Positions 1-64,000 of a stretch of 64,000 bases of DNA are shown here, one piece after another. How positions within the stretch are numbered: position 1 is the stretch's first letter; every line of letters starts with the position of its first letter. A program made the position numbers and the translations under genes. The notes under the pieces were generated by a model, which saw nothing but the letters and a program-made list of their open reading frames with translations, was not told where the DNA came from and did no database searches. Source of the stretch: an uncultured delta proteobacterium (lineage in GTDB: Bacteria; Desulfobacterota; Binatia; UBA9968). The stretch is taken from NCBI GenBank assembly GCA_963737905.1, contig CAVTUQ010000012.1, positions 140,303 to 204,302 of the forward strand, read 5' to 3'.

Positions 1-584
1 CTGCCGGGATAGCCGGTGACGGCGGTGACCTTGGCTCCGATGGTCTCTTCCAGGATCTTCGACATGACGTAGTCCGAACTTCCGACTCCAGTGGAGCCGC
101 ACTTGGGAGGCTCTTTCGCTCGGACGATATCGCCCATGGATTTGAAGGACGCATCGGCTCGCCCGAAAAGAATCATGTCGTCGTTTTCTAGAGAACCGAT
201 CCATTGGAATTTCGGAAGGTCAAACTGCACTTCTTTTTGTCCCGAAAGCTGGCCCAGATATACGTTGTTGTGCGGCGCGAGAATCGTCAACCCGTCCGGC
301 TTGGCGACGCCCCACACATAGTTCGCAGCCGTGACCGAGCTCGCGCCCGGCATATTCTGGACCACAACGTCCGGGCTCCCCGGTATATATTTGGCGATAT
401 GCCTGGCCACCATTCGTGCCGCCCGGTCATATCCTCCGCCGCTGCTGAGCCCCACGATGATACGGATCTGTTTTCCCTTGTAGAAGGGTTCACCTTGGGC
501 TCTGACTGGAGATGCAAAAAACGGCAAAACTAATATAAGCGACAAAGAGAAAAACAGAGTCGTCAAGAATCTGGGATTTTTCAT
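1..584 (-). CDS. Tripartite tricarboxylate transporter (Bug/TctC-like) substrate-binding protein, 5' part (runs off window edge)
   Basis: Manual translation from ATG at 584: MKNPRFLTTLFFSLSLILVLPFFASPVRAQGEPFYKGKQIRIIVGLSSGGGYDRAARMVARHIAKYIPGSPDVVVQNMPGA. Signal peptide plus TctC-type GGGYD and NMPGA motifs; not in the ORF track. Confidence 0.85.
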   Translation of the reverse strand, partial: MKNPRFLTTLFFSLSLILVLPFFASPVRAQGEPFYKGKQIRIIVGLSSGGGYDRAARMVARHIAKYIPGSPDVVVQNMPGASSVTAANYVWGVAKPDGLTILAPHNNVYLGQLSGQKEVQFDLPKFQWIGSLENDDMILFGRADASFKSMGDIVRAKEPPKCGSTGVGSSDYVMSKILEETIGAKVTAVTGYPG

Positions 585-794
585 AACAACCTTTCGCGGT
601 AATCAAAACCGAGCATCGCGGCAAAATTTCCAGTGATCTGCCGAGCGTGACTAAAAAAAACAGAATTTATGGCCCAGTCTAACGGGTGCTTCGCTGGGTC
701 ACCGTAATATAGCGCCGAAGGTTGACTTGTCAAGATTGTTGGATCAACTTTGGAAAAGCAGACGCCTCTTTCTTTGTCGCTAGGAGCCAAAGCA

Positions 795-986
795 ATGAAA
801 AGAACGGTGATCGGAGCCGTTTGGGGTATGGTATTGTACCTGATCGGCTATAGTCTCGTTGGCGCGATTCTAGGAAGCCCGGCGGCCGAACCCTGGAGAC
901 CAATGATCGCGTTGCTCGCAGCCGCCTTGGCGGCAACCGGTAGTTGGAAAGGATGGTTACCGGGGACACAGAACTCGAAGGATTAA
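795..986 (+). CDS. Small membrane protein (63 aa, two hydrophobic helices)
   Basis: AGGAG at 782-786 before ATG 795; MKRTVIGAVWGMVLYLIGYSLVGAILG...WLPGT. Confidence 0.6.
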   Translation: MKRTVIGAVWGMVLYLIGYSLVGAILGSPAAEPWRPMIALLAAALAATGSWKGWLPGTQNSKD

Positions 987-1097
987 ATGGGAGTGGATGA
1001 TGCCATTCACGATTTATTGTCTTCGACTTCTGGAGGAGCTTTATCAAAAAGGATCGTTGTCTGTTTCGATGGGACGCGGAACAAGCCAGCCGGCGCT

Positions 1098-3245
1098 TTA
1101 GCGAACTAACCCGAAGTCGATCTCGCTTCGGAAAGCGTTGATGCGGACGACTTTCACTCGCACGGCGTCGCCGAGGCGGAATTTTCGGCCGTGGCGGCTG
1201 CCTTTGATGACGTATTCCTTCTCGTAGTAGTGATAATCGTCGTCCGTTAGTGTAGAAACGCGCACGAGTCCCTCGACAAAATAGGCGTCTAGTTCCACAA
1301 AAAACCCGAAGTTGGCCAGGCTGGTAATGACGCCAGCGAACTCCTCGCCCAACTTGTCCATCATGAACTGGGCTTTCTTAAGATCCACCATTTCACGCTC
1401 GGCGTCCATGGCGTTTCTTTCACGTTGGGATGTGTGCTTGCCGGCTTCTTGCAAATATTTCTCAAGCTCGTCGCGCTCGCTGGGTTTCAACTTGTCGCCC
1501 TGAAGGGCTCGATCCAGCATGCGGTGCACCATCAAATCGGGGTAGCGCCGGATGGGCGAAGTAAAGTGCGTGTAACAGATCGAAGCTAAGCCGAAGTGGC
1601 CGATATTTTCCGGTTGATAGTGGGCCTGTTTCATCGCGCGAAGCAAAACATGATTGATCACTTTTTCCTCAGGCTTCCCGCGGCAAGCCTCAAGAAGCCT
1701 TTGAATCTCCGGCGGCGTGATGGGTTCTCGTTTCATAGGCAAGCGATAGCCCAGACTGAGAAGGAACGGTGCGATGGCTTCCAGAGCCTCGGCATCCGGA
1801 CCCTCATGGACGCGATAGAGCAACGGAAGGTCTTGCGCTTTGAGATGCCGGGCTACGGCCTCATTGGCGGCGATCATGAATTCTTCGATGATCCGGTGGG
1901 CAATGTTACGCTCGGCGCGCACGATATTCTCGGGCATCCCTTGAATGTCGAGGATGATTTCGGCCTCGGGGAGGTCAAAATCCAAGTTTCCTCGGGCTCT
2001 ACGATTTTCGTAAATCAGCAGTGCCAGCTCTTCCATCAGTTTGAACTGATCCCCAAGATTTCGATAACGCTCTAAACACGCGGAGTCTTTGTCCACTAAA
2101 ATCCGCCTGACGGCGGTATAGGTCATGCGTTCCTGGCTGCGAATCACTGAGTTGAAGAAGCGGCTGTGGACGACTTCGCCTTTGCTGTTGATTTCCATGG
2201 CCACGGTCTTGGTCAGCCGATCCTCATTGGGGTTCAAGCTGCAGATGCCATTGGAGAGAACCTCAGGAAGCATCGGGATGGCTCTATCCGGAAAATAGAC
2301 GCTCGTAGCTCGGCTGAAGGCCTCTTGATCGATGGCGGTTCCCGGTCGAACGTAGAAGGCAACGTCGGCGATACAGACGAAAAGCTCGTAGCGGCCGTTT
2401 GTTTTTCGCACGCAAACGGCGTCGTCAAAGTCCCTAGCTAGCTCGCCGTCAATGGTGACGATCGGTAAATTTCTGAGATCGGTTCGCGCGGCAATCTCGC
2501 CAGGGCTAATGGAGAACGAGGCGCTCGCAATTTGCCGGCGGACCGGTTCAGGAAAGCTCGTCGCGAGACCGTATCGGAAGACGATCGATTGAGCCTGAAC
2601 CTCCGGATCATCGGGATTCCCCATCACCTGCACGAGTTCTCCCTCGGGTCCCGACATGGCCGTCCCGTAGCGGGAAATTTCCGCAGCGACGACTTTTCCC
2701 TTTTCCGGCTTAGCCTTGGTTTGGCGCAGCGGAATGGCGGTGGCGATTCGCGGATCCATCGGAATCAGATAGCCCCTGCCATCAAATTCATCGTAGGTGC
2801 CGATGAGCCGTTTCTGCGCGTGCTCGAGAATTTGCACGACGTGAGCTTCTACGCCGCCCTGTTTCTTTCGATCGGCGCGTACCATGACCCGGTCTCCGTG
2901 CATCACACGGCGCATTTCGCGGCGATTGAGGTAAAGATCCTCCACACTCTTATCGTCGGGAATGAGAAAACCGAAGCCGTCCGGGTGGGCGTGGACTCGT
3001 CCAATGACCAGGTTCTGTGCGTCCGGCAGCGCGTAGTGATTTTTCTTCAAGCGAACGATTCGGCCTTCGCGTGCGAGTTCCCTCAAGGCGTCGACAATCT
3101 GCTGAAGTTCGGCGCGCCCAAATCCCCCGCGCTTCTGTATTTCGACGGGCGTCAACCGGGTTTTCGGTCTTTTGGCGAAGAGCTCCAGAATTCTCTTCTG
3201 CGTCCGTTCTGGAGCCAAAGCCGTGGGTGGAGAGTTAACCGTCAT
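1098..3245 (-). CDS. rnr: Ribonuclease R
   Basis: 715 aa; HPDGFGF cold-shock domain, RNB motifs TIDGELARDFDDA and HFTSPIRRYPD, C-terminal S1 domain. Confidence 0.96.
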   Translation of the reverse strand: MTVNSPPTALAPERTQKRILELFAKRPKTRLTPVEIQKRGGFGRAELQQIVDALRELAREGRIVRLKKNHYALPDAQNLVIGRVHAHPDGFGFLIPDDKSVEDLYLNRREMRRVMHGDRVMVRADRKKQGGVEAHVVQILEHAQKRLIGTYDEFDGRGYLIPMDPRIATAIPLRQTKAKPEKGKVVAAEISRYGTAMSGPEGELVQVMGNPDDPEVQAQSIVFRYGLATSFPEPVRRQIASASFSISPGEIAARTDLRNLPIVTIDGELARDFDDAVCVRKTNGRYELFVCIADVAFYVRPGTAIDQEAFSRATSVYFPDRAIPMLPEVLSNGICSLNPNEDRLTKTVAMEINSKGEVVHSRFFNSVIRSQERMTYTAVRRILVDKDSACLERYRNLGDQFKLMEELALLIYENRRARGNLDFDLPEAEIILDIQGMPENIVRAERNIAHRIIEEFMIAANEAVARHLKAQDLPLLYRVHEGPDAEALEAIAPFLLSLGYRLPMKREPITPPEIQRLLEACRGKPEEKVINHVLLRAMKQAHYQPENIGHFGLASICYTHFTSPIRRYPDLMVHRMLDRALQGDKLKPSERDELEKYLQEAGKHTSQRERNAMDAEREMVDLKKAQFMMDKLGEEFAGVITSLANFGFFVELDAYFVEGLVRVSTLTDDDYHYYEKEYVIKGSRHGRKFRLGDAVRVKVVRINAFRSEIDFGLVR

Positions 3246-3302
3246 GAAAGCGCCAAAAAGCTACTGGCTTGCTGCCGGTGGGTAAGCACGGGGTCACTGG
3301 AG

Positions 3303-3572
3303 CTACGAAGACTCCGCCGACAGCTCTGTCATGAGCCAGTCATCGCCCACGTTCTCCGGGCGTGGGATTTCCACGATCGGCACGTCGCGGCGGATCGAGT
3401 CCAGAATGCTCCGTGCCGTGTCTAAAAAATCACCCATGGCCAGAAGCACGATGATTGCTTTCTTGCGGTCGACCGTTCGGATAATTCCCACTTCTTCGTA
3501 GGACTCGAAAATAAACTTCACATAGGCGATGTGTTCAGGAAACGTTTCGAGATAGATTTCTCGTAATTCCAT
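3303..3572 (-). CDS. DUF4911-like small protein
   Basis: MELREIYLETFPEHIAYVKFIFESYEEVGIIRTVD...; start trimmed to ATG 3572 to avoid overlap with the AsmA gene. Confidence 0.75.
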   Translation of the reverse strand: MELREIYLETFPEHIAYVKFIFESYEEVGIIRTVDRKKAIIVLLAMGDFLDTARSILDSIRRDVPIVEIPRPENVGDDWLMTELSAESS

Positions 3573-3585
3573 AGCAACACAAGAA

Positions 3586-6255
3586 TCATTGCTTGAGCAA
3601 TTGTTCGAGCGACTCCGGAAGCCAATTTTTTCTTTCGTTCTTGTCGATGCCCTTGCCACCGGACTCGGGAGGTTCGCCGGCCTTTTGCGGAAAACTCCGG
3701 CGCAACACTTGGGCCACTGCACGGTTTTCCGGTCTCACCTGGACATTGGGGAATTTGCCGTCTGCGCGGAAAGAGATGGACAGTCTTCCGCGGCGATCGA
3801 GCAGATAGCGGAACAATTTATACTCGCGCTGGAGTTCTTGCGTGATGCGGGGCGAAAAAACCAGCAGCCCATTCCATTGCGTCGTCCTGTCAAACCCGAT
3901 CCAGCCTGCTCCGGTGATCGTGTAGTCGGGAGTCACGAGTAACAGATCATCGGTGCGAATCCGTTCTCCCTCAACCTTGAAGTTGGCCTTGAGGGTGTCA
4001 AAGGGCGTATACCCGCGATCCACTAAGGCCGCGAGGCTGGGCGGGAGGCGCGATGGCCCCTTGGACGGGGAGTCGCCGCCTCCTCCGGGGATAATCTTCG
4101 CAATCAAATTGAAATCTTTAATTGTGCCGTCATGAATGACGCTCTCGCCCGATCCTTGAAGGGTTTCCGTGACCGGCGCCCCGTTTCGCGTTACGGCGTC
4201 GAACTCAGCGCGAAAGTTCAGTTGTCCTTCGAGTCGATTTTTTAGCTGGGGAAATTTTTGTTTTAGAACGGATCCCACATCGATCGATTCAATTCGAGGC
4301 TTAAACATGAAGCGTTGTGGCGGCTCGGTGGCAGCGGGCCAATATCCGTCGGAGCGAACCACCCCGTCGAAAGCCTGGAACGAGAGATTTTTGAAACTCA
4401 TAGCCTTGGGCGACCACGTTACATCTCCATGCAGTTCCCGGTAAGGAATATCTTCCAGACTCCCTTCGGAAGAGGCAAGGGTTCCCTTGAGCGAAGGGGC
4501 GTCGTCCTGCCATTGAATTTCACCGATCGCGGTCACGTTCCTGATCCGGTTGGGTTTGCTAGCAGAAAAGGTGGGCAGATCCACCAGATTGATTTCCGGC
4601 GATCGTAATTGGTAACGTGCGCTTGGTTGGTTTATGTCTTTGATTTTGGCCACGACCGTAATAAGGGATGAACCCATACGAAAAGAACCATTTTCCAGGA
4701 GAGCTTCTTTTCCTAAAAACGAAATATCTGCTTTCAGACGGTCGATCTTTCTTCCGGTTTCCTTTTGCCTGAACTCGGCGTCGGCAAGACGCAGTTTCCC
4801 ATGAACATTCCAGTCTTCCGGCGACGCAAAGTTCTTTCGCAATACAATGTCCCAATGAATGGTTCCACCCACATCTTGAAACGTCAGCGGAGAAACCAGC
4901 CGCCACCACGTTGGCAAATCGCTTGAATCACTGCGCAGCCTAAGTTGCAGGCGAGGTTCCGGTCCCTCTTCGACAACGCCTGAAAGTGTCATTTTGGAAT
5001 CGCCAAGACTTAACTCGGAGTCGTGAAGAACGAGTCCATTTTTTTGCCGCGAGATCTGAGCTCTGAGTTCAGCCGGACTACCCGGAGGCTTGCGGAGCCA
5101 ATCCCGATAGCGAAATTCGCTCTTCTCCCCCTTGATCAAAACGCCCGCGCGCAAGTTACCCCAGGTTCCTTCGAACTGGCTATAGGCATTCACGGAACCT
5201 TCTGTCGCTAGGGCAACGGGCAAAATTTGTGTGAGAAAGGGTAAGTTACGAAGTTGCATCAGATTGATCGAGCTCAAGGTCAGCCTTCCTTTGAGTTGCG
5301 CTTCTGCCCAGGGATGGCCTTCCGGAACTTCCATGGAACCTTCCAAAATGGCGTTGTAGTTTGAAGAGCCGAACAAAGGGATCTTCAGGGCAACGTCTGT
5401 GATTCGAGGGTGGCTGAAAGTGCCTCCAAGTCTTGCCTGGAGCGACAGAGGACCGGTTACCTCCAACTCGCGGGGAATTCTGTCTCTAAGAAAAGGTAAG
5501 GCGCGGGCGAGCAGCATAGCGGACAGGGAGTCGAAGCGCATTTCAAGCTCCACGGGTTGCTGCGACCAGTCATGGGGTTGCCGAAGCGGGCCCAACTCTC
5601 CATCGATCCTGACATCGTGACCTAGCCCCTCGGTCACCGCCGCAGCGAATTTAATGCTGGTCCTTTGTGAAGGATTGAGTCCTTTGATTTCCATCTCTAC
5701 GTTTTTGACGCGAATCTCCGCGGGCTCCTTGACCGAGCGGTCGATGAAATCAACCCGACCGTTCTTTACATTTATTTTCGCCACTAAAAAATATACTGTT
5801 ACTAGCTTTCTTTCCGCTGAAGGCGTTTGTGATCTGGGCAAGGCTCTGGTTTCCTTCTTTTGGCCTGCCAACTCGGCCAGGTTCAACAGACCTCGCTCGT
5901 CCGTGATGATTTGGAATTCTGGCGCTTGGAAGGTCAATGAGTTGATGACAATTTTGCCGACCAATAGCGGCAGAAAGCTCACCCCCAGCCTTAATTCTTG
6001 TGCCCGGACGACTGGAGTCGCGGCAAAACGAGGATCGTCAGCAATGCGAAATTCCTTTGCAGAGAAGCCGAGCCCACCCCACAAGCTGGCCTCGAGGCGA
6101 TCGAAGGTGGCGTCCTTGCCTAGAAATCTCTGCAGTTCTTGATGCACCTGTTCACGGTTCTTGGCCGCCAGTGTGTTGAAGGTCTTAATGAAAGCAACTA
6201 TCGCCACTCCAGACGCAATCAGAAAAAACAACAGAAATTTGTGCGATTTTCTCAT
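3586..6255 (-). CDS. AsmA family protein
   Basis: 889 aa; N-terminal anchor, beta-rich body, AsmA-like C-terminus (TPFDTLKANFKVEGERIRTDDL...GAGWIGFD). Confidence 0.85.
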   Translation of the reverse strand: MRKSHKFLLFFLIASGVAIVAFIKTFNTLAAKNREQVHQELQRFLGKDATFDRLEASLWGGLGFSAKEFRIADDPRFAATPVVRAQELRLGVSFLPLLVGKIVINSLTFQAPEFQIITDERGLLNLAELAGQKKETRALPRSQTPSAERKLVTVYFLVAKINVKNGRVDFIDRSVKEPAEIRVKNVEMEIKGLNPSQRTSIKFAAAVTEGLGHDVRIDGELGPLRQPHDWSQQPVELEMRFDSLSAMLLARALPFLRDRIPRELEVTGPLSLQARLGGTFSHPRITDVALKIPLFGSSNYNAILEGSMEVPEGHPWAEAQLKGRLTLSSINLMQLRNLPFLTQILPVALATEGSVNAYSQFEGTWGNLRAGVLIKGEKSEFRYRDWLRKPPGSPAELRAQISRQKNGLVLHDSELSLGDSKMTLSGVVEEGPEPRLQLRLRSDSSDLPTWWRLVSPLTFQDVGGTIHWDIVLRKNFASPEDWNVHGKLRLADAEFRQKETGRKIDRLKADISFLGKEALLENGSFRMGSSLITVVAKIKDINQPSARYQLRSPEINLVDLPTFSASKPNRIRNVTAIGEIQWQDDAPSLKGTLASSEGSLEDIPYRELHGDVTWSPKAMSFKNLSFQAFDGVVRSDGYWPAATEPPQRFMFKPRIESIDVGSVLKQKFPQLKNRLEGQLNFRAEFDAVTRNGAPVTETLQGSGESVIHDGTIKDFNLIAKIIPGGGGDSPSKGPSRLPPSLAALVDRGYTPFDTLKANFKVEGERIRTDDLLLVTPDYTITGAGWIGFDRTTQWNGLLVFSPRITQELQREYKLFRYLLDRRGRLSISFRADGKFPNVQVRPENRAVAQVLRRSFPQKAGEPPESGGKGIDKNERKNWLPESLEQLLKQ

Positions 6256-6423
6256 GTGGCTGGTTCGTGCGAGCCCGACATCCTGTTTTTCGGAACTACC
6301 CGATTGAAGAAGTATTTCGACGGTGAAGTGGGATCAACAGCATCGATCAGGGTTGCTCATATCCCTGATTCTCAGAACAGCGGAACACGGGGACCCGGTG
6401 GTCTTTGCTTCGGAAATTGTTGC

Positions 6424-7626
6424 TTAATGGATGCTTTCGACAACGGTGGCGATGCCTTGCCCCACGCCGATGCACATGGTCGCGAGGCCATAACGGCTGC
6501 CGCGCTTTTTCATTTCGTGAATGAGTGTTGTCATGATCCTTGCGCCGCTGCAGCCGAGGGGATGGCCGAGAGCAATCGCCCCGCCGTTAACGTTCAATTT
6601 CTTAGGATCGATCCCAAGCTCCCGCGTGCAAGCAATCACCTGGGAAGCAAAAGCCTCGTTCAATTCGACCAGATCGATCTGTTCCATGGTCAAACCGGCT
6701 CTTTTCAGCGCTTTCTGCGTGGCGGGAATCGGTCCAATACCCATGTAATTTGGATGAACCCCGGCGGCAGCCGATGCCACGATTCGAACCACGGGCCTCA
6801 GTTTGAGTTGCTCGGCCTTTTGCGGCGTGGTCAGCAAAAGGGCCGCCGCGCCATCGGAAAGAGGAGAGGAGTTTCCAGCCGTGACCGTCCCCCCTTTTTT
6901 GAAAGCGGGTTGCAGCGCTGCGAGCTTTTCCAAAGATGTGTCGGCCCTGGGTCCTTCGTCTTTGCCGTAGACCAGGGGCGAGCCCTTTCTTTGGGCCATT
7001 TCGAAGGGAACCAGCTCATCCTTGAGGCGCCCTTCTTCGTGGGCCTTGAGGGCTTTTAGGTGACTTCCCAAGGCGAACTCATCCTGTTCTCGCCGGTCGA
7101 TCTGATATTTTTCTGCGACGTTCTCTGCGGTCTCGCCGTTATTGATCAGGGAGTAGAGTTCTGCCATACGGCGGTTGGGAAAGCGCCAACCCAGCGAGCT
7201 GTCGTACAACGTTACGTCGCCACGCTGGAAGGCGTTCGACGGCTTGGCCATCACCCAGGGTCCGCGGGTCATGCTCTCGACACCGCCGGCGACAAAAAGG
7301 TCGCCGTGGTCGGTTTGGATGGCTCGTCCAGCCTGATTGATCGCCTCCAATCCGGACCCGCACAAACGATTTACGGTGGCGCCTGGGATCGTATAGGGCA
7401 GCCCTGCGAGAAGCGACGCGTTGCGCGCGACGTTGCGGGAATCCTCGCCCGCTTGGTTTGTACAGCCGAAGTAGACGTCTTCGATTTCATCTTTGTTGAT
7501 TCCGGTCTTGTCGATCAATTTAGCGATGATATAGGCGCCCAGGTCGTCGGTTCGAACGTCTTTCAAAATTCCACCGTGGCGGCCCATGGGCGTGCGCACG
7601 GCTTCAACGATGACGGCTTCTTTCAT
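6424..7626 (-). CDS. Thiolase (PaaJ/PcaF-like 3-oxoacyl-CoA thiolase)
   Basis: NRLCGSG, NEAFA, GGAIALGHPLGCSG, MCIGVGQG motifs; NQAGEDSRNVAR typical of PcaF/PaaJ. Confidence 0.93.
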   Translation of the reverse strand: MKEAVIVEAVRTPMGRHGGILKDVRTDDLGAYIIAKLIDKTGINKDEIEDVYFGCTNQAGEDSRNVARNASLLAGLPYTIPGATVNRLCGSGLEAINQAGRAIQTDHGDLFVAGGVESMTRGPWVMAKPSNAFQRGDVTLYDSSLGWRFPNRRMAELYSLINNGETAENVAEKYQIDRREQDEFALGSHLKALKAHEEGRLKDELVPFEMAQRKGSPLVYGKDEGPRADTSLEKLAALQPAFKKGGTVTAGNSSPLSDGAAALLLTTPQKAEQLKLRPVVRIVASAAAGVHPNYMGIGPIPATQKALKRAGLTMEQIDLVELNEAFASQVIACTRELGIDPKKLNVNGGAIALGHPLGCSGARIMTTLIHEMKKRGSRYGLATMCIGVGQGIATVVESIH

Positions 7627-8369
7627 GGCTTCACCTGACCTTCGTTATAGGAATAAAAACCTTTGCCGCGAGTCTCGCCGAGAAATCCCGCGATGACCAA
7701 TTTCTTCAGCAGGGGCGCCGGCCGGTAACGATCTTCTCCCGTTTCACGCTGCAGACCTTCGAGGACCGCCAGGACTTCATCCAAACCTATCTGATCCGCC
7801 CAGCGAAGTGGACCGTTGGGATAATTCACACCGAGCCGCATAGCGACGTCGATCTCCTCCGCGGTGGCGACTCCTTCTTCTAGACTCCTCGCCGCTTCAT
7901 TGATGATCAAACTTAGAATGCGCGGGAAAGTCAACCCCGGTGTATCTTTGACACGAACGGTCTCCTTGCCGATGGATTTGAAGATTCGCTCGGCGCTTTG
8001 AATCGCGCTCTCCGCGGTTCGCATGCCCGCCGCCAACTCAATGACTTTTCGGTCCTTGAACGGGGAGAAAGTCGCAAAACCCACGATGCGTTCAGGTTTC
8101 GTCGTCCACGAAGCCATCAGGGTAGTTGCAAAACCAAGGCAAGAAGTGATGATCACGGCCGGGGCAGGCATCGCCAAATCGAGCCGTTGAAGAATCGATT
8201 TTTTCTTCTCAATAGGACTCGAACTTGTCTCAATGACCACGGGTGTCGTCGGAGTAAGCTCAGCCAGATCCGAAAGCAGGACCGCGTCCTGCCCCGCTCC
8301 GCGACTGAGTTCGAGCAGCTCTTGACACAAACGGCTTTCGCCGATAATGGCGAGACTATTTTTTGTCAT
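7623..8369 (-). CDS. 3-hydroxyacyl-CoA dehydrogenase family protein resembling the C-terminal half of PaaH
   Basis: Degenerate NAD domain, then [36 protein letters not shown]; start placed at MTKNSLAII (8369). Confidence 0.8.
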
Positions 8370-9222
8370 AGACGTAAAAACCCCGACCCGTTTTCCTTCC
8401 GAGATTTCCACCCATGACCATTTTGTACTGAATGGGGCTTGGGCGAAACCTCGGATCTTCAAAAAAAGATCGGTAGAGCGACTCCGTCGCCGCAAAGTTG
8501 ACGTCGTGCCCGATCAAATCCATCAACTCAAAAGGACCCATGCGGAAATTACCCGCCAGTCTCATGATGCGATCAATGGTTTCAACCGTGGCATCCCCGT
8601 CACCCAATATCCGCAGCGCCTCGTTATAGAAGGGACGGGCAACGCGGTTAACGATAAAACCTGGAGTGTCTTTGGCGCGGGCTGGGGTTTTGCCCATCTG
8701 GCGGATTAGGTCAGCTGCCTTGTCGATCGCTTCTGAGGCTGTGCGGTCGCCCTGAACGACCTCCACCAATGCCATCAGCGGCGGAGGATTGAAGAAGTGC
8801 AGACCTAGAACTCTTTCCGGATTTTGAGTGTTCGCCGCGATGGCCGTAACGGAAAAAGAAGACGTGTTCGTGGCCAGCAAGGTCTCCCGGCCGCATATTC
8901 CGTCCAGTTGCTTGAAAACATCACGCTTGAGCTCTAATTTTTCGGGGACCGCCTCGATGACTAGACTGCTTCCTTCGAAGTTTTCGAGTTTGGTTGTGCC
9001 GTGAAGCCGGTCAAGAATTTGTTTTTCCTGATCCGCCGCGATTTTCCCTCGCTCGCGGCTTCCCTGAAGGAAACTACGAATACGTTCTAAGCCTTTGTCG
9101 ATAAATTCTTGAGAGATATCATAGAGTAAAGTTTCAAAGCCCGCTTGCGCGGCCACCTGGGCGATGCCCGCGCCCATGGTGCCGGCTCCCAGGACGCCGA
9201 TTTTTTCAAGTTTATCGCTCAT
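8356..9222 (-). CDS. 3-hydroxyacyl-CoA dehydrogenase (PaaH N-terminal-half type)
   Basis: [42 protein letters not shown]. Confidence 0.93.
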
Positions 9223-9233
9223 GCTCGTCGAGT

Positions 9234-10017
9234 CTATTTCCCCGTGAATATCGGCGCGCGTTTCTCCAAAAATGCGCGCACTCCCTCGTCATAGTCAGTG
9301 CTTCTTCCGGCGATCTCTTGCAAATGGGACTCGTATTCCAGGTCGGCCTCAAGACCTGGTAGAATCGCGTGGTTCAACGCTCGCTTGATAAGACCTACGC
9401 CGCGGGGCGCGCAAGCGACTCTTGCCCCAATTTCCTTGGTCGCCTTGACAAATTCTCCTGCCGGGAAAACCTTAGCGACGAGTCCGATACGCTGGGCCTC
9501 GCGCGCATCTACCGTCTCGCCGAGAAGGAGCAGCTCCATGGCTTTGCTCAGGCCCACGAGGCGCGGCAAGATAAAACTACCGCCCGAGTCCGGCGCCAAT
9601 CCGACGCGCACAAAGGACTGTATAAATTTCGCTTCTTCCGAAGCGACCCGCAAATCACAGGCCAGAGCCAAATTACAACCTGCGCCGGCGGCGACGCCGT
9701 TGACGGCGGCGATGACGATCTTTTCCATCTGCCGGATCTGCCGGATCATCGGGTTGTACTTCTCGCGCAACGAAGCGCCGAGGGAACCTTTCTGATCCGG
9801 CGTCCGGCCCTTGAGATCTTGTCCGGCGCAAAAGGCCCGTCCTGCGCCGGTGATGACGAAGCAACGGACTTCTTTATCGCGGTCCCCTTCTTTCAATACA
9901 TCTAGCACTTCCTTGTTCATTTGTGGAACAAAGGCGTTGAGGGCTTGCGGGCGATTGAGCGTAATGGTAGCGACGCCGCCTTCTTTCTTTCGTAAAGGAT
10001 CGGTTTCGTAGTGCCAC
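9234..10017 (-). CDS. Enoyl-CoA hydratase/isomerase, PaaG-like; 5' end disturbed by indels
   Basis: [26 protein letters not shown]. Upstream of 9920 the frame continues [18 protein letters not shown]; the start (GTG 10017, V-A-Y-E-T-I-L-Y-E) needs small indel corrections. Confidence 0.85.
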
Positions 10018-10034
10018 AGCGAAGTCTCGACTAC

Positions 10035-10808
10035 TTACCTGCCTTTGAACTCCGGCTTACGCTTTTCGAGAAAGGCTTTCATCCCTTCTTTGCGATCCTC
10101 TGAGGCGAACAACATGTAAAACGATTTGCGTTCAAACTCGAGGCCTTCATCGAGAGCGGTGTTGGCAGACTTCAGTACAGCTTCCTTGACCGCTTTTACG
10201 GCGAGAACGGGCTTCGCGGCGATCTTCTTCGCGATGTTCTTGGCTTCGTCGAGCAGCAGCTCAACGGGGACAACGCGGTTCACTAAGCCGAAGCGTTCGG
10301 CATCGGCAGCGCTCATCGTTTCTCCCGTCAATACCATTTCCATGGCCCGATATTTTCCCACGGTTCGGGTGAGCCGTTGGGTTCCGCCGCTACCCGGAAT
10401 GATTCCCAGATTAACCTCCGGTTGGCCGAAGCGCGCAGTCTCCGAAGCGATAATGATGTCACAACTCATGGCGAGTTCACAGCCGCCCCCTAAAGCGAAG
10501 CCGCTCACAGCGGCAATAACGGGCTTAGTAATGCGGTTGATGCGATCCCGATACGCCAATCGCTCTTGAATTCTTGCATCGAAGGGACCTCGATCGGCCA
10601 TTTCTTTGATGTCGGCGCCGGCAGCAAACACTTTCTCTCCGCCGGTAACGATCATGACTCGGACTTCGTCATCATGATCGAGCTCCTGCATCGCCAGGGA
10701 CAGGTCCTTGACTAGGTCGTAGGAGAGGGCATTCAGTTGCTGGGGCCGGTTGAGAGTGAGGACTGCAATGGAAGTGTCTTTTTCAACGATGACGTTTTCA
10801 AATTCCAT
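10035..10808 (-). CDS. Enoyl-CoA hydratase, PaaF-like
   Basis: [37 protein letters not shown]; start MEFENV at 10808. Confidence 0.92.
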
Positions 10809-10985
10809 ACAATCCAGACTTTTATAAATACACCATGGAACCAGGGGATTCAAGGTAAGTGAGAGTGCGCGTGCCGAGGAGAAAGCCTCGTAAAATCATT
10901 GGCCTATGAAACATTTGGTCTTAGAACCGGCCAGGATCGTGAAGTTGACACCCCCCGGGTGATTTGCAAATATAGAGGCTCATCC

Positions 10986-11669
10986 ATGTCCAATCGGCTC
11001 GAACCCACTTCCCGTAGTTATGACGAAAAACTCCAGCGTATATTAAAAATTTCGGCAAAAATCTTTGCCGAAAAAGGATTTCACCGCACCTCGGTGCGGG
11101 ACATCTCCCGCTCGACAAAAATGAGTTTGGCGGGGCTCTATTACTACTTTTCGACCAAGGAAGAGCTGCTTTATCTCATTCAAGAACGCTGTTTCGTTAC
11201 TCTACTACAGCGTTGGGAGCGCGCCGCGACGCCTGATATGGACGTCCGTACTCGCATTCGACTTTTTGCTGAAAACCATTTGAGTTTTTTCTGCCACAAC
11301 ATGCACGAGATGAAGGTGATGGCGCACGAGGATGAGTCCCTCACGGGCGAATTCCAGGTCAAGATCTTGGTCCTCAAGCGGCGCTACGTAAAAGTCATCA
11401 TGGATCTTATCCGGGAACTCCAAGATCAAGAAGGTGGAAAGGGCATGGATCTACGGGTGGCGACTTTCTCTCTGTTCGGCATGATGAACTGGATCTATAC
11501 CTGGTATCAGCCAAAACGAGACTTAGCGCTTCCCCAACTGATGGAGCAGATGCTGCGGATCTACTTCTTCGGTGTCCTGCAGGGAGGAGCGGTTGAGGCG
11601 CCTTGGTTCAATGCAACTTCTGGTACTTCGAGCAAGGAAACGTTTTCTCTCTGGCATAATAATCAGTAG
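10986..11669 (+). CDS. TetR/AcrR family transcriptional regulator (KstR2/PaaR-like)
   Basis: FAEKGFHRTSVRDI...LYYYFSTKEELL HTH; GMMNWIYTWY C-terminal motif; divergent from the acyl-CoA cluster. Confidence 0.9.
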   Translation: MSNRLEPTSRSYDEKLQRILKISAKIFAEKGFHRTSVRDISRSTKMSLAGLYYYFSTKEELLYLIQERCFVTLLQRWERAATPDMDVRTRIRLFAENHLSFFCHNMHEMKVMAHEDESLTGEFQVKILVLKRRYVKVIMDLIRELQDQEGGKGMDLRVATFSLFGMMNWIYTWYQPKRDLALPQLMEQMLRIYFFGVLQGGAVEAPWFNATSGTSSKETFSLWHNNQ

Positions 11670-11670
11670 A

Positions 11671-11718
11671 CGTTACCCCTCACCCCTCACCCTTCACGTA
11701 AGGGGTTAGGGTTGAGGG
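11671..11718. repeat. Inverted heptamer tandem repeat (CCCCTCA)n/(TGAGGG-like)n
   Basis: cgttacccctcacccctcacccttcacgt-aaggggttagggttgaggg. Confidence 0.7.
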
Positions 11719-11732
11719 AAATCTAAAAGACT

Positions 11733-12260
11733 ATGATTCGTATTGGCGATAAGGCACCGAATTTCACCTTGAAGGGAATTTTCCAAGGAACGGTCGCGGA
11801 TTTTACGATTCAATCTTTTCCGGGGAAATGGCTGATCCTCTTCTTCTATCCCGCTGATTTTACATTCATCTGTCCCACTGAAGTGGCTGGATTCAGCAAG
11901 GCGGCACATGAATTTCGCGCCGAGGATGCCGAAATTCTCGGGGTCAGCGTTGATTCGCTGGAAAGTCATCGAAAATGGGCGGAAGAATTGGGCGGCGTGA
12001 ACTACCCACTTCTCAGCGACGACCAAAAAAATGTCAGCCGCGCCTACAACGTGTTGGACGAGAAAGATGGGGTCTGTTTGAGAGCCACGTTCATCATCAA
12101 TCCTGCCGGAGAAGTCAGTTATTTAGTCGTAAGCCACACTAATGTGGGACGCAGCGTGGAAGAAACTCTGCGCGTGCTCAAGGCGCTGCGCACGGAGCGT
12201 CTCTGTCCCTCCGACTGGAAACCCGGCGAAGCCACCGGCGATCTCACGCTCAAGTACTGA
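11733..12260 (+). CDS. 2-Cys peroxiredoxin (AhpC/TSA family)
   Basis: FYPADFTFICPTE peroxidatic motif and LCPSDWKPG resolving Cys. Confidence 0.93.
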   Translation: MIRIGDKAPNFTLKGIFQGTVADFTIQSFPGKWLILFFYPADFTFICPTEVAGFSKAAHEFRAEDAEILGVSVDSLESHRKWAEELGGVNYPLLSDDQKNVSRAYNVLDEKDGVCLRATFIINPAGEVSYLVVSHTNVGRSVEETLRVLKALRTERLCPSDWKPGEATGDLTLKY

Positions 12261-12321
12261 TGGCAAGATAGAAAGATAGCGGATAGAAGATAGCGACGTT
12301 TGATTTTCTTTCCGCCATCTC
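12259..12321. repeat. 7-8-nt tandem repeat (GATAGnn)n with a short inverted arm
   Basis: gatggcaa-gatagaaa-gatagcg-gatagaa-gatagcg ... cgccatctc. Confidence 0.65.
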
Positions 12322-12332
12322 AAATTTAAACA

Positions 12333-13061
12333 ATGTCTCTCGAGGCCATTGAGCAAAAGAAAGACCTCATCGAAAGTCGGGCTCGCATACGCGAGTTCGT
12401 TTTCGGCATTCAAGACGGTTTGATGAGCACCGTGGGGCTGCTGACCGGAGTCCAGGGTGCCACCGAAAGCACTGCAGTTGTCATTATCACGGGCTTCACG
12501 GCGATGTTTTCGGGGGCGATTTCCATGGCGGCCGGATCTTACCTTTCATCGAGCGCGGAGAAAGATATCTTCGACAAGGAACTGCGCGATGCCGAAGTGC
12601 TGGCGGAAAGGGAACCCTATTTGGCTGCCGAGGGATTGCTGAAGGCTTTGAATCAGGAAGGTTTGGCGCGGGAGCAGAGTTATAACGTCGTCAAGGTTCT
12701 CTTGCGCCAGCAGCACGCATTTCTAAGGACTTTTCAGGAAAAAGTCTTCGGCCTCGGATCGGCGGAAATTAACCGGCCTCTCCAAGGGGCTTTGGTCATG
12801 GCAGCTTCGTTCGTGATCGGCGCTTCCGTGCCGATCGTGCCTTATCTGCTGGTCGCAGGCCGAACCGCTTTGATTCTTTCGATTGTGCTCTCGGGTTTCG
12901 TCCTCTTTGGGGTGGGGTTCGTCAAAGGCCGCTTGGCGGCGAAGTCGCCGGCGCGGTCCGGCGCCCAGTTCTTCGCGATTGCCGTGGGCGCTGCGCTCCT
13001 GGGATATCTGATCGGCTTGGTCGTCCAACATTTCTTTCCTGACATTTCGATTCCGGCGTGA
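12333..13061 (+). CDS. VIT1/CCC1 family iron/manganese transporter
   Basis: REFVFGIQDGL, GAISMAAGSYLS, SFVIGASVPIVPY. Confidence 0.92.
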   Translation: MSLEAIEQKKDLIESRARIREFVFGIQDGLMSTVGLLTGVQGATESTAVVIITGFTAMFSGAISMAAGSYLSSSAEKDIFDKELRDAEVLAEREPYLAAEGLLKALNQEGLAREQSYNVVKVLLRQQHAFLRTFQEKVFGLGSAEINRPLQGALVMAASFVIGASVPIVPYLLVAGRTALILSIVLSGFVLFGVGFVKGRLAAKSPARSGAQFFAIAVGAALLGYLIGLVVQHFFPDISIPA

Positions 13062-13082
13062 CGGCGACTGGTTTTTTTCCTC

Positions 13083-13292
13083 TTAGTCGATCAGACTTCT
13101 AAGCAACGTTAGATTTTCCCGATCCTCGGCTAGGTCCGGCCCTTTAGGCGTTTCGAGGCACATGGGGAGACCCCAGAAGCGTTTGTCGTTCACGAGAAAC
13201 CGGAACGCGTCGACGCCGATGTGGCCTTTCCCGATGTGCTCATGACGGTCTACGCGAGAATTGAACTCCTTCTTCGAATCGTTCAGATGGAA
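13083..13292 (-). pseudogene. nfo: Duplicated 3' end of nfo (about 69 codons, diverged allele)
   Basis: FHLNDSKKEFNSRVDRHEHIGKGHIGVDAFRFLVNDKRFWGLPMCLETPKGPDLAEDRENLTLLRSLID* aligns with the C-terminus of the intact gene at 16889-17764. Confidence 0.93.
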
Positions 13293-13341
13293 CCCACAAA
13301 GCGTTCGATCCTGACAAAACGGGCTCACGATAGGGGGAACA

Positions 13342-16173
13342 ATGGTTGTCACCCAAGAACTTTTCGCTGCATACCTGAACTGCCCGACAAAGGCATATCT
13401 CATGAGCTCAGCAATCCCAACGGAGCAGACTAAATTCAGGAGGTGGAAAGCGGATATTCAAAATAGGCTACGACAACAAGGAGTAGAGTTACTTCGAAAA
13501 CAAAGCCGCCTCGAAATCAAAGAAAGTCCTACGGCAGACGATCTTTCAGCGAAAGAGTCTGCTCTTTACGTAAATTGCTCTATTGGATTTGAAGAGCTGA
13601 GATCGGTGATTGACGCTGTTGAAAAAATAGACTTACCAGGCAGAAAGAGTCAATTGCTTCCCTGTCGATGTCAATTAGACAAACGCGCGGAGAGACATGA
13701 AAAGCTCCTATTGGCTTATGATGCCCTATGTCTACAAGCCTTCACAGGAGTACCTATCCGTGCGGGCAAGTTGGTCGACGGGATTAGTAAACGTGCAAAG
13801 AAAGTTCAACTAAATAGCCAGCTCAAAGCGGTGCAGGACCATGTTCGACGACTGACAGAGCTGCTTGGACAAGCAAAGGAACCGCCGCTGATCCTGAACA
13901 GACATTGCGTCGAATGTGAATTCCGAGCGCGGTGTCGTGAGAAGGCTGCGGAGACGGACGATTTGAGCCTCCTTTCCAAAATGAGCCTTAAAGAGCGACA
14001 AAAGTTACAAGGCAAAGGAATCTTCACAGTCCAGCAACTTTCCTACACGTTTAGGCCAAGGAGACGACGCAAAAGCCCCCGTTCAAATGCAGACAATTTC
14101 TCCTATGCCCTAAGAGCACTGGCGATTCGAGAAAATAAAATCCATGTCGCCGGAACGCCCACTTTTACGATTCAAGGCGATGACTGCTTTTTGGACGTGG
14201 AGGGCATTCCCGATTATGGATTCTATTATCTCGCCGGGCTACGGTTTCGTCTCAACGGCCAGCCAATCCAACATTCATTTTGGGCGGGCGACCGTTGCGA
14301 CGAGGAAACTATGTGGAACGACCTAGTCACGAACTTACGTGCGAGTGGGTTTCGCCGAATTATTCATTTCGGAAACTTCGAAAAGGAGTTTCTGATAGCC
14401 ATGACCAAGCGTTATTGTAAGTCAAAGGAACAATCGGAATATGTTGAAAGTTTGGTCCAGCAGACGGTTAACCTTTTGTCGGTAATCTACAGCCGAATCT
14501 ATTTTCCGACGTCTTCGAATAGCCTAAAAGATATTGCTCGCTACCTGGGACACAGATGGCCGGATGAAATTGGAAGCGGCTATGAAGCATTGCTCGCCCG
14601 TCATTACTGGGAAGCCTCAAGAGAGCTGAGCGTCAAGGAAGCCCTCCTGAGTTATAACATCAGCGATTGCGAAGCTCTCCATTTGGTTGCGGACTGCGTC
14701 TCTAAAATGTGTGGTCAATTATCAACCGCGGGACCGAATGACGATTCTAAATTTGTCGATACCAATAAATTGAGGGGATGGGGACCGTTCAAGTTTGGAC
14801 AGCTGAATTGTGCGATACCAGACTTTGAATACATCAATCGCGCCTCTTACTGGGACTATCAGCGCGAGCGAATCGTTTTTCGGTCGCGACGCTTACGCAA
14901 GCGGATTCGTATGCACACCTCTAGTAGACGGATAAAATACCGGGCAAATAAGGCAATCGCTCATCGACGAACTATTGCTTGTCCCTACTGTAAGTCGCGA
15001 GAGATTTATAAGTGGGGACCGAGAAATAAGACGGTCTATGATCTCAAGTTTTCTCCAGCCGGCGTAAAGCGTTGGGTCGTAAATTATCAATTTGATCGGC
15101 ACAAATGCTGGCAATGCAGGAAAACTTTTATGCCTCCAAGGAAACCTTGGACGCGAAGCAAATACGGAGATGGTTTGATACGATACTTAGTTTTTCTCAC
15201 GGTTGACCTGCAAATTTCACAAAGAGCCGCAAAAAAGTTAATAAATCAGTTCTTTGGTTTGGACCTATCAGGGGAATCTGCCGGGAGGTTTAAAAAGACT
15301 GCCGCCGCCTTTTATAAAGTAACTTACAACAAAATATTGCAAAATATAGTCAAGAGTCCCTTGGCCCATGTTGATGAAACGAAGGTTAGTCTCAATGGTC
15401 GAAGTGCTTATGTCTGGGTCTTAGCGAATCACGAAGATGTAGCTTACTTTGTTTCAGAGAGCCGCGAGGGCGCAAAGGTTCAAGATATCCTGAATAAATT
15501 CAAGGGTATCTTGGTTTCTGACTTTTACAGTCTTTACGACTCTTTCGAATGTCCACAGCAAAAATGCCTCATTCACTTGCTGCGGGATTTAAACGATGAT
15601 CTCTTGCGTGAACCATTCAATGAAGAACTTAAGTCGGTAGTCAACGGTTTTGCGTCTTTGGTTAAACCGATCGTTGAAACCGTGGATCGATATGGACTCA
15701 AGTGTCGTTTCATGAAAAAACACAAACGGTCAGTGGGCAGGTTTTACCGTTGGCTGACAAGGACCAATTTTGAGACGGAAGTGGGCGTCGGCTATAAAAA
15801 ACGATTTGAGAAAAATAGACAGAAACTTTTTACTTTCTTGGAATACGATGATGTCCCATGGAACAACAACGCGGCGGAGCATGCCATTAAAGCCTTCGCG
15901 ACGCTCCGACGCGTGTTTGGAGGTAGTAGCACGGAACGTGGCATCCAAGATTATCTTGTTCTGCTCAGCGTGTGTGAGACATGTCGTTATCGAGGAATAA
16001 AGTTTTGGGACTTTTTGTGTTCTGGTTACAAAGACGTGGACGCCTATGTCAAAAGTCAACGGCTTCATAGACGCCGGGTTACCAAGACAAGTATGCTGAA
16101 ATCCAGAAACGCAATTATCTCGCAAAGCGATGGCAATGTATGCCAAGTTGGGGAGGCTTCTGAGCAGTATTAG
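13342..16173 (+). CDS. TM0106-like RecB/Cas4-like domain + DEDD (RNase H-like) exonuclease + zinc ribbon + IS66 DDE transposase fusion (943 aa)
   Basis: YLNCPTK...HCVECEFRARC (four Cys); FLDVEG/SLKDIARYLG/YNISDC; CPYC...CWQC; HVDET, LVSDFYSLY, QKCLIHLLRD, WNNNAAEHAIK; visibly lower GC than the flanks. Confidence 0.88.
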   Translation: MVVTQELFAAYLNCPTKAYLMSSAIPTEQTKFRRWKADIQNRLRQQGVELLRKQSRLEIKESPTADDLSAKESALYVNCSIGFEELRSVIDAVEKIDLPGRKSQLLPCRCQLDKRAERHEKLLLAYDALCLQAFTGVPIRAGKLVDGISKRAKKVQLNSQLKAVQDHVRRLTELLGQAKEPPLILNRHCVECEFRARCREKAAETDDLSLLSKMSLKERQKLQGKGIFTVQQLSYTFRPRRRRKSPRSNADNFSYALRALAIRENKIHVAGTPTFTIQGDDCFLDVEGIPDYGFYYLAGLRFRLNGQPIQHSFWAGDRCDEETMWNDLVTNLRASGFRRIIHFGNFEKEFLIAMTKRYCKSKEQSEYVESLVQQTVNLLSVIYSRIYFPTSSNSLKDIARYLGHRWPDEIGSGYEALLARHYWEASRELSVKEALLSYNISDCEALHLVADCVSKMCGQLSTAGPNDDSKFVDTNKLRGWGPFKFGQLNCAIPDFEYINRASYWDYQRERIVFRSRRLRKRIRMHTSSRRIKYRANKAIAHRRTIACPYCKSREIYKWGPRNKTVYDLKFSPAGVKRWVVNYQFDRHKCWQCRKTFMPPRKPWTRSKYGDGLIRYLVFLTVDLQISQRAAKKLINQFFGLDLSGESAGRFKKTAAAFYKVTYNKILQNIVKSPLAHVDETKVSLNGRSAYVWVLANHEDVAYFVSESREGAKVQDILNKFKGILVSDFYSLYDSFECPQQKCLIHLLRDLNDDLLREPFNEELKSVVNGFASLVKPIVETVDRYGLKCRFMKKHKRSVGRFYRWLTRTNFETEVGVGYKKRFEKNRQKLFTFLEYDDVPWNNNAAEHAIKAFATLRRVFGGSSTERGIQDYLVLLSVCETCRYRGIKFWDFLCSGYKDVDAYVKSQRLHRRRVTKTSMLKSRNAIISQSDGNVCQVGEASEQY

Positions 16174-16233
16174 GATTCCCGATCTTCCGCCGGACCATGC
16201 GCTGTTTCGAGGCGCATCCCGATGCCGATGTGG
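16154..16233 (-). repeat. Second, eroded copy of the nfo 3' end
   Basis: aggcttctgagcagtattagga-ttcccgatcttccgc, gtttcgaggcgcat and gatgccgatgtgg match, in order, agacttctaagcaacgttagattttcccgatcctcggc, gtttcgaggcacat and gacgccgatgtgg of the 13083 copy. Confidence 0.8.
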
Positions 16234-16292
16234 TGATGGAAAGCTGCTTCTGGTATGCTTTTGCTGCTGACGAGAGGGCGAAAAGTCTGTTT

Positions 16293-16520
16293 ATGAATAT
16301 GCCTAGCCATGAAGAATTATATGATCGCTTCGTAAAAGGCCTGGAGTCTAAACACAGAGGAGCCTTTGCTGCCGTTCGCCCGGACGGAAAAGTTATTGTT
16401 GACAAGGACGATGTCAAAGTCGTGGACCGAGCGCTTAAGCAATTTGGCCCCGGTAATTTCGTGTTGTTAAAGGTTGGCAGTAGGGGAGTGGGGAAATGGC
16501 GCAGTCAACGACGGTTGTGA
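16293..16520 (+). CDS. Small DUF5678-like protein
   Basis: MNMPSHEELYDRFVKGLESKHRGAFAAVRPDGKVIVDKDD...FVLLKVG; the ORF-track N-terminus overlaps the eroded nfo copy, so the start is moved to 16293. Confidence 0.65.
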   Translation: MNMPSHEELYDRFVKGLESKHRGAFAAVRPDGKVIVDKDDVKVVDRALKQFGPGNFVLLKVGSRGVGKWRSQRRL

Positions 16521-16861
16521 CGCCCGCATATCCGTATGTCGAGGTCGAGTTTGCCGTCGGCGCTTTTCGTTCTTCAACCGTTCTCGCCTATGTCGATACA
16601 GGCTTTGACGGTTATCTGATTATTCCCAATACACAAACATCGCTTCTTGGTCCGCCACAATTCTTTGCGCCCTGGGAGCTTGGAGATGGGTCGGTCGTGC
16701 AGGCGCAGGAATACCGCGGTGATATCCTGATCTCCGGATTGAGCATAAGCATTCCCGCCCGCATTACACTAATAGGGGAAGAATACCTGTTGGGTCGTGG
16801 CGTTGTAGACCACGTGCGTATGACGTTTGATCATGGCCAGCGGCTGTTGTTGGAAGCGTGA
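16496..16861 (+). CDS. Clan AA (retropepsin-like) aspartic protease
   Basis: AYVDTGFDG catalytic motif, LGDG flap, LLGR motif; 121 aa. Confidence 0.85.
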   Translation: MAQSTTVVTPAYPYVEVEFAVGAFRSSTVLAYVDTGFDGYLIIPNTQTSLLGPPQFFAPWELGDGSVVQAQEYRGDILISGLSISIPARITLIGEEYLLGRGVVDHVRMTFDHGQRLLLEA

Positions 16862-16888
16862 AGCCCCTCCCCTTGGCTCACTGTTTCT

Positions 16889-17764
16889 CTAGTCCTGAAT
16901 CAGGCTCCTCAGCAGCGTTAAGTTTTCTTTATCTTCTTTCAGGTCCGGGCCCTTCGGCGTCTCCAAGCACATGGGTAATCCCCAAAAGCGCTGGTCGTTA
17001 AGCAGTAGACGGAAGGCTTCGACACCGATGTGGCCTTTCCCGATGTGCTCATGACGGTCTACGCGAGAATTAAATTCCTTCTTTGAGTCATTCAAATGAA
17101 AAGCCGCTAGGCGGTCAATGCCGATCTCTTCATCGAAATCCGTGAACGTTCGCTCGTAACCTTCCTTTGTCCGAATGTCATACCCTGCGGCGAAGGCATG
17201 CTCGGTGTCGAAGCAGACTCTGAGCCGATCGCTTTCTTTGGTTGCGTCAAACATTCTAGCGATCTGTTCGAAGCGGTAGCCGAGATTGGAGCCCTGGCCG
17301 GCCGTGATCTCGAGTGTGACCTTCACATTATAGCCGGGGCAGGCCTTGTGGACCTCGTCCAGTGAATGAGCAATGGTCTTTATACCTTCGTCTTCGCCGG
17401 CGCCCACGTGGGAGCCAGGATGAGCGATCAAATTCGACACGCCCAGGATTTCGCACCGTTCCAACTCGTCGATGAAGGCGGCTACCGAACGCTTTCGCAA
17501 AGAACCATCGGGCGAACCCAAATTGAGCAGATAGGAATCATGGGCAATCACGGTGGTGATTCCGGTGGCTTTCCGATTCAAATCAAACAGCTCGATTTCT
17601 TCCTTTGTGCAAGGCTTGGCCGCCCATTGGCGCGACGACTTCGTGAAGATCTGAATCGCGTCGCAATCTACAGTCTTACCCAGGAGCAGGGATTTATCGA
17701 CGCCTCCCGCGATGGACATATGGGCGCCCAGGAGCGGGCGGGGCGGTTTCTCTTTCTGTTTCAT
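16889..17764 (-). CDS. nfo: Endonuclease IV (AP endonuclease 2)
   Basis: GAHMSIAGG, HDSYLLNL, HPGS, LEITAGQG, DTEH, HLNDSK, DRHEHIG, LETP; start at MKQKEK because the upstream extension is a tandem repeat. Confidence 0.96.
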   Translation of the reverse strand: MKQKEKPPRPLLGAHMSIAGGVDKSLLLGKTVDCDAIQIFTKSSRQWAAKPCTKEEIELFDLNRKATGITTVIAHDSYLLNLGSPDGSLRKRSVAAFIDELERCEILGVSNLIAHPGSHVGAGEDEGIKTIAHSLDEVHKACPGYNVKVTLEITAGQGSNLGYRFEQIARMFDATKESDRLRVCFDTEHAFAAGYDIRTKEGYERTFTDFDEEIGIDRLAAFHLNDSKKEFNSRVDRHEHIGKGHIGVEAFRLLLNDQRFWGLPMCLETPKGPDLKEDKENLTLLRSLIQD

Positions 17765-17770
17765 AACATT

Positions 17771-17864
17771 TTGAACGTCTTGAACTTTTTGAACGGTTTG
17801 AACCATTGCTATATTCCGCCCGCGTTCAAACCGTTTAAGCCGTTCAAAGCGTTCAAGTCGTTCA
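17771..17864. repeat. Inverted 9-nt tandem repeat (TTGAACnnn)4 ... (GTTCAAnnn)4-5
   Basis: ttgaacgtc-ttgaacttt-ttgaacggt-ttgaac ... gttcaaacc-gtttaagcc-gttcaaagc-gttcaagtc-gttca. Confidence 0.85.
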
Positions 17865-19472
17865 TCCAGTAAAGTGTCTCTTTTCTACCAGCGGTAGCGA
17901 AATACTGCCGGCGCTTAGCAACTTGTCGTGAAACTCACGGAGATTGAAGCGCGATTCGAGGCGGATCTGCTCCCGGTCCCGCAACCGATTGATGATCGAC
18001 CAACCCAGGGCATAGCCCATCGGCCCGGAGGGCGATTGGCTGTACCAGTTCAAATCTGCGCAGGCTTGAGCGCGCGGGAAATGGAGTTCTCGGACCATCA
18101 ACTCCGCGGCCTCGTCATAGGTCATCCGGCCGGTCTGTGTTTTGACGTCGATGATGATGCGCAGCGCGCGCCAAAGCCGATCTTTGAGCATGACAAACCG
18201 GTGCTCCTTGGTTTTTAGAAAACCTTGCTCCTGCATAAGCTGCTCACAATAGAGTGCCCAGCCTTCGTAGAACACAGAGGACTCGTTCATCAGCCGCGGC
18301 AAGGTGGAGGCTGCGGCGATCGAGTTGGCAACCGAAAACTGCAGGTGATGGCCGGGATAGCTTTCGTGGACCGAAGTATTCTCCAACCCTACCCAGTTGT
18401 GCTCCCTGAGCAAATCATCATCCGTTACCGGTGTAACATAGTAGTAGCCGACCTGATCGGGATCTTTCGGCGAGGGCGATAAATAAGCGGCGAAGGGAAT
18501 CTCATGGCGGCGAAACTCCGGTGTGTGGACGACGTGCAGCTCTTCTTTCGGCGGAAAAGAGACCAGATCCTTTTCTCTGACAAACTCGCGCGCGGATTCC
18601 ATCGCTTTCTGGTAGGCGGAAAGGATTTGATCGATGGGCGGATGGTTGTCCTGGATCTTACGGGCGACCTCTTCGATGTTCTTCCCGGGCGCCAGTTCAT
18701 CCGCGAGAGCTGTGAGTTCTCGCTTCGTCTTGGCAAAAAGCTCTTCACCCAGAGCCAGGAGGCTCTGCGCATCATGATTCAGAAAATGTTTTTTCTTTAG
18801 CAGGAGATTGTAATGTTCCTCGCCGACCGCATAGACGCCTTGGCTCCGCGGCAAAAGCTCGTGCTCGAGAAAGTTCGCGTAGCGATTAATGGCGTGTTTT
18901 GCAGTATCCACCGCCGAGCGAAGCGCTACGGTGTCCCTAACTCCACTTTGAACTTTCGGATGGTCCGGCAGGCTATCGAGAAAGCTCACCCCGCCCTTGG
19001 CGCTCTCGATGGCCATCTCTGTCCAAAGGCGTGGTGGATTAGCATCGGGGCGGCTGAGATTAGCGATGCCTTGCTGGATCACAGCGGGCGTCCGGTTCAG
19101 CCGGTTCAATAGATTTCCAGCCAGATCGTTGGTTGAGCGCACCGTGAGAATATAGATTGCGTCCACTGGCAGATAAGTGTCGGGCCACTTCAGGCGGTAA
19201 TCTTCTTTTGTGTGTTCATAGCGTTGAATGGTTAGACGACCCTCGAGCAGGGCGTAATCGATGACCTGATCTCTGTCGAGCTCTCTGACGCGAATTTGCT
19301 GGAGCGTTTTTAACGACTCTTCTACGAAGATTTTTTCGGCTCGATAGATCTCCTCGGAGTAGTCATTGAGCAGGTGATCGTAGCCTTCGATGCCATAGTA
19401 GATAGCCTCGCTGGGATGAAGCTCAAAATATTTTTTAAAGTAGTCAGTGCAGAAATCGGTGAAAGAAGACAT
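17862..19472 (-). CDS. DUF885 family protein
   Basis: HESYPGHHLQ, FYEGWALYCE, RLWRALRIIID, FHDKLL motifs. Confidence 0.9.
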   Translation of the reverse strand: MSSFTDFCTDYFKKYFELHPSEAIYYGIEGYDHLLNDYSEEIYRAEKIFVEESLKTLQQIRVRELDRDQVIDYALLEGRLTIQRYEHTKEDYRLKWPDTYLPVDAIYILTVRSTNDLAGNLLNRLNRTPAVIQQGIANLSRPDANPPRLWTEMAIESAKGGVSFLDSLPDHPKVQSGVRDTVALRSAVDTAKHAINRYANFLEHELLPRSQGVYAVGEEHYNLLLKKKHFLNHDAQSLLALGEELFAKTKRELTALADELAPGKNIEEVARKIQDNHPPIDQILSAYQKAMESAREFVREKDLVSFPPKEELHVVHTPEFRRHEIPFAAYLSPSPKDPDQVGYYYVTPVTDDDLLREHNWVGLENTSVHESYPGHHLQFSVANSIAAASTLPRLMNESSVFYEGWALYCEQLMQEQGFLKTKEHRFVMLKDRLWRALRIIIDVKTQTGRMTYDEAAELMVRELHFPRAQACADLNWYSQSPSGPMGYALGWSIINRLRDREQIRLESRFNLREFHDKLLSAGSISLPLVEKRHFTG

Positions 19473-19601
19473 TCCAATCCCTTATCACCTTAGCCCACAT
19501 GCTTCAATTTTGGGGTGGAAGCCCTGAATCTGGTTTGTGCTTTCTGTAGATGCAGGATGATGCCACGCCACTTCCGTCAGGTGAAACCGCAATCTGAGGC
19601 G

Positions 19602-21032
19602 CTACGCGTAAATTTGTCGTCTTAGGTATTGGCCGACCGAAGCATCGGTAACTTTGGCCCGGGGTTCGCCCTCTGGCCATTCCATGACGATATGGCCCCG
19701 AACCAGGGTCATGACCGGCCAACCGGTTACTTCCCAACCTTCATATACCGACCAGGGTGTTACGGTGTGGAGAAGATCTTTCGTGATCTTGGCCCGCCGT
19801 TTCAAATCGACGACGATCAAATCTGCGTCGGCTCCCGGGACGATCGCTCCCTTTTTTGGATAGAGACCGAAAATCCGCGCGGGATTTTCGCTCGCGACCT
19901 CCGCCAACCGTTCGATGGATATTCGTCCCTTGTTCACTCCCTCGCTCAACATCATCGGCAGCATTCCCTCGACGCGGGAAGGAAAGCCGCTGATTGTCGT
20001 CCAGACATTCCCGGTCTCCATCGACTCACGGGTTCTGGTGTGGGCGACATGGTCGCTGCCGATGCAGTCGATGGCGCCGGAAGCAAGCGCTTGCCAAAGC
20101 GTCTGATGCGTCGAGCGATCGCGCAGCGGCACGTTGATTTTCCAGGCGTCTTTGTGCAGCACGAGGTAGTGCGTGCCGATTTCGCTGTACACCGTCAAAC
20201 CTTCAGCCTTGGCCTTTTCAATTTCCGCGATAGTTTCCTTGGTCGTCACATGGACGATGTAAATCGGACAACCTGCAACTCGGGCATAGTAGAGATAGGT
20301 CCTGGCGTGTCCGGCTTCGGTGAATGCCGGCGAGCGATCATCCCACGCGCCCATGTCGGTACGGCCCGCATCCACCAGACGTTGCTGCAGGACGCGGGCA
20401 ATCTCCCAGTTCTCGCAGTGGAGCAGAGCAATCGCCGGTGTACCTAGCTTGGCTACGGATTCGAAAGTGGCGTAAATGCTGCCGTCGTCAAAGGCGTAGG
20501 CGGGCCACGAAGATTTCCAGGGTCCCTGCATCTGCAAATGCAATTTGAAAGACGTGATTCCATGCTCTCTCGCCAAGTACGGGATCTCTCCGACATGCTC
20601 GTCGGTGCCGAGGATGGGCGTCAGGAAAAAATCGATCGCCGCGCTGCGCGACGCCTCATAGTATAGCGGCATGGATTTGGTGAACGACGGAATATCCGCC
20701 GGGCCTTTGACCTTGTCTGCCCCGCCCGTAATCGCGAGACTCACGAGCTGCATGCCCCAGGTCGTCACTCCCGTGGCCGCCGCCGCTCTGGTCTCGGTTT
20801 GGAAATCATCGGCCAGCGGGCGATGGCTCCCTAGGTGGCATTCGGGGTCGATTGCGCCAGGAAGGAGATATTTGCCGGCGAGGTCGATCTGGCGATCCGC
20901 GGCGGGTAAAAAGCCGTCGCTTCCGACAGCCGCGATCTTACCGTCGAGGATCGCGACGCCGCCTTCGATCGTGCCGCCGGGCGTGACAATCAAGCCATTT
21001 CTAAAAACGAGGTCCGCCGCTTTGTTGGCCAT
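19602..21032 (-). CDS. Dihydroorotase/hydantoinase-like cyclic amidohydrolase
   Basis: LPGAIDPECH, SFKLH, HCEN, IVHVT, GSDH, NPARIFGLYPKKG, GADADL. Confidence 0.85.
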   Translation of the reverse strand: MANKAADLVFRNGLIVTPGGTIEGGVAILDGKIAAVGSDGFLPAADRQIDLAGKYLLPGAIDPECHLGSHRPLADDFQTETRAAAATGVTTWGMQLVSLAITGGADKVKGPADIPSFTKSMPLYYEASRSAAIDFFLTPILGTDEHVGEIPYLAREHGITSFKLHLQMQGPWKSSWPAYAFDDGSIYATFESVAKLGTPAIALLHCENWEIARVLQQRLVDAGRTDMGAWDDRSPAFTEAGHARTYLYYARVAGCPIYIVHVTTKETIAEIEKAKAEGLTVYSEIGTHYLVLHKDAWKINVPLRDRSTHQTLWQALASGAIDCIGSDHVAHTRTRESMETGNVWTTISGFPSRVEGMLPMMLSEGVNKGRISIERLAEVASENPARIFGLYPKKGAIVPGADADLIVVDLKRRAKITKDLLHTVTPWSVYEGWEVTGWPVMTLVRGHIVMEWPEGEPRAKVTDASVGQYLRRQIYA

Positions 21033-21046
21033 GAGTGAATCTACCC

Positions 21047-22036
21047 TTATTTTCTTGCCTCAGCCAAGTAACTGAGGTCGATCATGCTGTCTATCGGTGG
21101 AGGCATTTTCTGCAGGCCAAATTCCTTCCAATTCTCTGCCACTCTGCGCGCCCCCTGCATGTCCACACCGCCATCCCGCGGTATGGTTTTTTGGGTTTTC
21201 ATGTAAAGGGCGTAGGTTTTTTCCGCTTCTTCTTTGTCCGCCTTGGTACGTTCCGCCAGCGCGCGAACTGCTGCTTCTTTGTTTTTCGGTTCATAGAAGA
21301 ACTCGCAGGCTCTCACGTAGGCGCGCAGGAACCGGACCACTAAGGCGTGATTTTTCTTCGCCCAGTCGCGGCGAACGCCGGTGATCGTATACTGAAAGTT
21401 ATCCACGTAATCGGTCGAGAGTCCGAGAGAGCCGAAGCCCGACGCAAGGGCAATGAAATCCGAGGGCTGATTGATCAGTGCGCCTGCGACGCCCTCCTTT
21501 TGCACCGCCGCCAGGCGTTGCGGCGCGCCGCCAAGACCGATCATCTCATAATCATTGGGCGTGAGCCCGTTGGCAGCCAGCATGCGCGCGAGGATGTAAT
21601 TCAAGGGGTCCGTCGGACCCGTTACGGCCAGACGCTTCCCCTTCAAGTCGGCGTAGCTCTTAATCGACGGATGGACGATGAGAGTGTAGATGGGCACCGT
21701 GGAGTCTCCGCCAACGACGATGAGGTCAGCGCCTGCGGAGTTTGCCGCGAGCACGTTGACTAAATTCATCTGCGCAAATTCCGTGGAACCGGCAACGAGG
21801 GCCTGCGTGGTGGCGGTCGTATTACCACCGATCACCCTTTTGAAATCGATGCCCTCTTTTTGAAACAGCCCTTCCTGCTCGGCGATCAGAAATGGCCAGG
21901 TCGAAGCGGTGAGAACGATATTGCCGTAGTTGACCGGCGTGAGCTTGGGATTTTGTTGCGCTTGAGTTCGGGAGGCCGAGGTTAACAGCAGGAGCAGCGC
22001 AAACCCTAGGAAGTGGGCACGAGCAAAACGTATCAT
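21047..22036 (-). CDS. ABC transporter substrate-binding protein (NMT1/SsuA-like)
   Basis: GAGGAG RBS before MIRFARAH, signal peptide, DLKGKRLAV. Confidence 0.85.
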   Translation of the reverse strand: MIRFARAHFLGFALLLLLTSASRTQAQQNPKLTPVNYGNIVLTASTWPFLIAEQEGLFQKEGIDFKRVIGGNTTATTQALVAGSTEFAQMNLVNVLAANSAGADLIVVGGDSTVPIYTLIVHPSIKSYADLKGKRLAVTGPTDPLNYILARMLAANGLTPNDYEMIGLGGAPQRLAAVQKEGVAGALINQPSDFIALASGFGSLGLSTDYVDNFQYTITGVRRDWAKKNHALVVRFLRAYVRACEFFYEPKNKEAAVRALAERTKADKEEAEKTYALYMKTQKTIPRDGGVDMQGARRVAENWKEFGLQKMPPPIDSMIDLSYLAEARK

Positions 22037-22086
22037 TCGCCCTCCTCTGAGCGTCCGTTCATTTGCCTTAGCAAGTTTCCTGTCGT

Positions 22087-23079
22087 TCATTGCTTTAGCC
22101 CTTCCGCAAACCGTTCCTGTTTCAGCCGTTCAATGATCGAACCGTCGACAAACTCCTTCGGGTCGCGGCGCGGAGCGTCGGGATACTCCTTGCCGAAGTT
22201 TTCCAAAATCAGCCGAATGCCGTCGAGAGTAGGCGCGGGATAGTCGGGTATGAGGGACGAGACGAAGTCGAATTCGGTGGCGGCGAGCTTTGGGTCGGTG
22301 ATTTTCATGTACTTGCTAATGATGCGCTCGGCGTCGGTGCGGTTGCGCTTCATGTAGACAATCGATTCAATCGCGCATTTGAGATAGCGGGTAGCGACAT
22401 CCCGATGGCTGGCGAGCCAACCCTCATCGACAACCACCGAGGTCCAAGGGAAAGGAATTCCCATCTGCTGCGCAGTGGCCATTACGCGAAATCCCAAAGC
22501 GCGGGCCTGATCGGTAGCCGCGGCGCCGAGAAATGTATATTGAATTGTGCCGGCCTTGAGCGCCGCGACGCGGCTCGAATCGCCGCCCATCTGCAGCATC
22601 TTCAAGTCTTTGTCGACATTCAAGCCGTTCTTCCGAAACAGATAGCGAAAGCCTTGGTCGGTGGACGAGCCGAAGCGCGAGATGCCAGCGAATTTTCCAG
22701 CGAGCTCCGGGATGCTTTTTATATCGGGGTTTGTAATGAGGTTCGAGGCTAACCAGGGCAGGGGATTTCCGAGGATCAAGAGTTTGACGCCCCTAAGCCG
22801 AGCCTCGATCGAAACCGGACCGCCGCCGGCCACCTGAACGCTGCCGCCGACCAGCGCGGCAATGTTCATGGAGCCACTGTTGATATAAAGCAGCTCGCCT
22901 TCCAGTCCGTGTTTGGCAAAGAATCCCTTCTCCTGCGCTACCCAAAGAAACGCCTGGGTTGCATTCACCGCGGAGTAGGAAATGCGCAAACGATCGGCCG
23001 CCGAAGTCTTCGTCGCTACGTTCAATGCAAGGCAAATAGCAACAGCAAAGGTCCCGATTCGACAAATACTGGTATGCAT
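22087..23079 (-). CDS. ABC transporter substrate-binding protein (NMT1/SsuA-like)
   Basis: Signal peptide, WVAQEKGFFAKHGL, GISRFGSSTD. Confidence 0.85.
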   Translation of the reverse strand: MHTSICRIGTFAVAICLALNVATKTSAADRLRISYSAVNATQAFLWVAQEKGFFAKHGLEGELLYINSGSMNIAALVGGSVQVAGGGPVSIEARLRGVKLLILGNPLPWLASNLITNPDIKSIPELAGKFAGISRFGSSTDQGFRYLFRKNGLNVDKDLKMLQMGGDSSRVAALKAGTIQYTFLGAAATDQARALGFRVMATAQQMGIPFPWTSVVVDEGWLASHRDVATRYLKCAIESIVYMKRNRTDAERIISKYMKITDPKLAATEFDFVSSLIPDYPAPTLDGIRLILENFGKEYPDAPRRDPKEFVDGSIIERLKQERFAEGLKQ

Positions 23080-23175
23080 ATTAACCGCCTGGATATAGCA
23101 GACCCGGTCTGTCGTCAAGGGTTTGTATTGCGAGTCGGTGCTGTTTTATAAGTCGACTATGGGAGGACGATCGCC

Positions 23176-23586
23176 ATGGCCAATCGCTGGTTATTCAAGA
23201 CGGAGCCGTCCGTTTATTCGTTTCAACAACTACAAAAAGACAAGAAGACGATGTGGGATGGAGTGAAAAATAATCTCGCCCTAAAGAATCTCAAAGACAT
23301 CAAGAAGGGCGATGAGATTCTCATCTATCATACCGGCGATGAAAAGGCGGCAGTGGGGATTGCGCGCGCTTTGGGTGGTGCCTATCCGGACCCGAGCCAG
23401 AAAAATCCGCGGATGTTGGTCGTCGACATCGAAGCAGTGAAGTCGTTGCCTAGGCCGGTGACCCTGGCGGAAGTGAAAGCCAACAAAAAACTAGCAAATT
23501 TTGATCTGGTCCGATTATCGCGTCTTTCAATTATGAAGGTTAGCGACGAGCAATGGGACACGATGGAACGGATGGCGAAGCAGTGA
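23176..23586 (+). CDS. EVE domain-containing protein
   Basis: WLFKTEP, WDGVKN, YHT, RLSI; GGGAGG RBS. Confidence 0.92.
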   Translation: MANRWLFKTEPSVYSFQQLQKDKKTMWDGVKNNLALKNLKDIKKGDEILIYHTGDEKAAVGIARALGGAYPDPSQKNPRMLVVDIEAVKSLPRPVTLAEVKANKKLANFDLVRLSRLSIMKVSDEQWDTMERMAKQ

Positions 23587-23610
23587 GCTAAGGAAAATAA
23601 TAGCGGGTAT

Positions 23611-24819
23611 CTAAGCACTCTTCGTGCCCTTTTCAGGCTCCTGCTGGAACATTATATCGGCGTCTTGAGGCAAGACCCATTTTTTGAGGGGCCGTCCCTC
23701 GGCCAGAGCACGCAGCTCCCTTTCCCAGATCTTGCGGAAAAGAATAATGCCGATGTCGGAGCGGCCAAGATGTTCCTGCGCGCGATCTGCTACTGCACCC
23801 TGCCCAACTTGCGCCACATAGTCCTGCGAATGCACCAGGGAGATCTTGTCCTTGAAGAAGCTATCCAGGTCCTGAAAACGTAACTTACCCGAGAGCACTG
23901 CCTCGCCCATTTGCGCGACGGAAATTTTTGGCTCTGCAATCGAAGCGGCATGGCGGGCTCGGTATGTTTCCGCCGCTTGGCCGGTCAAAGGTAGTCGGCG
24001 CAGACGAAACTCTAAGGAGTGCTCATCGTCGAGGGGAACATCCCATTGCATACGGTCTTCCCATGGACACTCCGGTTCGGGGGATGGATTTCGAAAGGCG
24101 TAGGTGTTGGGCATGAAAAATTGAAAGACGTTCCTCCAGCCGGCGCTAAAGCTGGCGTAGGACGTCGTACCCCATGGGCTTTCTTCCTTGGAAATCTCAG
24201 GCAGACCGCTGCGGTTGTTGGCGGCGGAAGCCGAATAGGCGTCGCGGTGCACGAAGGGCACGTGATACGTGTCGCCGTTATTGTCGATACGCTGAAAAAA
24301 ATTGCAGGGCCACACTTCGGTTGACAGAACTTCGAATACCCCTTCCTCCTCCATATGCGTATAGCGCGGAAAGGCGGGCGCGTGACCCTCCCCAAAGTAA
24401 GTGAAGATTAAGCCAAGATACTCCCGAGTCGGACAGTTCCTTATGCGAACCTTACTTGCGAAAGATTTCTCCTCCGCCGGTTGCTCTGTGCATTGACCCG
24501 AGCCGTCAAATAGCCAACCGTGATAGACGCAGCGGATGCAGTCGCCTTCGACCCAGCCGGCGGAAAGCTGCGTGCCGCGATGCGGGCAGCGAAAGCCGAC
24601 GACATGGGGTGTTCCGCTCTCGCCACGATACAGCGTAAATCGTTCGCTCATGATCTCGATAGGTTTGGCCTCGCCGGGACGGAGCTCTTCGGCGTGATAT
24701 ATGGGATGCCAAAACCTGCGCATGAACCTCCCGGCAAGAGTCCCAGGCCGGGTGGAGACGAGATCTTCGTAGCGAAGTTTTTTACGGCTACCGTTACTCT
24801 TACGTTTGGCCGGTGTCAC
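23611..24819 (-). CDS. Rieske [2Fe-2S] oxygenase alpha subunit (phthalate dioxygenase/LigXa-like)
   Basis: CPHRG...CVYHGW Rieske motif; DNNGDTYHVPFVH and QD mononuclear iron ligands. Confidence 0.9.
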   Translation of the reverse strand: MTPAKRKSNGSRKKLRYEDLVSTRPGTLAGRFMRRFWHPIYHAEELRPGEAKPIEIMSERFTLYRGESGTPHVVGFRCPHRGTQLSAGWVEGDCIRCVYHGWLFDGSGQCTEQPAEEKSFASKVRIRNCPTREYLGLIFTYFGEGHAPAFPRYTHMEEEGVFEVLSTEVWPCNFFQRIDNNGDTYHVPFVHRDAYSASAANNRSGLPEISKEESPWGTTSYASFSAGWRNVFQFFMPNTYAFRNPSPEPECPWEDRMQWDVPLDDEHSLEFRLRRLPLTGQAAETYRARHAASIAEPKISVAQMGEAVLSGKLRFQDLDSFFKDKISLVHSQDYVAQVGQGAVADRAQEHLGRSDIGIILFRKIWERELRALAEGRPLKKWVLPQDADIMFQQEPEKGTKSA

Positions 24820-24983
24820 AGAATTTTCTCCCGCGTTCTTTTAAAAGAGCCCGTCACTCATTTTATCGCGAAGATGAGTCGGCAAATCAACGGCTTGTCC
24901 GCCATCACAACAGAACCTCTTGTCTGAGTTTGCATTTGGTCCGGTCGGGGAACTATAGATGCGGTTGCTATATATAACATCCA

Positions 24984-25748
24984 ATGAAACTTTACGACAA
25001 GGTCGCTCTGGTCACGGGGTCGGCAAGAGGCCTGGGGTGGGAGATGATACAGGCATTTGCGCAAGAAGGAGCGAAGGTCGCGATCTGCGATCTCTTGCAA
25101 TCGGATGTGGACGCAGCCGCTGCGAGACTGGGATTGTCGCCCAATGAAGTCCTGGCTCTCGAAGCGGATGTGACTTCGGAACGGGATGTTAATGATCTTT
25201 TGAGCCGGACGCTGAAGAAATTCAAGCGCCTGGATATTTTGGTAAACAACGCCGGCTTCGCCTGGCCGCGCGGCGGACCGGTTAATCTCGAGCTTGCTGA
25301 GACGCCGTTGGAAATATGGCTCAAGATTCTCGATACCAATCTTACCGGAACGTTCTTGTGCAGTCGGGAAGCTCTCAAAATCATGCGGCCCCAGAGAGGC
25401 GGGTCGATCATCAATATTTCTTCGCCCCAGGGAAAAAAGGGGAAACTTCTCAGAGGTCCTTACTCTGCGGCCAAGTTCGGCGTCGAGGGATTGACGCAGG
25501 TGCTGGCGCTGGAGAATGCCGCCCACAACATCAAAGTGAATTGTCTCGATCCCGGAGGGATCGTCGCCACGGAGGCGATAAGAAACATTCCCGGCAATCG
25601 CGGTATGAAAATGCTTAGCCCGGAAATCGTCCGGCCTTGCGCCGTTTATCTGGCTTCGGATGAGTCAAGCGGAATAACGGGTCGCTCCCTTGTCGCGACT
25701 GACTGGAATAAGGAGCGCGGCCTTGAAGTTCCCTATACCGTGGCTTAA
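24984..25748 (+). CDS. Short-chain dehydrogenase/reductase
   Basis: TGSARGLG, NNAG, YSAAK. Confidence 0.92.
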   Translation: MKLYDKVALVTGSARGLGWEMIQAFAQEGAKVAICDLLQSDVDAAAARLGLSPNEVLALEADVTSERDVNDLLSRTLKKFKRLDILVNNAGFAWPRGGPVNLELAETPLEIWLKILDTNLTGTFLCSREALKIMRPQRGGSIINISSPQGKKGKLLRGPYSAAKFGVEGLTQVLALENAAHNIKVNCLDPGGIVATEAIRNIPGNRGMKMLSPEIVRPCAVYLASDESSGITGRSLVATDWNKERGLEVPYTVA

Positions 25749-25770
25749 CGGTGCCTATCGGGAGAAGTTT

Positions 25771-26757
25771 GTGCGACAAAAATCGGGACTGAAAATCTTT
25801 GCCTGTCTTCTATCCATCGTTGGCCTTTTTGCCGGCGCGGAAGCGAGAACCGTCCGCATAGCGGTGCCGACCCTCAGCATGGTCGTGATTGCCTTCACGG
25901 CTGCCAAAGAGAAAGCTTATTACCGGGACGAGGGTTTGGATGTGGACCTGGTCGTGATGAGGGACACGCTGGGCATATCGGCATTGATTGGTGGGAATGT
26001 GGATTTTGCTTCCATGAGCGGCGCTGGGCTGACCGCAATTCTCGGCGGTGTGCCCCTTCGTTTCGCCTTCAGCAGTTTTTATCGCCCGATGTTTTGGATC
26101 TACGCCAAGCCGGAGATTCAGGATATCAAGACGCTCAAGGGAAAAAGGATTGGTGTGACGGGTCTTGGCAGTGGCCCGGATAATCTCCTGCGCGAGACGC
26201 TCAAGAGAAATGGTATCGAAGGAGGCCGTGATGCCGTCATCCTGGCCCTGGGCTTGCCATCAACTGTCGCCACAGCGCTACGCACCGGAACCGTAGATGC
26301 GGGAATGATTAGCCCGCCTTTTAACTTTATGGTGAAAGATGCGGGCTTTCGTGAGCTGGTCTCCTTCCTAAAGGAAGATTTTGTCGAGCTGCAGGGGAGC
26401 ATTCTTGCGCATGAAAGACTCTTGCAATCTGATCCTGTCTTGGCCGAGAAATTTGTTCGGGCGACATTGAAAGGGTTGCGCTATGCCCGAGAAAACAAAG
26501 CGGGCACGATTCCGATTTTACTCCGCACCATGAAAATCAAAGAAGATCTCGCCGGGCAATACTACGATCAGGTGCGCACAATCATGACCACGGACGGCAG
26601 CGTGAACGCAGACATGCAGAAAAAATACCTCGACCAAGCGCTCAAAGTCCTGGCGCCCAAGGAGTCGCCGTCCGCGGAGAAGATTTTTAATAACTATTCC
26701 TTGGCGCGCAAGATCAATGCCGAGCTAGATTCCGCGGGGTGGAAGCCGGGAAGGTAA
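25771..26757 (+). CDS. ABC transporter substrate-binding protein (NMT1/SsuA-like)
   Basis: GGAG then GTG at 25771, signal peptide, LKGKRIGVTGLGS. Confidence 0.85.
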   Translation: MRQKSGLKIFACLLSIVGLFAGAEARTVRIAVPTLSMVVIAFTAAKEKAYYRDEGLDVDLVVMRDTLGISALIGGNVDFASMSGAGLTAILGGVPLRFAFSSFYRPMFWIYAKPEIQDIKTLKGKRIGVTGLGSGPDNLLRETLKRNGIEGGRDAVILALGLPSTVATALRTGTVDAGMISPPFNFMVKDAGFRELVSFLKEDFVELQGSILAHERLLQSDPVLAEKFVRATLKGLRYARENKAGTIPILLRTMKIKEDLAGQYYDQVRTIMTTDGSVNADMQKKYLDQALKVLAPKESPSAEKIFNNYSLARKINAELDSAGWKPGR

Positions 26758-26922
26758 GGGACCTTCGACATCCGATCGATGTAGTTGCCCCGGTTTCGCG
26801 AACCGGTTAGCGCCTGGGTCTCAAGCGGATTCTTGGGGGGCAATGGGATGCTCCGCGGCGGGTGAGTTTCCTTCGGCATGACTCGTTTCGAAAATTGATC
26901 GGCGACACGCGAGGCATACACA

Positions 26923-28407
26923 ATGAACTCAAAAAATAGCCGGGCGGAAATGGAGCCGGTGGCAGCGGTAGGGGCAATTTGCCCAGTCTTCGCATCATTC
27001 GGCCTGACGATGGTCCGGAAGTTGAAATACGGGCTATATCGATCGTTGGTATTGGCGGCACTTCTAGTCGGGCTTTGCCAAGCGAGCCAGGCGCAAGAAG
27101 CGCTGAGTGCGGCACCTTCCACTACTTCTACGGGCGGCGCGGTCACCCTCTTTCAGGACGTCCGCATCTTCGACGGTAAGAGGGCGGCGCTCTCGGCTCC
27201 CTCCAATGTCCTGGTTAGAGGCAACACCATTGAGCGCATATCTGTGAACCCGATCACCGTCGACACGAATGCTAATGTCCGCGTCATCGCGGCAAACGGG
27301 CGCGTGCTGATGCCAGGCCTCATTGACGCGCATTGGCATGCGTTCATGGCGGCGACACCTCAGCCGCTCCTCATGACCGCTGACCCCTCCTACCTTCATC
27401 ACTTGGCCGCGCGACAGGCTGAGGCGACGCTGATGAGGGGTTTCACAACCGTGCGCGACCTGGGTGGTCCGGTGTTCGGGCTCAAGCGCGCCATTGACGA
27501 AGGCGTCATGATCGGTCCGCGCATCTATCCCTCGGGCGCTTTCATCTCGCAAACCTCGGGACACGGAGACTTTCGGTTCTCCTTCGAGGTTCCGCGGACG
27601 CTTGGCGGTCCGCTAAGCCACTCCGAGGTCGAGGGCGTCGCAGCCATTGCCGACAGCCCCGACGAGGTCCGGCTGCGAGCGAGGGAGCAGTTGAGAGGGG
27701 GCGCGAGTCAGATCAAGCTAATGGCCGGCGGCGGCGTTGCCTCCCCCTACAATCCGATCGAATCGACCCAGTACACCGAAGCGGAGATTCGTGCCGCGGT
27801 TGAGGCAGCCGAAAATTGGGGTACCTATGTGACCGTCCACGCGTATACGCCGCGTGCGATCCGGCAAGCTGTTGCCGCCGGCGTCAAGTGCATCGAACAC
27901 GGTCAGTTAATCGACGAGCCCACCGCCAAGTTGCTGGCGGATAAAGGCATCTGGTGGAGCTTGCAGCCTTTTCTGGATGATGAAGACGCCTCTCCGCTAG
28001 TGAACCCGGTGTCCCAGAAGAAGGCACTGGAGGTGTTCGCCGGAACGGACAACGCCTACAAGTTAGCGAAGAAGTACAAGGTCAAGACGGCTTTCGGAAC
28101 CGACGCTCTGTTCGATGCAAGGGTTGCCAGCCGGCAGGGAGCGCAGCTCGCCAAGCTGGTCCGCTGGTACACGCCTGCCGAAGCGCTCAAGATGGCCACC
28201 GCAGACAATGGCGAGTTGATGGCCCTCTCCGGGTTCATCAATCCCTATCCCGGCAAGCTTGGCGTCGTGGAAGAGGGCGCGCTCGCTGATTTGCTGCTAG
28301 TCGATGGCAATCCATTAGAAAATATCAAGCTCATCGAAGACCCTAACAAGAACTTTCCGGTGATTATGAAGGATGGCAGGATCTACAAAAATGCACTGCG
28401 CAAATGA
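26923..28407 (+). CDS. Secreted metal-dependent amidohydrolase (Xaa-Pro dipeptidase-like subgroup)
   Basis: MPGLIDAHWH, GFTTVRDLGG, QIKLMAGGG, VHAY, IEHG, FGTD; alternative start at 27010. Confidence 0.9.
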   Translation: MNSKNSRAEMEPVAAVGAICPVFASFGLTMVRKLKYGLYRSLVLAALLVGLCQASQAQEALSAAPSTTSTGGAVTLFQDVRIFDGKRAALSAPSNVLVRGNTIERISVNPITVDTNANVRVIAANGRVLMPGLIDAHWHAFMAATPQPLLMTADPSYLHHLAARQAEATLMRGFTTVRDLGGPVFGLKRAIDEGVMIGPRIYPSGAFISQTSGHGDFRFSFEVPRTLGGPLSHSEVEGVAAIADSPDEVRLRAREQLRGGASQIKLMAGGGVASPYNPIESTQYTEAEIRAAVEAAENWGTYVTVHAYTPRAIRQAVAAGVKCIEHGQLIDEPTAKLLADKGIWWSLQPFLDDEDASPLVNPVSQKKALEVFAGTDNAYKLAKKYKVKTAFGTDALFDARVASRQGAQLAKLVRWYTPAEALKMATADNGELMALSGFINPYPGKLGVVEEGALADLLLVDGNPLENIKLIEDPNKNFPVIMKDGRIYKNALRK

Positions 28408-28740
28408 GGCCTTGTCCACAGGTGACTCGATTCCGACAAACAGATGCGTACAGAACTCACACGTTAATCCTCCAATTGAATTGATTCTCCTTTCGCTGAA
28501 TTCCGCCAACGAATTTTTCAGTTCTCACCGCTGTCTCGCGTCCGCGTCCCAGTGTGTAGATACGCCATGGCTCTCCAAGAAAACTGATGATGGATTAATC
28601 TTGAAGGAAACTGGCCTTATGGGATAACTTGGTGAGGTAGACGATTATAGACTCGCTGGAATGTGGAGCCTTTGCTGCGCCATCTAGAACTTGGATTAGC
28701 GATAAGAAATTGAATTGTTGATTGAAGGGATAATAAAGCC

Positions 28741-29720
28741 ATGAGCGAAGAACATAAACACGACCATAAGCATGATCACAAAGAGGGCGATCACGACGAT
28801 GGGCATGATCATGAACACAGCCACGGGCATGCTCATGATCACGGAGCACGGCCGACGATCACGAACATGGACACGATCATGAGCACGCGCACGATCACGA
28901 ACACGCTCATGACCTCGGGCATGGCCATGGGCACAAAACTCGTTTCCATGATCCGCAACACGCGGCAGAGTTCGATCGTCGAATCTCGGGGATCCGCAGC
29001 GATCTCGCCGAGAAACTGGCTGAAATGCTCGTTTTGCAAGGAAATGAACAGATTCTCGACGTGGCAACGGGCACCGGTCGAGTAGCTCGGCCGGTGGCGA
29101 AGCGCCTCAAGGGCGGCAGGGTCATCGGTGTTGATCAGGCGCTTGCCATGCTCGACGTCGGACACCAACACGCAGATCCGATTCCTGCGTATTGTCAGAG
29201 CGCTGGAGAGGCGGATGCGCTGCCTTTTAAGTCTAACACTTTCGATCGCGCCTTTGTGTCTTTTAGCCTGCATCACTTTCGTAATTCCGAACGGGTGGTG
29301 AAGGAAGTGCTTCGCGTGTTGAAAAATGGCGGTCGATTCGTCGTTCTCGATCCTGTGGTCGAGGATGCCAAGGACTCCGTAGACATTGCGCTTGAGGCGA
29401 AGATCAATAAGGTGTTCCGGCGCACGCATGGCGACGATTTCCGTTTTCACACCGCGAGCACTATTCAACGTTTGCTGACCAAGGCGGGATATCGCATCCC
29501 GCGGACCAACGTTCTGTCTTATTCGTTCAATCAGGAAGGCATGGACGGTATTCCCACCGGCCAGCACTGGCTGGAGGCCGCTGAGGAGTTGGAAACCGAG
29601 GCACCAGAACTGGCGGCTCGGTTGAAGAAGAATTACTTCACGTGGCACCGGCACGGCGACCATGTGCACGTCAAAGGCAGCTTTTCTTATGCCCTGATCT
29701 GCGGGGTGAAGCCGGATTAG
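28741..29720 (+). CDS. Class I SAM methyltransferase with long His-rich N-terminus (frameshift near 28850)
   Basis: MSEEHKHDHKHDHK... continues after a shift as DDHEHGHDHEHAHDHEHAHDLGHGHGHKTRFHDP...LDVATGTG, LPFKSNTFD, LHHF, RVLKNGG. Confidence 0.8.
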
Positions 29721-29727
29721 ATTCGTG

Positions 29728-29760
29728 GTTTCGGGTGTCGGGTTTCAGGTTTCGGGTTTG
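29728..29760. repeat. Heptamer tandem repeat (GGTTTCG)n
   Basis: gtttcgg-gtgtcgg-gtttcag-gtttcgg-gtttg; same unit at 48214-48244. Confidence 0.75.
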
Positions 29761-29801
29761 TAGGTCTTCAGGCTTTCCTGTGAAGCAGAATTTGGAGATT
29801 G

Positions 29802-29886
29802 CACCGCGGAGGCGCGGAGGACGCTGAGTAAAAAGTGCTTGATGAAAAAAATTCTCTATCTCTGCGAACTCGGTGCCTCTGTGGTG
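29802..29886. repeat. REP-like imperfect palindrome
   Basis: caccgcggaggcgcggaggacgctgag ... ctctgcgaactcggtgcctctgtggtg are imperfect inverted arms around an A/T-rich spacer. Confidence 0.75.
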
Positions 29887-29963
29887 AATCCTTCTTCACA
29901 GAAGGCCCGAAATAACCATTTCCAGACCTAGGGACGGGTCGAATCCGAAAGGAGTGATGTATT

Positions 29964-30224
29964 TTGAAGCGAGCTGATTTTCGTCAATTCTACCGTGACG
30001 CCCACGCTGTCGAATGTCTAACAAACCGCGAAAAGATGCTCATCGGCTTGACAGTGGCGATGATGCGACTCTGCGATCCATGAGTCGAACGGCGCCTTGC
30101 GGACGCAAGGAAAGCGGGGATGACGGAAGAAGAGCTGGACGCGGCGGTGGATGTGATTGCGGCCGTTGATGCGGGTGTTTTACAGTCGCTGAATCAGCGG
30201 ATCAAACAGCGGCAGAAATCATAG
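29964..30224 (+). CDS. AhpD/carboxymuconolactone-decarboxylase-family selenoprotein (86 aa, CxxU)
   Basis: AAGGAG RBS, TTG start; MKRADFRQFYRDAHAVECLTNREKMLIGLTVAMMRLCDP-TGA(30081)-VERRLADARKAGMTEEELDAAVDVIAAVDAG...; the CMD pattern spans the UGA. Confidence 0.82.
30084..30110 (+). promoter_or_regulatory. Putative bacterial SECIS element
   Basis: Stem CCTTGC/GCAAGG with GGAC loop; 17 nt separate the in-frame UGA from the loop, which starts with G. Confidence 0.72.
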
Positions 30225-30236
30225 GCAAGAGGTCGT

Positions 30237-31673
30237 ATGAAATTCGTACAGCTCCCATCCGGGCCGCTTTGGCTATCGCAATGTTTCTCGTTGCTTCTTC
30301 GCCCGGATGGACACAAACCCGGCCGATCGTCCTACAGGGCGGCATCCTGATAGACGGGACCGGCCGTCCTGCGGTTGAAGATGCGGTGATTGTCTTTCAA
30401 GACGGGCGTATTCGAGAAGTCGGCAAGCGCGGCGAGGTCACGATACCGCAGGGCGCCGAAATGATCGATGCCAAGGGCAAGACCATCTTGCCGGGGTTGA
30501 TCGATGGCCACTGCCATTACCGCGACTGGATGGGAGAAGTATACCTCGCCTATGGGGTTGTCACCTGCCCGAATATTTCCAACAATCCCGTTGACTGGAT
30601 CATCGCGCAGCGGGAAGGCGTGCGTAACGGCAGCATCCGCGGTCCGCGGGTGTGGGCTTCCGCCAATATCATCGATGGACCGCCGCCGGAGGGTACCGGC
30701 ACACTCAGGCGCCAGCGCACAAGTATTATCGTCGACAGCGAAGAAGAAGCACGAAAGGCTGTGCGAGGACTGGTCGAAAAGGGTGTGGACGGCATCAAAT
30801 TGTTCGAACGCCTCAAGCCGCAGGTTGCCAAAGCCGCGGTGGACGAAGCGCACAAGCTCGGGCGGCCAGTGTTCGGTCACTCGCTGGATATTTTTACCGC
30901 GGCGGCGAACGGCTATCAGTCGGTCGAGCATTCGTGGTCGGTGGTCTACACGTCGATCCAAGATCCAAAGAAGAAACACGATCTCGACATCGGGCGTATG
31001 CTCGGCAAAGTCGATACGGCGGACGTGCACGCGCAGATGGAGCCAGCGATGTTCGACAAGATCATCAAAGTTATGGTGGAAAAAAACGTTCATTGGAGTC
31101 CCACCTGGGCTACGTGGTTCCGACCGCTATCGAGCCATGCCGCCGATATGAAGCAGCGCGAGCTGGCATTGCTGAGAAACCCGCAACTGAAATATTTGCC
31201 GGCCTACATTCTCAAAGACACGGAAAGCTTCTTTGCGAAGTACGAGAAGATGGCGCCCGAGAAGCGCAACGCGGTTATATCCGGTTACAAGATGCTGCAG
31301 GATTTCGTGCGCCGGTTCGCTGCGGCGGGAGGTAAAATTCACTCTGGCTCCGATCCCAACCACGTTGTGCCCGGCTATGCCGTCCATGCCGAGCTGGAAA
31401 TGCTCGTCGAAGCGGGCCTAACGCCGCTACAGGCCATCCAAACTGCCAGCCTCAACGTCGCGCAGGCGTGGGGAAAAGACAAGGACTATCGGCAGCGTCG
31501 AAAAAGGCAAGATCGCGGATCTGGTGATCGTCCGCGGGGATCCGCGCCAAAATATTTCGGACACGCAAAACGTCGAGAAGGTGTTTATCGAAGGAACGGC
31601 CATGGACATCTCGTATCATCCGGACTACAAAAATCCGATCCCACGCCCGATAGAAGATCGGCCGGGACAATAG
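30237..31673 (+). CDS. Amidohydrolase family protein (frameshifts near 30260 and 31490)
   Basis: LPGLIDGHCH, GIKLF, FGH, VEH, GSD; shifted tail GSVEKGKIADLVIVRGDP...YKNPIPRP ends at TAG 31673. Confidence 0.85.
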
Positions 31674-31704
31674 GGGTCGATTTCCCGCATTTGGGTACGC
31701 GGAA

Positions 31705-32841
31705 ATGAACATCCAGATTTCTAAGAGGCCGTCATTCCCAAATGCTTTTATCGGGAATCCAGGCGAAACTCTGACCGGACCACCGATAAATACTTTCGAG
31801 GGTGACGATCCTCGGATAGGTTCTCTCAAATATTTTTTGATAGTCTCCTTGTTTCTCTGGATGATCCCGGGACTGGCACAGGCTGCTGAAGTTCAAACCC
31901 TGACCGTTGTCTCCTATCCCGCTCGCCCTGCAAAACTGCCACTCTGGCTTGCGCAAGAGGCCGGGTTGTTCGAGAAAAATGGGCTCAGAGTTACGATCAA
32001 AGAGCTCAACTCCAGTGAAGCACTGGTTGCGTCCATCGAAAAACGCGAGGGCCAGATTTACGCCGCGACGGCGAACTGGCTGGTGTCCGGCATTGGTGAC
32101 GGATTTGACCTCGTCTTTATCGCCAACACGGGCTACAGCGTTCTCAAGCTTGTGGCTCGACCGGATATTCGTCACCCGCAAGAGCTGAAAGGAAAAAAAG
32201 TCGGTACCGGCGAGCCCAACAGCAGCCAGGACCGGATCACCCGCCAGGCGTTGCAAAGGCTCGGATTGAATCCTGACCGAGATGTCAATCTGGTACCGTT
32301 TGGGAGCCGGAGCATTCAGCGTTTAAACGCCCTCTTGAAAGGTGAGATCGACGCTACGACCAGTAATGAAGACAACCTCTTCAATTTAGAGAGAAGAGGT
32401 GAGATCGGCAAAGTCCGTGTTCTCGCCGACAATGAAAGCTTGAAGCTCTTTATCGGCGCGGGCGTGGATTTCGCCGTTTCACGCGCACTGCTTGTCAACG
32501 CTCGCTTTGCCGTAAAGGAATTTGTTAAATCGCTTTGCGAAGCGATCGCGCTGGCACGGGATGATCGTTCGTGGGCCGACCAAATCTATGGGCGCTACCT
32601 GAACGTCAAAGACCCGGCATTGCTGGATTTCATGTACCGGACTTACGTGGAAGGAGCGATCCCGCAGCGTCCGTTTCCCAAAGCAGAGAACGTCGCGTTG
32701 GGAATCGAAGAGTTCGCAGGGAAACCTGGACTTAGGAACAAGAAGGCGGAAGATCTCGTGGATAGTAGTATCGTTGAGCAGCTGGAAAGCGAAGGCCTGT
32801 TCCAGCGCCTTTACCGAAAGCCGCGGGAACATACCGAATAA
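31705..32841 (+). CDS. ABC transporter substrate-binding protein (NMT1/SsuA-like) with a palindromic element in its N-terminus
   Basis: LWLAQEAGLFEKNGL, ELKGKKVG; signal peptide KYFLIVSLFLWMIPGLAQA displaced by about 40 aa. Confidence 0.85.
   Translation: MNIQISKRPSFPNAFIGNPGETLTGPPINTFEGDDPRIGSLKYFLIVSLFLWMIPGLAQAAEVQTLTVVSYPARPAKLPLWLAQEAGLFEKNGLRVTIKELNSSEALVASIEKREGQIYAATANWLVSGIGDGFDLVFIANTGYSVLKLVARPDIRHPQELKGKKVGTGEPNSSQDRITRQALQRLGLNPDRDVNLVPFGSRSIQRLNALLKGEIDATTSNEDNLFNLERRGEIGKVRVLADNESLKLFIGAGVDFAVSRALLVNARFAVKEFVKSLCEAIALARDDRSWADQIYGRYLNVKDPALLDFMYRTYVEGAIPQRPFPKAENVALGIEEFAGKPGLRNKKAEDLVDSSIVEQLESEGLFQRLYRKPREHTE
31731..31806. repeat. REP-like GTCATTCCC...GGGAATCC...GGTGAC palindromic element
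   Basis: gtcattcccaaatgcttttatcgg pairs imperfectly with ccgataaatactttcgagggtgac. Confidence 0.75.
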
Positions 32842-32903
32842 AGTTGACACTGAGAACGCTTTCTTAGTACGCTCGCGGCGATTCGTTGTCACAAGGAGGA
32901 AGC

Positions 32904-33818
32904 ATGAAAACAAAGCTGATGCCGTTTCTTGCGTTCGCGCTTTCCTTGCTATTTGTCCGGGTACTCTCGGCTCAGGATCTCGGCCCGCAGATCAAACAAA
33001 TCAAAGAAGGTATCTACGTCTATGTGGGTAAAGAGTTCAATTCCAATTGTGGCATTATCCTGACTCAGGACGGTGTCGTGCTCATCGATAGCGGGCATAA
33101 TCCTACCGATTCACGGGCGATCTTGGCTGCCGTGAAAAAACTCACGCCATTGCCGGTGCGTTTTTTGATCGACACCGAACCCCATCCTGATCACACGACA
33201 GGTCATTTTGTCTTTTCACCTCCCGCCACCATAATCGCTCACGAAGGCGCCACCGAGTCTATGAAAGGTCGCGAACGTGAGAACCCGGAGCGCATCAAAA
33301 AAATGATGACCGTCTCGCCGGAGATGCGAGCTGCGCTTGAAGGTTATCGATTCGTCCCGCCGCAAATCGAATATCGTCAAAAGATGACACTCAACGTGGG
33401 GGAAAGAACTTTCGAGCTGATGTACTTAAAAGGCGTGCATAGCGAGGCGGATACGGCTGTCTGGCTACCTAAAGAACGGGTGCTCTTCTCGGCATCTGCC
33501 GCCGTCGTCAATCAGTACAACATTCTTCGCCCCTTCGTTACCATCCCGGATATTTTGGCGGCGATGAAAATGATGAAGGGTCTCAATCCGGAGTTCGTCA
33601 TTCCCGGACATGGAACGCCCGGCACGGTCAAGATATTCGAGGATTCTGAGCGGTATTACGCTCTGCTGGTGGAACGTGTCGGCAAGATGGCGCGCGAAGG
33701 CAAGTCGCTCGACGAGATAAAAAAGGAGCTTCGCATGCCTGAATATGACGGTTGGGCCAGTAAGGATAGAATACCTTCCAATATCGATGCCGCATACAAA
33801 GTAGTGAAGGGGAACTAA
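32904..33818 (+). CDS. Metallo-beta-lactamase-fold hydrolase (cyclase-like)
   Basis: TEPHPDHTTG, HSEAD, IPGHG; AAGGAGG RBS; signal peptide. Confidence 0.88.
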   Translation: MKTKLMPFLAFALSLLFVRVLSAQDLGPQIKQIKEGIYVYVGKEFNSNCGIILTQDGVVLIDSGHNPTDSRAILAAVKKLTPLPVRFLIDTEPHPDHTTGHFVFSPPATIIAHEGATESMKGRERENPERIKKMMTVSPEMRAALEGYRFVPPQIEYRQKMTLNVGERTFELMYLKGVHSEADTAVWLPKERVLFSASAAVVNQYNILRPFVTIPDILAAMKMMKGLNPEFVIPGHGTPGTVKIFEDSERYYALLVERVGKMAREGKSLDEIKKELRMPEYDGWASKDRIPSNIDAAYKVVKGN

Positions 33819-33863
33819 CGCAAGGCCAAACTCGTCAGCGACCCAGGGCTCGGTGAATCTGTT

Positions 33864-34070
33864 TTAGAAAACTCCTTCCGGACTGCCTTCATACATGACA
33901 CCGCTACAGATGATTCGCTTACCATATAAGTCAGTAACGTCGAGATGCCACTTTGCCGGAAACATGCGCCAAGCCATCAACTTCTCAGATATTACGCGGT
34001 CGTAGTTCTCAACGTAGGCGCGCATTATCGGATATAGTGGCGTGTGCTGCGCGTCTGTTTCAAGTCCCAT
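33864..34070 (-). CDS. Hypothetical protein or gene remnant (68 aa)
   Basis: ORF only; no recognised motif. Confidence 0.3.
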   Translation of the reverse strand: MGLETDAQHTPLYPIMRAYVENYDRVISEKLMAWRMFPAKWHLDVTDLYGKRIICSGVMYEGSPEGVF

Positions 34071-34120
34071 AGCACTAAGACTCTCAATACAGAGTGAGGA
34101 ACGTTCGAAGACTATTTAGC

Positions 34121-34294
34121 TCACTGCATGATTCGCTGATACGTTGCCCGTTCCTCCGAAATCCTCTGCATAAACTCTTCTCGGATAATCAGCCGGTTCT
34201 AAATCAGGAGCGTCGCCAGTGCGTCGGTCTGCGCGAAGAAGCTAGAGACAAGAAGTTCTTCCAACGTGACAGGTCTTTTATCTGATTCTGCCAT
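34121..34294 (-). pseudogene. Small helical protein with an internal TAG
   Basis: GAGG RBS; MAESDKRPVTLEELLVSSFFAQTDALATLLI*NRLIIREEFMQRISEERATYQRIMQ. Confidence 0.6.
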
Positions 34295-34303
34295 TCTGCT
34301 TCC

Positions 34304-34475
34304 TCATTTGATTACTCGATTCGCCCGCATCATCACCATCGGGGAATCGTCAGGCCAAGACTTTGGCGGTCTTTAGATTGATCATCAGCTCGAACTTGGT
34401 GGGCTGCTCGACGGGAATGTCGGCGGGCTTGGTGCCCTTTAAGATTTTGTGCACATAGGTGGCAGCAGGACGCCG
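34304..34475 (-). pseudogene. 3'-end remnant of an ABC substrate-binding gene homologous to 35858-36838
   Basis: [52 protein letters not shown] with two frameshifts, versus [54 protein letters not shown]. Confidence 0.9.
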
Positions 34476-34546
34476 TTTGAGGTGTCAACCGAATGTCGCC
34501 CAATGTCAAGACAAACACGGGTTAAGGGACTTATTTGTAGATGATT

Positions 34547-34708
34547 ATGACCCGCCAAGAGATGGAAGAACGGCTAGATGAACTCAGCCGCAAATGTGAC
34601 GGACTCGGCCGCAAATATATAGAAACCCGCGACGACAGGAAAATCGTAGAAGAGCTTTACGAATTGGTGTGGGAGCTACAGAAGCTAAAAAACGAATTAT
34701 TAAACTAG
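34547..34708 (+). CDS. Microprotein, 53 aa (paralog 1)
   Basis: MTRQEMEERLDELSRKCDGLGRKYIETRDDRKIVEELYELVWELQKLKNELLN; homologous to the next ORF. Confidence 0.65.
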   Translation: MTRQEMEERLDELSRKCDGLGRKYIETRDDRKIVEELYELVWELQKLKNELLN

Positions 34709-34746
34709 AACCCCTGGCCCCTTGCGCAATCCAAGTGACAGTGACC

Positions 34747-34875
34747 ATGACCCGCGAAGAGATACACAGACGACTGGACGAGTTAGCCCGCAAGTATGTC
34801 GAGACACACGACAAAGAAATCGTACCAGAGCTTTACCGATTAGCCCGCGAGCTTGAGAAGATCCAGAAGGAATGA
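34747..34875 (+). CDS. Microprotein, 42 aa (paralog 2)
   Basis: MTREEIHRRLDELARKYVETHDKEIVPELYRLARELEKIQKE. Confidence 0.7.
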   Translation: MTREEIHRRLDELARKYVETHDKEIVPELYRLARELEKIQKE

Positions 34876-35260
34876 AGATCAAGTCAGCGGTGACCACGTT
34901 GTCGGCTCGAGCCGGATTGCTGACCGAAGGATGATTCCTGCGGGATACCGACTGGCGGATCTGCTGATTCGGGTACCCAAACTTTGATTGAAGGAGAAGT
35001 CTGGCCAATTGCGCCTAATTTTCAATTTGACCGATATCTCTACCATCTCTCAGCGTATTTGGTGATTTGATCCCAGGTCACCCGGTATGGCTTTTTGTCC
35101 CTGTAGGGCGACCAGCGCATACCCCCAAACGCTTACGATTACTTTCCGAAAGGTGTGTCTTGCCCCACTTGTCCCAGATCTGCATGTTGATTCCAACGCG
35201 AACGTCACAGCTTTCACCCGGTGGAAAATTTCTCACGGTATCGCGACTATCTGTCCTGAG

Positions 35261-35443
35261 TTAAAAAGTGGTTTCTTGGGATCCTCTATTAAAAGTTTGT
35301 TCCATCACTTTGACTAACGCCAAATTTTCTTTTGCCCCGCACCGTTCGCACCTATCTCTCTCTCCTTCACTCTGCATATTGAATCCGGTGAGAGCTAGGC
35401 CATGTAGAATCCAAGCGCAGTAATTGCATAGTTTCTTAGTCAT
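35261..35443 (-). CDS. Small CxxC...CxxC putative zinc-binding protein (60 aa)
   Basis: CNYC...CERC; purine-rich RBS GAAGGGGGAAG upstream. Confidence 0.55.
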   Translation of the reverse strand: MTKKLCNYCAWILHGLALTGFNMQSEGERDRCERCGAKENLALVKVMEQTFNRGSQETTF

Positions 35444-35857
35444 AGGTTCTTCCCCCTTCCTTCTCGATTATCTTCACTAGGTTGTTCCTCTCAGTGGAGA
35501 TGGAGAAGAGCAAGTGCGAGGCCGCTCCAAATAATGCTCAGAAGTGCGCAGATTGGCGGAGGCTCGGTGAAAAGTCTCAAGACGGCGAGCGCCGCGATGC
35601 CTCAGCTCTATGGGTAAGAGATAACAACGGGCGAATTAGCCCAGGTGACGGCGACACTAGGTCACGCGGATTTTAGAAAGTCCCCTTATGAAGATGATTT
35701 ATAGAAAGTTATCAAAAGCAGCGTCACTACCTGTCTTGGGGGAGTTTTCTGAACCGCTAGCGCATACATCGGCTCGACAAAGCGAACCTTGGCCGAAAGG
35801 AGGGAATTGACGTCCTTTGGTTTCACAAGGAGCGGCGTCAGTGATGCGTTCAGCGTC

Positions 35858-36838
35858 TTACTTAATCAACTTATCCGCCCGGTAAAGCACGGACGGTGGA
35901 ATTGTCAGACCGATTTGCTTCGCGGTGTTCAAGTTGATCACCAGCTCGAACTTCATCGGCTGCTCCACGGGAAGGTCGGCTGGTTTGGTGCCCTTCAAGA
36001 TCTTGTCGACATATCGAGCAGCGTCTCGCCCTTCGGCAACGTAACTGGGTCCGTAGGACATCAGGCAACCGTTGTCCACATAATCTCCCCGAGCGCACAT
36101 CGCCGGCAGCCGATTTTTTATCGCGAGGTCCGCGATCGGTTTTTGATTAGAATTGGACACCGGGTTTAGCGTCACAGCGAGAGCGCCACTGCGCGCTTTA
36201 ACTGCCTCTTTGAAAGCGCCCTCGTATTCGCCGACGCTGCTCGCCTTCATAGAATAGAGTTGCAAACCTAGTTCTGTCGCCACGAGTTCGGTTTCTTTCC
36301 ATTGTGGTACGGAGCCTGGAGACTGTGGATCCCACAGCACCGCAACACGGGAGAGTTTTGGAATAGTTTCCTTGAGCAATTCGAGTCGTTTGCCAGACAA
36401 CACCGGCGCAATGTTGGTGAACCCCGTGAGGTTTCCCCCGGGACGTGCCAGGCTGTTAACCAGCTCAGCCGCCACAGGGTCAGACACGCCAATAAAAATA
36501 ATGGGGATCGTCCTTGTCGCGGCCTTGGCAGCTTGAACAGCATTCGTCGTGACCCCGACAAGGACCTCAACCTTGAGATCGACCAGCTCGGCCGCGAAGC
36601 TAGGGAGCCGATCGAACTTCCCTTCCGCATGTCGGTACTCAATGGCAATGTTCTGCCCCTCAACATGGCCGAGATCGCGTAGCCCTTGCCGGAATGCGTC
36701 AAACCGAGGCAGTTCTGCCGAAGAAGTGTTGGACGTTAGATACCCTATCCGATGAACTTTCTTCGCCTGTTGGGCCTCAGCGAAGGTGCCTATGGCGAGA
36801 AGATGAAGCGCGATTACCCACAAAAATTTCTTTTTCAT
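35858..36838 (-). CDS. ABC transporter substrate-binding protein (ABC_sub_bind/tyrosine-binding-like family)
   Basis: HRIGYL, SLARPGGNLTG, KRLELLKE, LMSYGP, KPADLPVEQP. Confidence 0.92.
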   Translation of the reverse strand: MKKKFLWVIALHLLAIGTFAEAQQAKKVHRIGYLTSNTSSAELPRFDAFRQGLRDLGHVEGQNIAIEYRHAEGKFDRLPSFAAELVDLKVEVLVGVTTNAVQAAKAATRTIPIIFIGVSDPVAAELVNSLARPGGNLTGFTNIAPVLSGKRLELLKETIPKLSRVAVLWDPQSPGSVPQWKETELVATELGLQLYSMKASSVGEYEGAFKEAVKARSGALAVTLNPVSNSNQKPIADLAIKNRLPAMCARGDYVDNGCLMSYGPSYVAEGRDAARYVDKILKGTKPADLPVEQPMKFELVINLNTAKQIGLTIPPSVLYRADKLIK

Positions 36839-37011
36839 GCCCTTTATGTATGTCGCAATGGATATGCCACAAAAATAAGCCTATGAAATCGCAGTCTGGC
36901 GGAAGGCGAAGCAAGGGAGCGTCTCATTATGGATACTTCTAATGTATGAAATTTGATTCACTCACTGCGGAAATGCTTAGGCGGTTTAACGAGCGTTGAA
37001 ACACCGTGCAC

Positions 37012-37161
37012 TTACGTTACCAACGTTCTGTGCCGAACCAACACCCACGCAAGTCGGTACCCACATTTCAGGCACCGTCTATTTATCGCCTGCACAGGCG
37101 CCTTGGTCTTCCGCTTTCCGTCAGGGCACTCCACAACGAGATTAACGATCGAGTACCTCAC
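37012..37161 (-). CDS. Possible small Cys-containing protein or remnant (49 aa)
   Basis: VRYSIVNLVVECPDGKRKTKAPVQAINRRCLKCGYRLAWVLV...; start uncertain. Confidence 0.35.
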   Translation of the reverse strand: MRYSIVNLVVECPDGKRKTKAPVQAINRRCLKCGYRLAWVLVRHRTLVT

Positions 37162-37342
37162 AGAGACAGATCAACAAGCACGCCCTCCGTTACCGTTGGA
37201 TTTGCGTCCATCGTGCGGATCCGGCCATTAGGACAAAAGGAAATATGTGAACAGCAGCGAAAGAAAATAACGTGCACAGTACATGCACAAAGACACTGCC
37301 GTTGACTTGGGTGCGGATTCTAAGCTATTGATTTCACTCTAT

Positions 37343-37419
37343 GGTCGCATAGCTCAGCTGGTTAGAGCGCTCGCCTCACATGCGAGAGGTCGTAGGTTCG
37401 AGTCCTACTGCGACCACCA
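37343..37419 (+). tRNA. tRNA-Val(CAC)
   Basis: Full cloverleaf: GGTCGCA/TGCGACC acceptor stem, GCTC/GAGC D stem, CTCGC-CTCACAT-GCGAG anticodon arm, GTAGG-TTCGAGT-CCTAC T arm, encoded CCA. Confidence 0.98.
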
Positions 37420-37631
37420 TAAAAATCAACCACTCTGTTGTTATAGAAATTTCGGGGCCGTACTAAAACTACTGATACCTTGTAAGAGATTGACGCATAA
37501 GGAACCGCGCTCAGGCCTGAAGCGGATGGAAGAAGCTATTGGCCGGTCAGACAATCAAAACGTAGATTTTTAGGGCATGGACTGAAGTAGTGGTGACAAC
37601 AAAAACGCCGCTTGTAATGCTGCTGGCCTCC

Positions 37632-39110
37632 TTACTGAGAGCCAGTGTTATGCTCATCACGTTTCTCATCATCTTGTGTCACAAAGCCGTAGAAGCCTGA
37701 CCCTGCAGGGCTGCCGATGATTATGTTGGTAGGCCCGCCGGCGTTGGAAATCTTACTAAACGCATCGAAGTGAACCCCCTCGATAACATTATCCGTGTCG
37801 GTTGAGTTGGTTTGAATATCGAAGTTCCGATTCGTGGTGAGCTCAACCCCGAAGAAATGATTCCCAATGTTGGACTGCCCGCTAAACCACAAGCCGTTGT
37901 CGTTACCCGAGCCAGCGGTGTTTTGCATGGCAACGAGGTTTGTAAAGTCGTTATGTTGAGTCCTAAGTGTGATGGCAATTCCAGTTGAAGCGGAGTTAAG
38001 GCCGACTAGGTTTTCAAAGTTGGACTCAAGAAGGCCGTGAAACTTGATCCCGCGGCCATTGGCCCCCGTGCTGACTATGCGATCCCCGCTCGAATAGCTG
38101 CACGCTATCCATTGCGGGCCAAACCCGGTGGCGTTGATCGACTGGATTCCCTCGAAATGGGAATGTGTTTCAAAGGCTATATGAAAATCCGATTCGTTGG
38201 CACTTCCGCACTTCCTTAGCTTGATGTCCTCGTAGTGATTCTGATATCCCCTGAATGACCGGAGGCCCGATTCAGGACAGTTCAGAATCTCTAAGTGCTC
38301 GAATCGCCCATTGCGCACATCGTTAATCACAACTCCCCGGCGCACAGCCCCGGTGGCGGTCCCCATGTCGATTGTCAAGTCCGCTAAGCCCGGCGCATAG
38401 AGCGGCGTCCATTCGTTGATGTTATGCGTATCGTTCGTGTTGATTGTAATCGGTGCTGGTACCTCAAGCGTCACGTTTAGGGATGCAATGCGCGTTACTT
38501 CGGCAATTAGGGCGTTGGTGGCGCTTTGGCCTGGGGGGACCGTAACCGTTGCGTCAAGGTAGAGAAGTTCGCCGACCGCAAGACCCGACACGCTTGTCAG
38601 CCCCGCAACCTTACTGCCCCTGGTAAAATTCCTAGTCAGCGCCCCAAGCGCGGGGCCTAAGCCGGCACCCTGGAACGTGATGGCGTTAAACGGCGATATC
38701 GCCCCGCTGCCCTTGAGAATCGTTACGCCTATGCCCGCGCCTCTTAGCGATACCTTTTGCTGATCGACAACTAGGCCAGCTGTGATTCGATATGTGCCCC
38801 GAGGAAAATACACTACACCACCACCGGCTGCCTCAACGGCGTCAATCGCCGCCTGTATTTCAGCCGTGTCGTCGGCCACACCATCGCCCGCCGCGCCATA
38901 ATCCAATACACTAAACGCTCCGAGGAAATCACCATGCGTGTGGTCGGACCTTGACGCCTCGTTTGAAAGGGCCGGCGCTCTTGCTGATTTGACCCGCTGC
39001 GGCGTGTCGTTACTCAGTGAGTCGGCACGGGTCTCATGATGCCCGCTTAAGAGTCTGAGAATCAGTGAGCAGAGGAAGATGGTATAGCAACGGTTACGAT
39101 TAGAACGCAT
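37632..39110 (-). CDS. Secreted right-handed beta-helix protein (pectate lyase 3/tailspike-like)
   Basis: SVLDYGAAGDGVADDTAEIQAAIDA...GGGVVYFPRGTY, followed by beta-helix repeats. Confidence 0.85.
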   Translation of the reverse strand: MRSNRNRCYTIFLCSLILRLLSGHHETRADSLSNDTPQRVKSARAPALSNEASRSDHTHGDFLGAFSVLDYGAAGDGVADDTAEIQAAIDAVEAAGGGVVYFPRGTYRITAGLVVDQQKVSLRGAGIGVTILKGSGAISPFNAITFQGAGLGPALGALTRNFTRGSKVAGLTSVSGLAVGELLYLDATVTVPPGQSATNALIAEVTRIASLNVTLEVPAPITINTNDTHNINEWTPLYAPGLADLTIDMGTATGAVRRGVVINDVRNGRFEHLEILNCPESGLRSFRGYQNHYEDIKLRKCGSANESDFHIAFETHSHFEGIQSINATGFGPQWIACSYSSGDRIVSTGANGRGIKFHGLLESNFENLVGLNSASTGIAITLRTQHNDFTNLVAMQNTAGSGNDNGLWFSGQSNIGNHFFGVELTTNRNFDIQTNSTDTDNVIEGVHFDAFSKISNAGGPTNIIIGSPAGSGFYGFVTQDDEKRDEHNTGSQ

Positions 39111-39568
39111 GTTTCCTTTCTCGCTGCGGTGACTTCGAAGACCTATTGTTGCGGTCGAGCCGATGATAGAAGCAATTCATAGTCCAGATTCTCGGTTGTG
39201 CGGATGCAACGGCTTTAAGAGGTGACCAAGTTACAGTCGAGAATGAGCCGTTAGAGAATTTTTTTTGGTGGTCACATGAAGCCTGGGTGGCATCCCAAAA
39301 CGTTTGTCGTAGCAGACACGAACGTTGGAGGTTGCCTACACTTAAGACAGTATTTAGTGCTATCTCCAGGGACCATGACCGTCTTGGAAGCCCTCGCGAT
39401 CTCAAAATCCGCTCCGGGCAGGCGTTTGAGAATTTTCTACTGTGCCGTCTTTTGTCCGTGTGAAGCTGGCGAAACGTTGCAAAACTCGGCAAGGACTCAA
39501 CTGCACTGCTTATCGTTTGCTTAGGATTTTCTAGGAAGGCTTGTCTAAACTTAGCGATAGGTTGTAGA

Positions 39569-39612
39569 CTCACATGCGAGAGGTCGTAGTTCGAGTCCTA
39601 CTGCGACCACCA
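39569..39612 (+). repeat. att-like copy of the tRNA-Val 3' half
   Basis: ctcacatgcgagaggtcgtag-ttcgagtcctactgcgaccacca, identical to 37375-37419 apart from one missing G. Confidence 0.95.
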
Positions 39613-39681
39613 AATAAATCCATCTTCACGTCCCCGTTCCATGGTTCACACTGCGAATCATGCCTAAGGAGATATTGAAAG

Positions 39682-40560
39682 ATGAGCATTATTGACACCC
39701 CGTTCAATACGGAATCCAGAATATCCTGCCTGTTATCACAAGGTGTGCGAACGGTGATCCGCTATTACAACTTCAGCAATTCAGGGATATTGCCCGAAAA
39801 GCGCATGGAGCTTGCCGAAGCTCAAGCGCTGGCAGGGCATGGGATGCAGATCGCCGCGGTATTCCAACAAAGACAGAATCAGCTAACCGACTTTACCAAA
39901 TTGAAAGGGGTTGCCGCCGGGCGTCGAGCTTATCGCTATGCCCAGGACAATATTGGCCAACCAGATCGCTCGGGAATCTATTTCTCTGTAGATTTCGACG
40001 CGAGCAACGACGAAGTCGAGAACAATGTCGCGCCCTACTTTGAAGGCGTAAAGCAAGCATTCTCCGAAGAAAGCGGGGGAAACCCTGAATACCGTATCGG
40101 AGCCTACGGGTCGGGATTGGTCTGCACCGCCCTTACTGGAAAGGGGTTAATTGATTTCACTTGGTTGGCGATGTCGCGTGGTTTTCGGGGTACCCGAGAG
40201 GCATTGAGCGCGGGTGAATTTCACCTGGCTCAACGCGCCCCGGCTGCGACACTCTGTGGACTCGGCGTTGATTTCAATGATCCCAACCCAGATCGCCCCG
40301 ATTTTGGCGCATTCACACTCGTTGACGACACTACGCCGCCCGGCCCCGTTGCTACCATTGGCCAGCGGTACAGGGTAGTCGCGCGTAGCGGATTACGACT
40401 GCGCGAAGGCCCTGGCACCCAATTCGACATAATCGGCGGATTGCGCCCTGGGCAGATGGTTTTCGTGGCGTCGATCAGCGACGGATGGGCTCGCGTGGAT
40501 GCGGAGGGCGATGGCCACATCGACGGCTTTGCCTCTGCTGGTTTCCTGGAGCGTATCTAG
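39682..40560 (+). CDS. DUF1906 (Rv2525c-like) glycoside hydrolase with C-terminal SH3b domain
   Basis: VIRYY, IYFSVDFD, IGAYGSG, WLA; SH3b GLRLREGPGTQF...GWARVD...GFASAGFL. Confidence 0.85.
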   Translation: MSIIDTPFNTESRISCLLSQGVRTVIRYYNFSNSGILPEKRMELAEAQALAGHGMQIAAVFQQRQNQLTDFTKLKGVAAGRRAYRYAQDNIGQPDRSGIYFSVDFDASNDEVENNVAPYFEGVKQAFSEESGGNPEYRIGAYGSGLVCTALTGKGLIDFTWLAMSRGFRGTREALSAGEFHLAQRAPAATLCGLGVDFNDPNPDRPDFGAFTLVDDTTPPGPVATIGQRYRVVARSGLRLREGPGTQFDIIGGLRPGQMVFVASISDGWARVDAEGDGHIDGFASAGFLERI

Positions 40561-40584
40561 CGTTCATTTGCGATAGGATATAGA

Positions 40585-40616
40585 CCCACACGAGAGAGGT
40601 CGTAGGTTGTCTGCGA
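40585..40616 (+). repeat. Eroded third copy of the tRNA-Val 3' half
   Basis: cccacacgagagaggtcgtaggtt-gt-ctgcga versus ctcacatgcgagaggtcgtaggttcgagtcctactgcga. Confidence 0.8.
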
Positions 40617-40667
40617 AAATTGTTCTGCTGCGGCTACACACTGCATTTCAACTTCAGTGATAACTAG

Positions 40668-41480
40668 ATGGCCGAGCTGATTGAAGAGAGAGGGTTGGTA
40701 AGGCCCGTTTCGCGCAAGCTTCGGCTCGACCTGCTTACCCAGCGCATTGTACTGGTGGCGGTGGTCGGTGGTATCTGGTGGCTATTATCGCTGTCGGTGC
40801 CCCATTACATCCTACCCGGACCGGCGCGTGTGTGGGAAGCACTGCAACTCATTGCCCGCAATGGCGATCTGTGGAGCAATCTCGGCATCACGTTCTGGCG
40901 TGTGACCGTCGGTTTTGCGTTTGCGACGTTGGTGGGACTCCCCTTCGGCATAGTGCTTGGAGCGAACAAGCGCGTTGGCGATTTCTTCGAGCCCGTGATT
41001 CCGGTACTGAACACAGTCTCCTCTGCAATCTGGGCAATTTTCGCCATTATCTGGTTCGGCATTTCCAACGCCACGACGATTTTTGTCGTGTTCATGACCG
41101 CGATGCCTTTGATTGTTACCAACGTTTGGCAGGGTACGCGCACGGTGAATGCCGATTTCATCGAGCTTGCCCGCGTCTTGCGCATGCCGGATTGGAAGAT
41201 CATGACCAAAATCTACCTGCCGACGATACTTCCGCATTTTTTCTCCGGCGCCCGTCTCGCATTCGGCTTCGGCTGGCGAGTTTCGCTTGTCGCCGAAACG
41301 ATCGGCTCTTCGAGTGGCGTCGGCTATCGTTTGCGCCAGGCGGCGGACTTGATCAGAACCGATCAGGTGTTTGCCTGGACCTTGACCTTGGTCATCATGA
41401 TGGCCACGATTGAAATGGGAATCCTGAAGCCTCTGGAAAACCATCTGTTTCGCTGGAAGAAGGATGCGGCAGCGGAATGA
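40668..41480 (+). CDS. ABC transporter permease (NitT/TauT/SsuC family)
   Basis: LPGP, ELARVL...IYLPTILP, W..SLVAE...GVG. Confidence 0.92.
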   Translation: MAELIEERGLVRPVSRKLRLDLLTQRIVLVAVVGGIWWLLSLSVPHYILPGPARVWEALQLIARNGDLWSNLGITFWRVTVGFAFATLVGLPFGIVLGANKRVGDFFEPVIPVLNTVSSAIWAIFAIIWFGISNATTIFVVFMTAMPLIVTNVWQGTRTVNADFIELARVLRMPDWKIMTKIYLPTILPHFFSGARLAFGFGWRVSLVAETIGSSSGVGYRLRQAADLIRTDQVFAWTLTLVIMMATIEMGILKPLENHLFRWKKDAAAE

Positions 41481-41552
41481 GACCTCCGGAGTCGTGGATG
41501 ATATCTAACAGGCTGCTCAAAAAGATCTGGCCGAAATCGCGTACGGCAGACC

Positions 41553-41611
41553 GCTTATGGCATATAGGGGGAACCCAGGAACCACATGCTACAAGCCATA
41601 GGCCATAGGCC
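41553..41611. repeat. Inverted heptamer repeat (TTATGGC)/(GCCATAG)n
   Basis: gcttatggcatatag ... catgctacaagccataggccataggcc; same family at 48998-49067. Confidence 0.65.
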
Positions 41612-41638
41612 AGCCGACAGTAAGGGGATACTCCTGCC

Positions 41639-42427
41639 GTGGACGGCCTAACTCAGGAAGCTCATACCGACGTGGAGCGCGGCTCTTTTGCGATCCGGGT
41701 TGACGGCATCGACAAAAGCTTCGCGAACTCAGGGGAGCCGCTCGAGGTACTCAAGGATATCAATCTCACGGTTGCCGAGCACGCGATCGTGGGATTGCTC
41801 GGTGCCTCCGGCTCCGGCAAGAGCACTTTGCTCAATATCATCTCAGGCATCGTCAAGCCCGACCGCGGAAAGGTCTGTCTCTGCGGCGCTTCTAGCGACC
41901 AGTTCAACGACTGGTGTGCTATCGGCTACATGTTCCAGGATGACCGTCTGTTGCCGTGGCGCACGGCGATTGGCAATGTCGAATTTGCCCTGGAGGCAGG
42001 CTCACTTTCGAAGGTGGAGCGGGTTCGGCGCGCGGGTGAAACGCTGGAGCTCGTCGACTTGGGTGGATTCGAAGAGGCGTTCCCCTATCAGCTATCCGGC
42101 GGCATGAGAAGCCGTGTAGCGCTGGCGCGGAGCCTCATAACGGAGCCGCGCATTCTCCTGATGGATGAACCTTTCTCGAGACTCGACGCGCAAACACGGA
42201 CACTCATGCATTCCGAGCTGCTACGCATCCACGAGTTAAAACGCATGACCGTTGTGTTTGTAACCCATGATGTGGCGGAAGCCGTGCTGCTGGCCGATCA
42301 AGTCGCGGTCATGTCGCCGCGGCCGGGGACGATCCGCGAAGTTGTTGAGATTGCGCTTGAGCGTCCCCGCGATGCCACACAGCCCGAAGTTACGAGCTAT
42401 ATTCAGAGACTGCGGGCACTTATCTAA
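41639..42427 (+). CDS. ABC transporter ATP-binding protein (NitT/TauT)
   Basis: GASGSGKST, LSGGM, LLMDEPF, VTHD. Confidence 0.93.
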   Translation: MDGLTQEAHTDVERGSFAIRVDGIDKSFANSGEPLEVLKDINLTVAEHAIVGLLGASGSGKSTLLNIISGIVKPDRGKVCLCGASSDQFNDWCAIGYMFQDDRLLPWRTAIGNVEFALEAGSLSKVERVRRAGETLELVDLGGFEEAFPYQLSGGMRSRVALARSLITEPRILLMDEPFSRLDAQTRTLMHSELLRIHELKRMTVVFVTHDVAEAVLLADQVAVMSPRPGTIREVVEIALERPRDATQPEVTSYIQRLRALI

Positions 42428-42444
42428 TTCAAGGGAGGGTAGAG

Positions 42445-43431
42445 ATGAAAACAAGAAAATTAATCATTGGGATATCTGCTTTAGCGGTGGTGTTATCGTT
42501 GCCCGGCCCGCTATTTGCGCAAAAGATGAAGGTTGGCTATTGGACCAGCGGCTTCAGCCTGGGATTCGGCGCCGTCATGGAGCAAATGAAATTCGCCGAA
42601 AAAGAAGGCCTCAACGTCGAATGGGTGAAGTTTGCCGAGGTGAACGGACCAACCCGCGCGATCGTCTCTAACGCGATCGACGTCGCCTTTGCTGCGCCCT
42701 CTACCAATTCCATCGGCATCGCCGCCGACGGCGTCCCGGTCAAGATCGTGCTCGCGACCCAGATCGCTGAGGCTCAAGTCGTTGTTCCCGAGGGTTCGCC
42801 GATCAAAGCCATAACCGATCTCAAAGGCAAGAAAATCGGCATGTCGCCCGCTGGAAGCGCCACCCACGCCATTGCCACCGCAATTCTAGATCACAATTTC
42901 GGTATCAAGCCCAGTGAATACAGCATTGCGCCAGGCAACGAAGCGCAGCTAGCGCAGTTCTTGACCCAGAAAGAAATCGATGCCGGCGTGCTCCGCTCAG
43001 TGACCATCGCTCAAATGGGGGATGCCAAACTCAGGCGGCTTGGGAGTATCGTGGAAGAGTGGAAAAAGCTGACCAAGGGCAACGCACCGCCGATTCTCGC
43101 GGTTACCATCGTATATAGCGATTATCTTCTTAAAAACCAGGATGCAGTCGCTAAATTTATCGCCGCCACGCAAAAGGGTCTCCAGTATGGTTCGAAGAAC
43201 AAGCCGAACGTTGCAGAAATACTTCAGAAGGCGGCGAACATGAATGCCACCGATGCACGCGCTTATGCCGATCAATGGGACGGCGCCTACATCGCGAGCT
43301 TCGAGCCGCAGGACATCGCCTCGCTGAAACGGATGTACGATATCGTTAAAACGGTAGGCGGGGCTACGAAGGATCCGCCGGATGGCGTCTTCGACACCGG
43401 GCCGTATACCCGCTCCAAGCAGATCAAGTAG
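42445..43431 (+). CDS. ABC transporter substrate-binding protein (NitT/TauT)
   Basis: Signal peptide, DLKGKKIG; operonic with the permease and ATPase. Confidence 0.9.
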   Translation: MKTRKLIIGISALAVVLSLPGPLFAQKMKVGYWTSGFSLGFGAVMEQMKFAEKEGLNVEWVKFAEVNGPTRAIVSNAIDVAFAAPSTNSIGIAADGVPVKIVLATQIAEAQVVVPEGSPIKAITDLKGKKIGMSPAGSATHAIATAILDHNFGIKPSEYSIAPGNEAQLAQFLTQKEIDAGVLRSVTIAQMGDAKLRRLGSIVEEWKKLTKGNAPPILAVTIVYSDYLLKNQDAVAKFIAATQKGLQYGSKNKPNVAEILQKAANMNATDARAYADQWDGAYIASFEPQDIASLKRMYDIVKTVGGATKDPPDGVFDTGPYTRSKQIK

Positions 43432-43504
43432 TCCTTGCCGGGATTATTTACGTGAAGCGACGAACAGGGGGCGAGCCCTCCGGATCAAGTGGGGAGGGAC
43501 TAGA

Positions 43505-43534
43505 GTTCAATGTTCAAAGTTCAACGTTCAACGT
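43505..43534. repeat. Heptamer tandem repeat (GTTCAAn)4
   Basis: gttcaat-gttcaaa-gttcaac-gttcaac-gt. Confidence 0.8.
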
Positions 43535-43806
43535 GCGCGGCGCGTGGACTATGATGGCAGCAGGAATGCAAGCCAGGTTTGGGCCAGGAGATCAAGAGGG
43601 TTCCAGGGCGGGCAACGACATGGCCACCGTGATTGACTTGGTTTCAGACTAGTAATAATCGATAGAAGAGCGCCTTTCCATGCGACCTGCTCCCATAGGA
43701 TTTCACTTGTTGTACAAACGCAAGAAGTAATCTCGCCGATATTCCCCGTGTGGGACCGGGAACACGGCGGTGAATGGCTAGCAGAAGCTACTGAATAGGA
43801 GAAAAC

Positions 43807-44698
43807 ATGATTCGAGGAGTATTGTTGCCGATCATCACGCCGTTCGATGAGAAAGTACGGGTTGACGAACAACTCATGCGCCAGCTCGTGGACTTTCATA
43901 TCGGCGCAGGCGTTCAGGGGCTTTTCGTTCTCGGCTCGACGGGCCAAGGGCCGGCGATGACGATAGAAGAACGCAAGCAGGCTGCCGAGATCACCCTTGA
44001 CCAGGCGAAAGCGCGTGTGCCCGTGGTGATCCATATCGGAACGGCGGACGCCGGAAGCACAGTGGAGCTGGCGGAACATGCGGCGGCGCACAAGGCCGAC
44101 GCCGTCGCTATTGTGCCGCCTTACTACTACTCGGATCATACGGAATACGAGATCATCGCCCACTACAAAGCGGTCGCTAAAGCGGTGCCGTTGCCGATCT
44201 ATATTTACGAGAATCCTAAGTACTCGGGTATTTCGATACCTCCCGGATTGGCCTTGCGCATGAAGGAACAGGTGCCTGCCCTCAAAGGGATCAAAGTCGC
44301 TTATGGCCAGGGAGCATTACTCGAGTATGTGAGACTATTGCCGGACGTTTCCGTTTTCACCGGCAACGCGGATTTGTTCGGCCTGGTGCCTTTCGGCCTG
44401 GCAGGGATGATCAATCCGCCGACCAGCTTTGTCCCGGAACTCTGCGTGGAGTTATTCGATGCTCTCGATGGCAAGGACTACGCGCGTGCGGTGGAAGCGC
44501 AGAAAAGAGTCGATACTGCCGTCCGGCTGGTGGCAGGCGCGATTGCGTAAATATGGACGCGTTCCCCTGCAAGAAGTGTTTCGGATGCGCGGCTTTGCGG
44601 TGAAACGTTTTCCAAAATGGGAGACGGAACAAATGCCCAAAGATGAAGTGGCGAAGTTAGAACGCGAACTCAGGGAAGCGGGGATTCTGGGACAGTGA
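43807..44698 (+). CDS. Dihydrodipicolinate synthase-family aldolase (frameshift near 44537)
   Basis: ITPF, LGSTG, PPYYY, YIYENP, GIK; C-terminus continues in another frame (RLRKYGRVPLQE...). Confidence 0.85.
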
Positions 44699-44749
44699 CC
44701 GCGGAGACTTCTCGGATCACAAGCCTACTGATAATTAACGATACATTCG

Positions 44750-45256
44750 ATGAACGACGAACTCGCAAAGCGCTTGGTGCAAGGTCTCAAAGACGCGGCA
44801 ATTAATTTTGTCACCTACTTACCCGAGACCCGGCTCAGCCAAATCGTACCGTTGATCCAACAGGATCCGGAGATCGAACTGATCGCCGCCGCCAGCGAAC
44901 AGGAAGCGGTGACGATCGCTGCTGGCGCGACCCTCGGCGGGAAGCAGGCGGCCGTCTACATGGAAAATACCGGCATCTTTGTATCGAGTTACAGCCTGCT
45001 CACGGTGGGCAAACAACTCGGGGTGCCCATCCTCCTCGTCGTAGGCTATCTGGGTGGCGTTCCCGATCAGCGCAACAGTTTTCTCTACGCCACGATCGGT
45101 AGCCACACGATGCCAGTGCTTCAGGGCTTGGGAATCGAATACATGGTTCTCGAAGACGGTGATAAGCTGGAGGCCAAGATCAAAGACGCGGTTCGCGCCG
45201 CCAACGCATTACGCGGTCCTTTTGCATTGTTATTTGCCGGGGAGTTTTCCATATGA
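44750..45256 (+). CDS. ThDP-dependent decarboxylase alpha subunit (ComD-like)
   Basis: YLPET, EQEAVTIAAGA, MENTG. Confidence 0.82.
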   Translation: MNDELAKRLVQGLKDAAINFVTYLPETRLSQIVPLIQQDPEIELIAAASEQEAVTIAAGATLGGKQAAVYMENTGIFVSSYSLLTVGKQLGVPILLVVGYLGGVPDQRNSFLYATIGSHTMPVLQGLGIEYMVLEDGDKLEAKIKDAVRAANALRGPFALLFAGEFSI

Positions 45257-45855
45257 TTCGTCACCAATGTCTCGAACTGCTCGCCGGCAAAATGAACGAT
45301 CAGCTGGTCGTGACTTCACAGAGCGGCCAGCGCATCGAGTGGTCACATCTATCGAAGCACGAGGGAAATCTGCTGGTCGGAATGATGGGCTGCGCAGTCG
45401 GCGTCGGGATGGGTTTAGCTCTGGCATTACCGCATCGCAAAGTGATCGTCCTCGACTCGGACGGGAGCGTGCTGCTCTCTCTCTTCAATCTCGCGACATT
45501 GGGTAACCTGCGGCCGAAAAATCTGATTATTTATGTATTCGATAACGGCGTTTATAGCGGTAGCCGGATCAGTTATCCTACGGCGACATCTGGAAACACC
45601 GATCTGGAAGCGATGGCGCGTGGAGCGGGGATCAAGAATGCGCACACGATTCGGGATATCGAAGGATTCAAAGGAAAAGGATTAGGCGCGCTGGAGCAAA
45701 GCGAATTAGCGTTGTTTGTTTGCAAAGTTGAAGAGAGTCTCATGCACCGGGAAATTCCCCGTCCGAACACAGACCTCGCGGAGAACAAGTACACATTCGT
45801 GAGATATCTGGAGCGGACGGAAGGGAAACCCATGCCGTTTATCGGCCGGGGCTAA
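45253..45855 (+). CDS. ThDP-dependent decarboxylase beta subunit (ComE-like)
   Basis: MG...GLALA, DSDGS...DN ThDP motif; 4-nt overlap with the alpha gene. Confidence 0.82.
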   Translation: MIRHQCLELLAGKMNDQLVVTSQSGQRIEWSHLSKHEGNLLVGMMGCAVGVGMGLALALPHRKVIVLDSDGSVLLSLFNLATLGNLRPKNLIIYVFDNGVYSGSRISYPTATSGNTDLEAMARGAGIKNAHTIRDIEGFKGKGLGALEQSELALFVCKVEESLMHREIPRPNTDLAENKYTFVRYLERTEGKPMPFIGRG

Positions 45856-45875
45856 ATTGAGTTGGGGAGGTCGAG

Positions 45876-46907
45876 ATGCGAGAGGTTTTAGGAACATTGG
45901 CGGTGGTTGTCGCTGCGGTTTGGATTACCGGCAACCGGACACCCGCGAACGCGCAAGATTTCTACAAAGACAAGACTGTTCGTTTCATCGTCGGTTACTC
46001 TGCCGGAGGTTCATTTGATCTTTACACCCGGGTGATCGCGCGCCATTTCTCCAAGCATGTTCCGGGAAATCCAACCACCGTTGTTGAAAACATGACCGGC
46101 GCCGGCGGGATCATCGCCGCGAATCATATCTATAACCGCGCCGCGCCGGACGGTGTCACCATCGGCGCATGGGCGGCGCCGCTGGTATTGCAGAATGTCA
46201 TGGGCAATGATGCGACAAAATTCGACGGGCGCAGGTTCGGTTATCTCGGCGTTCCGAGTCCTTATGATACCGTCTGCACGTTCAATGAAAAAAGCGGCGT
46301 CGCGAACATGAGCGACTGGATAACTGCCAAACGGCCGATGAAGATCTCGGCCATCGGGCCCGGCACCAGCACGTCGGATATTCCGAAGCTGCTCAAGGCG
46401 GCGCTCAACTTGCCGCTGGAAGTCCTTGACGGCTACAAAGGCGGGTCCGACGCGCGCTTGGCGGTTGAATCGGGAGAAGTCGACGGCTATTGCGGCTCCT
46501 GGCAAACGGTGGAAACCGTCTGGCGGAGTGCTTATGAAAGCGGAAAAATCCGCGCGGTTCTTCAGGCCTCGCTCGAGCCCTATTCAAAGTACAAGGATGT
46601 GCCGCTGGCGATCAATTATGCCAAGACCGATCTCGCGCGCCAGCTTGTCACAGTAGCGGATAGCGCCCACGGCGCGCAGTTTCCCTATACGGTTCCGCCG
46701 GGGCTGCCTAAAGATCGGCTCGAGCTTTTGCAGAAAGCGTTTGTCGAGACGCTAAAAGACCCGGAGTTGCTGGCGGAAGCCAAGAAATCGAAGTTGGATA
46801 TCGAAGTCATCGACGGACCGACGATAGCAAAAAAGTTGGGGCAGCTGTATGATCTTAAGCCCGAGGTTGTGGCGAAGCTTAGAGAAATCTTGTTGCCGAA
46901 AAAATAA
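45876..46907 (+). CDS. TTT (Bug/TctC-like) substrate-binding protein
   Basis: FYKDKTVRFIVGYSAGGSFD, ENMTGAGG, GYKG...GEVDG, PPG. Confidence 0.88.
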   Translation: MREVLGTLAVVVAAVWITGNRTPANAQDFYKDKTVRFIVGYSAGGSFDLYTRVIARHFSKHVPGNPTTVVENMTGAGGIIAANHIYNRAAPDGVTIGAWAAPLVLQNVMGNDATKFDGRRFGYLGVPSPYDTVCTFNEKSGVANMSDWITAKRPMKISAIGPGTSTSDIPKLLKAALNLPLEVLDGYKGGSDARLAVESGEVDGYCGSWQTVETVWRSAYESGKIRAVLQASLEPYSKYKDVPLAINYAKTDLARQLVTVADSAHGAQFPYTVPPGLPKDRLELLQKAFVETLKDPELLAEAKKSKLDIEVIDGPTIAKKLGQLYDLKPEVVAKLREILLPKK

Positions 46908-47254
46908 TCGGTATCGCGAGCGTGACCCGTGATCGTGCCCGTGGTCATGAAAGCGAAGCAAAATGGAGAGCGGTGTTGGTTCGACAATAGTCACAAGCTT
47001 GCATCGATAAACGCTACGGGCAAATTTCGTAGGATCGAGTCGTCGGAGAATTCAATTCAGATACAGGGCTAAAACGTTCTTGTTCAGATCTTAGCAAAAC
47101 GCTATTGCAGGTGCACGATGACAATAGAAGTCCTGGCGTCAAGCCATCGAAACCATGACTTGCTTGACAGAGAGTGAGCTTTGCTTGTAGACCTTTTTTG
47201 TTGGTACTTTGACTTCCCGCCCGGTGGGGAAGCCTGTGGAGGAGTGAACAAGTC

Positions 47255-48211
47255 ATGGCACAAATCGTAATCGGTATCGGCACATCGCATAGCCCGCAGT
47301 TGAGCATCCGAGCGAAGGATTGGGCTTATTTGCTTAAAAAAGACGAAACGGACCCGCGGCTCGACTATCCGGGCCTGTTAAAACGGGCCAAGCCGGGCAT
47401 TCAATCCGAGCTTGGCGAAGAAAAGTTTCGCCAGCGCGATGAAGCGTGCTTAAAGGCGGTTAGCCATTTGGGTGATGCGCTGCGCAAAGCCAATGCCGAC
47501 GTGGTGGTCATCTTCGGCGATGATCAACATGAGCAATTCGGCGACGATAACATGCCGACCTTCGCGATATACCATGGCAAGTCCATCCCGGTCGTGCGGG
47601 ATTCTGGTGTGCGGCCTGCGGGTTGGAAAGACGCCGAGCGCAATGGCTGGGCTGAGACCGCCGATGAATATGCGAACGAAGACGATCTGGCCAACCATTT
47701 AATTCGCGCGCTGAACGACGAAGAGTTCGACATTGCCCGGTGCAATCGTTTACGCAAGGAAATCGGCGTGGGACATGCGTTTAGTTTTCTTTACCGGCGT
47801 CTCGTACCCGGCAGCAAGATTCCCATAGTGCCGATGATGGTGAATACTTACTATCCGCCGAATCAACCGACGCCGAAGCGGTGCTACGCCTTTGGCCAAG
47901 CGGTGCGCCGGGCTATAGAATCTTGGCAAACCGACAAGCGCGTTGCGCTGATGGCTTCTGGGGGCTTGAGCCATGTTGTTATCGACGAGGAGATCGATCA
48001 GATGACGATCGACGGACTCAAGAATAAGAAGCCGGAAGTTTTATTTCGACTGCCGCGCGAAAGGCTGGAGGGTGGAACTTCGGAAATTCTCAACTGGGTG
48101 GCGTTGGCGGGGGCGATGGAAGACCGGGAAATGAAATATTTGGAATACGTGACGACATATCGGTCGCCGGCGGCGACGGGTTGCGGGATGGGATTCGCGC
48201 ATTGGTCATAA
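47255..48211 (+). CDS. LigB-family extradiol dioxygenase, DesZ (3-O-methylgallate dioxygenase)-like
   Basis: GIGTSH, GDDQ, HAF, NTYYPPNQP, SGGLSH, GTSE, YRSPAATGCGMGF. Confidence 0.85.
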   Translation: MAQIVIGIGTSHSPQLSIRAKDWAYLLKKDETDPRLDYPGLLKRAKPGIQSELGEEKFRQRDEACLKAVSHLGDALRKANADVVVIFGDDQHEQFGDDNMPTFAIYHGKSIPVVRDSGVRPAGWKDAERNGWAETADEYANEDDLANHLIRALNDEEFDIARCNRLRKEIGVGHAFSFLYRRLVPGSKIPIVPMMVNTYYPPNQPTPKRCYAFGQAVRRAIESWQTDKRVALMASGGLSHVVIDEEIDQMTIDGLKNKKPEVLFRLPRERLEGGTSEILNWVALAGAMEDREMKYLEYVTTYRSPAATGCGMGFAHWS

Positions 48212-48213
48212 TA

Positions 48214-48244
48214 GGTTTCGGGTTTCTGGTTTCGGGTTTCGAGT
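48214..48244. repeat. Heptamer tandem repeat (GGTTTCG)n
   Basis: ggtttcg-ggtttct-ggtttcg-ggtttcg-agt. Confidence 0.8.
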
Positions 48245-48277
48245 TGGAAATATCGAGTACCTCAAAAAGTAATTCTA

Positions 48278-48949
48278 ATGATAAGAGAGCCCATCGTTGA
48301 ACGTTTATTGAAGCTCGACACGTGCGCCGTGTCGGACGGTATGGACCGGTTGGGACTGGTGGGGGCGACCTATGGTGTTCGGCCCATGTGGTCTTGCCCG
48401 AAGATTGTTGGGCGAGCAGTGACCATGAAGATCAAGCCGGTGGGCCTGGAGAAACCGAAGCACCACCTCGGGACTTTGCCGATCGACGCGGCTAAGCCGG
48501 GGGACGTGATCGTGATCGATAACGGCGGACGGCCGGATACTTCTTGCTGGGGCGGGCTTCTGGCGCTTGCTGCGAAAGCCAAGGGAATTAGCGGAGTCGT
48601 CATAGACGGCGCGTGCCGGGATATCGACGAGAGCCGCGACCTGGAATTTCCAGTATACGCGCGCGGCGCGGTGCCGATGACAGCGCGCGGCAGAATCATG
48701 CAAGAATCCTATAGTCAGGAGATCGAGTTTGCCGGAGTTCAAGTGCATCCGGGTGACCTCGTGATCGCGGATGGCAGCGGCGTGGTGATCATTCCTCGGT
48801 CCAGGGAGGAAGAAGTTGTTCGAGAAGCGGAAGCGGTAGCGGCGACGGAAGCCAGAATGGCGGAGGGGATACGACAGGGAATGTCCGTTCTCGAGGTCCT
48901 CGAAAAGCTCGGCTACGAGCAGATGTTGGATAAAAACAAGGCGAAATAG
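48278..48949 (+). CDS. RraA/HMG-aldolase (LigK-like) family protein
   Basis: VSD, GRAVT, WGG, VIDGACRD, PGDLVIAD. Confidence 0.88.
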   Translation: MIREPIVERLLKLDTCAVSDGMDRLGLVGATYGVRPMWSCPKIVGRAVTMKIKPVGLEKPKHHLGTLPIDAAKPGDVIVIDNGGRPDTSCWGGLLALAAKAKGISGVVIDGACRDIDESRDLEFPVYARGAVPMTARGRIMQESYSQEIEFAGVQVHPGDLVIADGSGVVIIPRSREEEVVREAEAVAATEARMAEGIRQGMSVLEVLEKLGYEQMLDKNKAK

Positions 48950-48997
48950 GTCGACTGTGGTATGCTTTGTTGCGCTCGATCGCCTCGCTGCAGTGGT

Positions 48998-49067
48998 TTA
49001 TGGCTATGGCTTATAGCGTATGGTTCGTATGTCCCAACTATATGCCATAAGCTATCAGCTATATGCG
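48998..49067. repeat. Inverted heptamer repeat (TTATGGC)n ... (GCCATAA)n
   Basis: ttatggctatggcttatagcgtatgg ... tatgccataagctatcagctatatgc. Confidence 0.75.
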
Positions 49068-49126
49068 AAGTATGCGCGACTTACCTCTGAGATATTTTGA
49101 GCAACCGCAGACGAAGTGGATATGAC

Positions 49127-50311
49127 ATGCTGACTCGCGAGGAGAACGAACTCTTAACCCGCGTAGGACGCGGTACCCCCTGCGGGGAGCTGTTACGGCG
49201 CTATTGGCACCCGGTTGCCGCCGCCGGTGAACTTACTGAACAGACGCCTATCAGGCCAGTGAAGATTCTGGGCGAAGAGCTGGTGGTTTACCGCGACAAG
49301 CAGGGAAAGTACGGGTTGGTCGGCGAGCATTGCCCGCATCGGTTGGCTTCTTTGGCATACGGGAGAGTCGATGACGAGGGAATTCGTTGCCCGTATCATG
49401 GCTGGAAATTTGACGGCACGGGCAAATGCCTGGAGCAGCCCGCGGAGCCGGCAGGCAGCACGTTCAAAGACCGGATCAAGCATGTCGCATATCCGGTGGA
49501 GGCGCTCGGCGGATTGATTTTCGCCTACCTCGGTCCTGAGCCTAAACCTTTGTTGCCACGATGGGATGTGCTCATTTGGGAAAACGGGAAACGCTGGATC
49601 GTCAAGGAATCGATCATCGATTGTAACTGGCTGCAGCCGATGGAAAATTCCGTGGACCCGGCGCATTTGTTTTGGCTGCATGGTGATACCGCCCACCTCG
49701 CGCGCCGGGTGAAGAAGTATGGCGAAAAACATGAATTTATTCCTTTTGAGTTTGGCATCAAAAAACGACGAACCAGCTTGCCGGTTACGACGGGAGAAGC
49801 TCCCCAGCTGGATGAGCATCCGCTGCTGTTCCCTACCACATTGCGCCATGTAGCGCCGTATGAGGATGGCAAAGGGCACCGTCATAATTTACAGATTCGT
49901 GTTCCTGTCGACGACACTCATACGCAGGTGTTCCGCGTGAATTTTGTGCCGTCGGATGTGGAAAAATCCCCCGCGGAGATTCCAGCACCGTTTCGTTACA
50001 GCCAACTAAAAAAAGGACCGCGGGAGTACGACATGCGCATGGTTTCCGCGCAGGACTCGATGGCATGGGAAACACAAGGCGCCGTCACTGACCGCACGCA
50101 AGAGCGACTTGGCGCTGGTGACGAAGGCATCATTTTGTTCAGGAAGATTCTCAAAGAGCAGATCGAAAACGTTAAAAAAGGCTTCGATCCTATCGGCATG
50201 ATCCGAGATCCGGAGAAAAATCAAATTATCGAACTCAATGTCATTAACGAGCGCATCGGGCTTTATCGGCCGCTAGGTTGGAACGACACCGGAACCGCTA
50301 TAGCATCCTAA
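49127..50311 (+). CDS. Rieske oxygenase alpha subunit
   Basis: MLTREENELLTRVG, CPHR...CPYHGW, ENSVDPAHLFWLH, AQD. Confidence 0.92.
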   Translation: MLTREENELLTRVGRGTPCGELLRRYWHPVAAAGELTEQTPIRPVKILGEELVVYRDKQGKYGLVGEHCPHRLASLAYGRVDDEGIRCPYHGWKFDGTGKCLEQPAEPAGSTFKDRIKHVAYPVEALGGLIFAYLGPEPKPLLPRWDVLIWENGKRWIVKESIIDCNWLQPMENSVDPAHLFWLHGDTAHLARRVKKYGEKHEFIPFEFGIKKRRTSLPVTTGEAPQLDEHPLLFPTTLRHVAPYEDGKGHRHNLQIRVPVDDTHTQVFRVNFVPSDVEKSPAEIPAPFRYSQLKKGPREYDMRMVSAQDSMAWETQGAVTDRTQERLGAGDEGIILFRKILKEQIENVKKGFDPIGMIRDPEKNQIIELNVINERIGLYRPLGWNDTGTAIAS

Positions 50312-50606
50312 GTCAAGCAGCAATGCCCTAACATGAGCGCATCTATTCTTTTCTCGACCCGCCTTTCGCCCGCGTTTTCCACAATCCTCTAAAAGTTTTG
50401 GTTTCGGAGCTTGCTTCGGCCGTTGCCTTAATCGTAAAAGGTTCATATCTAAATATTTCATACCTTACATAACTTATTGATTTTGCGGCACTTTTATTGC
50501 CCAAGTTCTTGCATTGGTCACACGCTTTTTGGGTACGATTTGTATCTAATGCTTATCGCATAGTTGGTTTTCGGCATCGAGCACATCAACTACGGAGGAT
50601 GAGGTT

Positions 50607-51773
50607 ATGCTGACAAGAGAAGAGAACGAGAGACTAACGCGCGTGGGACCGGGAACAGCGGCGGGTGAGCTGTTGCGGCGTTATTGGTATCCGGTGGGAG
50701 TTGCCGGCGAGCTCACGGAGGAGGCTCCCACGCAGCTCGTCAGGATCCTCGGCGAAACACTGGTCCTGTTTCGCGATAAAAAGGGCCACGTCGGTTTGCT
50801 CGAAGATCGCTGCTCGCACCGCGGCGCGTCCCTTTCCTATGGTCGCGTCGAGGAACGGGGGATCGCTTGCCCTTATCATGGTTGGTTGTACGACACGAAA
50901 GGGAATTGTTTAGAGACGCCGGCCGAACCGTGCGGCAGCAAATTTCATTTGACCGTAAGACAGCGGTCTTATCCCGTGCAAAAACTAGTCGGCCTTTACT
51001 GGGCCTATCTGGGCCCGGAGCCGCTGCCGCTCATACCGAATTTCGACGTGTGGTTTAGAAAGGATGGACATCGAAAAATCTTTATTCAGCCTCAGCTCGA
51101 CTGCAATTGGTTCCAGGCGATGGAAAATTCGATGGATCCCGCGCATCTGCAGATCCTCCACCAGGAGACCGCGGGCCGCGGGCGTGCGATTCAAAACACC
51201 ACTCGAGGGCTCACCGACGACGTTGAGAAATTTGAGTTTTACGAGGTCCCCTATGGCCTCATGAAGCGACGAATCTACAAAAACGGAATGATAGACGAGC
51301 ACCCGGTCATTTTCCCTAACATTTTACGCCAGGGAAACGTGGGACAAATCCGCGTGCCGATGGATGATACCCACACAAAGATTTACTTTGTGCGATTTTT
51401 CCCAAATGAAGATGGTTCAGTCGTGGAGAATGACGAGCCGCCCGTGGAATATATCAAGCCATACAAGGACCCGCCGGATGCGCTTCACCCCTATACGAAA
51501 TTCCGCATGGATGCGGTTCAGGCCCAGGACCACATGGCGTGGGAAACTCAAGGGCCCATCGCCGATCGCACCCGTGAACGTTTGACCTCATCGGATCGTG
51601 GCGTCATCATGTTGCGAGAAGTCATGATGCGTGAGATGAAGCGGGTCCAGGAAGGACTCGACCCTATGGGAGTGATCAGGGATCCCGGTCAAAATGTTAT
51701 GGTCGATACCCACCTCATGGAATCCATCGCTCAAGTATCCGGGTCCCGTGCCCCGCGTGCCGTAAACGAGTAA
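50607..51773 (+). CDS. Rieske oxygenase alpha subunit
   Basis: CSHRG...CPYHGW, ENSMDPAHLQILH, AQD. Confidence 0.92.
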   Translation: MLTREENERLTRVGPGTAAGELLRRYWYPVGVAGELTEEAPTQLVRILGETLVLFRDKKGHVGLLEDRCSHRGASLSYGRVEERGIACPYHGWLYDTKGNCLETPAEPCGSKFHLTVRQRSYPVQKLVGLYWAYLGPEPLPLIPNFDVWFRKDGHRKIFIQPQLDCNWFQAMENSMDPAHLQILHQETAGRGRAIQNTTRGLTDDVEKFEFYEVPYGLMKRRIYKNGMIDEHPVIFPNILRQGNVGQIRVPMDDTHTKIYFVRFFPNEDGSVVENDEPPVEYIKPYKDPPDALHPYTKFRMDAVQAQDHMAWETQGPIADRTRERLTSSDRGVIMLREVMMREMKRVQEGLDPMGVIRDPGQNVMVDTHLMESIAQVSGSRAPRAVNE

Positions 51774-51784
51774 TCCAAACACCT

Positions 51785-51815
51785 GCCTCTCCGCGTCTCC
51801 GTGGCGCGGAGAGGC
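51785..51815. repeat. Strong GC-rich hairpin after the Rieske gene (REP-like or RNA-stabilising)
   Basis: gcctctccgcgtc-tccgt-ggcgcggagaggc; no U tract follows. Confidence 0.55.
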
Positions 51816-51935
51816 GTCCCTCGAAAACCAAACTCTTCGTTTGCCTTAGAACTTGGGCGAGAATATGATCCTCTCGCTTTTGTTATGTTCTGAAACGATC
51901 CCGTTTCCTTAAGCAAGAAAGAGGTGAAGAATTTT

Positions 51936-52661
51936 ATGAGCGATTTATCCCCTTTGCGTGAGCTGGTCGCCCAATCCTGCCGGATCCTCGGCAAGCTCAA
52001 TTTGACCAAGGAGCCCAGTGGCCACGTAAGTGCGCGGGTCGAGGGCACGGACAGAGTTCTTATCAAGGCCCGTGGTCCGGAAGAGTCGGGACTCCGCTTC
52101 GTCACGGCTGAAGATATCATTACGGTCGATATGGCGGGGACGAAAATAGAAGGCGCCGATGGGCTCGAGACTCCCCAAGAGGTGTTTATCCACACCTGGC
52201 TCTATCGCGCGCGTCCCGATGTCCAGTGCGTGGTTCACGTGCATCCGCTGACTGTCGTGCTGTTCACGATTTGCAACAAACCTTTGTTGCCGCTTTTCGG
52301 CGCCTACGACCCGAGTAGTCTCCGTTTATTGATGGAAGGATTGGCCACCTATCCTCGCAGCATTACCGTTTCCAATGAAACGCTCGGCGAGGAGTTCGCC
52401 GGCGCCATGGGGGAGAAACCCGCTTGCCTGATGCGTGGTCACGGCATCACGACGGCGGGTTCGGGCATCGAAGAGGCGACGCTCACGGCGATCAAGCTCA
52501 ACGAGTTGGCGGAAGTCAACTACCGGGCGTCGCTCCTGGGTAAACCTGAACCGATTTCCCAGGAGGATATCGGTGTCATGTTGGGCTCAACGGGGCGTCA
52601 AAAGTCCTCTCCCCACAGTGTTTCCAACTGGCGCTACTACTGCAAGTTGCTGGGCGAATAG
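51936..52661 (+). CDS. Class II aldolase/adducin family protein
   Basis: GHVSAR, EVFIH, VVHVHP, MRGHG. Confidence 0.9.
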   Translation: MSDLSPLRELVAQSCRILGKLNLTKEPSGHVSARVEGTDRVLIKARGPEESGLRFVTAEDIITVDMAGTKIEGADGLETPQEVFIHTWLYRARPDVQCVVHVHPLTVVLFTICNKPLLPLFGAYDPSSLRLLMEGLATYPRSITVSNETLGEEFAGAMGEKPACLMRGHGITTAGSGIEEATLTAIKLNELAEVNYRASLLGKPEPISQEDIGVMLGSTGRQKSSPHSVSNWRYYCKLLGE

Positions 52662-52687
52662 CATATTCATTTCAGATCGACTCAGCC

Positions 52688-53778
52688 ATGGCTCAGGCCG
52701 TTCTAGAATTCCGCGGGGTCGTGAAGCGATTCGGGACTGTCGCCGCCGTCGATCAGGTCAGCTTCTCGATTCAACCGGGTGAAATCTTCACCTTGCTTGG
52801 CCCTTCGGGCTGCGGCAAGACAACGACACTCAGGCTCGTCGCCGGTTTAGAGGATCCCGATGATGGCGAGATTCTCGTCAATGGCATTGCCGTGGCGGTG
52901 CCCCGCCGCGGTATTTTTGTTGCGCCGGACAAACGAGAGCTCGGGATGGTTTTTCAGTCCTACGCCATTTGGCCCCATCTCACGGTCTTTGAAAACGTTG
53001 CTTTTCCGTTGCGCGTGCGGCGAGAATCTTATGACACGGTGCGGCAGCGCGTGCACCAGGTGCTGGAGAGTGTGGGACTTCAGGGCTGGCAGAGCGTGGA
53101 GCGACTCAACTCTCCGGCGGCCAGCAGCAACGTGTCGCGCTGGCTCGCGCTCTTGTTTATGCGCCGGCGTTGTTGCTGCTCGATGAGCCGCTTTCCAATC
53201 TCGATGCCAAACTGCGGGAGCAAATGAGACTGGAGATTCGTGCGCTGCAGAGAAAACTCAAGCTGACGATTCTTTATGTTACCCACGATCAGGCTGAAGC
53301 GATGACGTTGTCCGACCGCATCGCGGTGGCGAATCGCGGCCGTTTTGAACAGGTGGGTTCTCCTGCGGAAGTTTATGAAGCGCCTGCCACCGCGTTCGTT
53401 GCGGAGTTTCTCGGACGGACCGTGAGCTTGGAGGGAAGAATTGCCAAAAATGGCAGCCGCTGCCGAGTCGATCTTGCCAGCAACGGAGGTCGATTCATGC
53501 TCGGCAATGATCGGGGAAATTTATTTAACGACGGCGAGCAGGTGTGCGTCCTCACGCGCCCGGAAGATATCGAAATTCTTCCTGGCGGCGAACTTGAAAG
53601 CAATCAGCTTGCCGCGAAAATCCGCCAAGCTGATTACCTCGGAGATCATTTCGAATATCATGTTCAGACCGCCGGAAGTACTTTTGTTCTGCCCGCGAAC
53701 AAGAAGCAACGCTATCTCGTGGGCACGGAAGTTCGCCTCCGTTTTGATCCCGATCACCTTACTCTACGCCGGATGTGA
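52688..53778 (+). CDS. ABC transporter ATP-binding protein (Fe3+/polyamine type; frameshift near 53085)
   Basis: GPSGCGKTT, then in the shifted frame [24 protein letters not shown]-terminal TOBE domain. Confidence 0.9.
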
Positions 53779-53785
53779 AAGCTAG

Positions 53786-55609
53786 ATGAAGGCGCCAGCC
53801 GCAGTTTCGGTCGCGCACATCGGAATCCGTTTTCGAACCATCCGAGTTGCCGAGTTCTCCATGCTCGTTTTCCTGGCGGTCACGATGGGGTTGCCGCTGT
53901 TTTTTCTCTTGATCGGGAGCTTCAACCTCGCGCCGCCGGGCAAAGAGGCCTTCTATGGCTTCGACAACTGGGTTCGAGCTTTCTCCGACCGCGGAACTTT
54001 GAGCGCACTGTGGATGAGTTTCTCACTTTCGATAGTTCGATTGATTCCGGCGATGCTTTTTTCCGTTCTCTTCGCGTGGCTCATCGCGCGCACGGATATG
54101 CCTTGCGGCAGCACCCTGGAATCTTTTTGCTGGATCGCTTATTTCATTCCCGATTTTCCCTTGACGCTGGCCTGGATTCTTTTGTTGGATCCCAATTTCG
54201 GATTTCTAAACACGTTGGCAAAGGGTCTTCCGTTTGTAGAAGGCCCGCTCTTCAATCCGTACAGCTTCTGGGGCATCGTCTGGGTGCACACGTCGACGGG
54301 CGGGATATGGTTCAAGGTGATGCTGCTCGTGCCGATCTTTCGACGGCTTGGAGCCTCGTTGGAAGAAGCGGCTCGTGTGTCCGGCGCGAACGCAGCGACG
54401 ATGCTCTGGCGCATTACGTTGCCGGTGCTCTCGCCGATGATTCTGGCGGTTTCGGTTCTCAGTTTTATTCGCGGGCTACAGTCTTTCAACACCGAGCTGC
54501 TTCTGGGCACGCCCGCCAAGATCTATGTTTACTCGACTCGAATCTACGATTACCTACAGCGGGAACCCAGAGCCTATGGTGAGGCAACGGCATTGGGGTC
54601 GATGTTCCTGGTGATTCTGGCAGTCTTGTTGTTTTGCTATTGGAAATATCTTAGCGGCGAACGCAAGTTCACGGTTGTGACCGGCCAAGGCTATTCAACC
54701 ATACGGGTGAAGCTCGGAAAATGGCGATACGTCGCTCTGGCGGGCTGCCTGTTTTACATCTCGGTCATGATGATCCTGCCGCTGCTCTTTTTAGTGATCG
54801 GCTCGTTCATGCGGCGGTATGGATTTTTCAACATCAGCTCACCCTTCACCCTCACGCATTGGCAAAACCTTTTTGCCGACCCGATCTTCCTAGAGTCGCT
54901 CAAAAACAGCTTGATCATCGCAAGCGTCACTGCTGCGGGAGGCATTTTGCTCTATTCTTTGCTGGCCTATCTGATGGTTTCACGGCGGACAATCACTGGG
55001 CCGGTTTTAGAAAGTCTTTGCTGGATTCCGCACGTTTTGCCGGGGATTCTGTTGAGCCTGGGTGTCCTGTGGCTTTTCCTCTCGACGCCGTTGCGCTCCC
55101 TATTGTACGGCACGGTATGGGGCATCGCATTGGCGCTCATACTCGCAGACAGCCCGGTTACGAGCCAGGCGTTCAAAGCCGGTCTGCTGCAGCTCGGCCC
55201 TGACTTGGAAGAGGCGGCCCGGGTGAGCGGAGCTTCGTGGGCGCAGACTTACCGCCGCATCCTGTTGCCGTTGTTGGCCCCCATCGCCGCTGCCGTGGGT
55301 CTTATGAATTTCGGCAGCGCCTTGACCAGCATCAGTACGCCTGTGTTACTTTACAGTCACCAGTCCAGGCCGCTTTCCATTCTTTTGTTGGAATACAGCT
55401 TCACCGGCGAACTGGAGAGAGGCGCGGCTTTGGGATTACTGATTACCATGATCGTCGGCTTGATGATGCTGGTTGGGAGAAGATTCGGATTGCGGCTTTC
55501 AGGATCGGCGTTAGAATCGATTAGGAGTCCTCATGGCAAAAGGCCGGTGTTTAGGATGGCTCATTCTATTGGCTCTTGGGTTGAACGGCTCGGCATCGGC
55601 GCAAACTAA
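53786..55609 (+). CDS. ABC transporter permease, double-domain FbpB type (true stop probably near 55514)
   Basis: Two LEEAARVSGA motifs; 77-nt overlap with the next gene suggests a terminal indel. Confidence 0.9.
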   Translation: MKAPAAVSVAHIGIRFRTIRVAEFSMLVFLAVTMGLPLFFLLIGSFNLAPPGKEAFYGFDNWVRAFSDRGTLSALWMSFSLSIVRLIPAMLFSVLFAWLIARTDMPCGSTLESFCWIAYFIPDFPLTLAWILLLDPNFGFLNTLAKGLPFVEGPLFNPYSFWGIVWVHTSTGGIWFKVMLLVPIFRRLGASLEEAARVSGANAATMLWRITLPVLSPMILAVSVLSFIRGLQSFNTELLLGTPAKIYVYSTRIYDYLQREPRAYGEATALGSMFLVILAVLLFCYWKYLSGERKFTVVTGQGYSTIRVKLGKWRYVALAGCLFYISVMMILPLLFLVIGSFMRRYGFFNISSPFTLTHWQNLFADPIFLESLKNSLIIASVTAAGGILLYSLLAYLMVSRRTITGPVLESLCWIPHVLPGILLSLGVLWLFLSTPLRSLLYGTVWGIALALILADSPVTSQAFKAGLLQLGPDLEEAARVSGASWAQTYRRILLPLLAPIAAAVGLMNFGSALTSISTPVLLYSHQSRPLSILLLEYSFTGELERGAALGLLITMIVGLMMLVGRRFGLRLSGSALESIRSPHGKRPVFRMAHSIGSWVERLGIGAN

Positions 55610-56768
55610 GGCCGGTGACAAAGAATGGCAAGAGATTCTCGAAGCCTCGAAGAAGGAGGGCAAGGTCGTCGTCGCTGGATCGCCGGACCCGGTGATGCGC
55701 AACGAGATCATTCCTAAATTCACGGCGCGCACGGGGATAGCCGTTGAATTCATTGCCGGCCGATCCAGCCAGATCGCTTCACGGGTCGAGACGGAGCGAT
55801 CGGCGGGGATCTTCAGCGTCGATGTGTTCCTATCCGGGCCCGATACGACGGCCATCGACCTGTATGGCAACAAGATGATCGATCCTTTGAAGCCGCTACT
55901 CGTCGCGCCAGAAGTCGTTGATGGCGCGAAGTGGAAAACAGGGAAAGTGTGGTTTTTGGACCCGGAAGAGAGATTCGTGGTTCGCCCTTTTAGCAGCGTC
56001 GCCACGTTGCTTTTCATCAATACGGATCACGTAAAGCCGGAAGAGATGCGATCTTATAAGGATCTTCTCAATCCCAAGTGGAGAGGCAAAATCTCAACAG
56101 AAGATCCCACCACCACCGGGGCCGGGGCGAACATGGCAGCGCGTTTTTATACTCAGCTCGGCGAAGAGTTTGTAAAGGGCCTCTATATCGACCAGAAGCC
56201 GACTCCCACGCGAGAGCGCCGTCAGATGTCGGATTGGTTGGCCCGAGGCACCCAACCCATTTGTCTCAACTGCCGGGAAGATGATGTGCGCCCGTTGGTA
56301 AAAGATGGGTTCAAAATTCTTGAAATCTTCGAGCTGTCCGGCGTGCCGGGAACCATCAATGGTTCCCCGTGGCTATTGTCATTGGCGAATAGAGCGCCGC
56401 ACCCCAAGGCCGCCCAGGTTTTCGCCAACTGGATTCTGTCCAAGGAGGGACTGGAGATCTACGCGCGTGGCTACGGCTCGGCGACCTTGCGCACGGACAT
56501 TAACGAAAGTTACCTTAATCCAGGAAACCTTCCCAAGGCAGGAGTAAAATATTTCGACGATACGGCTTGGCAGTGGATCGTCACCGGCAGGCACGAGTCA
56601 CGAGAAAAAGTCTGGAAGCTACTTGAAAGCGCGCTAGGCGCGCGGTTCAAATTGTTCAAGATGTTCAAGACGTTCAAATCGTTACAATTCGGTTCGTTGA
56701 ACCGCTGGAAAAAATCTGGTGACGTGCGATCTCGGTTTAGGTGTCGTGTTGGGTCTTATACGGCTTGA
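55533..56768 (+). CDS. ABC transporter substrate-binding protein (FbpA/PotD-like; true stop probably near 56637)
   Basis: Signal peptide, KKEGKVVV, DLLNPKWRGK, APHPKAA; the tail FKLFKMFKTFK is translated tandem repeat. Confidence 0.88.
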   Translation: MAKGRCLGWLILLALGLNGSASAQTKAGDKEWQEILEASKKEGKVVVAGSPDPVMRNEIIPKFTARTGIAVEFIAGRSSQIASRVETERSAGIFSVDVFLSGPDTTAIDLYGNKMIDPLKPLLVAPEVVDGAKWKTGKVWFLDPEERFVVRPFSSVATLLFINTDHVKPEEMRSYKDLLNPKWRGKISTEDPTTTGAGANMAARFYTQLGEEFVKGLYIDQKPTPTRERRQMSDWLARGTQPICLNCREDDVRPLVKDGFKILEIFELSGVPGTINGSPWLLSLANRAPHPKAAQVFANWILSKEGLEIYARGYGSATLRTDINESYLNPGNLPKAGVKYFDDTAWQWIVTGRHESREKVWKLLESALGARFKLFKMFKTFKSLQFGSLNRWKKSGDVRSRFRCRVGSYTA

Positions 56769-56797
56769 ACGATTTGAACGGCTGGAACGTTTTGAAC
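56645..56797. repeat. Inverted 9-nt tandem repeat (GTTCAAnnn)4 ... (TTGAACnnn)4
   Basis: gttcaaatt-gttcaagat-gttcaagac-gttcaaatc ... ttgaacgat-ttgaacggc-tggaacgtt-ttgaac. Confidence 0.85.
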
Positions 56798-56823
56798 TGA
56801 TCGGTCAAGAAAGGCAGGCGACT

Positions 56824-57762
56824 ATGGCAGTCAAGAAAAAAATCCGAATCTATTATCGTGCGCCGAGTCACGTTCCTCTCTGGAAGGTAATGGAGGAGGG
56901 CGGCTTTCTCGAGAAGCACGGTTTGGAGATGGACTTTGGTTCTCTGGAAGGCCAGCGCAAGCGCGCCGCCGAGGGGCTGAAATCCGGTGAGCTCGATATC
57001 GTTTCGGGGAATCATCATAACCTCTATGCCCGAAAGGCGCTGAACGGCGATCCCTACGTTCATATCGCTCAGAGCAACAACGCATGGCGCGAAAACTATC
57101 TCGTCATGGGAAACGGCATCAATAGCCTCCAAGATCTCAAAGGCAAGCGCGTCGCGATGGACGATTACGACGGCCACACGGGGCTGAATGTGTGGCTCTA
57201 TTTGCGACAACATGGTTTGGAAGAAGGGCGGGATGTCGAGCTTGTGACTGGCGCTAAGAGGGGTGTGGAACGCGCGAAGGAGGTCATGGACGGCAAATAT
57301 GAGGCGACGTTTATCCGGGCCGTGGATCAGTTGCGGGCACGGAAGATCGGCGCGCGCATCATGGAGTTGCCGACCATGGCGATGATCGAAGGCGTGACCC
57401 TGACGACAACGACGACCTACGTGCAGAATCACGAAGACGAAGCGCGGTCTTTGATCAGGGCGTTGATCGATGCGACCCACTTTTTCAAGACCAAGAAAGC
57501 CGACACGCTGGCCATCATCAAGAAGCACTGCACGGACCTGCTCAAGATGCAGAATGACGAAGAGTGGGACTGTTTTTACAATACCCAAGCGGCTTCGCTC
57601 GAAGCTAAGCCCTATCCGACGCTGGATGCGATCCAGAATGTTTTCGCCCTGGCGCTCAAGCGAGATCCTGAGATCAAGAGCTTCAATCCGCTAGCGCTCT
57701 GGGACCTTCACTATCTGCGGGAGATCGACGACAGCGGGTATATCAACCGGCTGTACGCATGA
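56824..57762 (+). CDS. NMT1-like substrate-binding-fold protein without an obvious signal peptide
   Basis: MAVKKKIRIYYRAPSHVPLW...GFLEKHGL, DLKGKRVA, YLREIDDSGYI. Confidence 0.85.
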   Translation: MAVKKKIRIYYRAPSHVPLWKVMEEGGFLEKHGLEMDFGSLEGQRKRAAEGLKSGELDIVSGNHHNLYARKALNGDPYVHIAQSNNAWRENYLVMGNGINSLQDLKGKRVAMDDYDGHTGLNVWLYLRQHGLEEGRDVELVTGAKRGVERAKEVMDGKYEATFIRAVDQLRARKIGARIMELPTMAMIEGVTLTTTTTYVQNHEDEARSLIRALIDATHFFKTKKADTLAIIKKHCTDLLKMQNDEEWDCFYNTQAASLEAKPYPTLDAIQNVFALALKRDPEIKSFNPLALWDLHYLREIDDSGYINRLYA

Positions 57763-58190
57763 ACACGACTAGAGCTTAATTTTACAACGAAGGTGAAATC
57801 ACTCCCGCGAATGCCAAGTCGAGGCATGGGCGGCGACCGTCCAATGCATCCATTGTCCAGTAAGTAATCTTTTTATGGCGGCTGCGGAAAGGAGGCTGTA
57901 TACTTGAGCCTCTTTCCGTGGCATGCGATCGCAGAACCCGCACAAATCACAATCCTTCTCGTTGACTGGATCTAGAAGACTCCTCTACCCAAAGGAGCCG
58001 CGTGTCTGGCTAATTAGAGGAAGTCTAGACATAAAAGCTCCATCCCGAGATTTTCTGTTCGGAAAGGTCCTAATGCCGAAAGTAAAGATTTGATCCAATT
58101 CGATCGTCAGGTTTTCTCCATGTGTTGTCTTCAAAGCGGGTCAACCGAAATGGATCACGCCCAGGGAATGCGGCTCGGAAAGACGAAGGG

Positions 58191-59734
58191 ATGAAACAGT
58201 CAACTCGAAATTGGCGGGACATCAGTATCTTGAGCTTCCTTGGCAGCGCGTTATTCTATGTCTTTTCTCGGACATCCGCCGACCCGGATCTCTGGGGTCA
58301 TATTAGATTTGGCGAGGATCTTTGGCGGACAGGGAGAATTGTTCGTCAAGACATTTATTCATACCTAACCGGCGATCAGTTATGGATCAATCATGAATGG
58401 CTTTCTGAGGCGATATTCTACGCTGTCTTTGCCGGGGCCGGTTCTACGGGTCTCATTGTTTTCAAGAGTTGTCTTTCACTTCTCATCGTGGGAATCATCT
58501 ACTGCCATTTAAGACAACAAGTTTCAGTTGCTCTGCGGGCGGCATTCCTCGCTGTAGTTTTTACATTGAGTCTGATTCCTTATCTGGCGCCTGTTCGGCC
58601 GCAGGTCTTCACATTTTTAGTCTTTTTGCTCGTTTTGATTATCGTAGAAAGAGCCGACCGAGGGGAGCGTCGATGGCTCTGGTTCGGGCCACCTTTGTTA
58701 GCCGTTGCAGTAAACCTTCATGGGGGAGTGTTAGCTAGCGTGGGTCTGTTCCTCTTGTGGCTAGTGCTGAGTTTATCATCAGCCGCGTTTCGTCAGAGAA
58801 GTTTTGCAGCTATCTATGCTCAATCTAATCGGTCGATCATTTTTGTCGGCGTCATCACCATTGCGGCAATCTTTTTCAACCCTTACGGGATTCAGCTACT
58901 TTTTTTTCTTTCACGCACGGCTACGGTCCCAAGACCTGAAATAGGGGAGTGGCAACCTATCGCCTTAATGAGCGTCGAAGGCTTTGTCTATGTTCTTTTT
59001 CTGGCTCTCGCATTAACGGGCCTAATGTTTAGCCGCAAAGAACGCAGCCCCGTTTTGATCACGCTCTTCGCGTGCACGGCGCTTCTTCCTTTGATCGCCA
59101 GCAGACATATGCCGCTTGTTTGGGTTAACTTGCGCTGTTCTGATAGCTCAGCATGTCGCAGATGTGTGGGACCGAACATCGCCGGTTCTGAGTGTACTAT
59201 GGAAATCATGCGTCGCAAAGCGTCTGGTTTACTGCGGCTTCTTTTATCATAGCGTTAGTCGCTAATCACGGCATCCCTGCCAAATTTCCAATGCATTCGC
59301 ATCGATGGCCAGCAGACGAGTTCCCCGTCAAGGCGGTTGCACTGTTGAAACAAAGTAACGCTGCCGGAAACATTGTGGTTCATTTTGATTGGGGGGAATA
59401 TGTGCTTTGGCATCTAGGCCCGCGGATTAAGGTCTCCATCGACGGCCGCCGCGAAACAGTCTACTCGGAGCGGTCCTATGCGGAAAATCTCCGTTTCACG
59501 AATGGCGTGGGCAATTGGGATGGGATCTTGGAAAAACATGGGACTGATCTCGCGTTCGTCAGCAAAAAATTCCCAGTTTTCAATCTGATGCAGCTCAAGC
59601 CAGGATGGACCCGAGTATATGAGGATCCCTTGAGCGGGCTCTTTGTTCGACGAGGGTCGCCGTTGGAAGAGAAGATCCGGCTCGCCAAAGAACCGGATGT
59701 ATCGTACATGGGTGCGGGATCATGCTTTCCGTGA
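58191..59734 (+). CDS. Multi-pass membrane protein, possibly GT-C-like (frameshifts at about 59120-59290)
   Basis: DPDLWGH, WINHEWL, RPQ, NLHGG, NPYG, EWQP, then WGEY...IDGR in ORF 59192-59734. Confidence 0.7.
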
Positions 59735-59813
59735 CCTGCCGGCGGTTCTCTTTGGCCGATCCTTCCTTCCTTGCCAATTGCGCCCATAACTCTGCTTGAG
59801 AAAGGAGATACCT

Positions 59814-60080
59814 ATGCCTAAGCAACGCATTACTTACGTTGCCCCGGCGACCCATGGACCAATAGAAGATCAGAAAAGTAGAGACTCGACTGTCCATCGC
59901 TACCGTCGTGAAAGGTTTCGCAGTGGAGTCCGTGAGCCTTTGCGGTAGTTATTCGCAACCAACATGAATGGAATGCCTTCTGGAAACGACATTCCTTCAG
60001 AGACGCTAATCCGGCGCTGGCTCCTATTGTGGACTTTGATCTGGGAAATGGTCGTGGGGATCTTCCTCCGTGAAAGCCTG
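59814..60080 (+). pseudogene. Truncated, frameshifted PrcB-family (protease complex subunit) gene
   Basis: AAAGGAG RBS; across shifts reads ...RSGVREPL.VVIRNQHEWNAFWKRH...APIVDFD..MVVGIFL.EKP, the typical PrcB_C pattern. Confidence 0.6.
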
Positions 60081-60401
60081 GAGGGAAGTAAGTGCTGCCC
60101 GTCCCGTCCGAGGCAACCAGATTAAAACTCCCGCCCTCAGAGACTGCAAAGTTCACGCCGGCATTGGCACTATTGTTATACAGAGCCGCATTCAAAGAAG
60201 CCGCAGCCCCTAACACCCAAAAGTTGTCAACCGTCGTGTTCCAGATCCCACCGTTGTCACTGGGTCGAAGTTCAAGCTTGGTCTTCCCACTTCCAGGCAA
60301 GATGCTCATTGTAAAGGTAGGAGCTAACGATCCCTCTGGACTAAGCAACTTGTCACTCCGGCCAACCGGGTCCCTCAGCTTGCCATCGAAACTCAACGCG
60401 A
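60075..60401 (-). repeat. Diverged copy of the C-terminal domain of the S8 protease (61141-61476)
   Basis: SFDGKLRDPVGRSD...[19 protein letters not shown]...[13 protein letters not shown] versus [14 protein letters not shown]...[19 protein letters not shown]...[13 protein letters not shown]. Confidence 0.92.
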
Positions 60402-60856
60402 CGTTTATCCGCGCCGTGGATCAGTTGCGGGCACGGAAGATCGGCGCGCGCATCATGGAGTTGCCGACCATGGCGATGATCGAAGGCGTGACCCTGACGA
60501 CAACGACGACCTACGTGCAGAATCACGAAGACGAAACGCGGTCTTTGATCAGGGCGTTGATCGATGCGACCCACTTTTTCAAGACCAAGAAAGCCGACAC
60601 GCTGGCCATCATCAAGAAGCACTGCACGGACCTGCTCAAGATGCAGAATGACGAAGAGTGGGACTGTTTTTACAATACCCAAGCGGCTTCGCTCGAAGCT
60701 AAGCCCAATCCGACGCTGGATGCGATCCAGAATGTTTTCGCCCTGGCGCTCAAGCGAGATCCAGAGATCAAGAACTTCAATCCGCTAGCGCTCTGGGACC
60801 TTCACTACCTGCGGGAGATCGACGACAGCGGTTATATCAAGCGGCTCTACGGGTGA
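60398..60856 (+). pseudogene. Near-identical duplicate of the 3' half of the gene at 56824-57762
   Basis: Matches 57304-57762 with about 11 substitutions counted by eye, mostly near the stop. Confidence 0.95.
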
Positions 60857-61009
60857 ACAACGTTCGAAGGCTTCTTGTTGCGGCTGTCTAGCGGCTTATT
60901 ATACGCAAAGGCTAGATGTGAGCCCCAATTCCTCTTGCGCGAGGAATAACGAATGCGAGTTATTCTTGCCGCAGCAAGAATTTGCGATCCTAGGTGCACA
61001 AGATCGGTT

Positions 61010-63392
61010 TCATCGAATTCTTCTGTTGTCTCTCCTCAGCAGCGCGTTCCCAAAAGCGATCGTAGATTGGCCACCCGCAACCGTCGTGCTGGCGGTAGCG
61101 GTGCTGCCATCAGCAAAAGTCGCTGTCAGATTAAACGTAGAGCCTGGAGGGAAGTAAGTACTGCCCGTGCCGTCCGAGGCAAAGAGACTAAAACTGCTGC
61201 CCTCAGATACCGCAAAGCTCACGCCGGCATTGGCAGTGTTGTTGTACAAAGCCCCATCCAAAAAAGCCGCAGCCCCCAACACCCAAAAGTTGTCTACCGT
61301 CGTGTTCCAGATCCCGCCGTTGTCGCTGCGTCGTAGCTCAAGTTTGGTAACTGTCCGATTGCCACTTCCGGCCAGGAGATTCACCGTAAAGGTCGCATCG
61401 GCTGAGCCATCTGCGCTGAGCAATCTGTCTCCTCTTCCAACTCGATCCCTCAACTTGCCATTGAAGCTCAAGGCGAGATTCGGCGGGATGACACCGGCGC
61501 CGCTAACGGCTAGCGATGCATCTCCACCGCCTGTAAGATTCACATTCCCTAAGAACGTTTGTGCAGACGTGGGGCTAAACCGTATCGTCAGTGTCTGACT
61601 CTGGCCGGCATCAAACTATAAGAACCGCCAGATATGATCGTAAAAGGCATAGTAGTCGTAGCATCTCCAGTGAGCACGCCACCTCCGACATTTTTCACTG
61701 TAAAGCTTCGATCCGTCGTACCTCCGACGTTGATGCCGCCAAAATTGATCGAACTGGGACTAACGCTGATCAGAGGTGCGGCAACATTTACTGTCAACAG
61801 GTCACCGCCGGGAAACGTGAGTGTGTAAACTCCCGTTGCTAGAGGAGTCCATTCACCTGAATAGATTCCGTCCCCTGCGGCTTGATCCGATCCAAGACCA
61901 TCGTCTACAAGCGTAACGATCTCTCCGCCAGGATTGACTGAGACGTCGACATTGCCGTTAGGGTTTGCACAGTTGATATTCAGAACCGAAAGATCGATCG
62001 GCGCACCGACTGAGCCGCTGATAGAGTCGCCTATGGGTCTCAGCCGGGAAACCACGTTAGAATTAGTGCAAGTTAACGCACTGAAAGCATTGAGACGCTT
62101 TTGCGTGATCGTGTTGGTTAATGACGTAACGTGTCCCCGCCTGCGAGAATAAGATTTTTGATGCTTCTCCAGTCCAAGCTCGGATCATGGGCCTGTAACA
62201 GCGCTGCTACGCCAGTGACGTGCGGGGTGGCCATCGAAGTACCACTTAGGGACGCATATGAATTTCCGCGAATTGTACTTAAGATCTCGCTGCCAGGGGC
62301 GCTAACGTGCACGGTTCGCCTTCCGAAGTTGGAAAACGTCGAGCGACGTCGGTCCGTGTTGTAGAGCCGACACAGATAACGTTGGGAAGATAATAATTAC
62401 AAGGATAGAACGGGGTGGTATCGTTGTTTTGGCCAACCCCGAAAATATTGCCGTTTCCCGCTGCCGTAATGAAGAGCATTCCCCGTTGACGGTGGGTTCA
62501 ATGGCCTCCAACAAAGCCTGCGAAAAACCTCCGCCGCCCCAACTGTTGCTGGTGGCAATGATGTTTAGCCCACGGTCTTTCATCGTCTTGACGTAATCAA
62601 GACAGTCGATGGCATCGGCGATGGTTCCAGATCCGCTGGCATTGACAAACTTGCAAGCCATGATTTTGATGTTCCAGTTTATGCCTGCCACACCGGCGCT
62701 GTTGTTTCCCACTGCCCCCAATGATCCGGCAACATGGGTTCCGTGATTGTTATCGTCCAGAGGATCCGAGTCGTTGTTCGCCGTGTCGATGCCGAAACAG
62801 TCATCGACAAAACCGTTGCCATCATCGTCGATTCCATTATTGTTACAGTCAGCCGTGTTACGGAACATGTTGGCAGCCAGGTCTAGGTGATTATAATCAA
62901 TCCCCGAGTCAATCACGGCGACGATAACATCGGAGCTCCCGGTTGTGATATCCAAGCCGCCGATGCATCTATATCAGCCTCGGGAGTACCACCCGACTGG
63001 CCAACGTTTTGTAGCGCCCATTGCTCACTGAAACGAGTATCGTTTGGTGTATTCGTGGTTCTCACGATGTAGTTCGGTTCGGCATAGAGGACGTCGGGAG
63101 AACGCTGATAAAAATCAATCGCCTCTTTGACCGAGAGGCCTCGAGGCAGTTTGACAAGCTCAAGGCCTGCTAATTCCGAAACACCTTGGCTCGCTTGGCT
63201 CCTACCCCGTAATGAGTCATTAACTTCCTATATTCATCGCGTCCACCGCGGAATTTAACGATAAGCTCATCGTTGATATGCGGGCCGGTCTGAGGATCAG
63301 GCGGTTGAGCTGAAAAGTTAAGGGTAATGGGAGTCATTAAAAGGGAGAGTGCAAAATAGGAAAAGCAAGAGAAATACGTGCCGGTTCCTCAT
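61010..63392 (-). CDS. Secreted S8 subtilisin-like protease with prodomain, Ig-like domains and a C-terminal beta domain; multiple frameshifts
   Basis: AGGAGG RBS, ELIVKFR...YAEPNY prodomain, [25 protein letters not shown]; split over ORFs 62302, 62279, 62118, 61588 and 61010. Confidence 0.85.
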
Positions 63393-64000
63393 AGAAACCT
63401 CCTGACATTTCTCGTTCGCTGTCTTTGGAGCAAGATACATTCCACCCGTCTGGCGAAAACATTTCGGCAAAGTGTCATCGAATTGCGCTGCTTGTCACAC
63501 AACCACTGCGTCTCTTTGTTTCTTCACATCCATCTCTTGCTTTTGATCGACACCAGGTGATAACCGTCATCGTCAATTTTGGAGTGACAGTTCGTCATTG
63601 TCGGCGACGAGATAATGTCGAAAAGAGAAATGTCAAACGCAGAAATTTTCCAAGCGAGCAAACTCAATCCGTTTATGCACAAGAAAGGAAAAAACTGGTC
63701 AATCCTACCGAGCACACCAGCTAAGACGGCACGGTGAGTCCCCTGAGAAAGAGCGAGGCGACCAATCGCTATTTTGCGGCTAGCGATTGACAGCCAAACA
63801 GCGCACTTGTAGCAGGAGCCGAAGTAAAAAGATGGAAGGTGAATGGCTTATGACGGTAGCGCAATCATTGAATCATTTCGTCGTTCGCGTCGATGAATTG
63901 GTTGTAGTCAGAAGAATTCTACGTAAGAGTTTCGGCGACCGGATCACGCGCCGTAGCTGTACGGGTAGTTTGGCTACATGCTGATGCGGGAGATGATTTG

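Follow-up and report, generated by a model that had tools for sequence, protein, structure and literature searches.

The tail of nfo is a genuine recurrent docking hotspot for small, selfish, integrase-less modules. The window analysed here is a 64,000-nt stretch of DNA from an uncultured delta proteobacterium, in which an initial annotation had described four genes (nfo, tRNA-Val and two substrate-binding protein genes, SBP1 and SBP2), each followed by cargo bounded by copies of that gene's own 3' end. This pattern of tail, cargo and tail copy is mostly real, but its causes are several, and the nfo tail alone is notable as a place where modules have landed time and again; no single system covers the four cases. 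Self-BLASTN of the window and a repeat search showed every copy to follow its host gene downstream in the same orientation, as had been stated, and the measured cargo sizes of 0.7-2.9 kb agree with the earlier figure. Five of the six copies (two of nfo, two of tRNA-Val and one of SBP2) are copies of the host's own 3' end, but the copy at 34304 is paralog debris. The features are collected in Table 1.

Table 1. Genes, modules and tail copies discussed in the text (window positions).
Feature	Position	Strand	Remarks
VIT1-family gene, ancestral downstream neighbour of nfo	12333-13061	+	PF01988
F1, displaced nfo tail copy	13090-13292	-	codons 233-303; self-BLASTN
Module T, 943-aa fusion ORF	13342-16173	+	PF01930, PF13482, PF03050
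F2, decayed copy of last ~85 nt of nfo	16150-16235	-	between T and P; alignment with relatives' junction
Module P	16197-16861	+	orf107 and orf121; convergent with nfo
orf107	16197-16520	+
orf121	16496-16861	+	weak clan AA aspartic-protease match
nfo, endonuclease IV family (AP_endonuc_2)	16889-17806	-	PF01261, 2e-54; intact, 305 aa
nfo gene-proximal repeat copy	16899-17101		last ~200 nt
Frameshifted SBP paralog remnant	34304-34590	-	translation shows frameshift
SBP1, ABC_sub_bind substrate-binding protein	35858-36838	-	PF04392, 8e-56
tRNA-Val(CAC), intact	37343-37419	+	ARAGORN; Rfam RF00005, 73.8 bits
tRNA-Val module 1	37632-39573	-	tailspike-like protein and orf157
Tailspike-like beta-helix protein	37632-39110	-	PF12708; PHROG tail-spike families down to 6e-17
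orf157	39100-39573	-
Copy 1 of tRNA-Val 3' part	39569-39620	+	anticodon loop to CCA; 1-nt deletion
tRNA-Val module 2, endolysin-like glycoside hydrolase (Rv2525c-like) and SH3	39682-40560	+	PF08924, PF08239; PHROG endolysin families
Copy 2 of tRNA-Val 3' part	40567-40640	+	decayed; 10-nt insertion
SBP2, NMT1-type substrate-binding protein	56719-57762	+	PF09084
SBP2 gene-proximal repeat copy	57304-57762		last 459 nt; repeat extends to 57765
SBP2 cargo	57766-60397		orf376, orf180, partial unit A
orf376	58122-59252	+	no known family
orf180	59192-59734	+	no known family
Unit A, partial copy of 420-nt coding repeat	60075-60401	-	read on minus strand
Displaced SBP2 tail copy	60398-60859	+	adjoins ancestral downstream genes

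The nfo locus reads neighbour gene, F1, T, F2, P and nfo, and holds the only full-length copy of this DNA-repair gene in the genome. F1, which had been placed at 13083, matches the gene-proximal copy at 79% over 203 nt (E 1e-44; 88.7% over 71 aa), includes a 47-nt block identical to it and adjoins the ancestral downstream neighbour. The second copy, placed at 16154, is visible as a decayed copy (F2) in the alignment with relatives, but its pairwise alignment with nfo scores 18, which is at chance level. F2 extends into the 3' end of the T ORF on one side and into the 5' end of orf107 on the other; its counterpart at this junction in the same-genus genome G001 is 88 nt long and well preserved, and in locus L031 the junction gives a 40% tblastn match. 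Module P had no matches in Pfam, PHROG or PADLOC, and its match to TIGR03698 (3.7e-8) lies under that model's cut-off. A homolog of P, 90% identical in nucleotides, lies beside nfo in G001, and G002, of the same genus, holds orf107 alone.

Of the 123 genomes of the order that were searched, 113 bear nfo, and five of these (G000, G001, G003, G109 and G066, in four genera) contain an additional nfo match confined to the tail. Cargo variation among relatives and the coexistence of empty and filled orthologous sites, both proposed earlier as checks, were found at nfo. G000 and G109 carry T as cargo (69% amino acid identity), G001 carries P, and G003 has a VapBC-like pair, PIN plus MazE-type. The neighbour gene directly follows nfo at five loci of relatives, one of which belongs to an unpublished genome, and the empty-site point stands on the remaining four. 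Among close metagenome homologs of T, 12 of 15 map to the nfo locus, where 10 of them are accompanied by nfo sequence itself, and the order of parts is permuted (F-T-P-nfo, F-T-nfo, P-F-T and T-P-F-T). One locus, L023, has the same order as the window, and a 3874-nt contig of run X1 covers positions 13500-17110. Public soil contigs contain an nfo-to-F1 joint, representing the empty site, and a neighbour-to-P joint omitting T, both weak, with short sides of 27-33 nt. Gene termini as repeated docking sites hold for the nfo tail, with its varying cargo, permuted order and empty sites, but not for the four cases as one system.

The tail pairs also contain exact blocks with diverged flanks (69 nt in G109, 32 nt in G003 and 32 nt in G001, in addition to that of the window), as is expected where the tail of the host has crossed over with one borne by an element. 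In G003, G109 and G066, the displaced fragments start no more than about 12 nt apart, near nfo codon 266, and their cargo is unrelated. This common start points to a specific cut site, to which we assign no agent. An integrase-bearing element with nfo-tail specificity was not found in the 123 genomes of the order, nfo tail fragments were not found outside the order in a 401-genome phylum sample, and a degenerate nfo-tail motif had no matches in viral contigs. Three double nfo matches in the phylum sample were rejected as tail fragments; they fall within long open reading frames of other contigs. Tyrosine and serine recombinases were absent from the nfo modules of the window, of 12 metagenome loci and of G001, G003 and G109. 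To our knowledge, nfo has not been described as an integration site.

The cargo had been called integrase-free. PF00589 had no matches on the window's contig (12 elsewhere in the genome) and PF00239 none in the genome; therefore, the description is true as regards both families, although a DDE transposase-family ORF is present in the nfo cargo. In a genome-wide test of gene heads, middles and tails, which had also been suggested, tail copies lying downstream in the same orientation were modestly enriched. They formed the largest orphan class, with 17 genes versus 4-10 in the control classes and 9 in the mirror class (head copies upstream), a modest signal resting on crude ORF calls.

tRNA-Val carries decayed prophage remnants. 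Copy 1 is 94% identical to positions 37375-37427 over 53 nt. A 19-nt flank that is not derived from the tRNA precedes copy 1 and is common to copy 2 (39551-39589 versus 40567-40605, 85%), and therefore the two elements are related. The genome has 44 tRNAs and four tRNA-bounded islands, none of which has a PF00589 match within the interval or 3 kb around it, which is unusual if integrases are the agents.

The SBP2 duplication is recent: the two tails are 97.6% identical over 462 nt, through the stop codon, with two differences in the first 300 nt and nine in the last 162. In G002, the SBP is followed by about 1.0 kb and then by the homolog of 61540-63949, the tail copy being absent, and homologs of the SBP2 cargo lie at another locus. 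The duplication is close to a contig end: the end of the window (60617-63998) overlaps contig C19 (1-4223) at 96%, and C19 begins within the SBP2 tail.

The fragment at 34304 was rejected as SBP1's own tail copy. SBP1 belongs to a very large family (tblastn matches on more than 20 contigs, many fragmented); in many genomes, its paralogs keep the tail block at 78-83% conservation. SBP1 matches the fragment at 79% over 118 nt (35898-36013 versus 34343-34457, E 3e-20). However, the adjacent SBP1 scores 96.9 bits and six other paralog tails score 103-123 bits, which together with the frameshift identifies debris of the paralog family. The region has 62 BLASTN matches in the genome; one of them, C32:61656-61971, covers both the fragment and its flank (80% over 320 nt, 266 bits), and further copies of the flank (34131-34300) occur on C32 and C8.

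The observed repeats, intact targets, empty and filled sites, permuted orders and lack of tyrosine and serine recombinases are read here through a composite explanation, to which we give slightly better than even credence. nfo and tRNA-Val would be sites of tail-restoring integration, in which an incoming element carries a variant of the target's 3' end and displaces the old tail downstream, so the target gene would remain intact. Repeated entries followed by decay would leave tandem recombinase-less modules, each trailed by a tail copy. We infer the order of these events and the nature of the recombinase; since the modules contain none, that of the nfo modules would have been lost or would act in trans. 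The surviving cargo at both sites is selfish or phage-derived: the IS66-type fusion gene, the two-ORF module and, in another genus, the VapBC-like pair at nfo, and the tailspike and endolysin genes at tRNA-Val. The 34304 fragment would be what is left, as a pseudogene, of one of the numerous SBP paralogs with a nucleotide-conserved C-terminal block. The SBP2 duplication would be either a recent single-crossover (Campbell-type) insertion, with a piece of about 3.1 kb supplied by a very close relative, or an effect of assembly at the strain level. Several observations speak against the composite explanation: no integrase-bearing element of nfo-tail specificity was found in the genomes and viral contigs scanned, the four tRNA-bounded islands have no PF00589 match, the displaced nfo fragments with unrelated cargo have a common start, the genome-wide signal is modest, and T was intact and conserved wherever a module linked to nfo was seen, a state closer to that of an autonomous element than to random debris.

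The mechanism offered by the initial annotation, cassette cycling independent of a recombinase, we consider possible but doubtful. Cargo between tail copies would loop out as a circle by homologous recombination; after uptake by a relative, a circle with one tail copy would re-enter through a single RecA crossover, and modules would accrete behind the gene without an integrase. The missing recombinases of every nfo module seen and of all four tRNA-bounded islands are consistent with this, as is the near identity of the SBP2 pair. The exact blocks of 32-69 nt, in repeats otherwise 77-90% identical, are long enough for a RecA crossover, but outside the exact block repeats of 77-80% identity are poor RecA substrates. 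Locus L032 reads T (3' part), P, F and T (5' part), the layout that a circle or tandem would give; compared with the window, one T part is 86% and the other 94% identical, which suggests separate acquisitions. However, random circularisation predicts random starts, whereas three unrelated cargoes in three genera share the same nfo position. Circular junctions were not seen in public soil contigs, a weak test limited to contigs, and the excess of tail over head copies, which also favours cycling, is statistically not strong.

It is improbable that the T protein itself is the agent, that is, that a one-gene element of about 3 kb inserts site-specifically in the nfo tail with a replacement tail while the other modules (P and VapBC) ride on the nfo site. 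T joins a RecB/Cas4-like nuclease of the TM0106 family to an RNase H-like domain, a zinc finger and a DDE transposase of the IS66 family (TIGR03491, 175 bits; NF033517, 186 bits against a cut-off of 180); this fusion was overlooked in the initial annotation. In favour of such a role, T is the sole module ORF between the nfo tail and F at three metagenome loci and in G109, and most of its close homologs lie at nfo. It is intact and constrained across genera: an alignment of 11 homologs has columns of invariant Cys, Asp and Glu, of the 4-Cys, D-x-E, zinc-finger and DDE types. The family is large (8000 candidates were scored, and 1771 of them are homologs at E<=1e-3), and many of its members are found on contigs of 3-6 kb, as is usual for repeated mobile DNA. 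Against it, direct repeats flank T at all three nfo-linked loci tested and at none of seven elsewhere (L033 was left out); therefore, the duplication belongs to the site and not to T. Homology among T contexts begins about 8 nt before the ATG and stops within the 3' end of the ORF, and tail copies occur without T in G003 and G001. In addition, DDE transposases produce target duplications of only a few bp.

Tandem placement of strain variants by metagenome assembly is a very improbable source of the pattern: the bin consists of 46 contigs, contamination is 6.7% and the C19 overlap begins in the SBP2 tail, but the nfo layout recurs independently (L023, the run X1 contig and the separate genomes G001 and G109) and the nfo and tRNA pairs, 79-94% identical, are too diverged for k-mer collapse, so SBP2 alone stays exposed.

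Several known systems resemble parts of these arrangements. First, the C-terminal half of T matches DDE_Tnp_IS66 and NF033517 (above cut-off) and has the typical zinc finger of IS66 insertion sequences. Unlike these, T is fused to a TM0106-type RecB/Cas4-like nuclease of about 460 aa and has a single genomic copy, with no terminal inverted repeats seen in the contexts compared and no tnpA/tnpB-like companions; a literature search found no paper on such fusions. Secondly, integron arrays also gain small one- or two-gene modules, including toxin-antitoxin pairs, serially at a fixed site. However, the boundaries here are copies of host coding tails and not attC hairpins, IntI is absent, the modules are convergent with the host gene and the gene tail is the sole common recombination site. 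Third, CIMEs (cis-mobilizable elements) and tandem accretion are exemplified by the ICESt1/ICESt3 family at fda in Streptococcus thermophilus and by IME/ICE tandems at tRNA genes. Here, a related integrase-bearing element with nfo specificity was not found (order, phylum sample and viral contigs), conjugation genes were not seen and the modules are very small (0.7-3 kb). With CIMEs and tandem accretion at a target 3' end, as defined in PMC5704250, the shared features are an intact target gene, modules without integration and transfer genes, and several tandem modules with the newest adjoining the gene. Lastly, tycheposons are defined by tyrosine recombinases, absent here, where the cargo is phage debris and the host a soil bacterium. 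Nevertheless, according to the preprint 10.1101/2020.12.28.424599, successive integrations at one site in Prochlorococcus tRNA islands displace older elements inward, partial tRNAs and degenerate remnants being scattered inside tycheposon islands, and this stacking at one site with partial tRNAs is shared. The claim of a new integron-like accretion system is not upheld: the cargoes have no common protein family (one small ORF in common among 110 cargo ORFs of 19 islands), and the layout at nfo and tRNA-Val matches the published CIME and tandem-accretion pattern, not a novel unified system.

The window (G000:C12:140303-204302), the end of which coincides with the end of its contig, was compared with itself by BLASTN together with a repeat search, and four same-orientation repeat pairs were confirmed, as listed in the table below. 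The initial annotation had described copies of gene tails lying downstream of their host genes in the host's orientation, and this observation is largely right; its proposal of one integron-like system, with gene tails as docking sites behind all four cases, is not supported. It had also reported that no integrase is present, and this agrees with the domain searches, which gave no PF00589 match on C12 (12 elsewhere in the genome) and no PF00239 match genome-wide. Rfam matched only the tRNA in the window. A tail copy downstream of a gene has at least three ordinary causes, namely integration scars, paralog debris and recent duplications, and these need to be separated before any common mechanism is claimed.

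Coordinates of the features discussed. Positions without a contig are those of the window; contigs C15, C22 and C25 belong to the same genome (G000).
Feature	Position	Matching copy	Orientation	Remarks
nfo pair	16899-17101	13090-13292	same	79%, 203 nt, self-BLASTN
SBP1 pair	35898-36013	34343-34457	same	79%, 118 nt
tRNA-Val pair	37375-37427	39569-39620	same	94%; additional decayed copy 40567-40605
SBP2 pair	57304-57765	60398-60859	same	97.6%, 462 nt, through stop codon
VIT1 gene	12333-13061
F1 (nfo tail copy)	13090-13292
T	13342-16173			residues 4-451, TM0106-family RecB/Cas4-like nuclease (TIGR03491, 175 bits); residues 537-893, IS66-family transposase (NF033517, 186 bits, cut-off 180)
F2 (nfo tail copy)	~16150-16235
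P (orf107 + orf121)	16197-16861
nfo	16889-17806		minus
tRNA-Arg (TCG) island	C15:26689-31722			3'-end copy 5-11.5 kb downstream
tRNA-Ser (CGA) island	C22:96824-106539			3'-end copy 5-11.5 kb downstream
tRNA-Ala (CGC) island	C25:1045-12651			3'-end copy 5-11.5 kb downstream
G066 inverted duplication	C2:2009630-2010682 (= L087:1631-2683)	C2:2045023-2046075 (= L088:17024-18076)	inverted	C2 of genome G066

The nfo gene, of the endonuclease IV family, is intact (an open frame of 305 aa with a PF01261 match over its full length), and the modules beside it are bounded by direct repeats that hold its 3' end: the 203-nt pair and a decayed third copy, F2. The initial annotation had placed this third copy at 16154. 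Compared pairwise, region 16050-16260 matches the nfo tail only at chance level; in a multiple alignment the decayed copy is present, corresponds to the last ~85 nt of nfo and aligns with a fragment of 88 nt that is well preserved at the corresponding junction of G001, a genome of the same genus. The F2 junction was also aligned with the equivalent junction in three metagenome contigs (alignment A1). The VIT1 gene directly follows nfo in loci L004, L005, L007, L008 and L010 of relatives, a point that stands without the unpublished L010 genome. Since F1 adjoins the VIT1 gene, F1 would be the displaced original tail, and the tail now on nfo would have arrived with the inserted DNA. Module P gave no informative match in Pfam, NCBIfam, PHROGs or PADLOC, nor did orf107, searched alone in the ESM Atlas, give a usable one.

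Several observations concern the upstream side of nfo. The nfo 5' region and upstream spacer share short inverted matches with the 5' region of SBP2, a substrate-binding protein gene (17764-17804 with 56684-56644; 17824-17861 with 56797-56760). Public-run contigs accumulate at 17723-17900, between nfo and the 536-aa gene upstream of it, with a summed depth of 124 in run X1, and many loose contig ends fall at 17770-17864. This suggests that 17723-17900 and 56644-56797 hold a short dispersed intergenic repeat. In addition, nfo and tRNA-Val are divergent and 2-6 kb apart in the relatives G008, G011, G025, G027, G028, G029 and G034 and are 20 kb apart in the window, so that ~15 kb would have been added between them (17800-37343), in several blocks that include the region of SBP1, another substrate-binding protein gene.

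Tail copies at nfo recur in relatives. All 41 nearest genomes hold nfo, three with an additional tail-only match; across the whole order nfo is present in 113 of 123 genomes, and tail-only matches occur in five (G000, G001, G003, G109 and G066), from four genera. The order-wide search gave other double nfo matches, which are either split genes or complete second copies. No nfo tail fragments were found outside the order in a sample of 401 genomes of the phylum, in which second nfo matches in G179, G364 and G450 were rejected as paralogs, inside long open frames on other contigs. The cargo is unlike between the genomes with tail copies. For example, the window holds T and P, G001 holds P alone, and G003 holds a PIN and MazE-type pair. 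G109 carries a homolog of T, 69% identical at the amino-acid level across 924 residues, that is convergent with nfo; the tail copy comes after it. In G066 the nfo tail and a TetR gene lie in a perfect 1053-nt inverted duplication, 34 kb away. In G002, of the same genus as G000, orf107 directly follows nfo, after which the contig ends.

Metagenome contigs extend this series. Among 15 close T homologs (at least 63% aa identity), the nfo locus accounts for 12, and nfo sequence itself is present in 10 of these; L022, L027 and L044 lie elsewhere. The order F, T, P, nfo is found in the window and in L023, and F, T, nfo in L030. Locus L036 reads neighbour, decayed F, P, F, T, and L032 reads T, P, F, T, with two T parts that are 86% and 94% identical to that of the window. 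Contigs of public soil runs, of which no run matched more than 0.43 of the sampled words, include a neighbour-to-P joint without T and an nfo-to-F1 joint, the latter corresponding to an empty site, although both are weak, with sides of 27-33 nt. The joint 12751>16932 (side 20) and uncovered parts were left out of the evidence. If the nfo tail is proven to be a site-specific hotspot, it would be a new protein-gene attachment site with a clean series of natural states, namely empty, single, double and permuted ones, which would let one study how integrase-less remnants keep moving.

The T gene in the nfo cargo, which the initial annotation overlooked, encodes a 943-aa nuclease/IS66 fusion with a DDE_Tnp_IS66 domain (PF03050 at 1e-30). 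One copy is present in the study genome, and T was not found in the 40 nearest relatives beyond two remote partial matches, with only two distant loci in public genome contigs. Among 8000 scored candidates, 1771 were homologs at E<=1e-3, from several phyla and many on contigs of 3-6 kb; at some metagenome loci, distant homologs stand in tandem arrays of diverged members. The cargo thereby reveals a large protein family (~920 aa; loci L020-L053 and L086), apparently unstudied, whose members join a TM0106-type RecB/Cas4-like nuclease, an RNase H-like domain and an IS66-type DDE transposase; a literature search found no published work on such fusions. T belongs to a working gene family: among 11 members, which share 37-72% identity with the window T, no change occurs in four Cas4-type Cys, a D-x-E motif, four zinc-finger Cys or the DDE-type acidic residues. 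Homology between T contexts runs from ~8 nt before the ATG to a point in the final ~100 nt of the ORF. Self-BLASTN of 13 loci and flank comparison gave no flanking inverted repeats, a search that could miss repeats of 15-25 bp. Comparison of L034 with L035 placed a possible left boundary ~245 nt before the ATG and gave no right end. The tRNA upstream of T in L033 was ruled out as a tail site, being divergent in orientation.

The tRNA-Val gene is intact, as called by ARAGORN and Rfam, and has two 3' copies downstream. Copy 1 is the part from the anticodon loop to CCA, which is the usual attachment segment of tRNA genes. Both copies have a 19-nt flank in common that is not derived from the tRNA, so both entries would be by related elements. 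The modules encode a tailspike-like protein (tail-spike PHROGs, 6e-17) and an endolysin-like hydrolase (endolysin PHROGs, 1e-16); phage structural and lysis genes, a feature of prophage remnants, are thus present between the tRNA and its copies. Sequence 3' of tRNA-Val differs in all six relatives examined, so that the site is variable; these six share nothing with window 37420-46000, and an empty site was not definable. Genome-wide, 4 of 44 tRNAs are followed by a copy of their own 3' end, with no PF00589 match in any of the four intervals and no recombinase domain found in the largest ORFs of the three other islands. Within the Ser island are a terminase remnant and a GtrII gene. Separately, the 187 nt directly after tRNA-Val (37439-37625) have an 88% copy at C22:117992-118179 with no tRNA nearby and no Rfam match.

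The SBP1 case had been described as a copy of the host's own tail. SBP1 belongs to the ABC_sub_bind family, which has matches on more than 20 contigs, many of them in tandem arrays and many fragmented, and the last ~155 nt are 78-83% identical between SBP paralogs in many genomes of the family. The fragment region near 34304 has 62 genomic matches, among which the adjacent gene, at 96.9 bits, is outscored by six other paralog tails, at 103-123 bits. In addition, C32:61656-61971 matches the fragment and its downstream flank (266 bits), and the fragment is frameshifted. It is debris of a paralog and does not derive from the host's own tail. The PF04392 substrate-binding genes are very greatly expanded in this genome (C29:77526-99763, C27:2700-21950, C7:401841-412620 and others), forming long tandem arrays in which many members are frameshifted or truncated.

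In the SBP2 case the ancestral downstream genes lie next to the copy at 60398. In G002 the homolog of 61540-63949 lies ~1.0 kb after the SBP gene with no tail copy, and cargo homologs are on another contig. By this arrangement SBP2, as nfo, would have received a new tail together with ~2.6 kb of cargo, which has no match in PADLOC or PHROGs. Differences between the two tail copies number 2 in the first 300 positions and 9 in the last 162. Window 60617-63998 overlaps C19:1-4223, a contig that starts inside the SBP2 tail, at 96%, so strain mixing in the assembly may account for this case; the overlap reflects a mixture of strains in the bin or else a genuine duplicate. Contig C19 has three tandem 420-nt coding units of a minus-strand repeat-domain protein, and the window has one.

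Tail copies were also counted across the genome. Crude ORF calls gave 4199 genes 600 nt or longer. Their 150-nt head, middle and tail segments were searched within 10 kb on each side, and genes with orphan copies of low-copy segments were counted. Tail segments had copies downstream of 17 genes and upstream of 6, compared with 10 and 9 for heads and 9 and 4 for middles, almost all in the gene's own orientation. The count of 17 is conservative, since the filter classed the SBP2 case as a paralog. One of the 17 is a whole-gene duplication and was left out of detailed examination; in ~10 of the other 16 the copy reaches within 10 nt of the stop codon. The excess of downstream tail copies is real but modest. 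The hosts are diverse and the cargoes are without a common family: comparison of 110 cargo ORFs, drawn from 19 islands, by all-against-all BLASTP gave a single common small ORF and no common recombinase. Short runs of a GGTTTCGGGT-type unit (repeat family D6) occur just after two genes, at 29726-29757 and 48213-48258.

Two features of the nfo copies bear on mechanism. First, the tail pairs, diverged elsewhere, each contain one exact block, of 47 nt in the window and 69 nt in G109; in G003 and in G001 its length is 32 nt. Such blocks would fit a crossover between the host tail and an element-borne tail. Secondly, the displaced fragments of G003, G109 and G066 start within ~12 nt of one nfo position (codon ~266) with unrelated cargoes, and the G066 duplication has its edge within nfo at the position where the G003 and G109 fragments start; codon 233 is the start of F1 in the window and of the fragments in L032 and L036. 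The common breakpoint favours a site-specific process over random circularisation. We lean, with some reserve, toward a lost or trans-acting site-specific recombinase at nfo, taken jointly with mixed origins for the window cases. No integrase-bearing element with nfo-tail specificity was found in limited searches of the 123 order genomes, 401 phylum genomes and viral contigs, the last scanned with a degenerate nfo-tail motif that gave no matches.

Cycling of modules between tail copies by RecA would also involve crossovers of the kind that the exact blocks suggest; it is possible but rather unlikely, the common breakpoint pointing to site specificity and no circular junction being seen in the contigs of public runs. 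A doubtful extension, to which we give a little less weight, is that conserved gene tails in this soil lineage are recombinase-free docking sites, from which modules loop out, transfer to relatives and re-enter by single crossover. It would explain why the nfo modules and all four tRNA-bounded islands are without an integrase and, if true, would mean that selfish modules accrete behind housekeeping genes and tRNAs without any integrase. T itself, with its nuclease and transposase domains, is an improbable agent of recombination: flanking direct repeats were found at all three nfo-linked T loci tested and at none of seven T loci elsewhere, one locus being untestable, and thus the long duplication belongs to the nfo site and not to T. 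An assembly artefact, which the C19 overlap would suit at SBP2, is very improbable, as the arrangement at nfo is found again in separate assemblies.

The preferred reading, a site-specific process at nfo, can be set beside known systems. In CIME series (cis-mobilizable elements), accretion leaves modules without integration genes bounded by target-tail repeats, in tandem, with the newest adjoining the gene (PMC5704250). The nfo and tRNA-Val cases share with these the direct repeats holding the target's 3' end, the intact target, and modules in which Pfam, NCBIfam and PHROGs scans gave no integration or transfer genes, although T does hold a gene of a DDE transposase family. Since an integrase-bearing relative with the same att specificity was sought in the limited searches and not found, the nfo series is said to work like a CIME series and is not called a member. 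Tycheposons likewise involve stacked integrations with partial tRNAs (preprint 10.1101/2020.12.28.424599). Unlike integrons, the contig has no IntI-type tyrosine recombinase with attI, as there is no PF00589 match, and module edges align with the nfo coding tail or the tRNA 3' end and not with attC boundaries; the nfo array is not an integron. T shares the DDE_Tnp_IS66 domain with IS66 insertion sequences but differs from them in its single copy in G000. Hotspots of this kind are known, and the nfo tail adds a new example.

What the first reader, a model, noticed from the sequence alone, without database searches (positions are those of the whole stretch)
13342..16173. Single polypeptide joining Cas4-like, DEDD exonuclease and IS66 transposase domains, without IS ends
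Seen: four Cas4/AddB-style Cys (YLNCPTK...CxxCxxxxxC) with an apparently degenerate PD-(D/E)xK site, a DEDD-like exonuclease (DVEG...YNxxD), a zinc ribbon and an intact-looking IS66 DDE set (VDET, SDF, AEH). The IS66 accessory tnpA/tnpB genes are absent and I see no GTAA...TTAC terminal repeats; the gene is wedged between two nfo tails. Established: Cas4, a DEDD exonuclease and an integrase together process and insert DNA in CRISPR adaptation. Inference: a domesticated DNA-end-processing and inserting enzyme, a defence protein or a new IS66 subgroup. I know of no functional characterisation.
Basis: partly seen in the sequence, partly recalled or inferred. Interest (0 to 1): 0.8.

Follow-up and report, generated by a model that had tools for sequence, protein, structure and literature searches.

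The report
Nuclease-fused IS66 transposase, naked-gene element
This gene encodes one long protein that joins a DNA-end-processing module to an IS66-type transposase; it belongs to a large, uncharacterised family found in many bacterial phyla that moves as a bare gene without the inverted-repeat ends of ordinary insertion sequences.

Summary
ORF 13342-16173 (+, 943 aa) is a TM0106/COG2251-type module fused to an IS66-type zinc ribbon and DDE transposase. The module has a Cas4-like 4-Cys domain, a helix-hairpin-helix-like linker and a PolB-type DEDDy exonuclease. The fusion is not unique: 119 of the 120 best database proteins carry both halves, and 563 genome stretches encode relatives across many phyla.

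The DDE triad, exonuclease residues and cysteines are invariant or nearly so. The PD-(D/E)xK site is degenerate family-wide. All domains are under purifying selection.

No canonical IS66 ends or 8-bp duplications appeared in 77 loci (positive control 4 of 4). No TnpB_IS66 was found in 6 genomes and no conserved neighbour gene in 68 loci. Close copies in unrelated contexts share only about 10 bp before the ATG to about codon 905-927.

Here the gene sits in a cassette hot spot at the 3' end of nfo, bracketed by nfo-tail repeats. These diverged under purifying selection and show mosaic recombination. Flanking direct repeats are enriched family-wide (16 of 67 loci against 18 of 300 random intervals).

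Best reading: a new, IR-less, low-copy IS66-derived mobile gene. Its mechanism is unresolved. Domestication is not excluded.

The parts
13083..13314 (-). nfo tail #1: a 5'-truncated copy of the last ~80 codons of nfo plus its stop, next to the VIT gene
   Evidence: Pfam AP_endonuc_2 hit on the fragment. It is 79% identical over 203 nt to 16899-17101. There are 47 nt but only 8 aa differences over 70 codons; random expectation is 31, minimum 23 of 2000.
13326..16122 (+). Core unit shared with a 93%-identical copy that lies in an unrelated context (L120). It runs from a short leader (CACGA...) just before the ATG to codon 927
   Evidence: BLAST gives WIN 13334-16122 = L120 1486-4275, 93.2% over 2790 nt, with unrelated flanks.
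13342..16173 (+). P0001, 943-aa fusion protein
13342..13956 (+). Residues 1-205: Cas4/RecB-like domain with four Cys (C14, C189, C192, C198) and a degenerate PD-(D/E)xK site
   Evidence: Fold matches to Cas4 of Cas4-Cas1-Cas2 complexes and to Dna2.
13957..14181 (+). Residues 206-280: highly conserved linker that looks like a helix-hairpin-helix (read by eye; low model confidence)
   Evidence: Invariant L210, L211, G226, S234, R240, R241, A259-A261, R263. pLDDT below 50 at 208-251. A similar stretch occurs in the canonical TM0106 protein of L017.
14182..14721 (+). Residues 281-460: PolB-type DEDDy 3'-5' exonuclease domain (PF13482)
   Evidence: D285, E287, Y438, N439 and D442 are invariant; E347 is at least 90% conserved. 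Weaker fold matches to PolB-family polymerases (E 0.09-0.15, probability 0.95-0.99), which I take to fall on their exonuclease part; the aligned ranges were not shown.
14950..15120 (+). Residues 537-593: four-Cys zinc ribbon
   Evidence: C547, C550 and C589 invariant, C592 at least 90%. Weak IS1/IS256 zinc-domain hits.
15229..15948 (+). Residues 630-869: IS66-type DDE catalytic domain (D678, D727, E846)
   Evidence: Best fold match is the ISCth4 transposase (E 8.6e-8); Hermes also matches.
16123..16173 (+). Read-through C-terminal tail (codons 928-943) outside the shared unit. It ends inside nfo tail #3
   Evidence: pN/pS is 0.37-1.0 for residues 901-943 against 0.17-0.21 for the transposase part. 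C-terminal tails are unalignable across the family.
16143..16217 (-). nfo tail #3: a decayed remnant with a frameshift and a 7-nt deletion. Its right junction to the next cassette is shared with genome G001
   Evidence: (families D2, D11)
16293..16861 (+). Separate two-gene cassette: a DUF5678-like small ORF (16293-16520) and a clan-AA aspartic-protease-like ORF (16496-16861)
   Evidence: both hits below cut-off. The same pair is in G001 and in metagenome loci.
16889..17806 (-). Intact nfo (endonuclease IV family). Its 3' end is the recombination target
   Evidence: Pfam AP_endonuc_2, 2e-54. Present in 41 of 41 genomes searched.

Best explanation
P0001 belongs to a large, uncharacterised family of single-gene mobile units derived from IS66.

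The protein fuses two parts. The first is a complete TM0106/COG2251 module: an iron-sulphur Cas4-like domain whose PD-(D/E)xK nuclease site is dead, a helix-hairpin-helix-like linker, and an apparently active DEDDy 3'-5' exonuclease. The second is a zinc ribbon plus an intact IS66-type DDE transposase.

Shown here:
- The unit that relocates is essentially the bare ORF, from about 10-20 bp before the ATG to about codon 905-927.
- It has no terminal inverted repeats, no 8-bp duplication, no TnpA/TnpB and no conserved partner gene.
- It is low-copy and patchily spread over many phyla.

Inferred:
- The DDE domain does the DNA breakage and joining.
- The N-terminal module binds and trims DNA ends.
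- The chemistry therefore departs from canonical IS66 transposition.

In this window the unit sits in a cassette hot spot at the 3' end of nfo, bracketed by nfo-tail repeats. Within this clade it has been moved among tail copies by recombination between the repeats. That is Campbell-type excision and integration, or DSB repair, using an element-linked nfo fragment. Whether the protein drives those exchanges or host recombination does is not shown.
For: Architecture and conservation:
- Domain hits; conserved residues.
- 119 of the 120 best database proteins carry PF03050 and PF13482 together.
- 563 of 599 matched genome stretches encode relatives, in Acidobacteriota, Planctomycetota, Verrucomicrobiota, Proteobacteria, Nitrospirota, Bacteroidota, Cyanobacteria and Binatia.
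- pN/pS is 0.14-0.53 in every domain in 6 pairwise comparisons.
- The model has mean pLDDT 79. Fold matches: ISCth4 and Hermes transposases, Cas4, Dna2, and more weakly PolB-family polymerases.

Movement as a bare gene:
- WIN and L120 are 93% identical over 13334-16122 only.
- L089/L107 (93%) and L057/L061/L063 (88-89%) share only the ORF, with unrelated flanks.

Not a canonical IS66:
- 77 loci gave 5 weak hits (9 of 14 repeat matches plus an 8-bp duplication), none starting with GTAA. A reversed-flank control gave 1.
- A 1444-bp single-ORF IS66-like element in G078 was recovered 4 of 4 times, with 13 of 14 repeat matches and an 8-bp duplication.
- PF05717 was found in 0 of 6 genomes.
- No neighbour cluster occurs in more than 4 of 68 loci.
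- The own genome has one copy. Paralogs within G044 and G077 are at most 76% identical in DNA.

nfo hot spot:
- Tail #1 diverged from the resident tail with pS 0.74 and pN 0.079.
- 12 of 14 metagenome relatives at 80% identity or more lie in the VIT-nfo locus, in three arrangements.
- WIN, L134 and L122 share the same truncated-tail/leader junction.
- The L134 tail is a mosaic: its stop-proximal ~60 nt are 96-100% like a resident-type tail and its last ~60 nt are 90-95% like tail #1.

Flanking direct repeats occur in 16 of 67 distinct loci against 18 of 300 random intervals of G000 (Fisher p 4e-5).
Against: - No transposition product, circle junction or empty-site/filled-site pair with exact ends was seen. 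Soil contigs showed no back-join.
- No target duplication abuts the unit ends.
- The unit carries no recognisable promoter in the window.
- There are no identical multi-copy sets such as active insertion sequences give. The gene has stayed at one locus through about 30% protein divergence in this clade. Both facts also fit a domesticated or passively transferred gene.
- Flanking direct repeats are absent from most loci (51 of 67) and from both complete plasmid loci.
- The random control comes from one genome only. It showed that direct repeats outnumber inverted ones by chance too.
- Other cassettes without any transposase (VapBC, and the DUF5678-like/protease pair) sit in the same nfo hot spot with the same kind of tail remnant. 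Tail-mediated shuffling therefore needs no P0001.
Confidence: 0.6

Rival explanations
1. Domesticated or exapted transposase-nuclease. The protein serves the cell, for example in DNA-end processing or repair, or in recombination at hot spots. It spreads passively by horizontal transfer and host homologous recombination and no longer mobilises itself.
For: - Single copy in the own genome.
- Same locus in relatives from 69% to 92% identity.
- Purifying selection on all domains.
- No inverted repeats or target duplications. No promoter inside the unit.
- Transposase-free cassettes use the same hot spot.
Against: - Patchy distribution: 0 of 40 relatives of G000 have a match covering both modules, and 2 of 61 genomes have a match in one Acidobacteria family.
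- Near-identical copies occur in unrelated contexts, and the L057/L061/L063 set spans different orders.
- Up to 4-5 diverged paralogs occur per genome.
- Many contigs are only 3-4 kb long, as is usual for repeats.
- The read-through tail and the lack of fixed flanks are odd for a housekeeping gene.
Confidence: 0.22
2. Homology-guided integrating element. The unit travels with a captured fragment of its target (here the nfo 3' end). It integrates by recombination or annealing between that fragment and the host copy. The exonuclease and Cas4-like domains prepare the ends, and long imperfect direct repeats result. This is a specific mechanistic version of the best explanation.
For: - The truncated tail always sits on the ATG side and the stop-codon end of a tail on the 3' side, in WIN and L028.
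- L072 duplicates the tail of a convergent gene.
- L134 has a mosaic tail.
- Tail #1 evolved as part of a working nfo elsewhere.
- A 3549-bp contig (L055) has identical 44-bp ends and carries the gene plus a tRNA-Glu.
- Flanking direct repeats are enriched.
Against: - L120 (93% identical) has no nfo fragment and no direct repeats.
- 51 of 67 loci have none.
- The repeat in L094 lies outside the region shared with its 87%-identical relative L100.
- Host RecA alone could give the same products.
- Identical contig ends can be an assembly effect.
Confidence: 0.3
3. Anti-phage or anti-plasmid defence protein that happens to be built from transposase and nuclease domains.
For: - It lies among toxin-antitoxin-like cassettes here, in L028 and on the Acaryochloris plasmid.
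- It has Cas4-like and exonuclease domains.
Against: - There is no PADLOC hit beyond the Cas4 domain.
- No partner gene is conserved.
- The Cas4-like catalytic site is degenerate.
- Only 2 of 72,556 plasmids carry a full-length member. Phage records were not searched.
Confidence: 0.07
4. An ordinary IS66/ISBst12-type insertion sequence whose ends I failed to see, or an assembly or annotation artefact joining two genes.
For: NCBI names some members 'IS66 family transposase'. A 2012 survey listed four such genes of Ca. Solibacter usitatus simply as IS66 (main-text table).
Against: - The positive control was found 4 of 4 times, against no GTAA-type ends in 77 loci.
- The fusion recurs in hundreds of independent assemblies, with one continuous conserved alignment.
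Confidence: 0.03

Closest known systems
IS66 family transposase TnpC, including the single-ORF ISBst12-like subgroup
   Same: Zinc ribbon plus DDE_Tnp_IS66 catalytic domain with an intact D-D-E. Like what I recall of ISBst12-type elements, there is no TnpB; tnpA was not searched.
   Different: - 460 extra N-terminal residues form a nuclease/exonuclease module.
- No GTAA-type inverted repeats and no 8-bp duplication.
- The unit is about 2.8 kb, against 1.44 kb for the control element.
- It is low-copy rather than present in many identical copies (G078 has at least 13 matches with identical score for the plain element but 2 fused genes).
- Unfused relatives are only 22-28% identical on the transposase part.
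TM0106 / COG2251 'predicted RecB-family nuclease' (TIGR03491; DUF83/Cas4-like plus PF13482)
   Same: Full-length match above cut-off. Same order of 4-Cys domain, linker and RNase H-like exonuclease. The family is described only as a predicted 3'-5' exonuclease of unknown role (PMC3985635, passages read).
   Different: A canonical member (L017) keeps D...DxK...QxxxY and is fused to a helicase. The fused family has R109 and a non-lysine in place of (D/E)xK, and is fused to a transposase (the L017 comparison was made by eye).
Cas4 of CRISPR adaptation modules
   Same: Same fold and cysteine cluster.
   Different: The score is below the cas4 cut-off (29 against 65 bits). Catalytic residues are missing. 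No gene of any kind recurs next to the family; cas genes and CRISPR arrays were not searched for as such.
Integrative islands that insert into the 3' end of a gene or tRNA and restore it (tyrosine-recombinase elements)
   Same: A 5'-truncated copy of the target's 3' end lies on one side and the intact gene on the other. The repeats are diverged, as expected for an element-borne copy.
   Different: No tyrosine or serine recombinase lies in the cassette. The only recombinase-like protein is a DDE enzyme. Most family members show no such repeats.

Membership tests
IS66 family insertion sequence | DDE_Tnp_IS66 catalytic domain with a conserved D, D, E | tested here: met
   Pfam 1e-30. NF033517 scores 186 bits against cut-off 180. 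D678, D727 and E846 are invariant in 108 sequences.
IS66 family insertion sequence | Terminal inverted repeats (typically starting GTAA) and an 8-bp target duplication | tested here: not met
   77 loci gave 5 weak non-GTAA hits against 1 in the control. The control element was found 4 of 4 times. The seed-based repeat search found nothing consistent.
IS66 family insertion sequence | Accessory tnpA/tnpB genes (absent in the ISBst12 subgroup, as I recall) | tested here: not met
   PF05717 (TnpB_IS66) was found in 0 of 1 own genome (87.5% complete) and 0 of 5 other host genomes. tnpA was not searched by family.
IS66 family insertion sequence | Several identical copies per genome | tested here: not met
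   One copy in G000. Paralogs in G044 and G077 are at most 76% identical in DNA.
TM0106 / COG2251 RecB-like nuclease | Full-length TIGR03491 match with Cas4-like and PF13482 domains | tested here: met
   175 bits against cut-off 97.45, residues 4-451.
TM0106 / COG2251 RecB-like nuclease | Catalytic PD-(D/E)xK residues | tested here: not met
   Cas4's E-x-K aligns to R109-x-V/Q (E 0.03). L017 keeps DxK (by eye). D at position 78 is replaced by N in P0001.
TM0106 / COG2251 RecB-like nuclease | DEDDy exonuclease residues | tested here: met
   D285, E287, Y438 and D442 are invariant; E347 is at least 90% conserved.
Cas4 (CRISPR adaptation) | cas4 equivalog score and cas1/cas2 neighbourhood | tested here: not met
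   TIGR00372 scores 29 bits against cut-off 65. No recurrent neighbour gene in 68 loci. CRISPR arrays were not scanned for as such.
Gene-3'-end integrative element | Direct repeats made of the target's 3' end | tested here: met
   WIN, L028 and L072. Not met in most other loci.
Gene-3'-end integrative element | Tyrosine or serine recombinase within the element | tested here: not met
   The unit holds one ORF only. No conserved neighbour.

The most novel reading that the evidence does not exclude
A new transposition pathway. An IS66-derived DDE enzyme has lost inverted-repeat recognition. With its fused iron-sulphur end-binding domain and 3'-5' exonuclease, it mobilises its own bare gene together with captured target homology. 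It integrates by annealing or recombination with the host copy. This would make it a DDE-based counterpart of site-specific integrative elements, and a possible driver of cassette hot spots such as the nfo 3' end.
Probability: 0.2. Interest if true: 0.85.

Novelty: new variant of a known kind. Interest (0 to 1): 0.62.

Why it matters
IS66 is one of the least understood large insertion-sequence families. Here a branch of it, present in hundreds of species across at least eight phyla, carries a built-in DNA-end-processing module. It breaks all the structural rules of the family: no inverted repeats, no 8-bp duplication, no helper genes, low copy number.

If it is self-mobile, it points to a DDE transposition route that nobody has described. 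It would also give the orphan TM0106/COG2251 nuclease family its first functional context.

If it is domesticated, it is a widespread example of a transposase recruited together with an exonuclease.

Either way, current annotation ('IS66 family transposase' or 'TM0106 family nuclease') hides it. The nfo-tail cassette hot spot is also a clean natural system for studying how small gene cassettes hop using gene-tail repeats.

Tried and rejected
- **Inverted-repeat search** with 9-10-nt seeds in 77 loci found nothing consistent.
- **Short target duplications** at the unit ends of 11 loci: only chance-sized words.
- **tRNA targeting.** tRNAs lie near a few loci (L055, L062, L064, L085) but there is no general pattern. 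The tRNA-like halves in L094 were read by eye only.
- **Empty-site search** among relatives of G041 returned only dispersed repeats.
- **Search for the four-copy Solibacter genome** among 61 family genomes did not find it.
- **Direct versus inverted repeats as a null** was rejected after the control showed the same bias in random intervals.
- **Soil contigs**:
  - No back-join was seen.
  - One contig joins 13054 to 16190, a possible form without tail #1 and P0001. One joins 13293 to 17130 with 27 other letters between, a possible intact nfo with a tail-#1-type end. A third weak joint, 12751 to 16932, has a 20-letter side.
  - The shorter sides of the first two are only 33 and 27 letters, so these are weak.
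  - RNA-library contigs cover parts of the ORF at 97.6-100% identity. That library may hold DNA, so transcription is not shown.
- **Promoter scan**: nothing above chance.
- **Literature searches** for the fusion found only a table row in PMC3469429 and the COG2251 remarks in PMC3985635.
- **Closed or unused tools.** Supplements of papers were not consulted.
Full report
The window holds one uninterrupted ORF at 13342-16173 on the + strand, 943 aa.
- Pfam finds Cas_Cas4 (residues 87-198), RNase_H_2/PF13482 (282-451) and DDE_Tnp_IS66 (630-869).
- NCBIfam places residues 4-451 in TIGR03491, 'TM0106 family RecB-like putative nuclease' (175 bits, cut-off 97).
- NCBIfam places residues 537-893 in NF033517, 'IS66 family transposase' (186 bits, cut-off 180).
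- PADLOC and PHROGs add only Cas4 and transposase hits.

**2. It is a family, not an accident.**
- A search of the large protein collection gave 1771 hits at E <= 1e-3 among the 8000 candidates scored. 119 of the 120 best carry PF03050 and PF13482 together, mostly at 900-970 aa.
The 80 loci kept come from Binatia, Acidobacteriota, Planctomycetota, Verrucomicrobiota, Alpha-, Beta-, Gamma- and 'Delta'-proteobacteria, Nitrospirota, Bacteroidota, KSB1 and Hydrogenedentota.
- Two of 72,556 plasmids carry a full-length member, in Acaryochloris and Calothrix. They are annotated 'TM0106 family RecB-like putative nuclease' and 'transposase IS66, putative'.
- The distribution is patchy. None of 40 relatives of the window's genome has a match spanning both modules. 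Only 2 of 61 genomes of one Acidobacteria family have a match at E <= 1e-100.

**3. Which active sites survive.** In an alignment of 108 members:
- Invariant columns include C14, C189 and C192; D285, E287, Y438, N439 and D442; C547, C550 and C589; D678, E679, D727 and E846.
- C198, E347, C592 and H676 are at least 90% conserved.
- The iron-sulphur cysteines, the DEDDy exonuclease site, the zinc ribbon and the DDE triad are therefore all kept.
- The PD-(D/E)xK site is not. In the profile alignment to Cas4 of 8d3l (E 0.03), Cas4's E-x-K faces R109-x-V/Q. A canonical TM0106 protein from a relative keeps D...DxK...QxxxY (compared by eye).
- The stretch 206-280 is the best-conserved part of the family. 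It resembles the helix-hairpin-helix-like stretch of canonical TM0106 proteins (my reading).

**4. Structure.** AlphaFold2 on the 108-row alignment gave mean pLDDT 79 and pTM 0.47. Domains are mostly at 85-93. Confidence is low at 208-251, 478-530 and 911-943. Foldseek against the PDB returned:
- ISCth4 (IS256-family) transposase, E 8.6e-8.
- Cas4 in Cas4-Cas1-Cas2 complexes, 5e-6 to 5e-5.
- Dna2, 1e-4.
- Hermes transposase, 2e-3.
- PolB-family polymerases more weakly (E 0.09-0.15, probability 0.95-0.99). I take these to fall on their exonuclease parts; the aligned ranges were not shown.

**5. It is not a canonical IS66.**
- No terminal inverted repeats were found with a seed search in 77 loci.
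- A targeted scan looked for an 8-bp duplication plus at least 9 of 14 repeat matches. It gave 5 weak, non-GTAA hits in 77 loci, against 1 in a reversed-flank control.
- The same scan recovered 4 of 4 copies of a plain 1444-bp single-ORF IS66-like element of genome G078. That element has GTAACTGTTCAGA repeats and 8-bp duplications.
- TnpB_IS66 was found in none of 6 genomes that hold fused genes.
- In 68 loci no neighbouring ORF cluster recurs in more than 4 loci. The 4-locus cluster is made of further fused-family genes.

**6. What moves.** Close relatives in unrelated contexts share only the gene.
- L089/L107 (93% DNA identity) match from about 11 bp before the ATG to about 30 bp past the stop.
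- L057/L061/L063 (88-89%) match from 0-10 bp before the ATG to just after the conserved ...DIDAF motif.
- For the window itself, metagenome contig L120 is 93.2% identical over 13334-16122. It is unrelated on both sides and has no nfo, VIT or flanking repeats.
- The last 17 codons of P0001 therefore lie outside the shared unit and run into flanking DNA. C-terminal tails are unalignable across the family and evolve almost neutrally: pN/pS is 0.37-1.0, against 0.17-0.21 for the transposase part.
- All three domains are under purifying selection.
- Copy number is low. There is one copy in the own assembly. Up to 4-5 diverged paralogs occur in Microvirga and 3 in a Shewanella MAG, none near-identical.

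**7. The local anatomy.** From left to right:
- VIT gene (12333-13061).
- nfo tail #1 (13083-13314, minus strand, truncated at about codon 225).
- An 11-nt spacer.
- P0001.
- About 20 nt.
- nfo tail #3 remnant (about 16143-16217).
- A DUF5678-like/aspartic-protease-like pair (16293-16861).
- Intact nfo (16889-17806).

Tail #1 differs from the resident tail at 47 of 210 nt but at only 8 of 70 residues. Random placement gives 31, with a minimum of 23 in 2000 trials. pS is 0.74 and pN 0.079. It therefore evolved as part of a working nfo in another lineage and is not an in-place duplication. It is at most 80% identical to every sampled relative's tail (the rows for G006 and G012 come from unpublished genomes and carry no claim).

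**8. The hot spot.**
- Relatives show the same kind of scar with other cassettes. G001 has the DUF5678-like/protease pair plus a remnant. G003 has VapBC plus a remnant.
- The remnant-to-cassette junction is the same in G001 and the window.
- The closest genome locus, L028 (a Candidatus Binatia MAG, 69% protein identity), has remnant, fused gene and intact nfo, with 115-bp repeats at 90%.
- Of 14 metagenome relatives at 80% identity or more, 12 lie in the VIT-nfo locus. They take three arrangements: window type; ORF pair, tail, then gene (L134); and gene directly beside nfo (L126-L128).
- The window, L134 and L122 share the identical junction between truncated tail and leader.
- The L134 tail is a mosaic, resident-type near the stop and tail-#1-type next to the gene.

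These are the products expected from single crossovers between an element-linked nfo fragment and a host tail. That host RecA alone could make them is my inference, not a result.

**9. Flanking direct repeats elsewhere.** With 2-kb flanks and blastn at E <= 1e-4:
- 17 of 68 testable loci (16 of 67 distinct) have direct repeats of 30-620 bp, and 2 have inverted repeats.
- In L072 the repeat is again the tail of a convergent gene.
- L055 is a 3549-bp contig with identical 44-bp ends that holds the gene and a tRNA-Glu.
- Random 2.78-kb intervals of the own genome give 18 of 300 direct and 2 of 300 inverted. The direct/inverted bias is therefore not evidence, but the frequency is higher (Fisher p 4e-5, or 3e-4 without the two nfo loci).
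- The control comes from one genome only. Most loci, both plasmid loci and L120 have no repeats.

**10. Other evidence.**
- Soil contigs include weak joints consistent with forms lacking the gene. No circle junction was seen.
- Contigs from an RNA library cover parts of the ORF at 97.6-100% identity, which hints at transcription but does not show it.
- No promoter-like site precedes the gene.

**11. Literature.** Seven full-text searches found no description of the fusion.
- PMC3469429 (passages read) lists four 'transposase IS66' genes of Ca. Solibacter usitatus with pfam03050 plus COG2251 in a table and treats them as ordinary IS66.
- PMC3985635 (passages read) calls COG2251/PF13482 an uncharacterised, presumed 3'-5' exonuclease joined to a DUF83 domain.
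- Supplements were not seen. Subscription journals are not covered.

**12. Reading.**
- Shown: a widespread, selected fusion protein. It relocates as a bare gene, lacks the hallmarks of IS66 elements, and sits here in an nfo-tail cassette hot spot with recombinant tails.
- Inferred: the DDE domain still moves DNA, the N-terminal module processes ends, and captured target homology helps integration.
- Domestication remains a serious rival.

Noticed in passing
window 16143-17806; L026 (G001) 3670-4422; L027 (G003) 2135-3032; L028 56-568: The 3' end of nfo is a cassette hot spot in this lineage. Different small cassettes (a DUF5678-like plus aspartic-protease-like pair; VapBC) each sit between intact nfo and a 5'-truncated nfo-tail remnant.
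   Followed up: partly
window 17765-17864: An array of 9-bp units (TTGAAC plus 3 nt), partly palindromic, lies at the nfo start. Soil contigs pile up here (depth up to 83) with many loose ends, so the array is shared by many organisms.
   Followed up: no
L122 about 140-340; also L121, L123, L147: An insertion of about 195 bp, flanked by 5-bp CACGA repeats, lies between the nfo tail and the ATG of the fused gene. It is absent from the window and L134 and is probably a miniature element.
   Followed up: no
G078 (L114-L117): A 1444-bp single-ORF IS66-like element is present in at least 13 places with identical match scores. The four copies fetched are identical and have GTAACTGTTCAGA repeats and 8-bp duplications. 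The same genome holds two fused genes.
   Followed up: yes
L081 4001-7030 and 7485-9695: Two different fused-family genes lie in tandem, 455 bp apart. In 4 of 68 loci a second family member lies within 3 kb.
   Followed up: no
L152 1-333 and L153 1-333 (Microvirga tunisiensis contigs): Two paralogs only about 66% alike in DNA are each followed by the same 333-bp sequence (99% identical). This suggests insertion next to a repeated target.
   Followed up: no
window 13342-16170 compared with L121 and L128: Synonymous divergence differs two- to three-fold between the N-terminal and transposase halves, and in opposite directions in different pairs. This suggests recombination within the gene.
   Followed up: no
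L026 (G001) 3279-3669: About 390 bp of palindrome-rich sequence lies between VIT and the nfo remnant in G001. It has no counterpart in the window.
   Followed up: no
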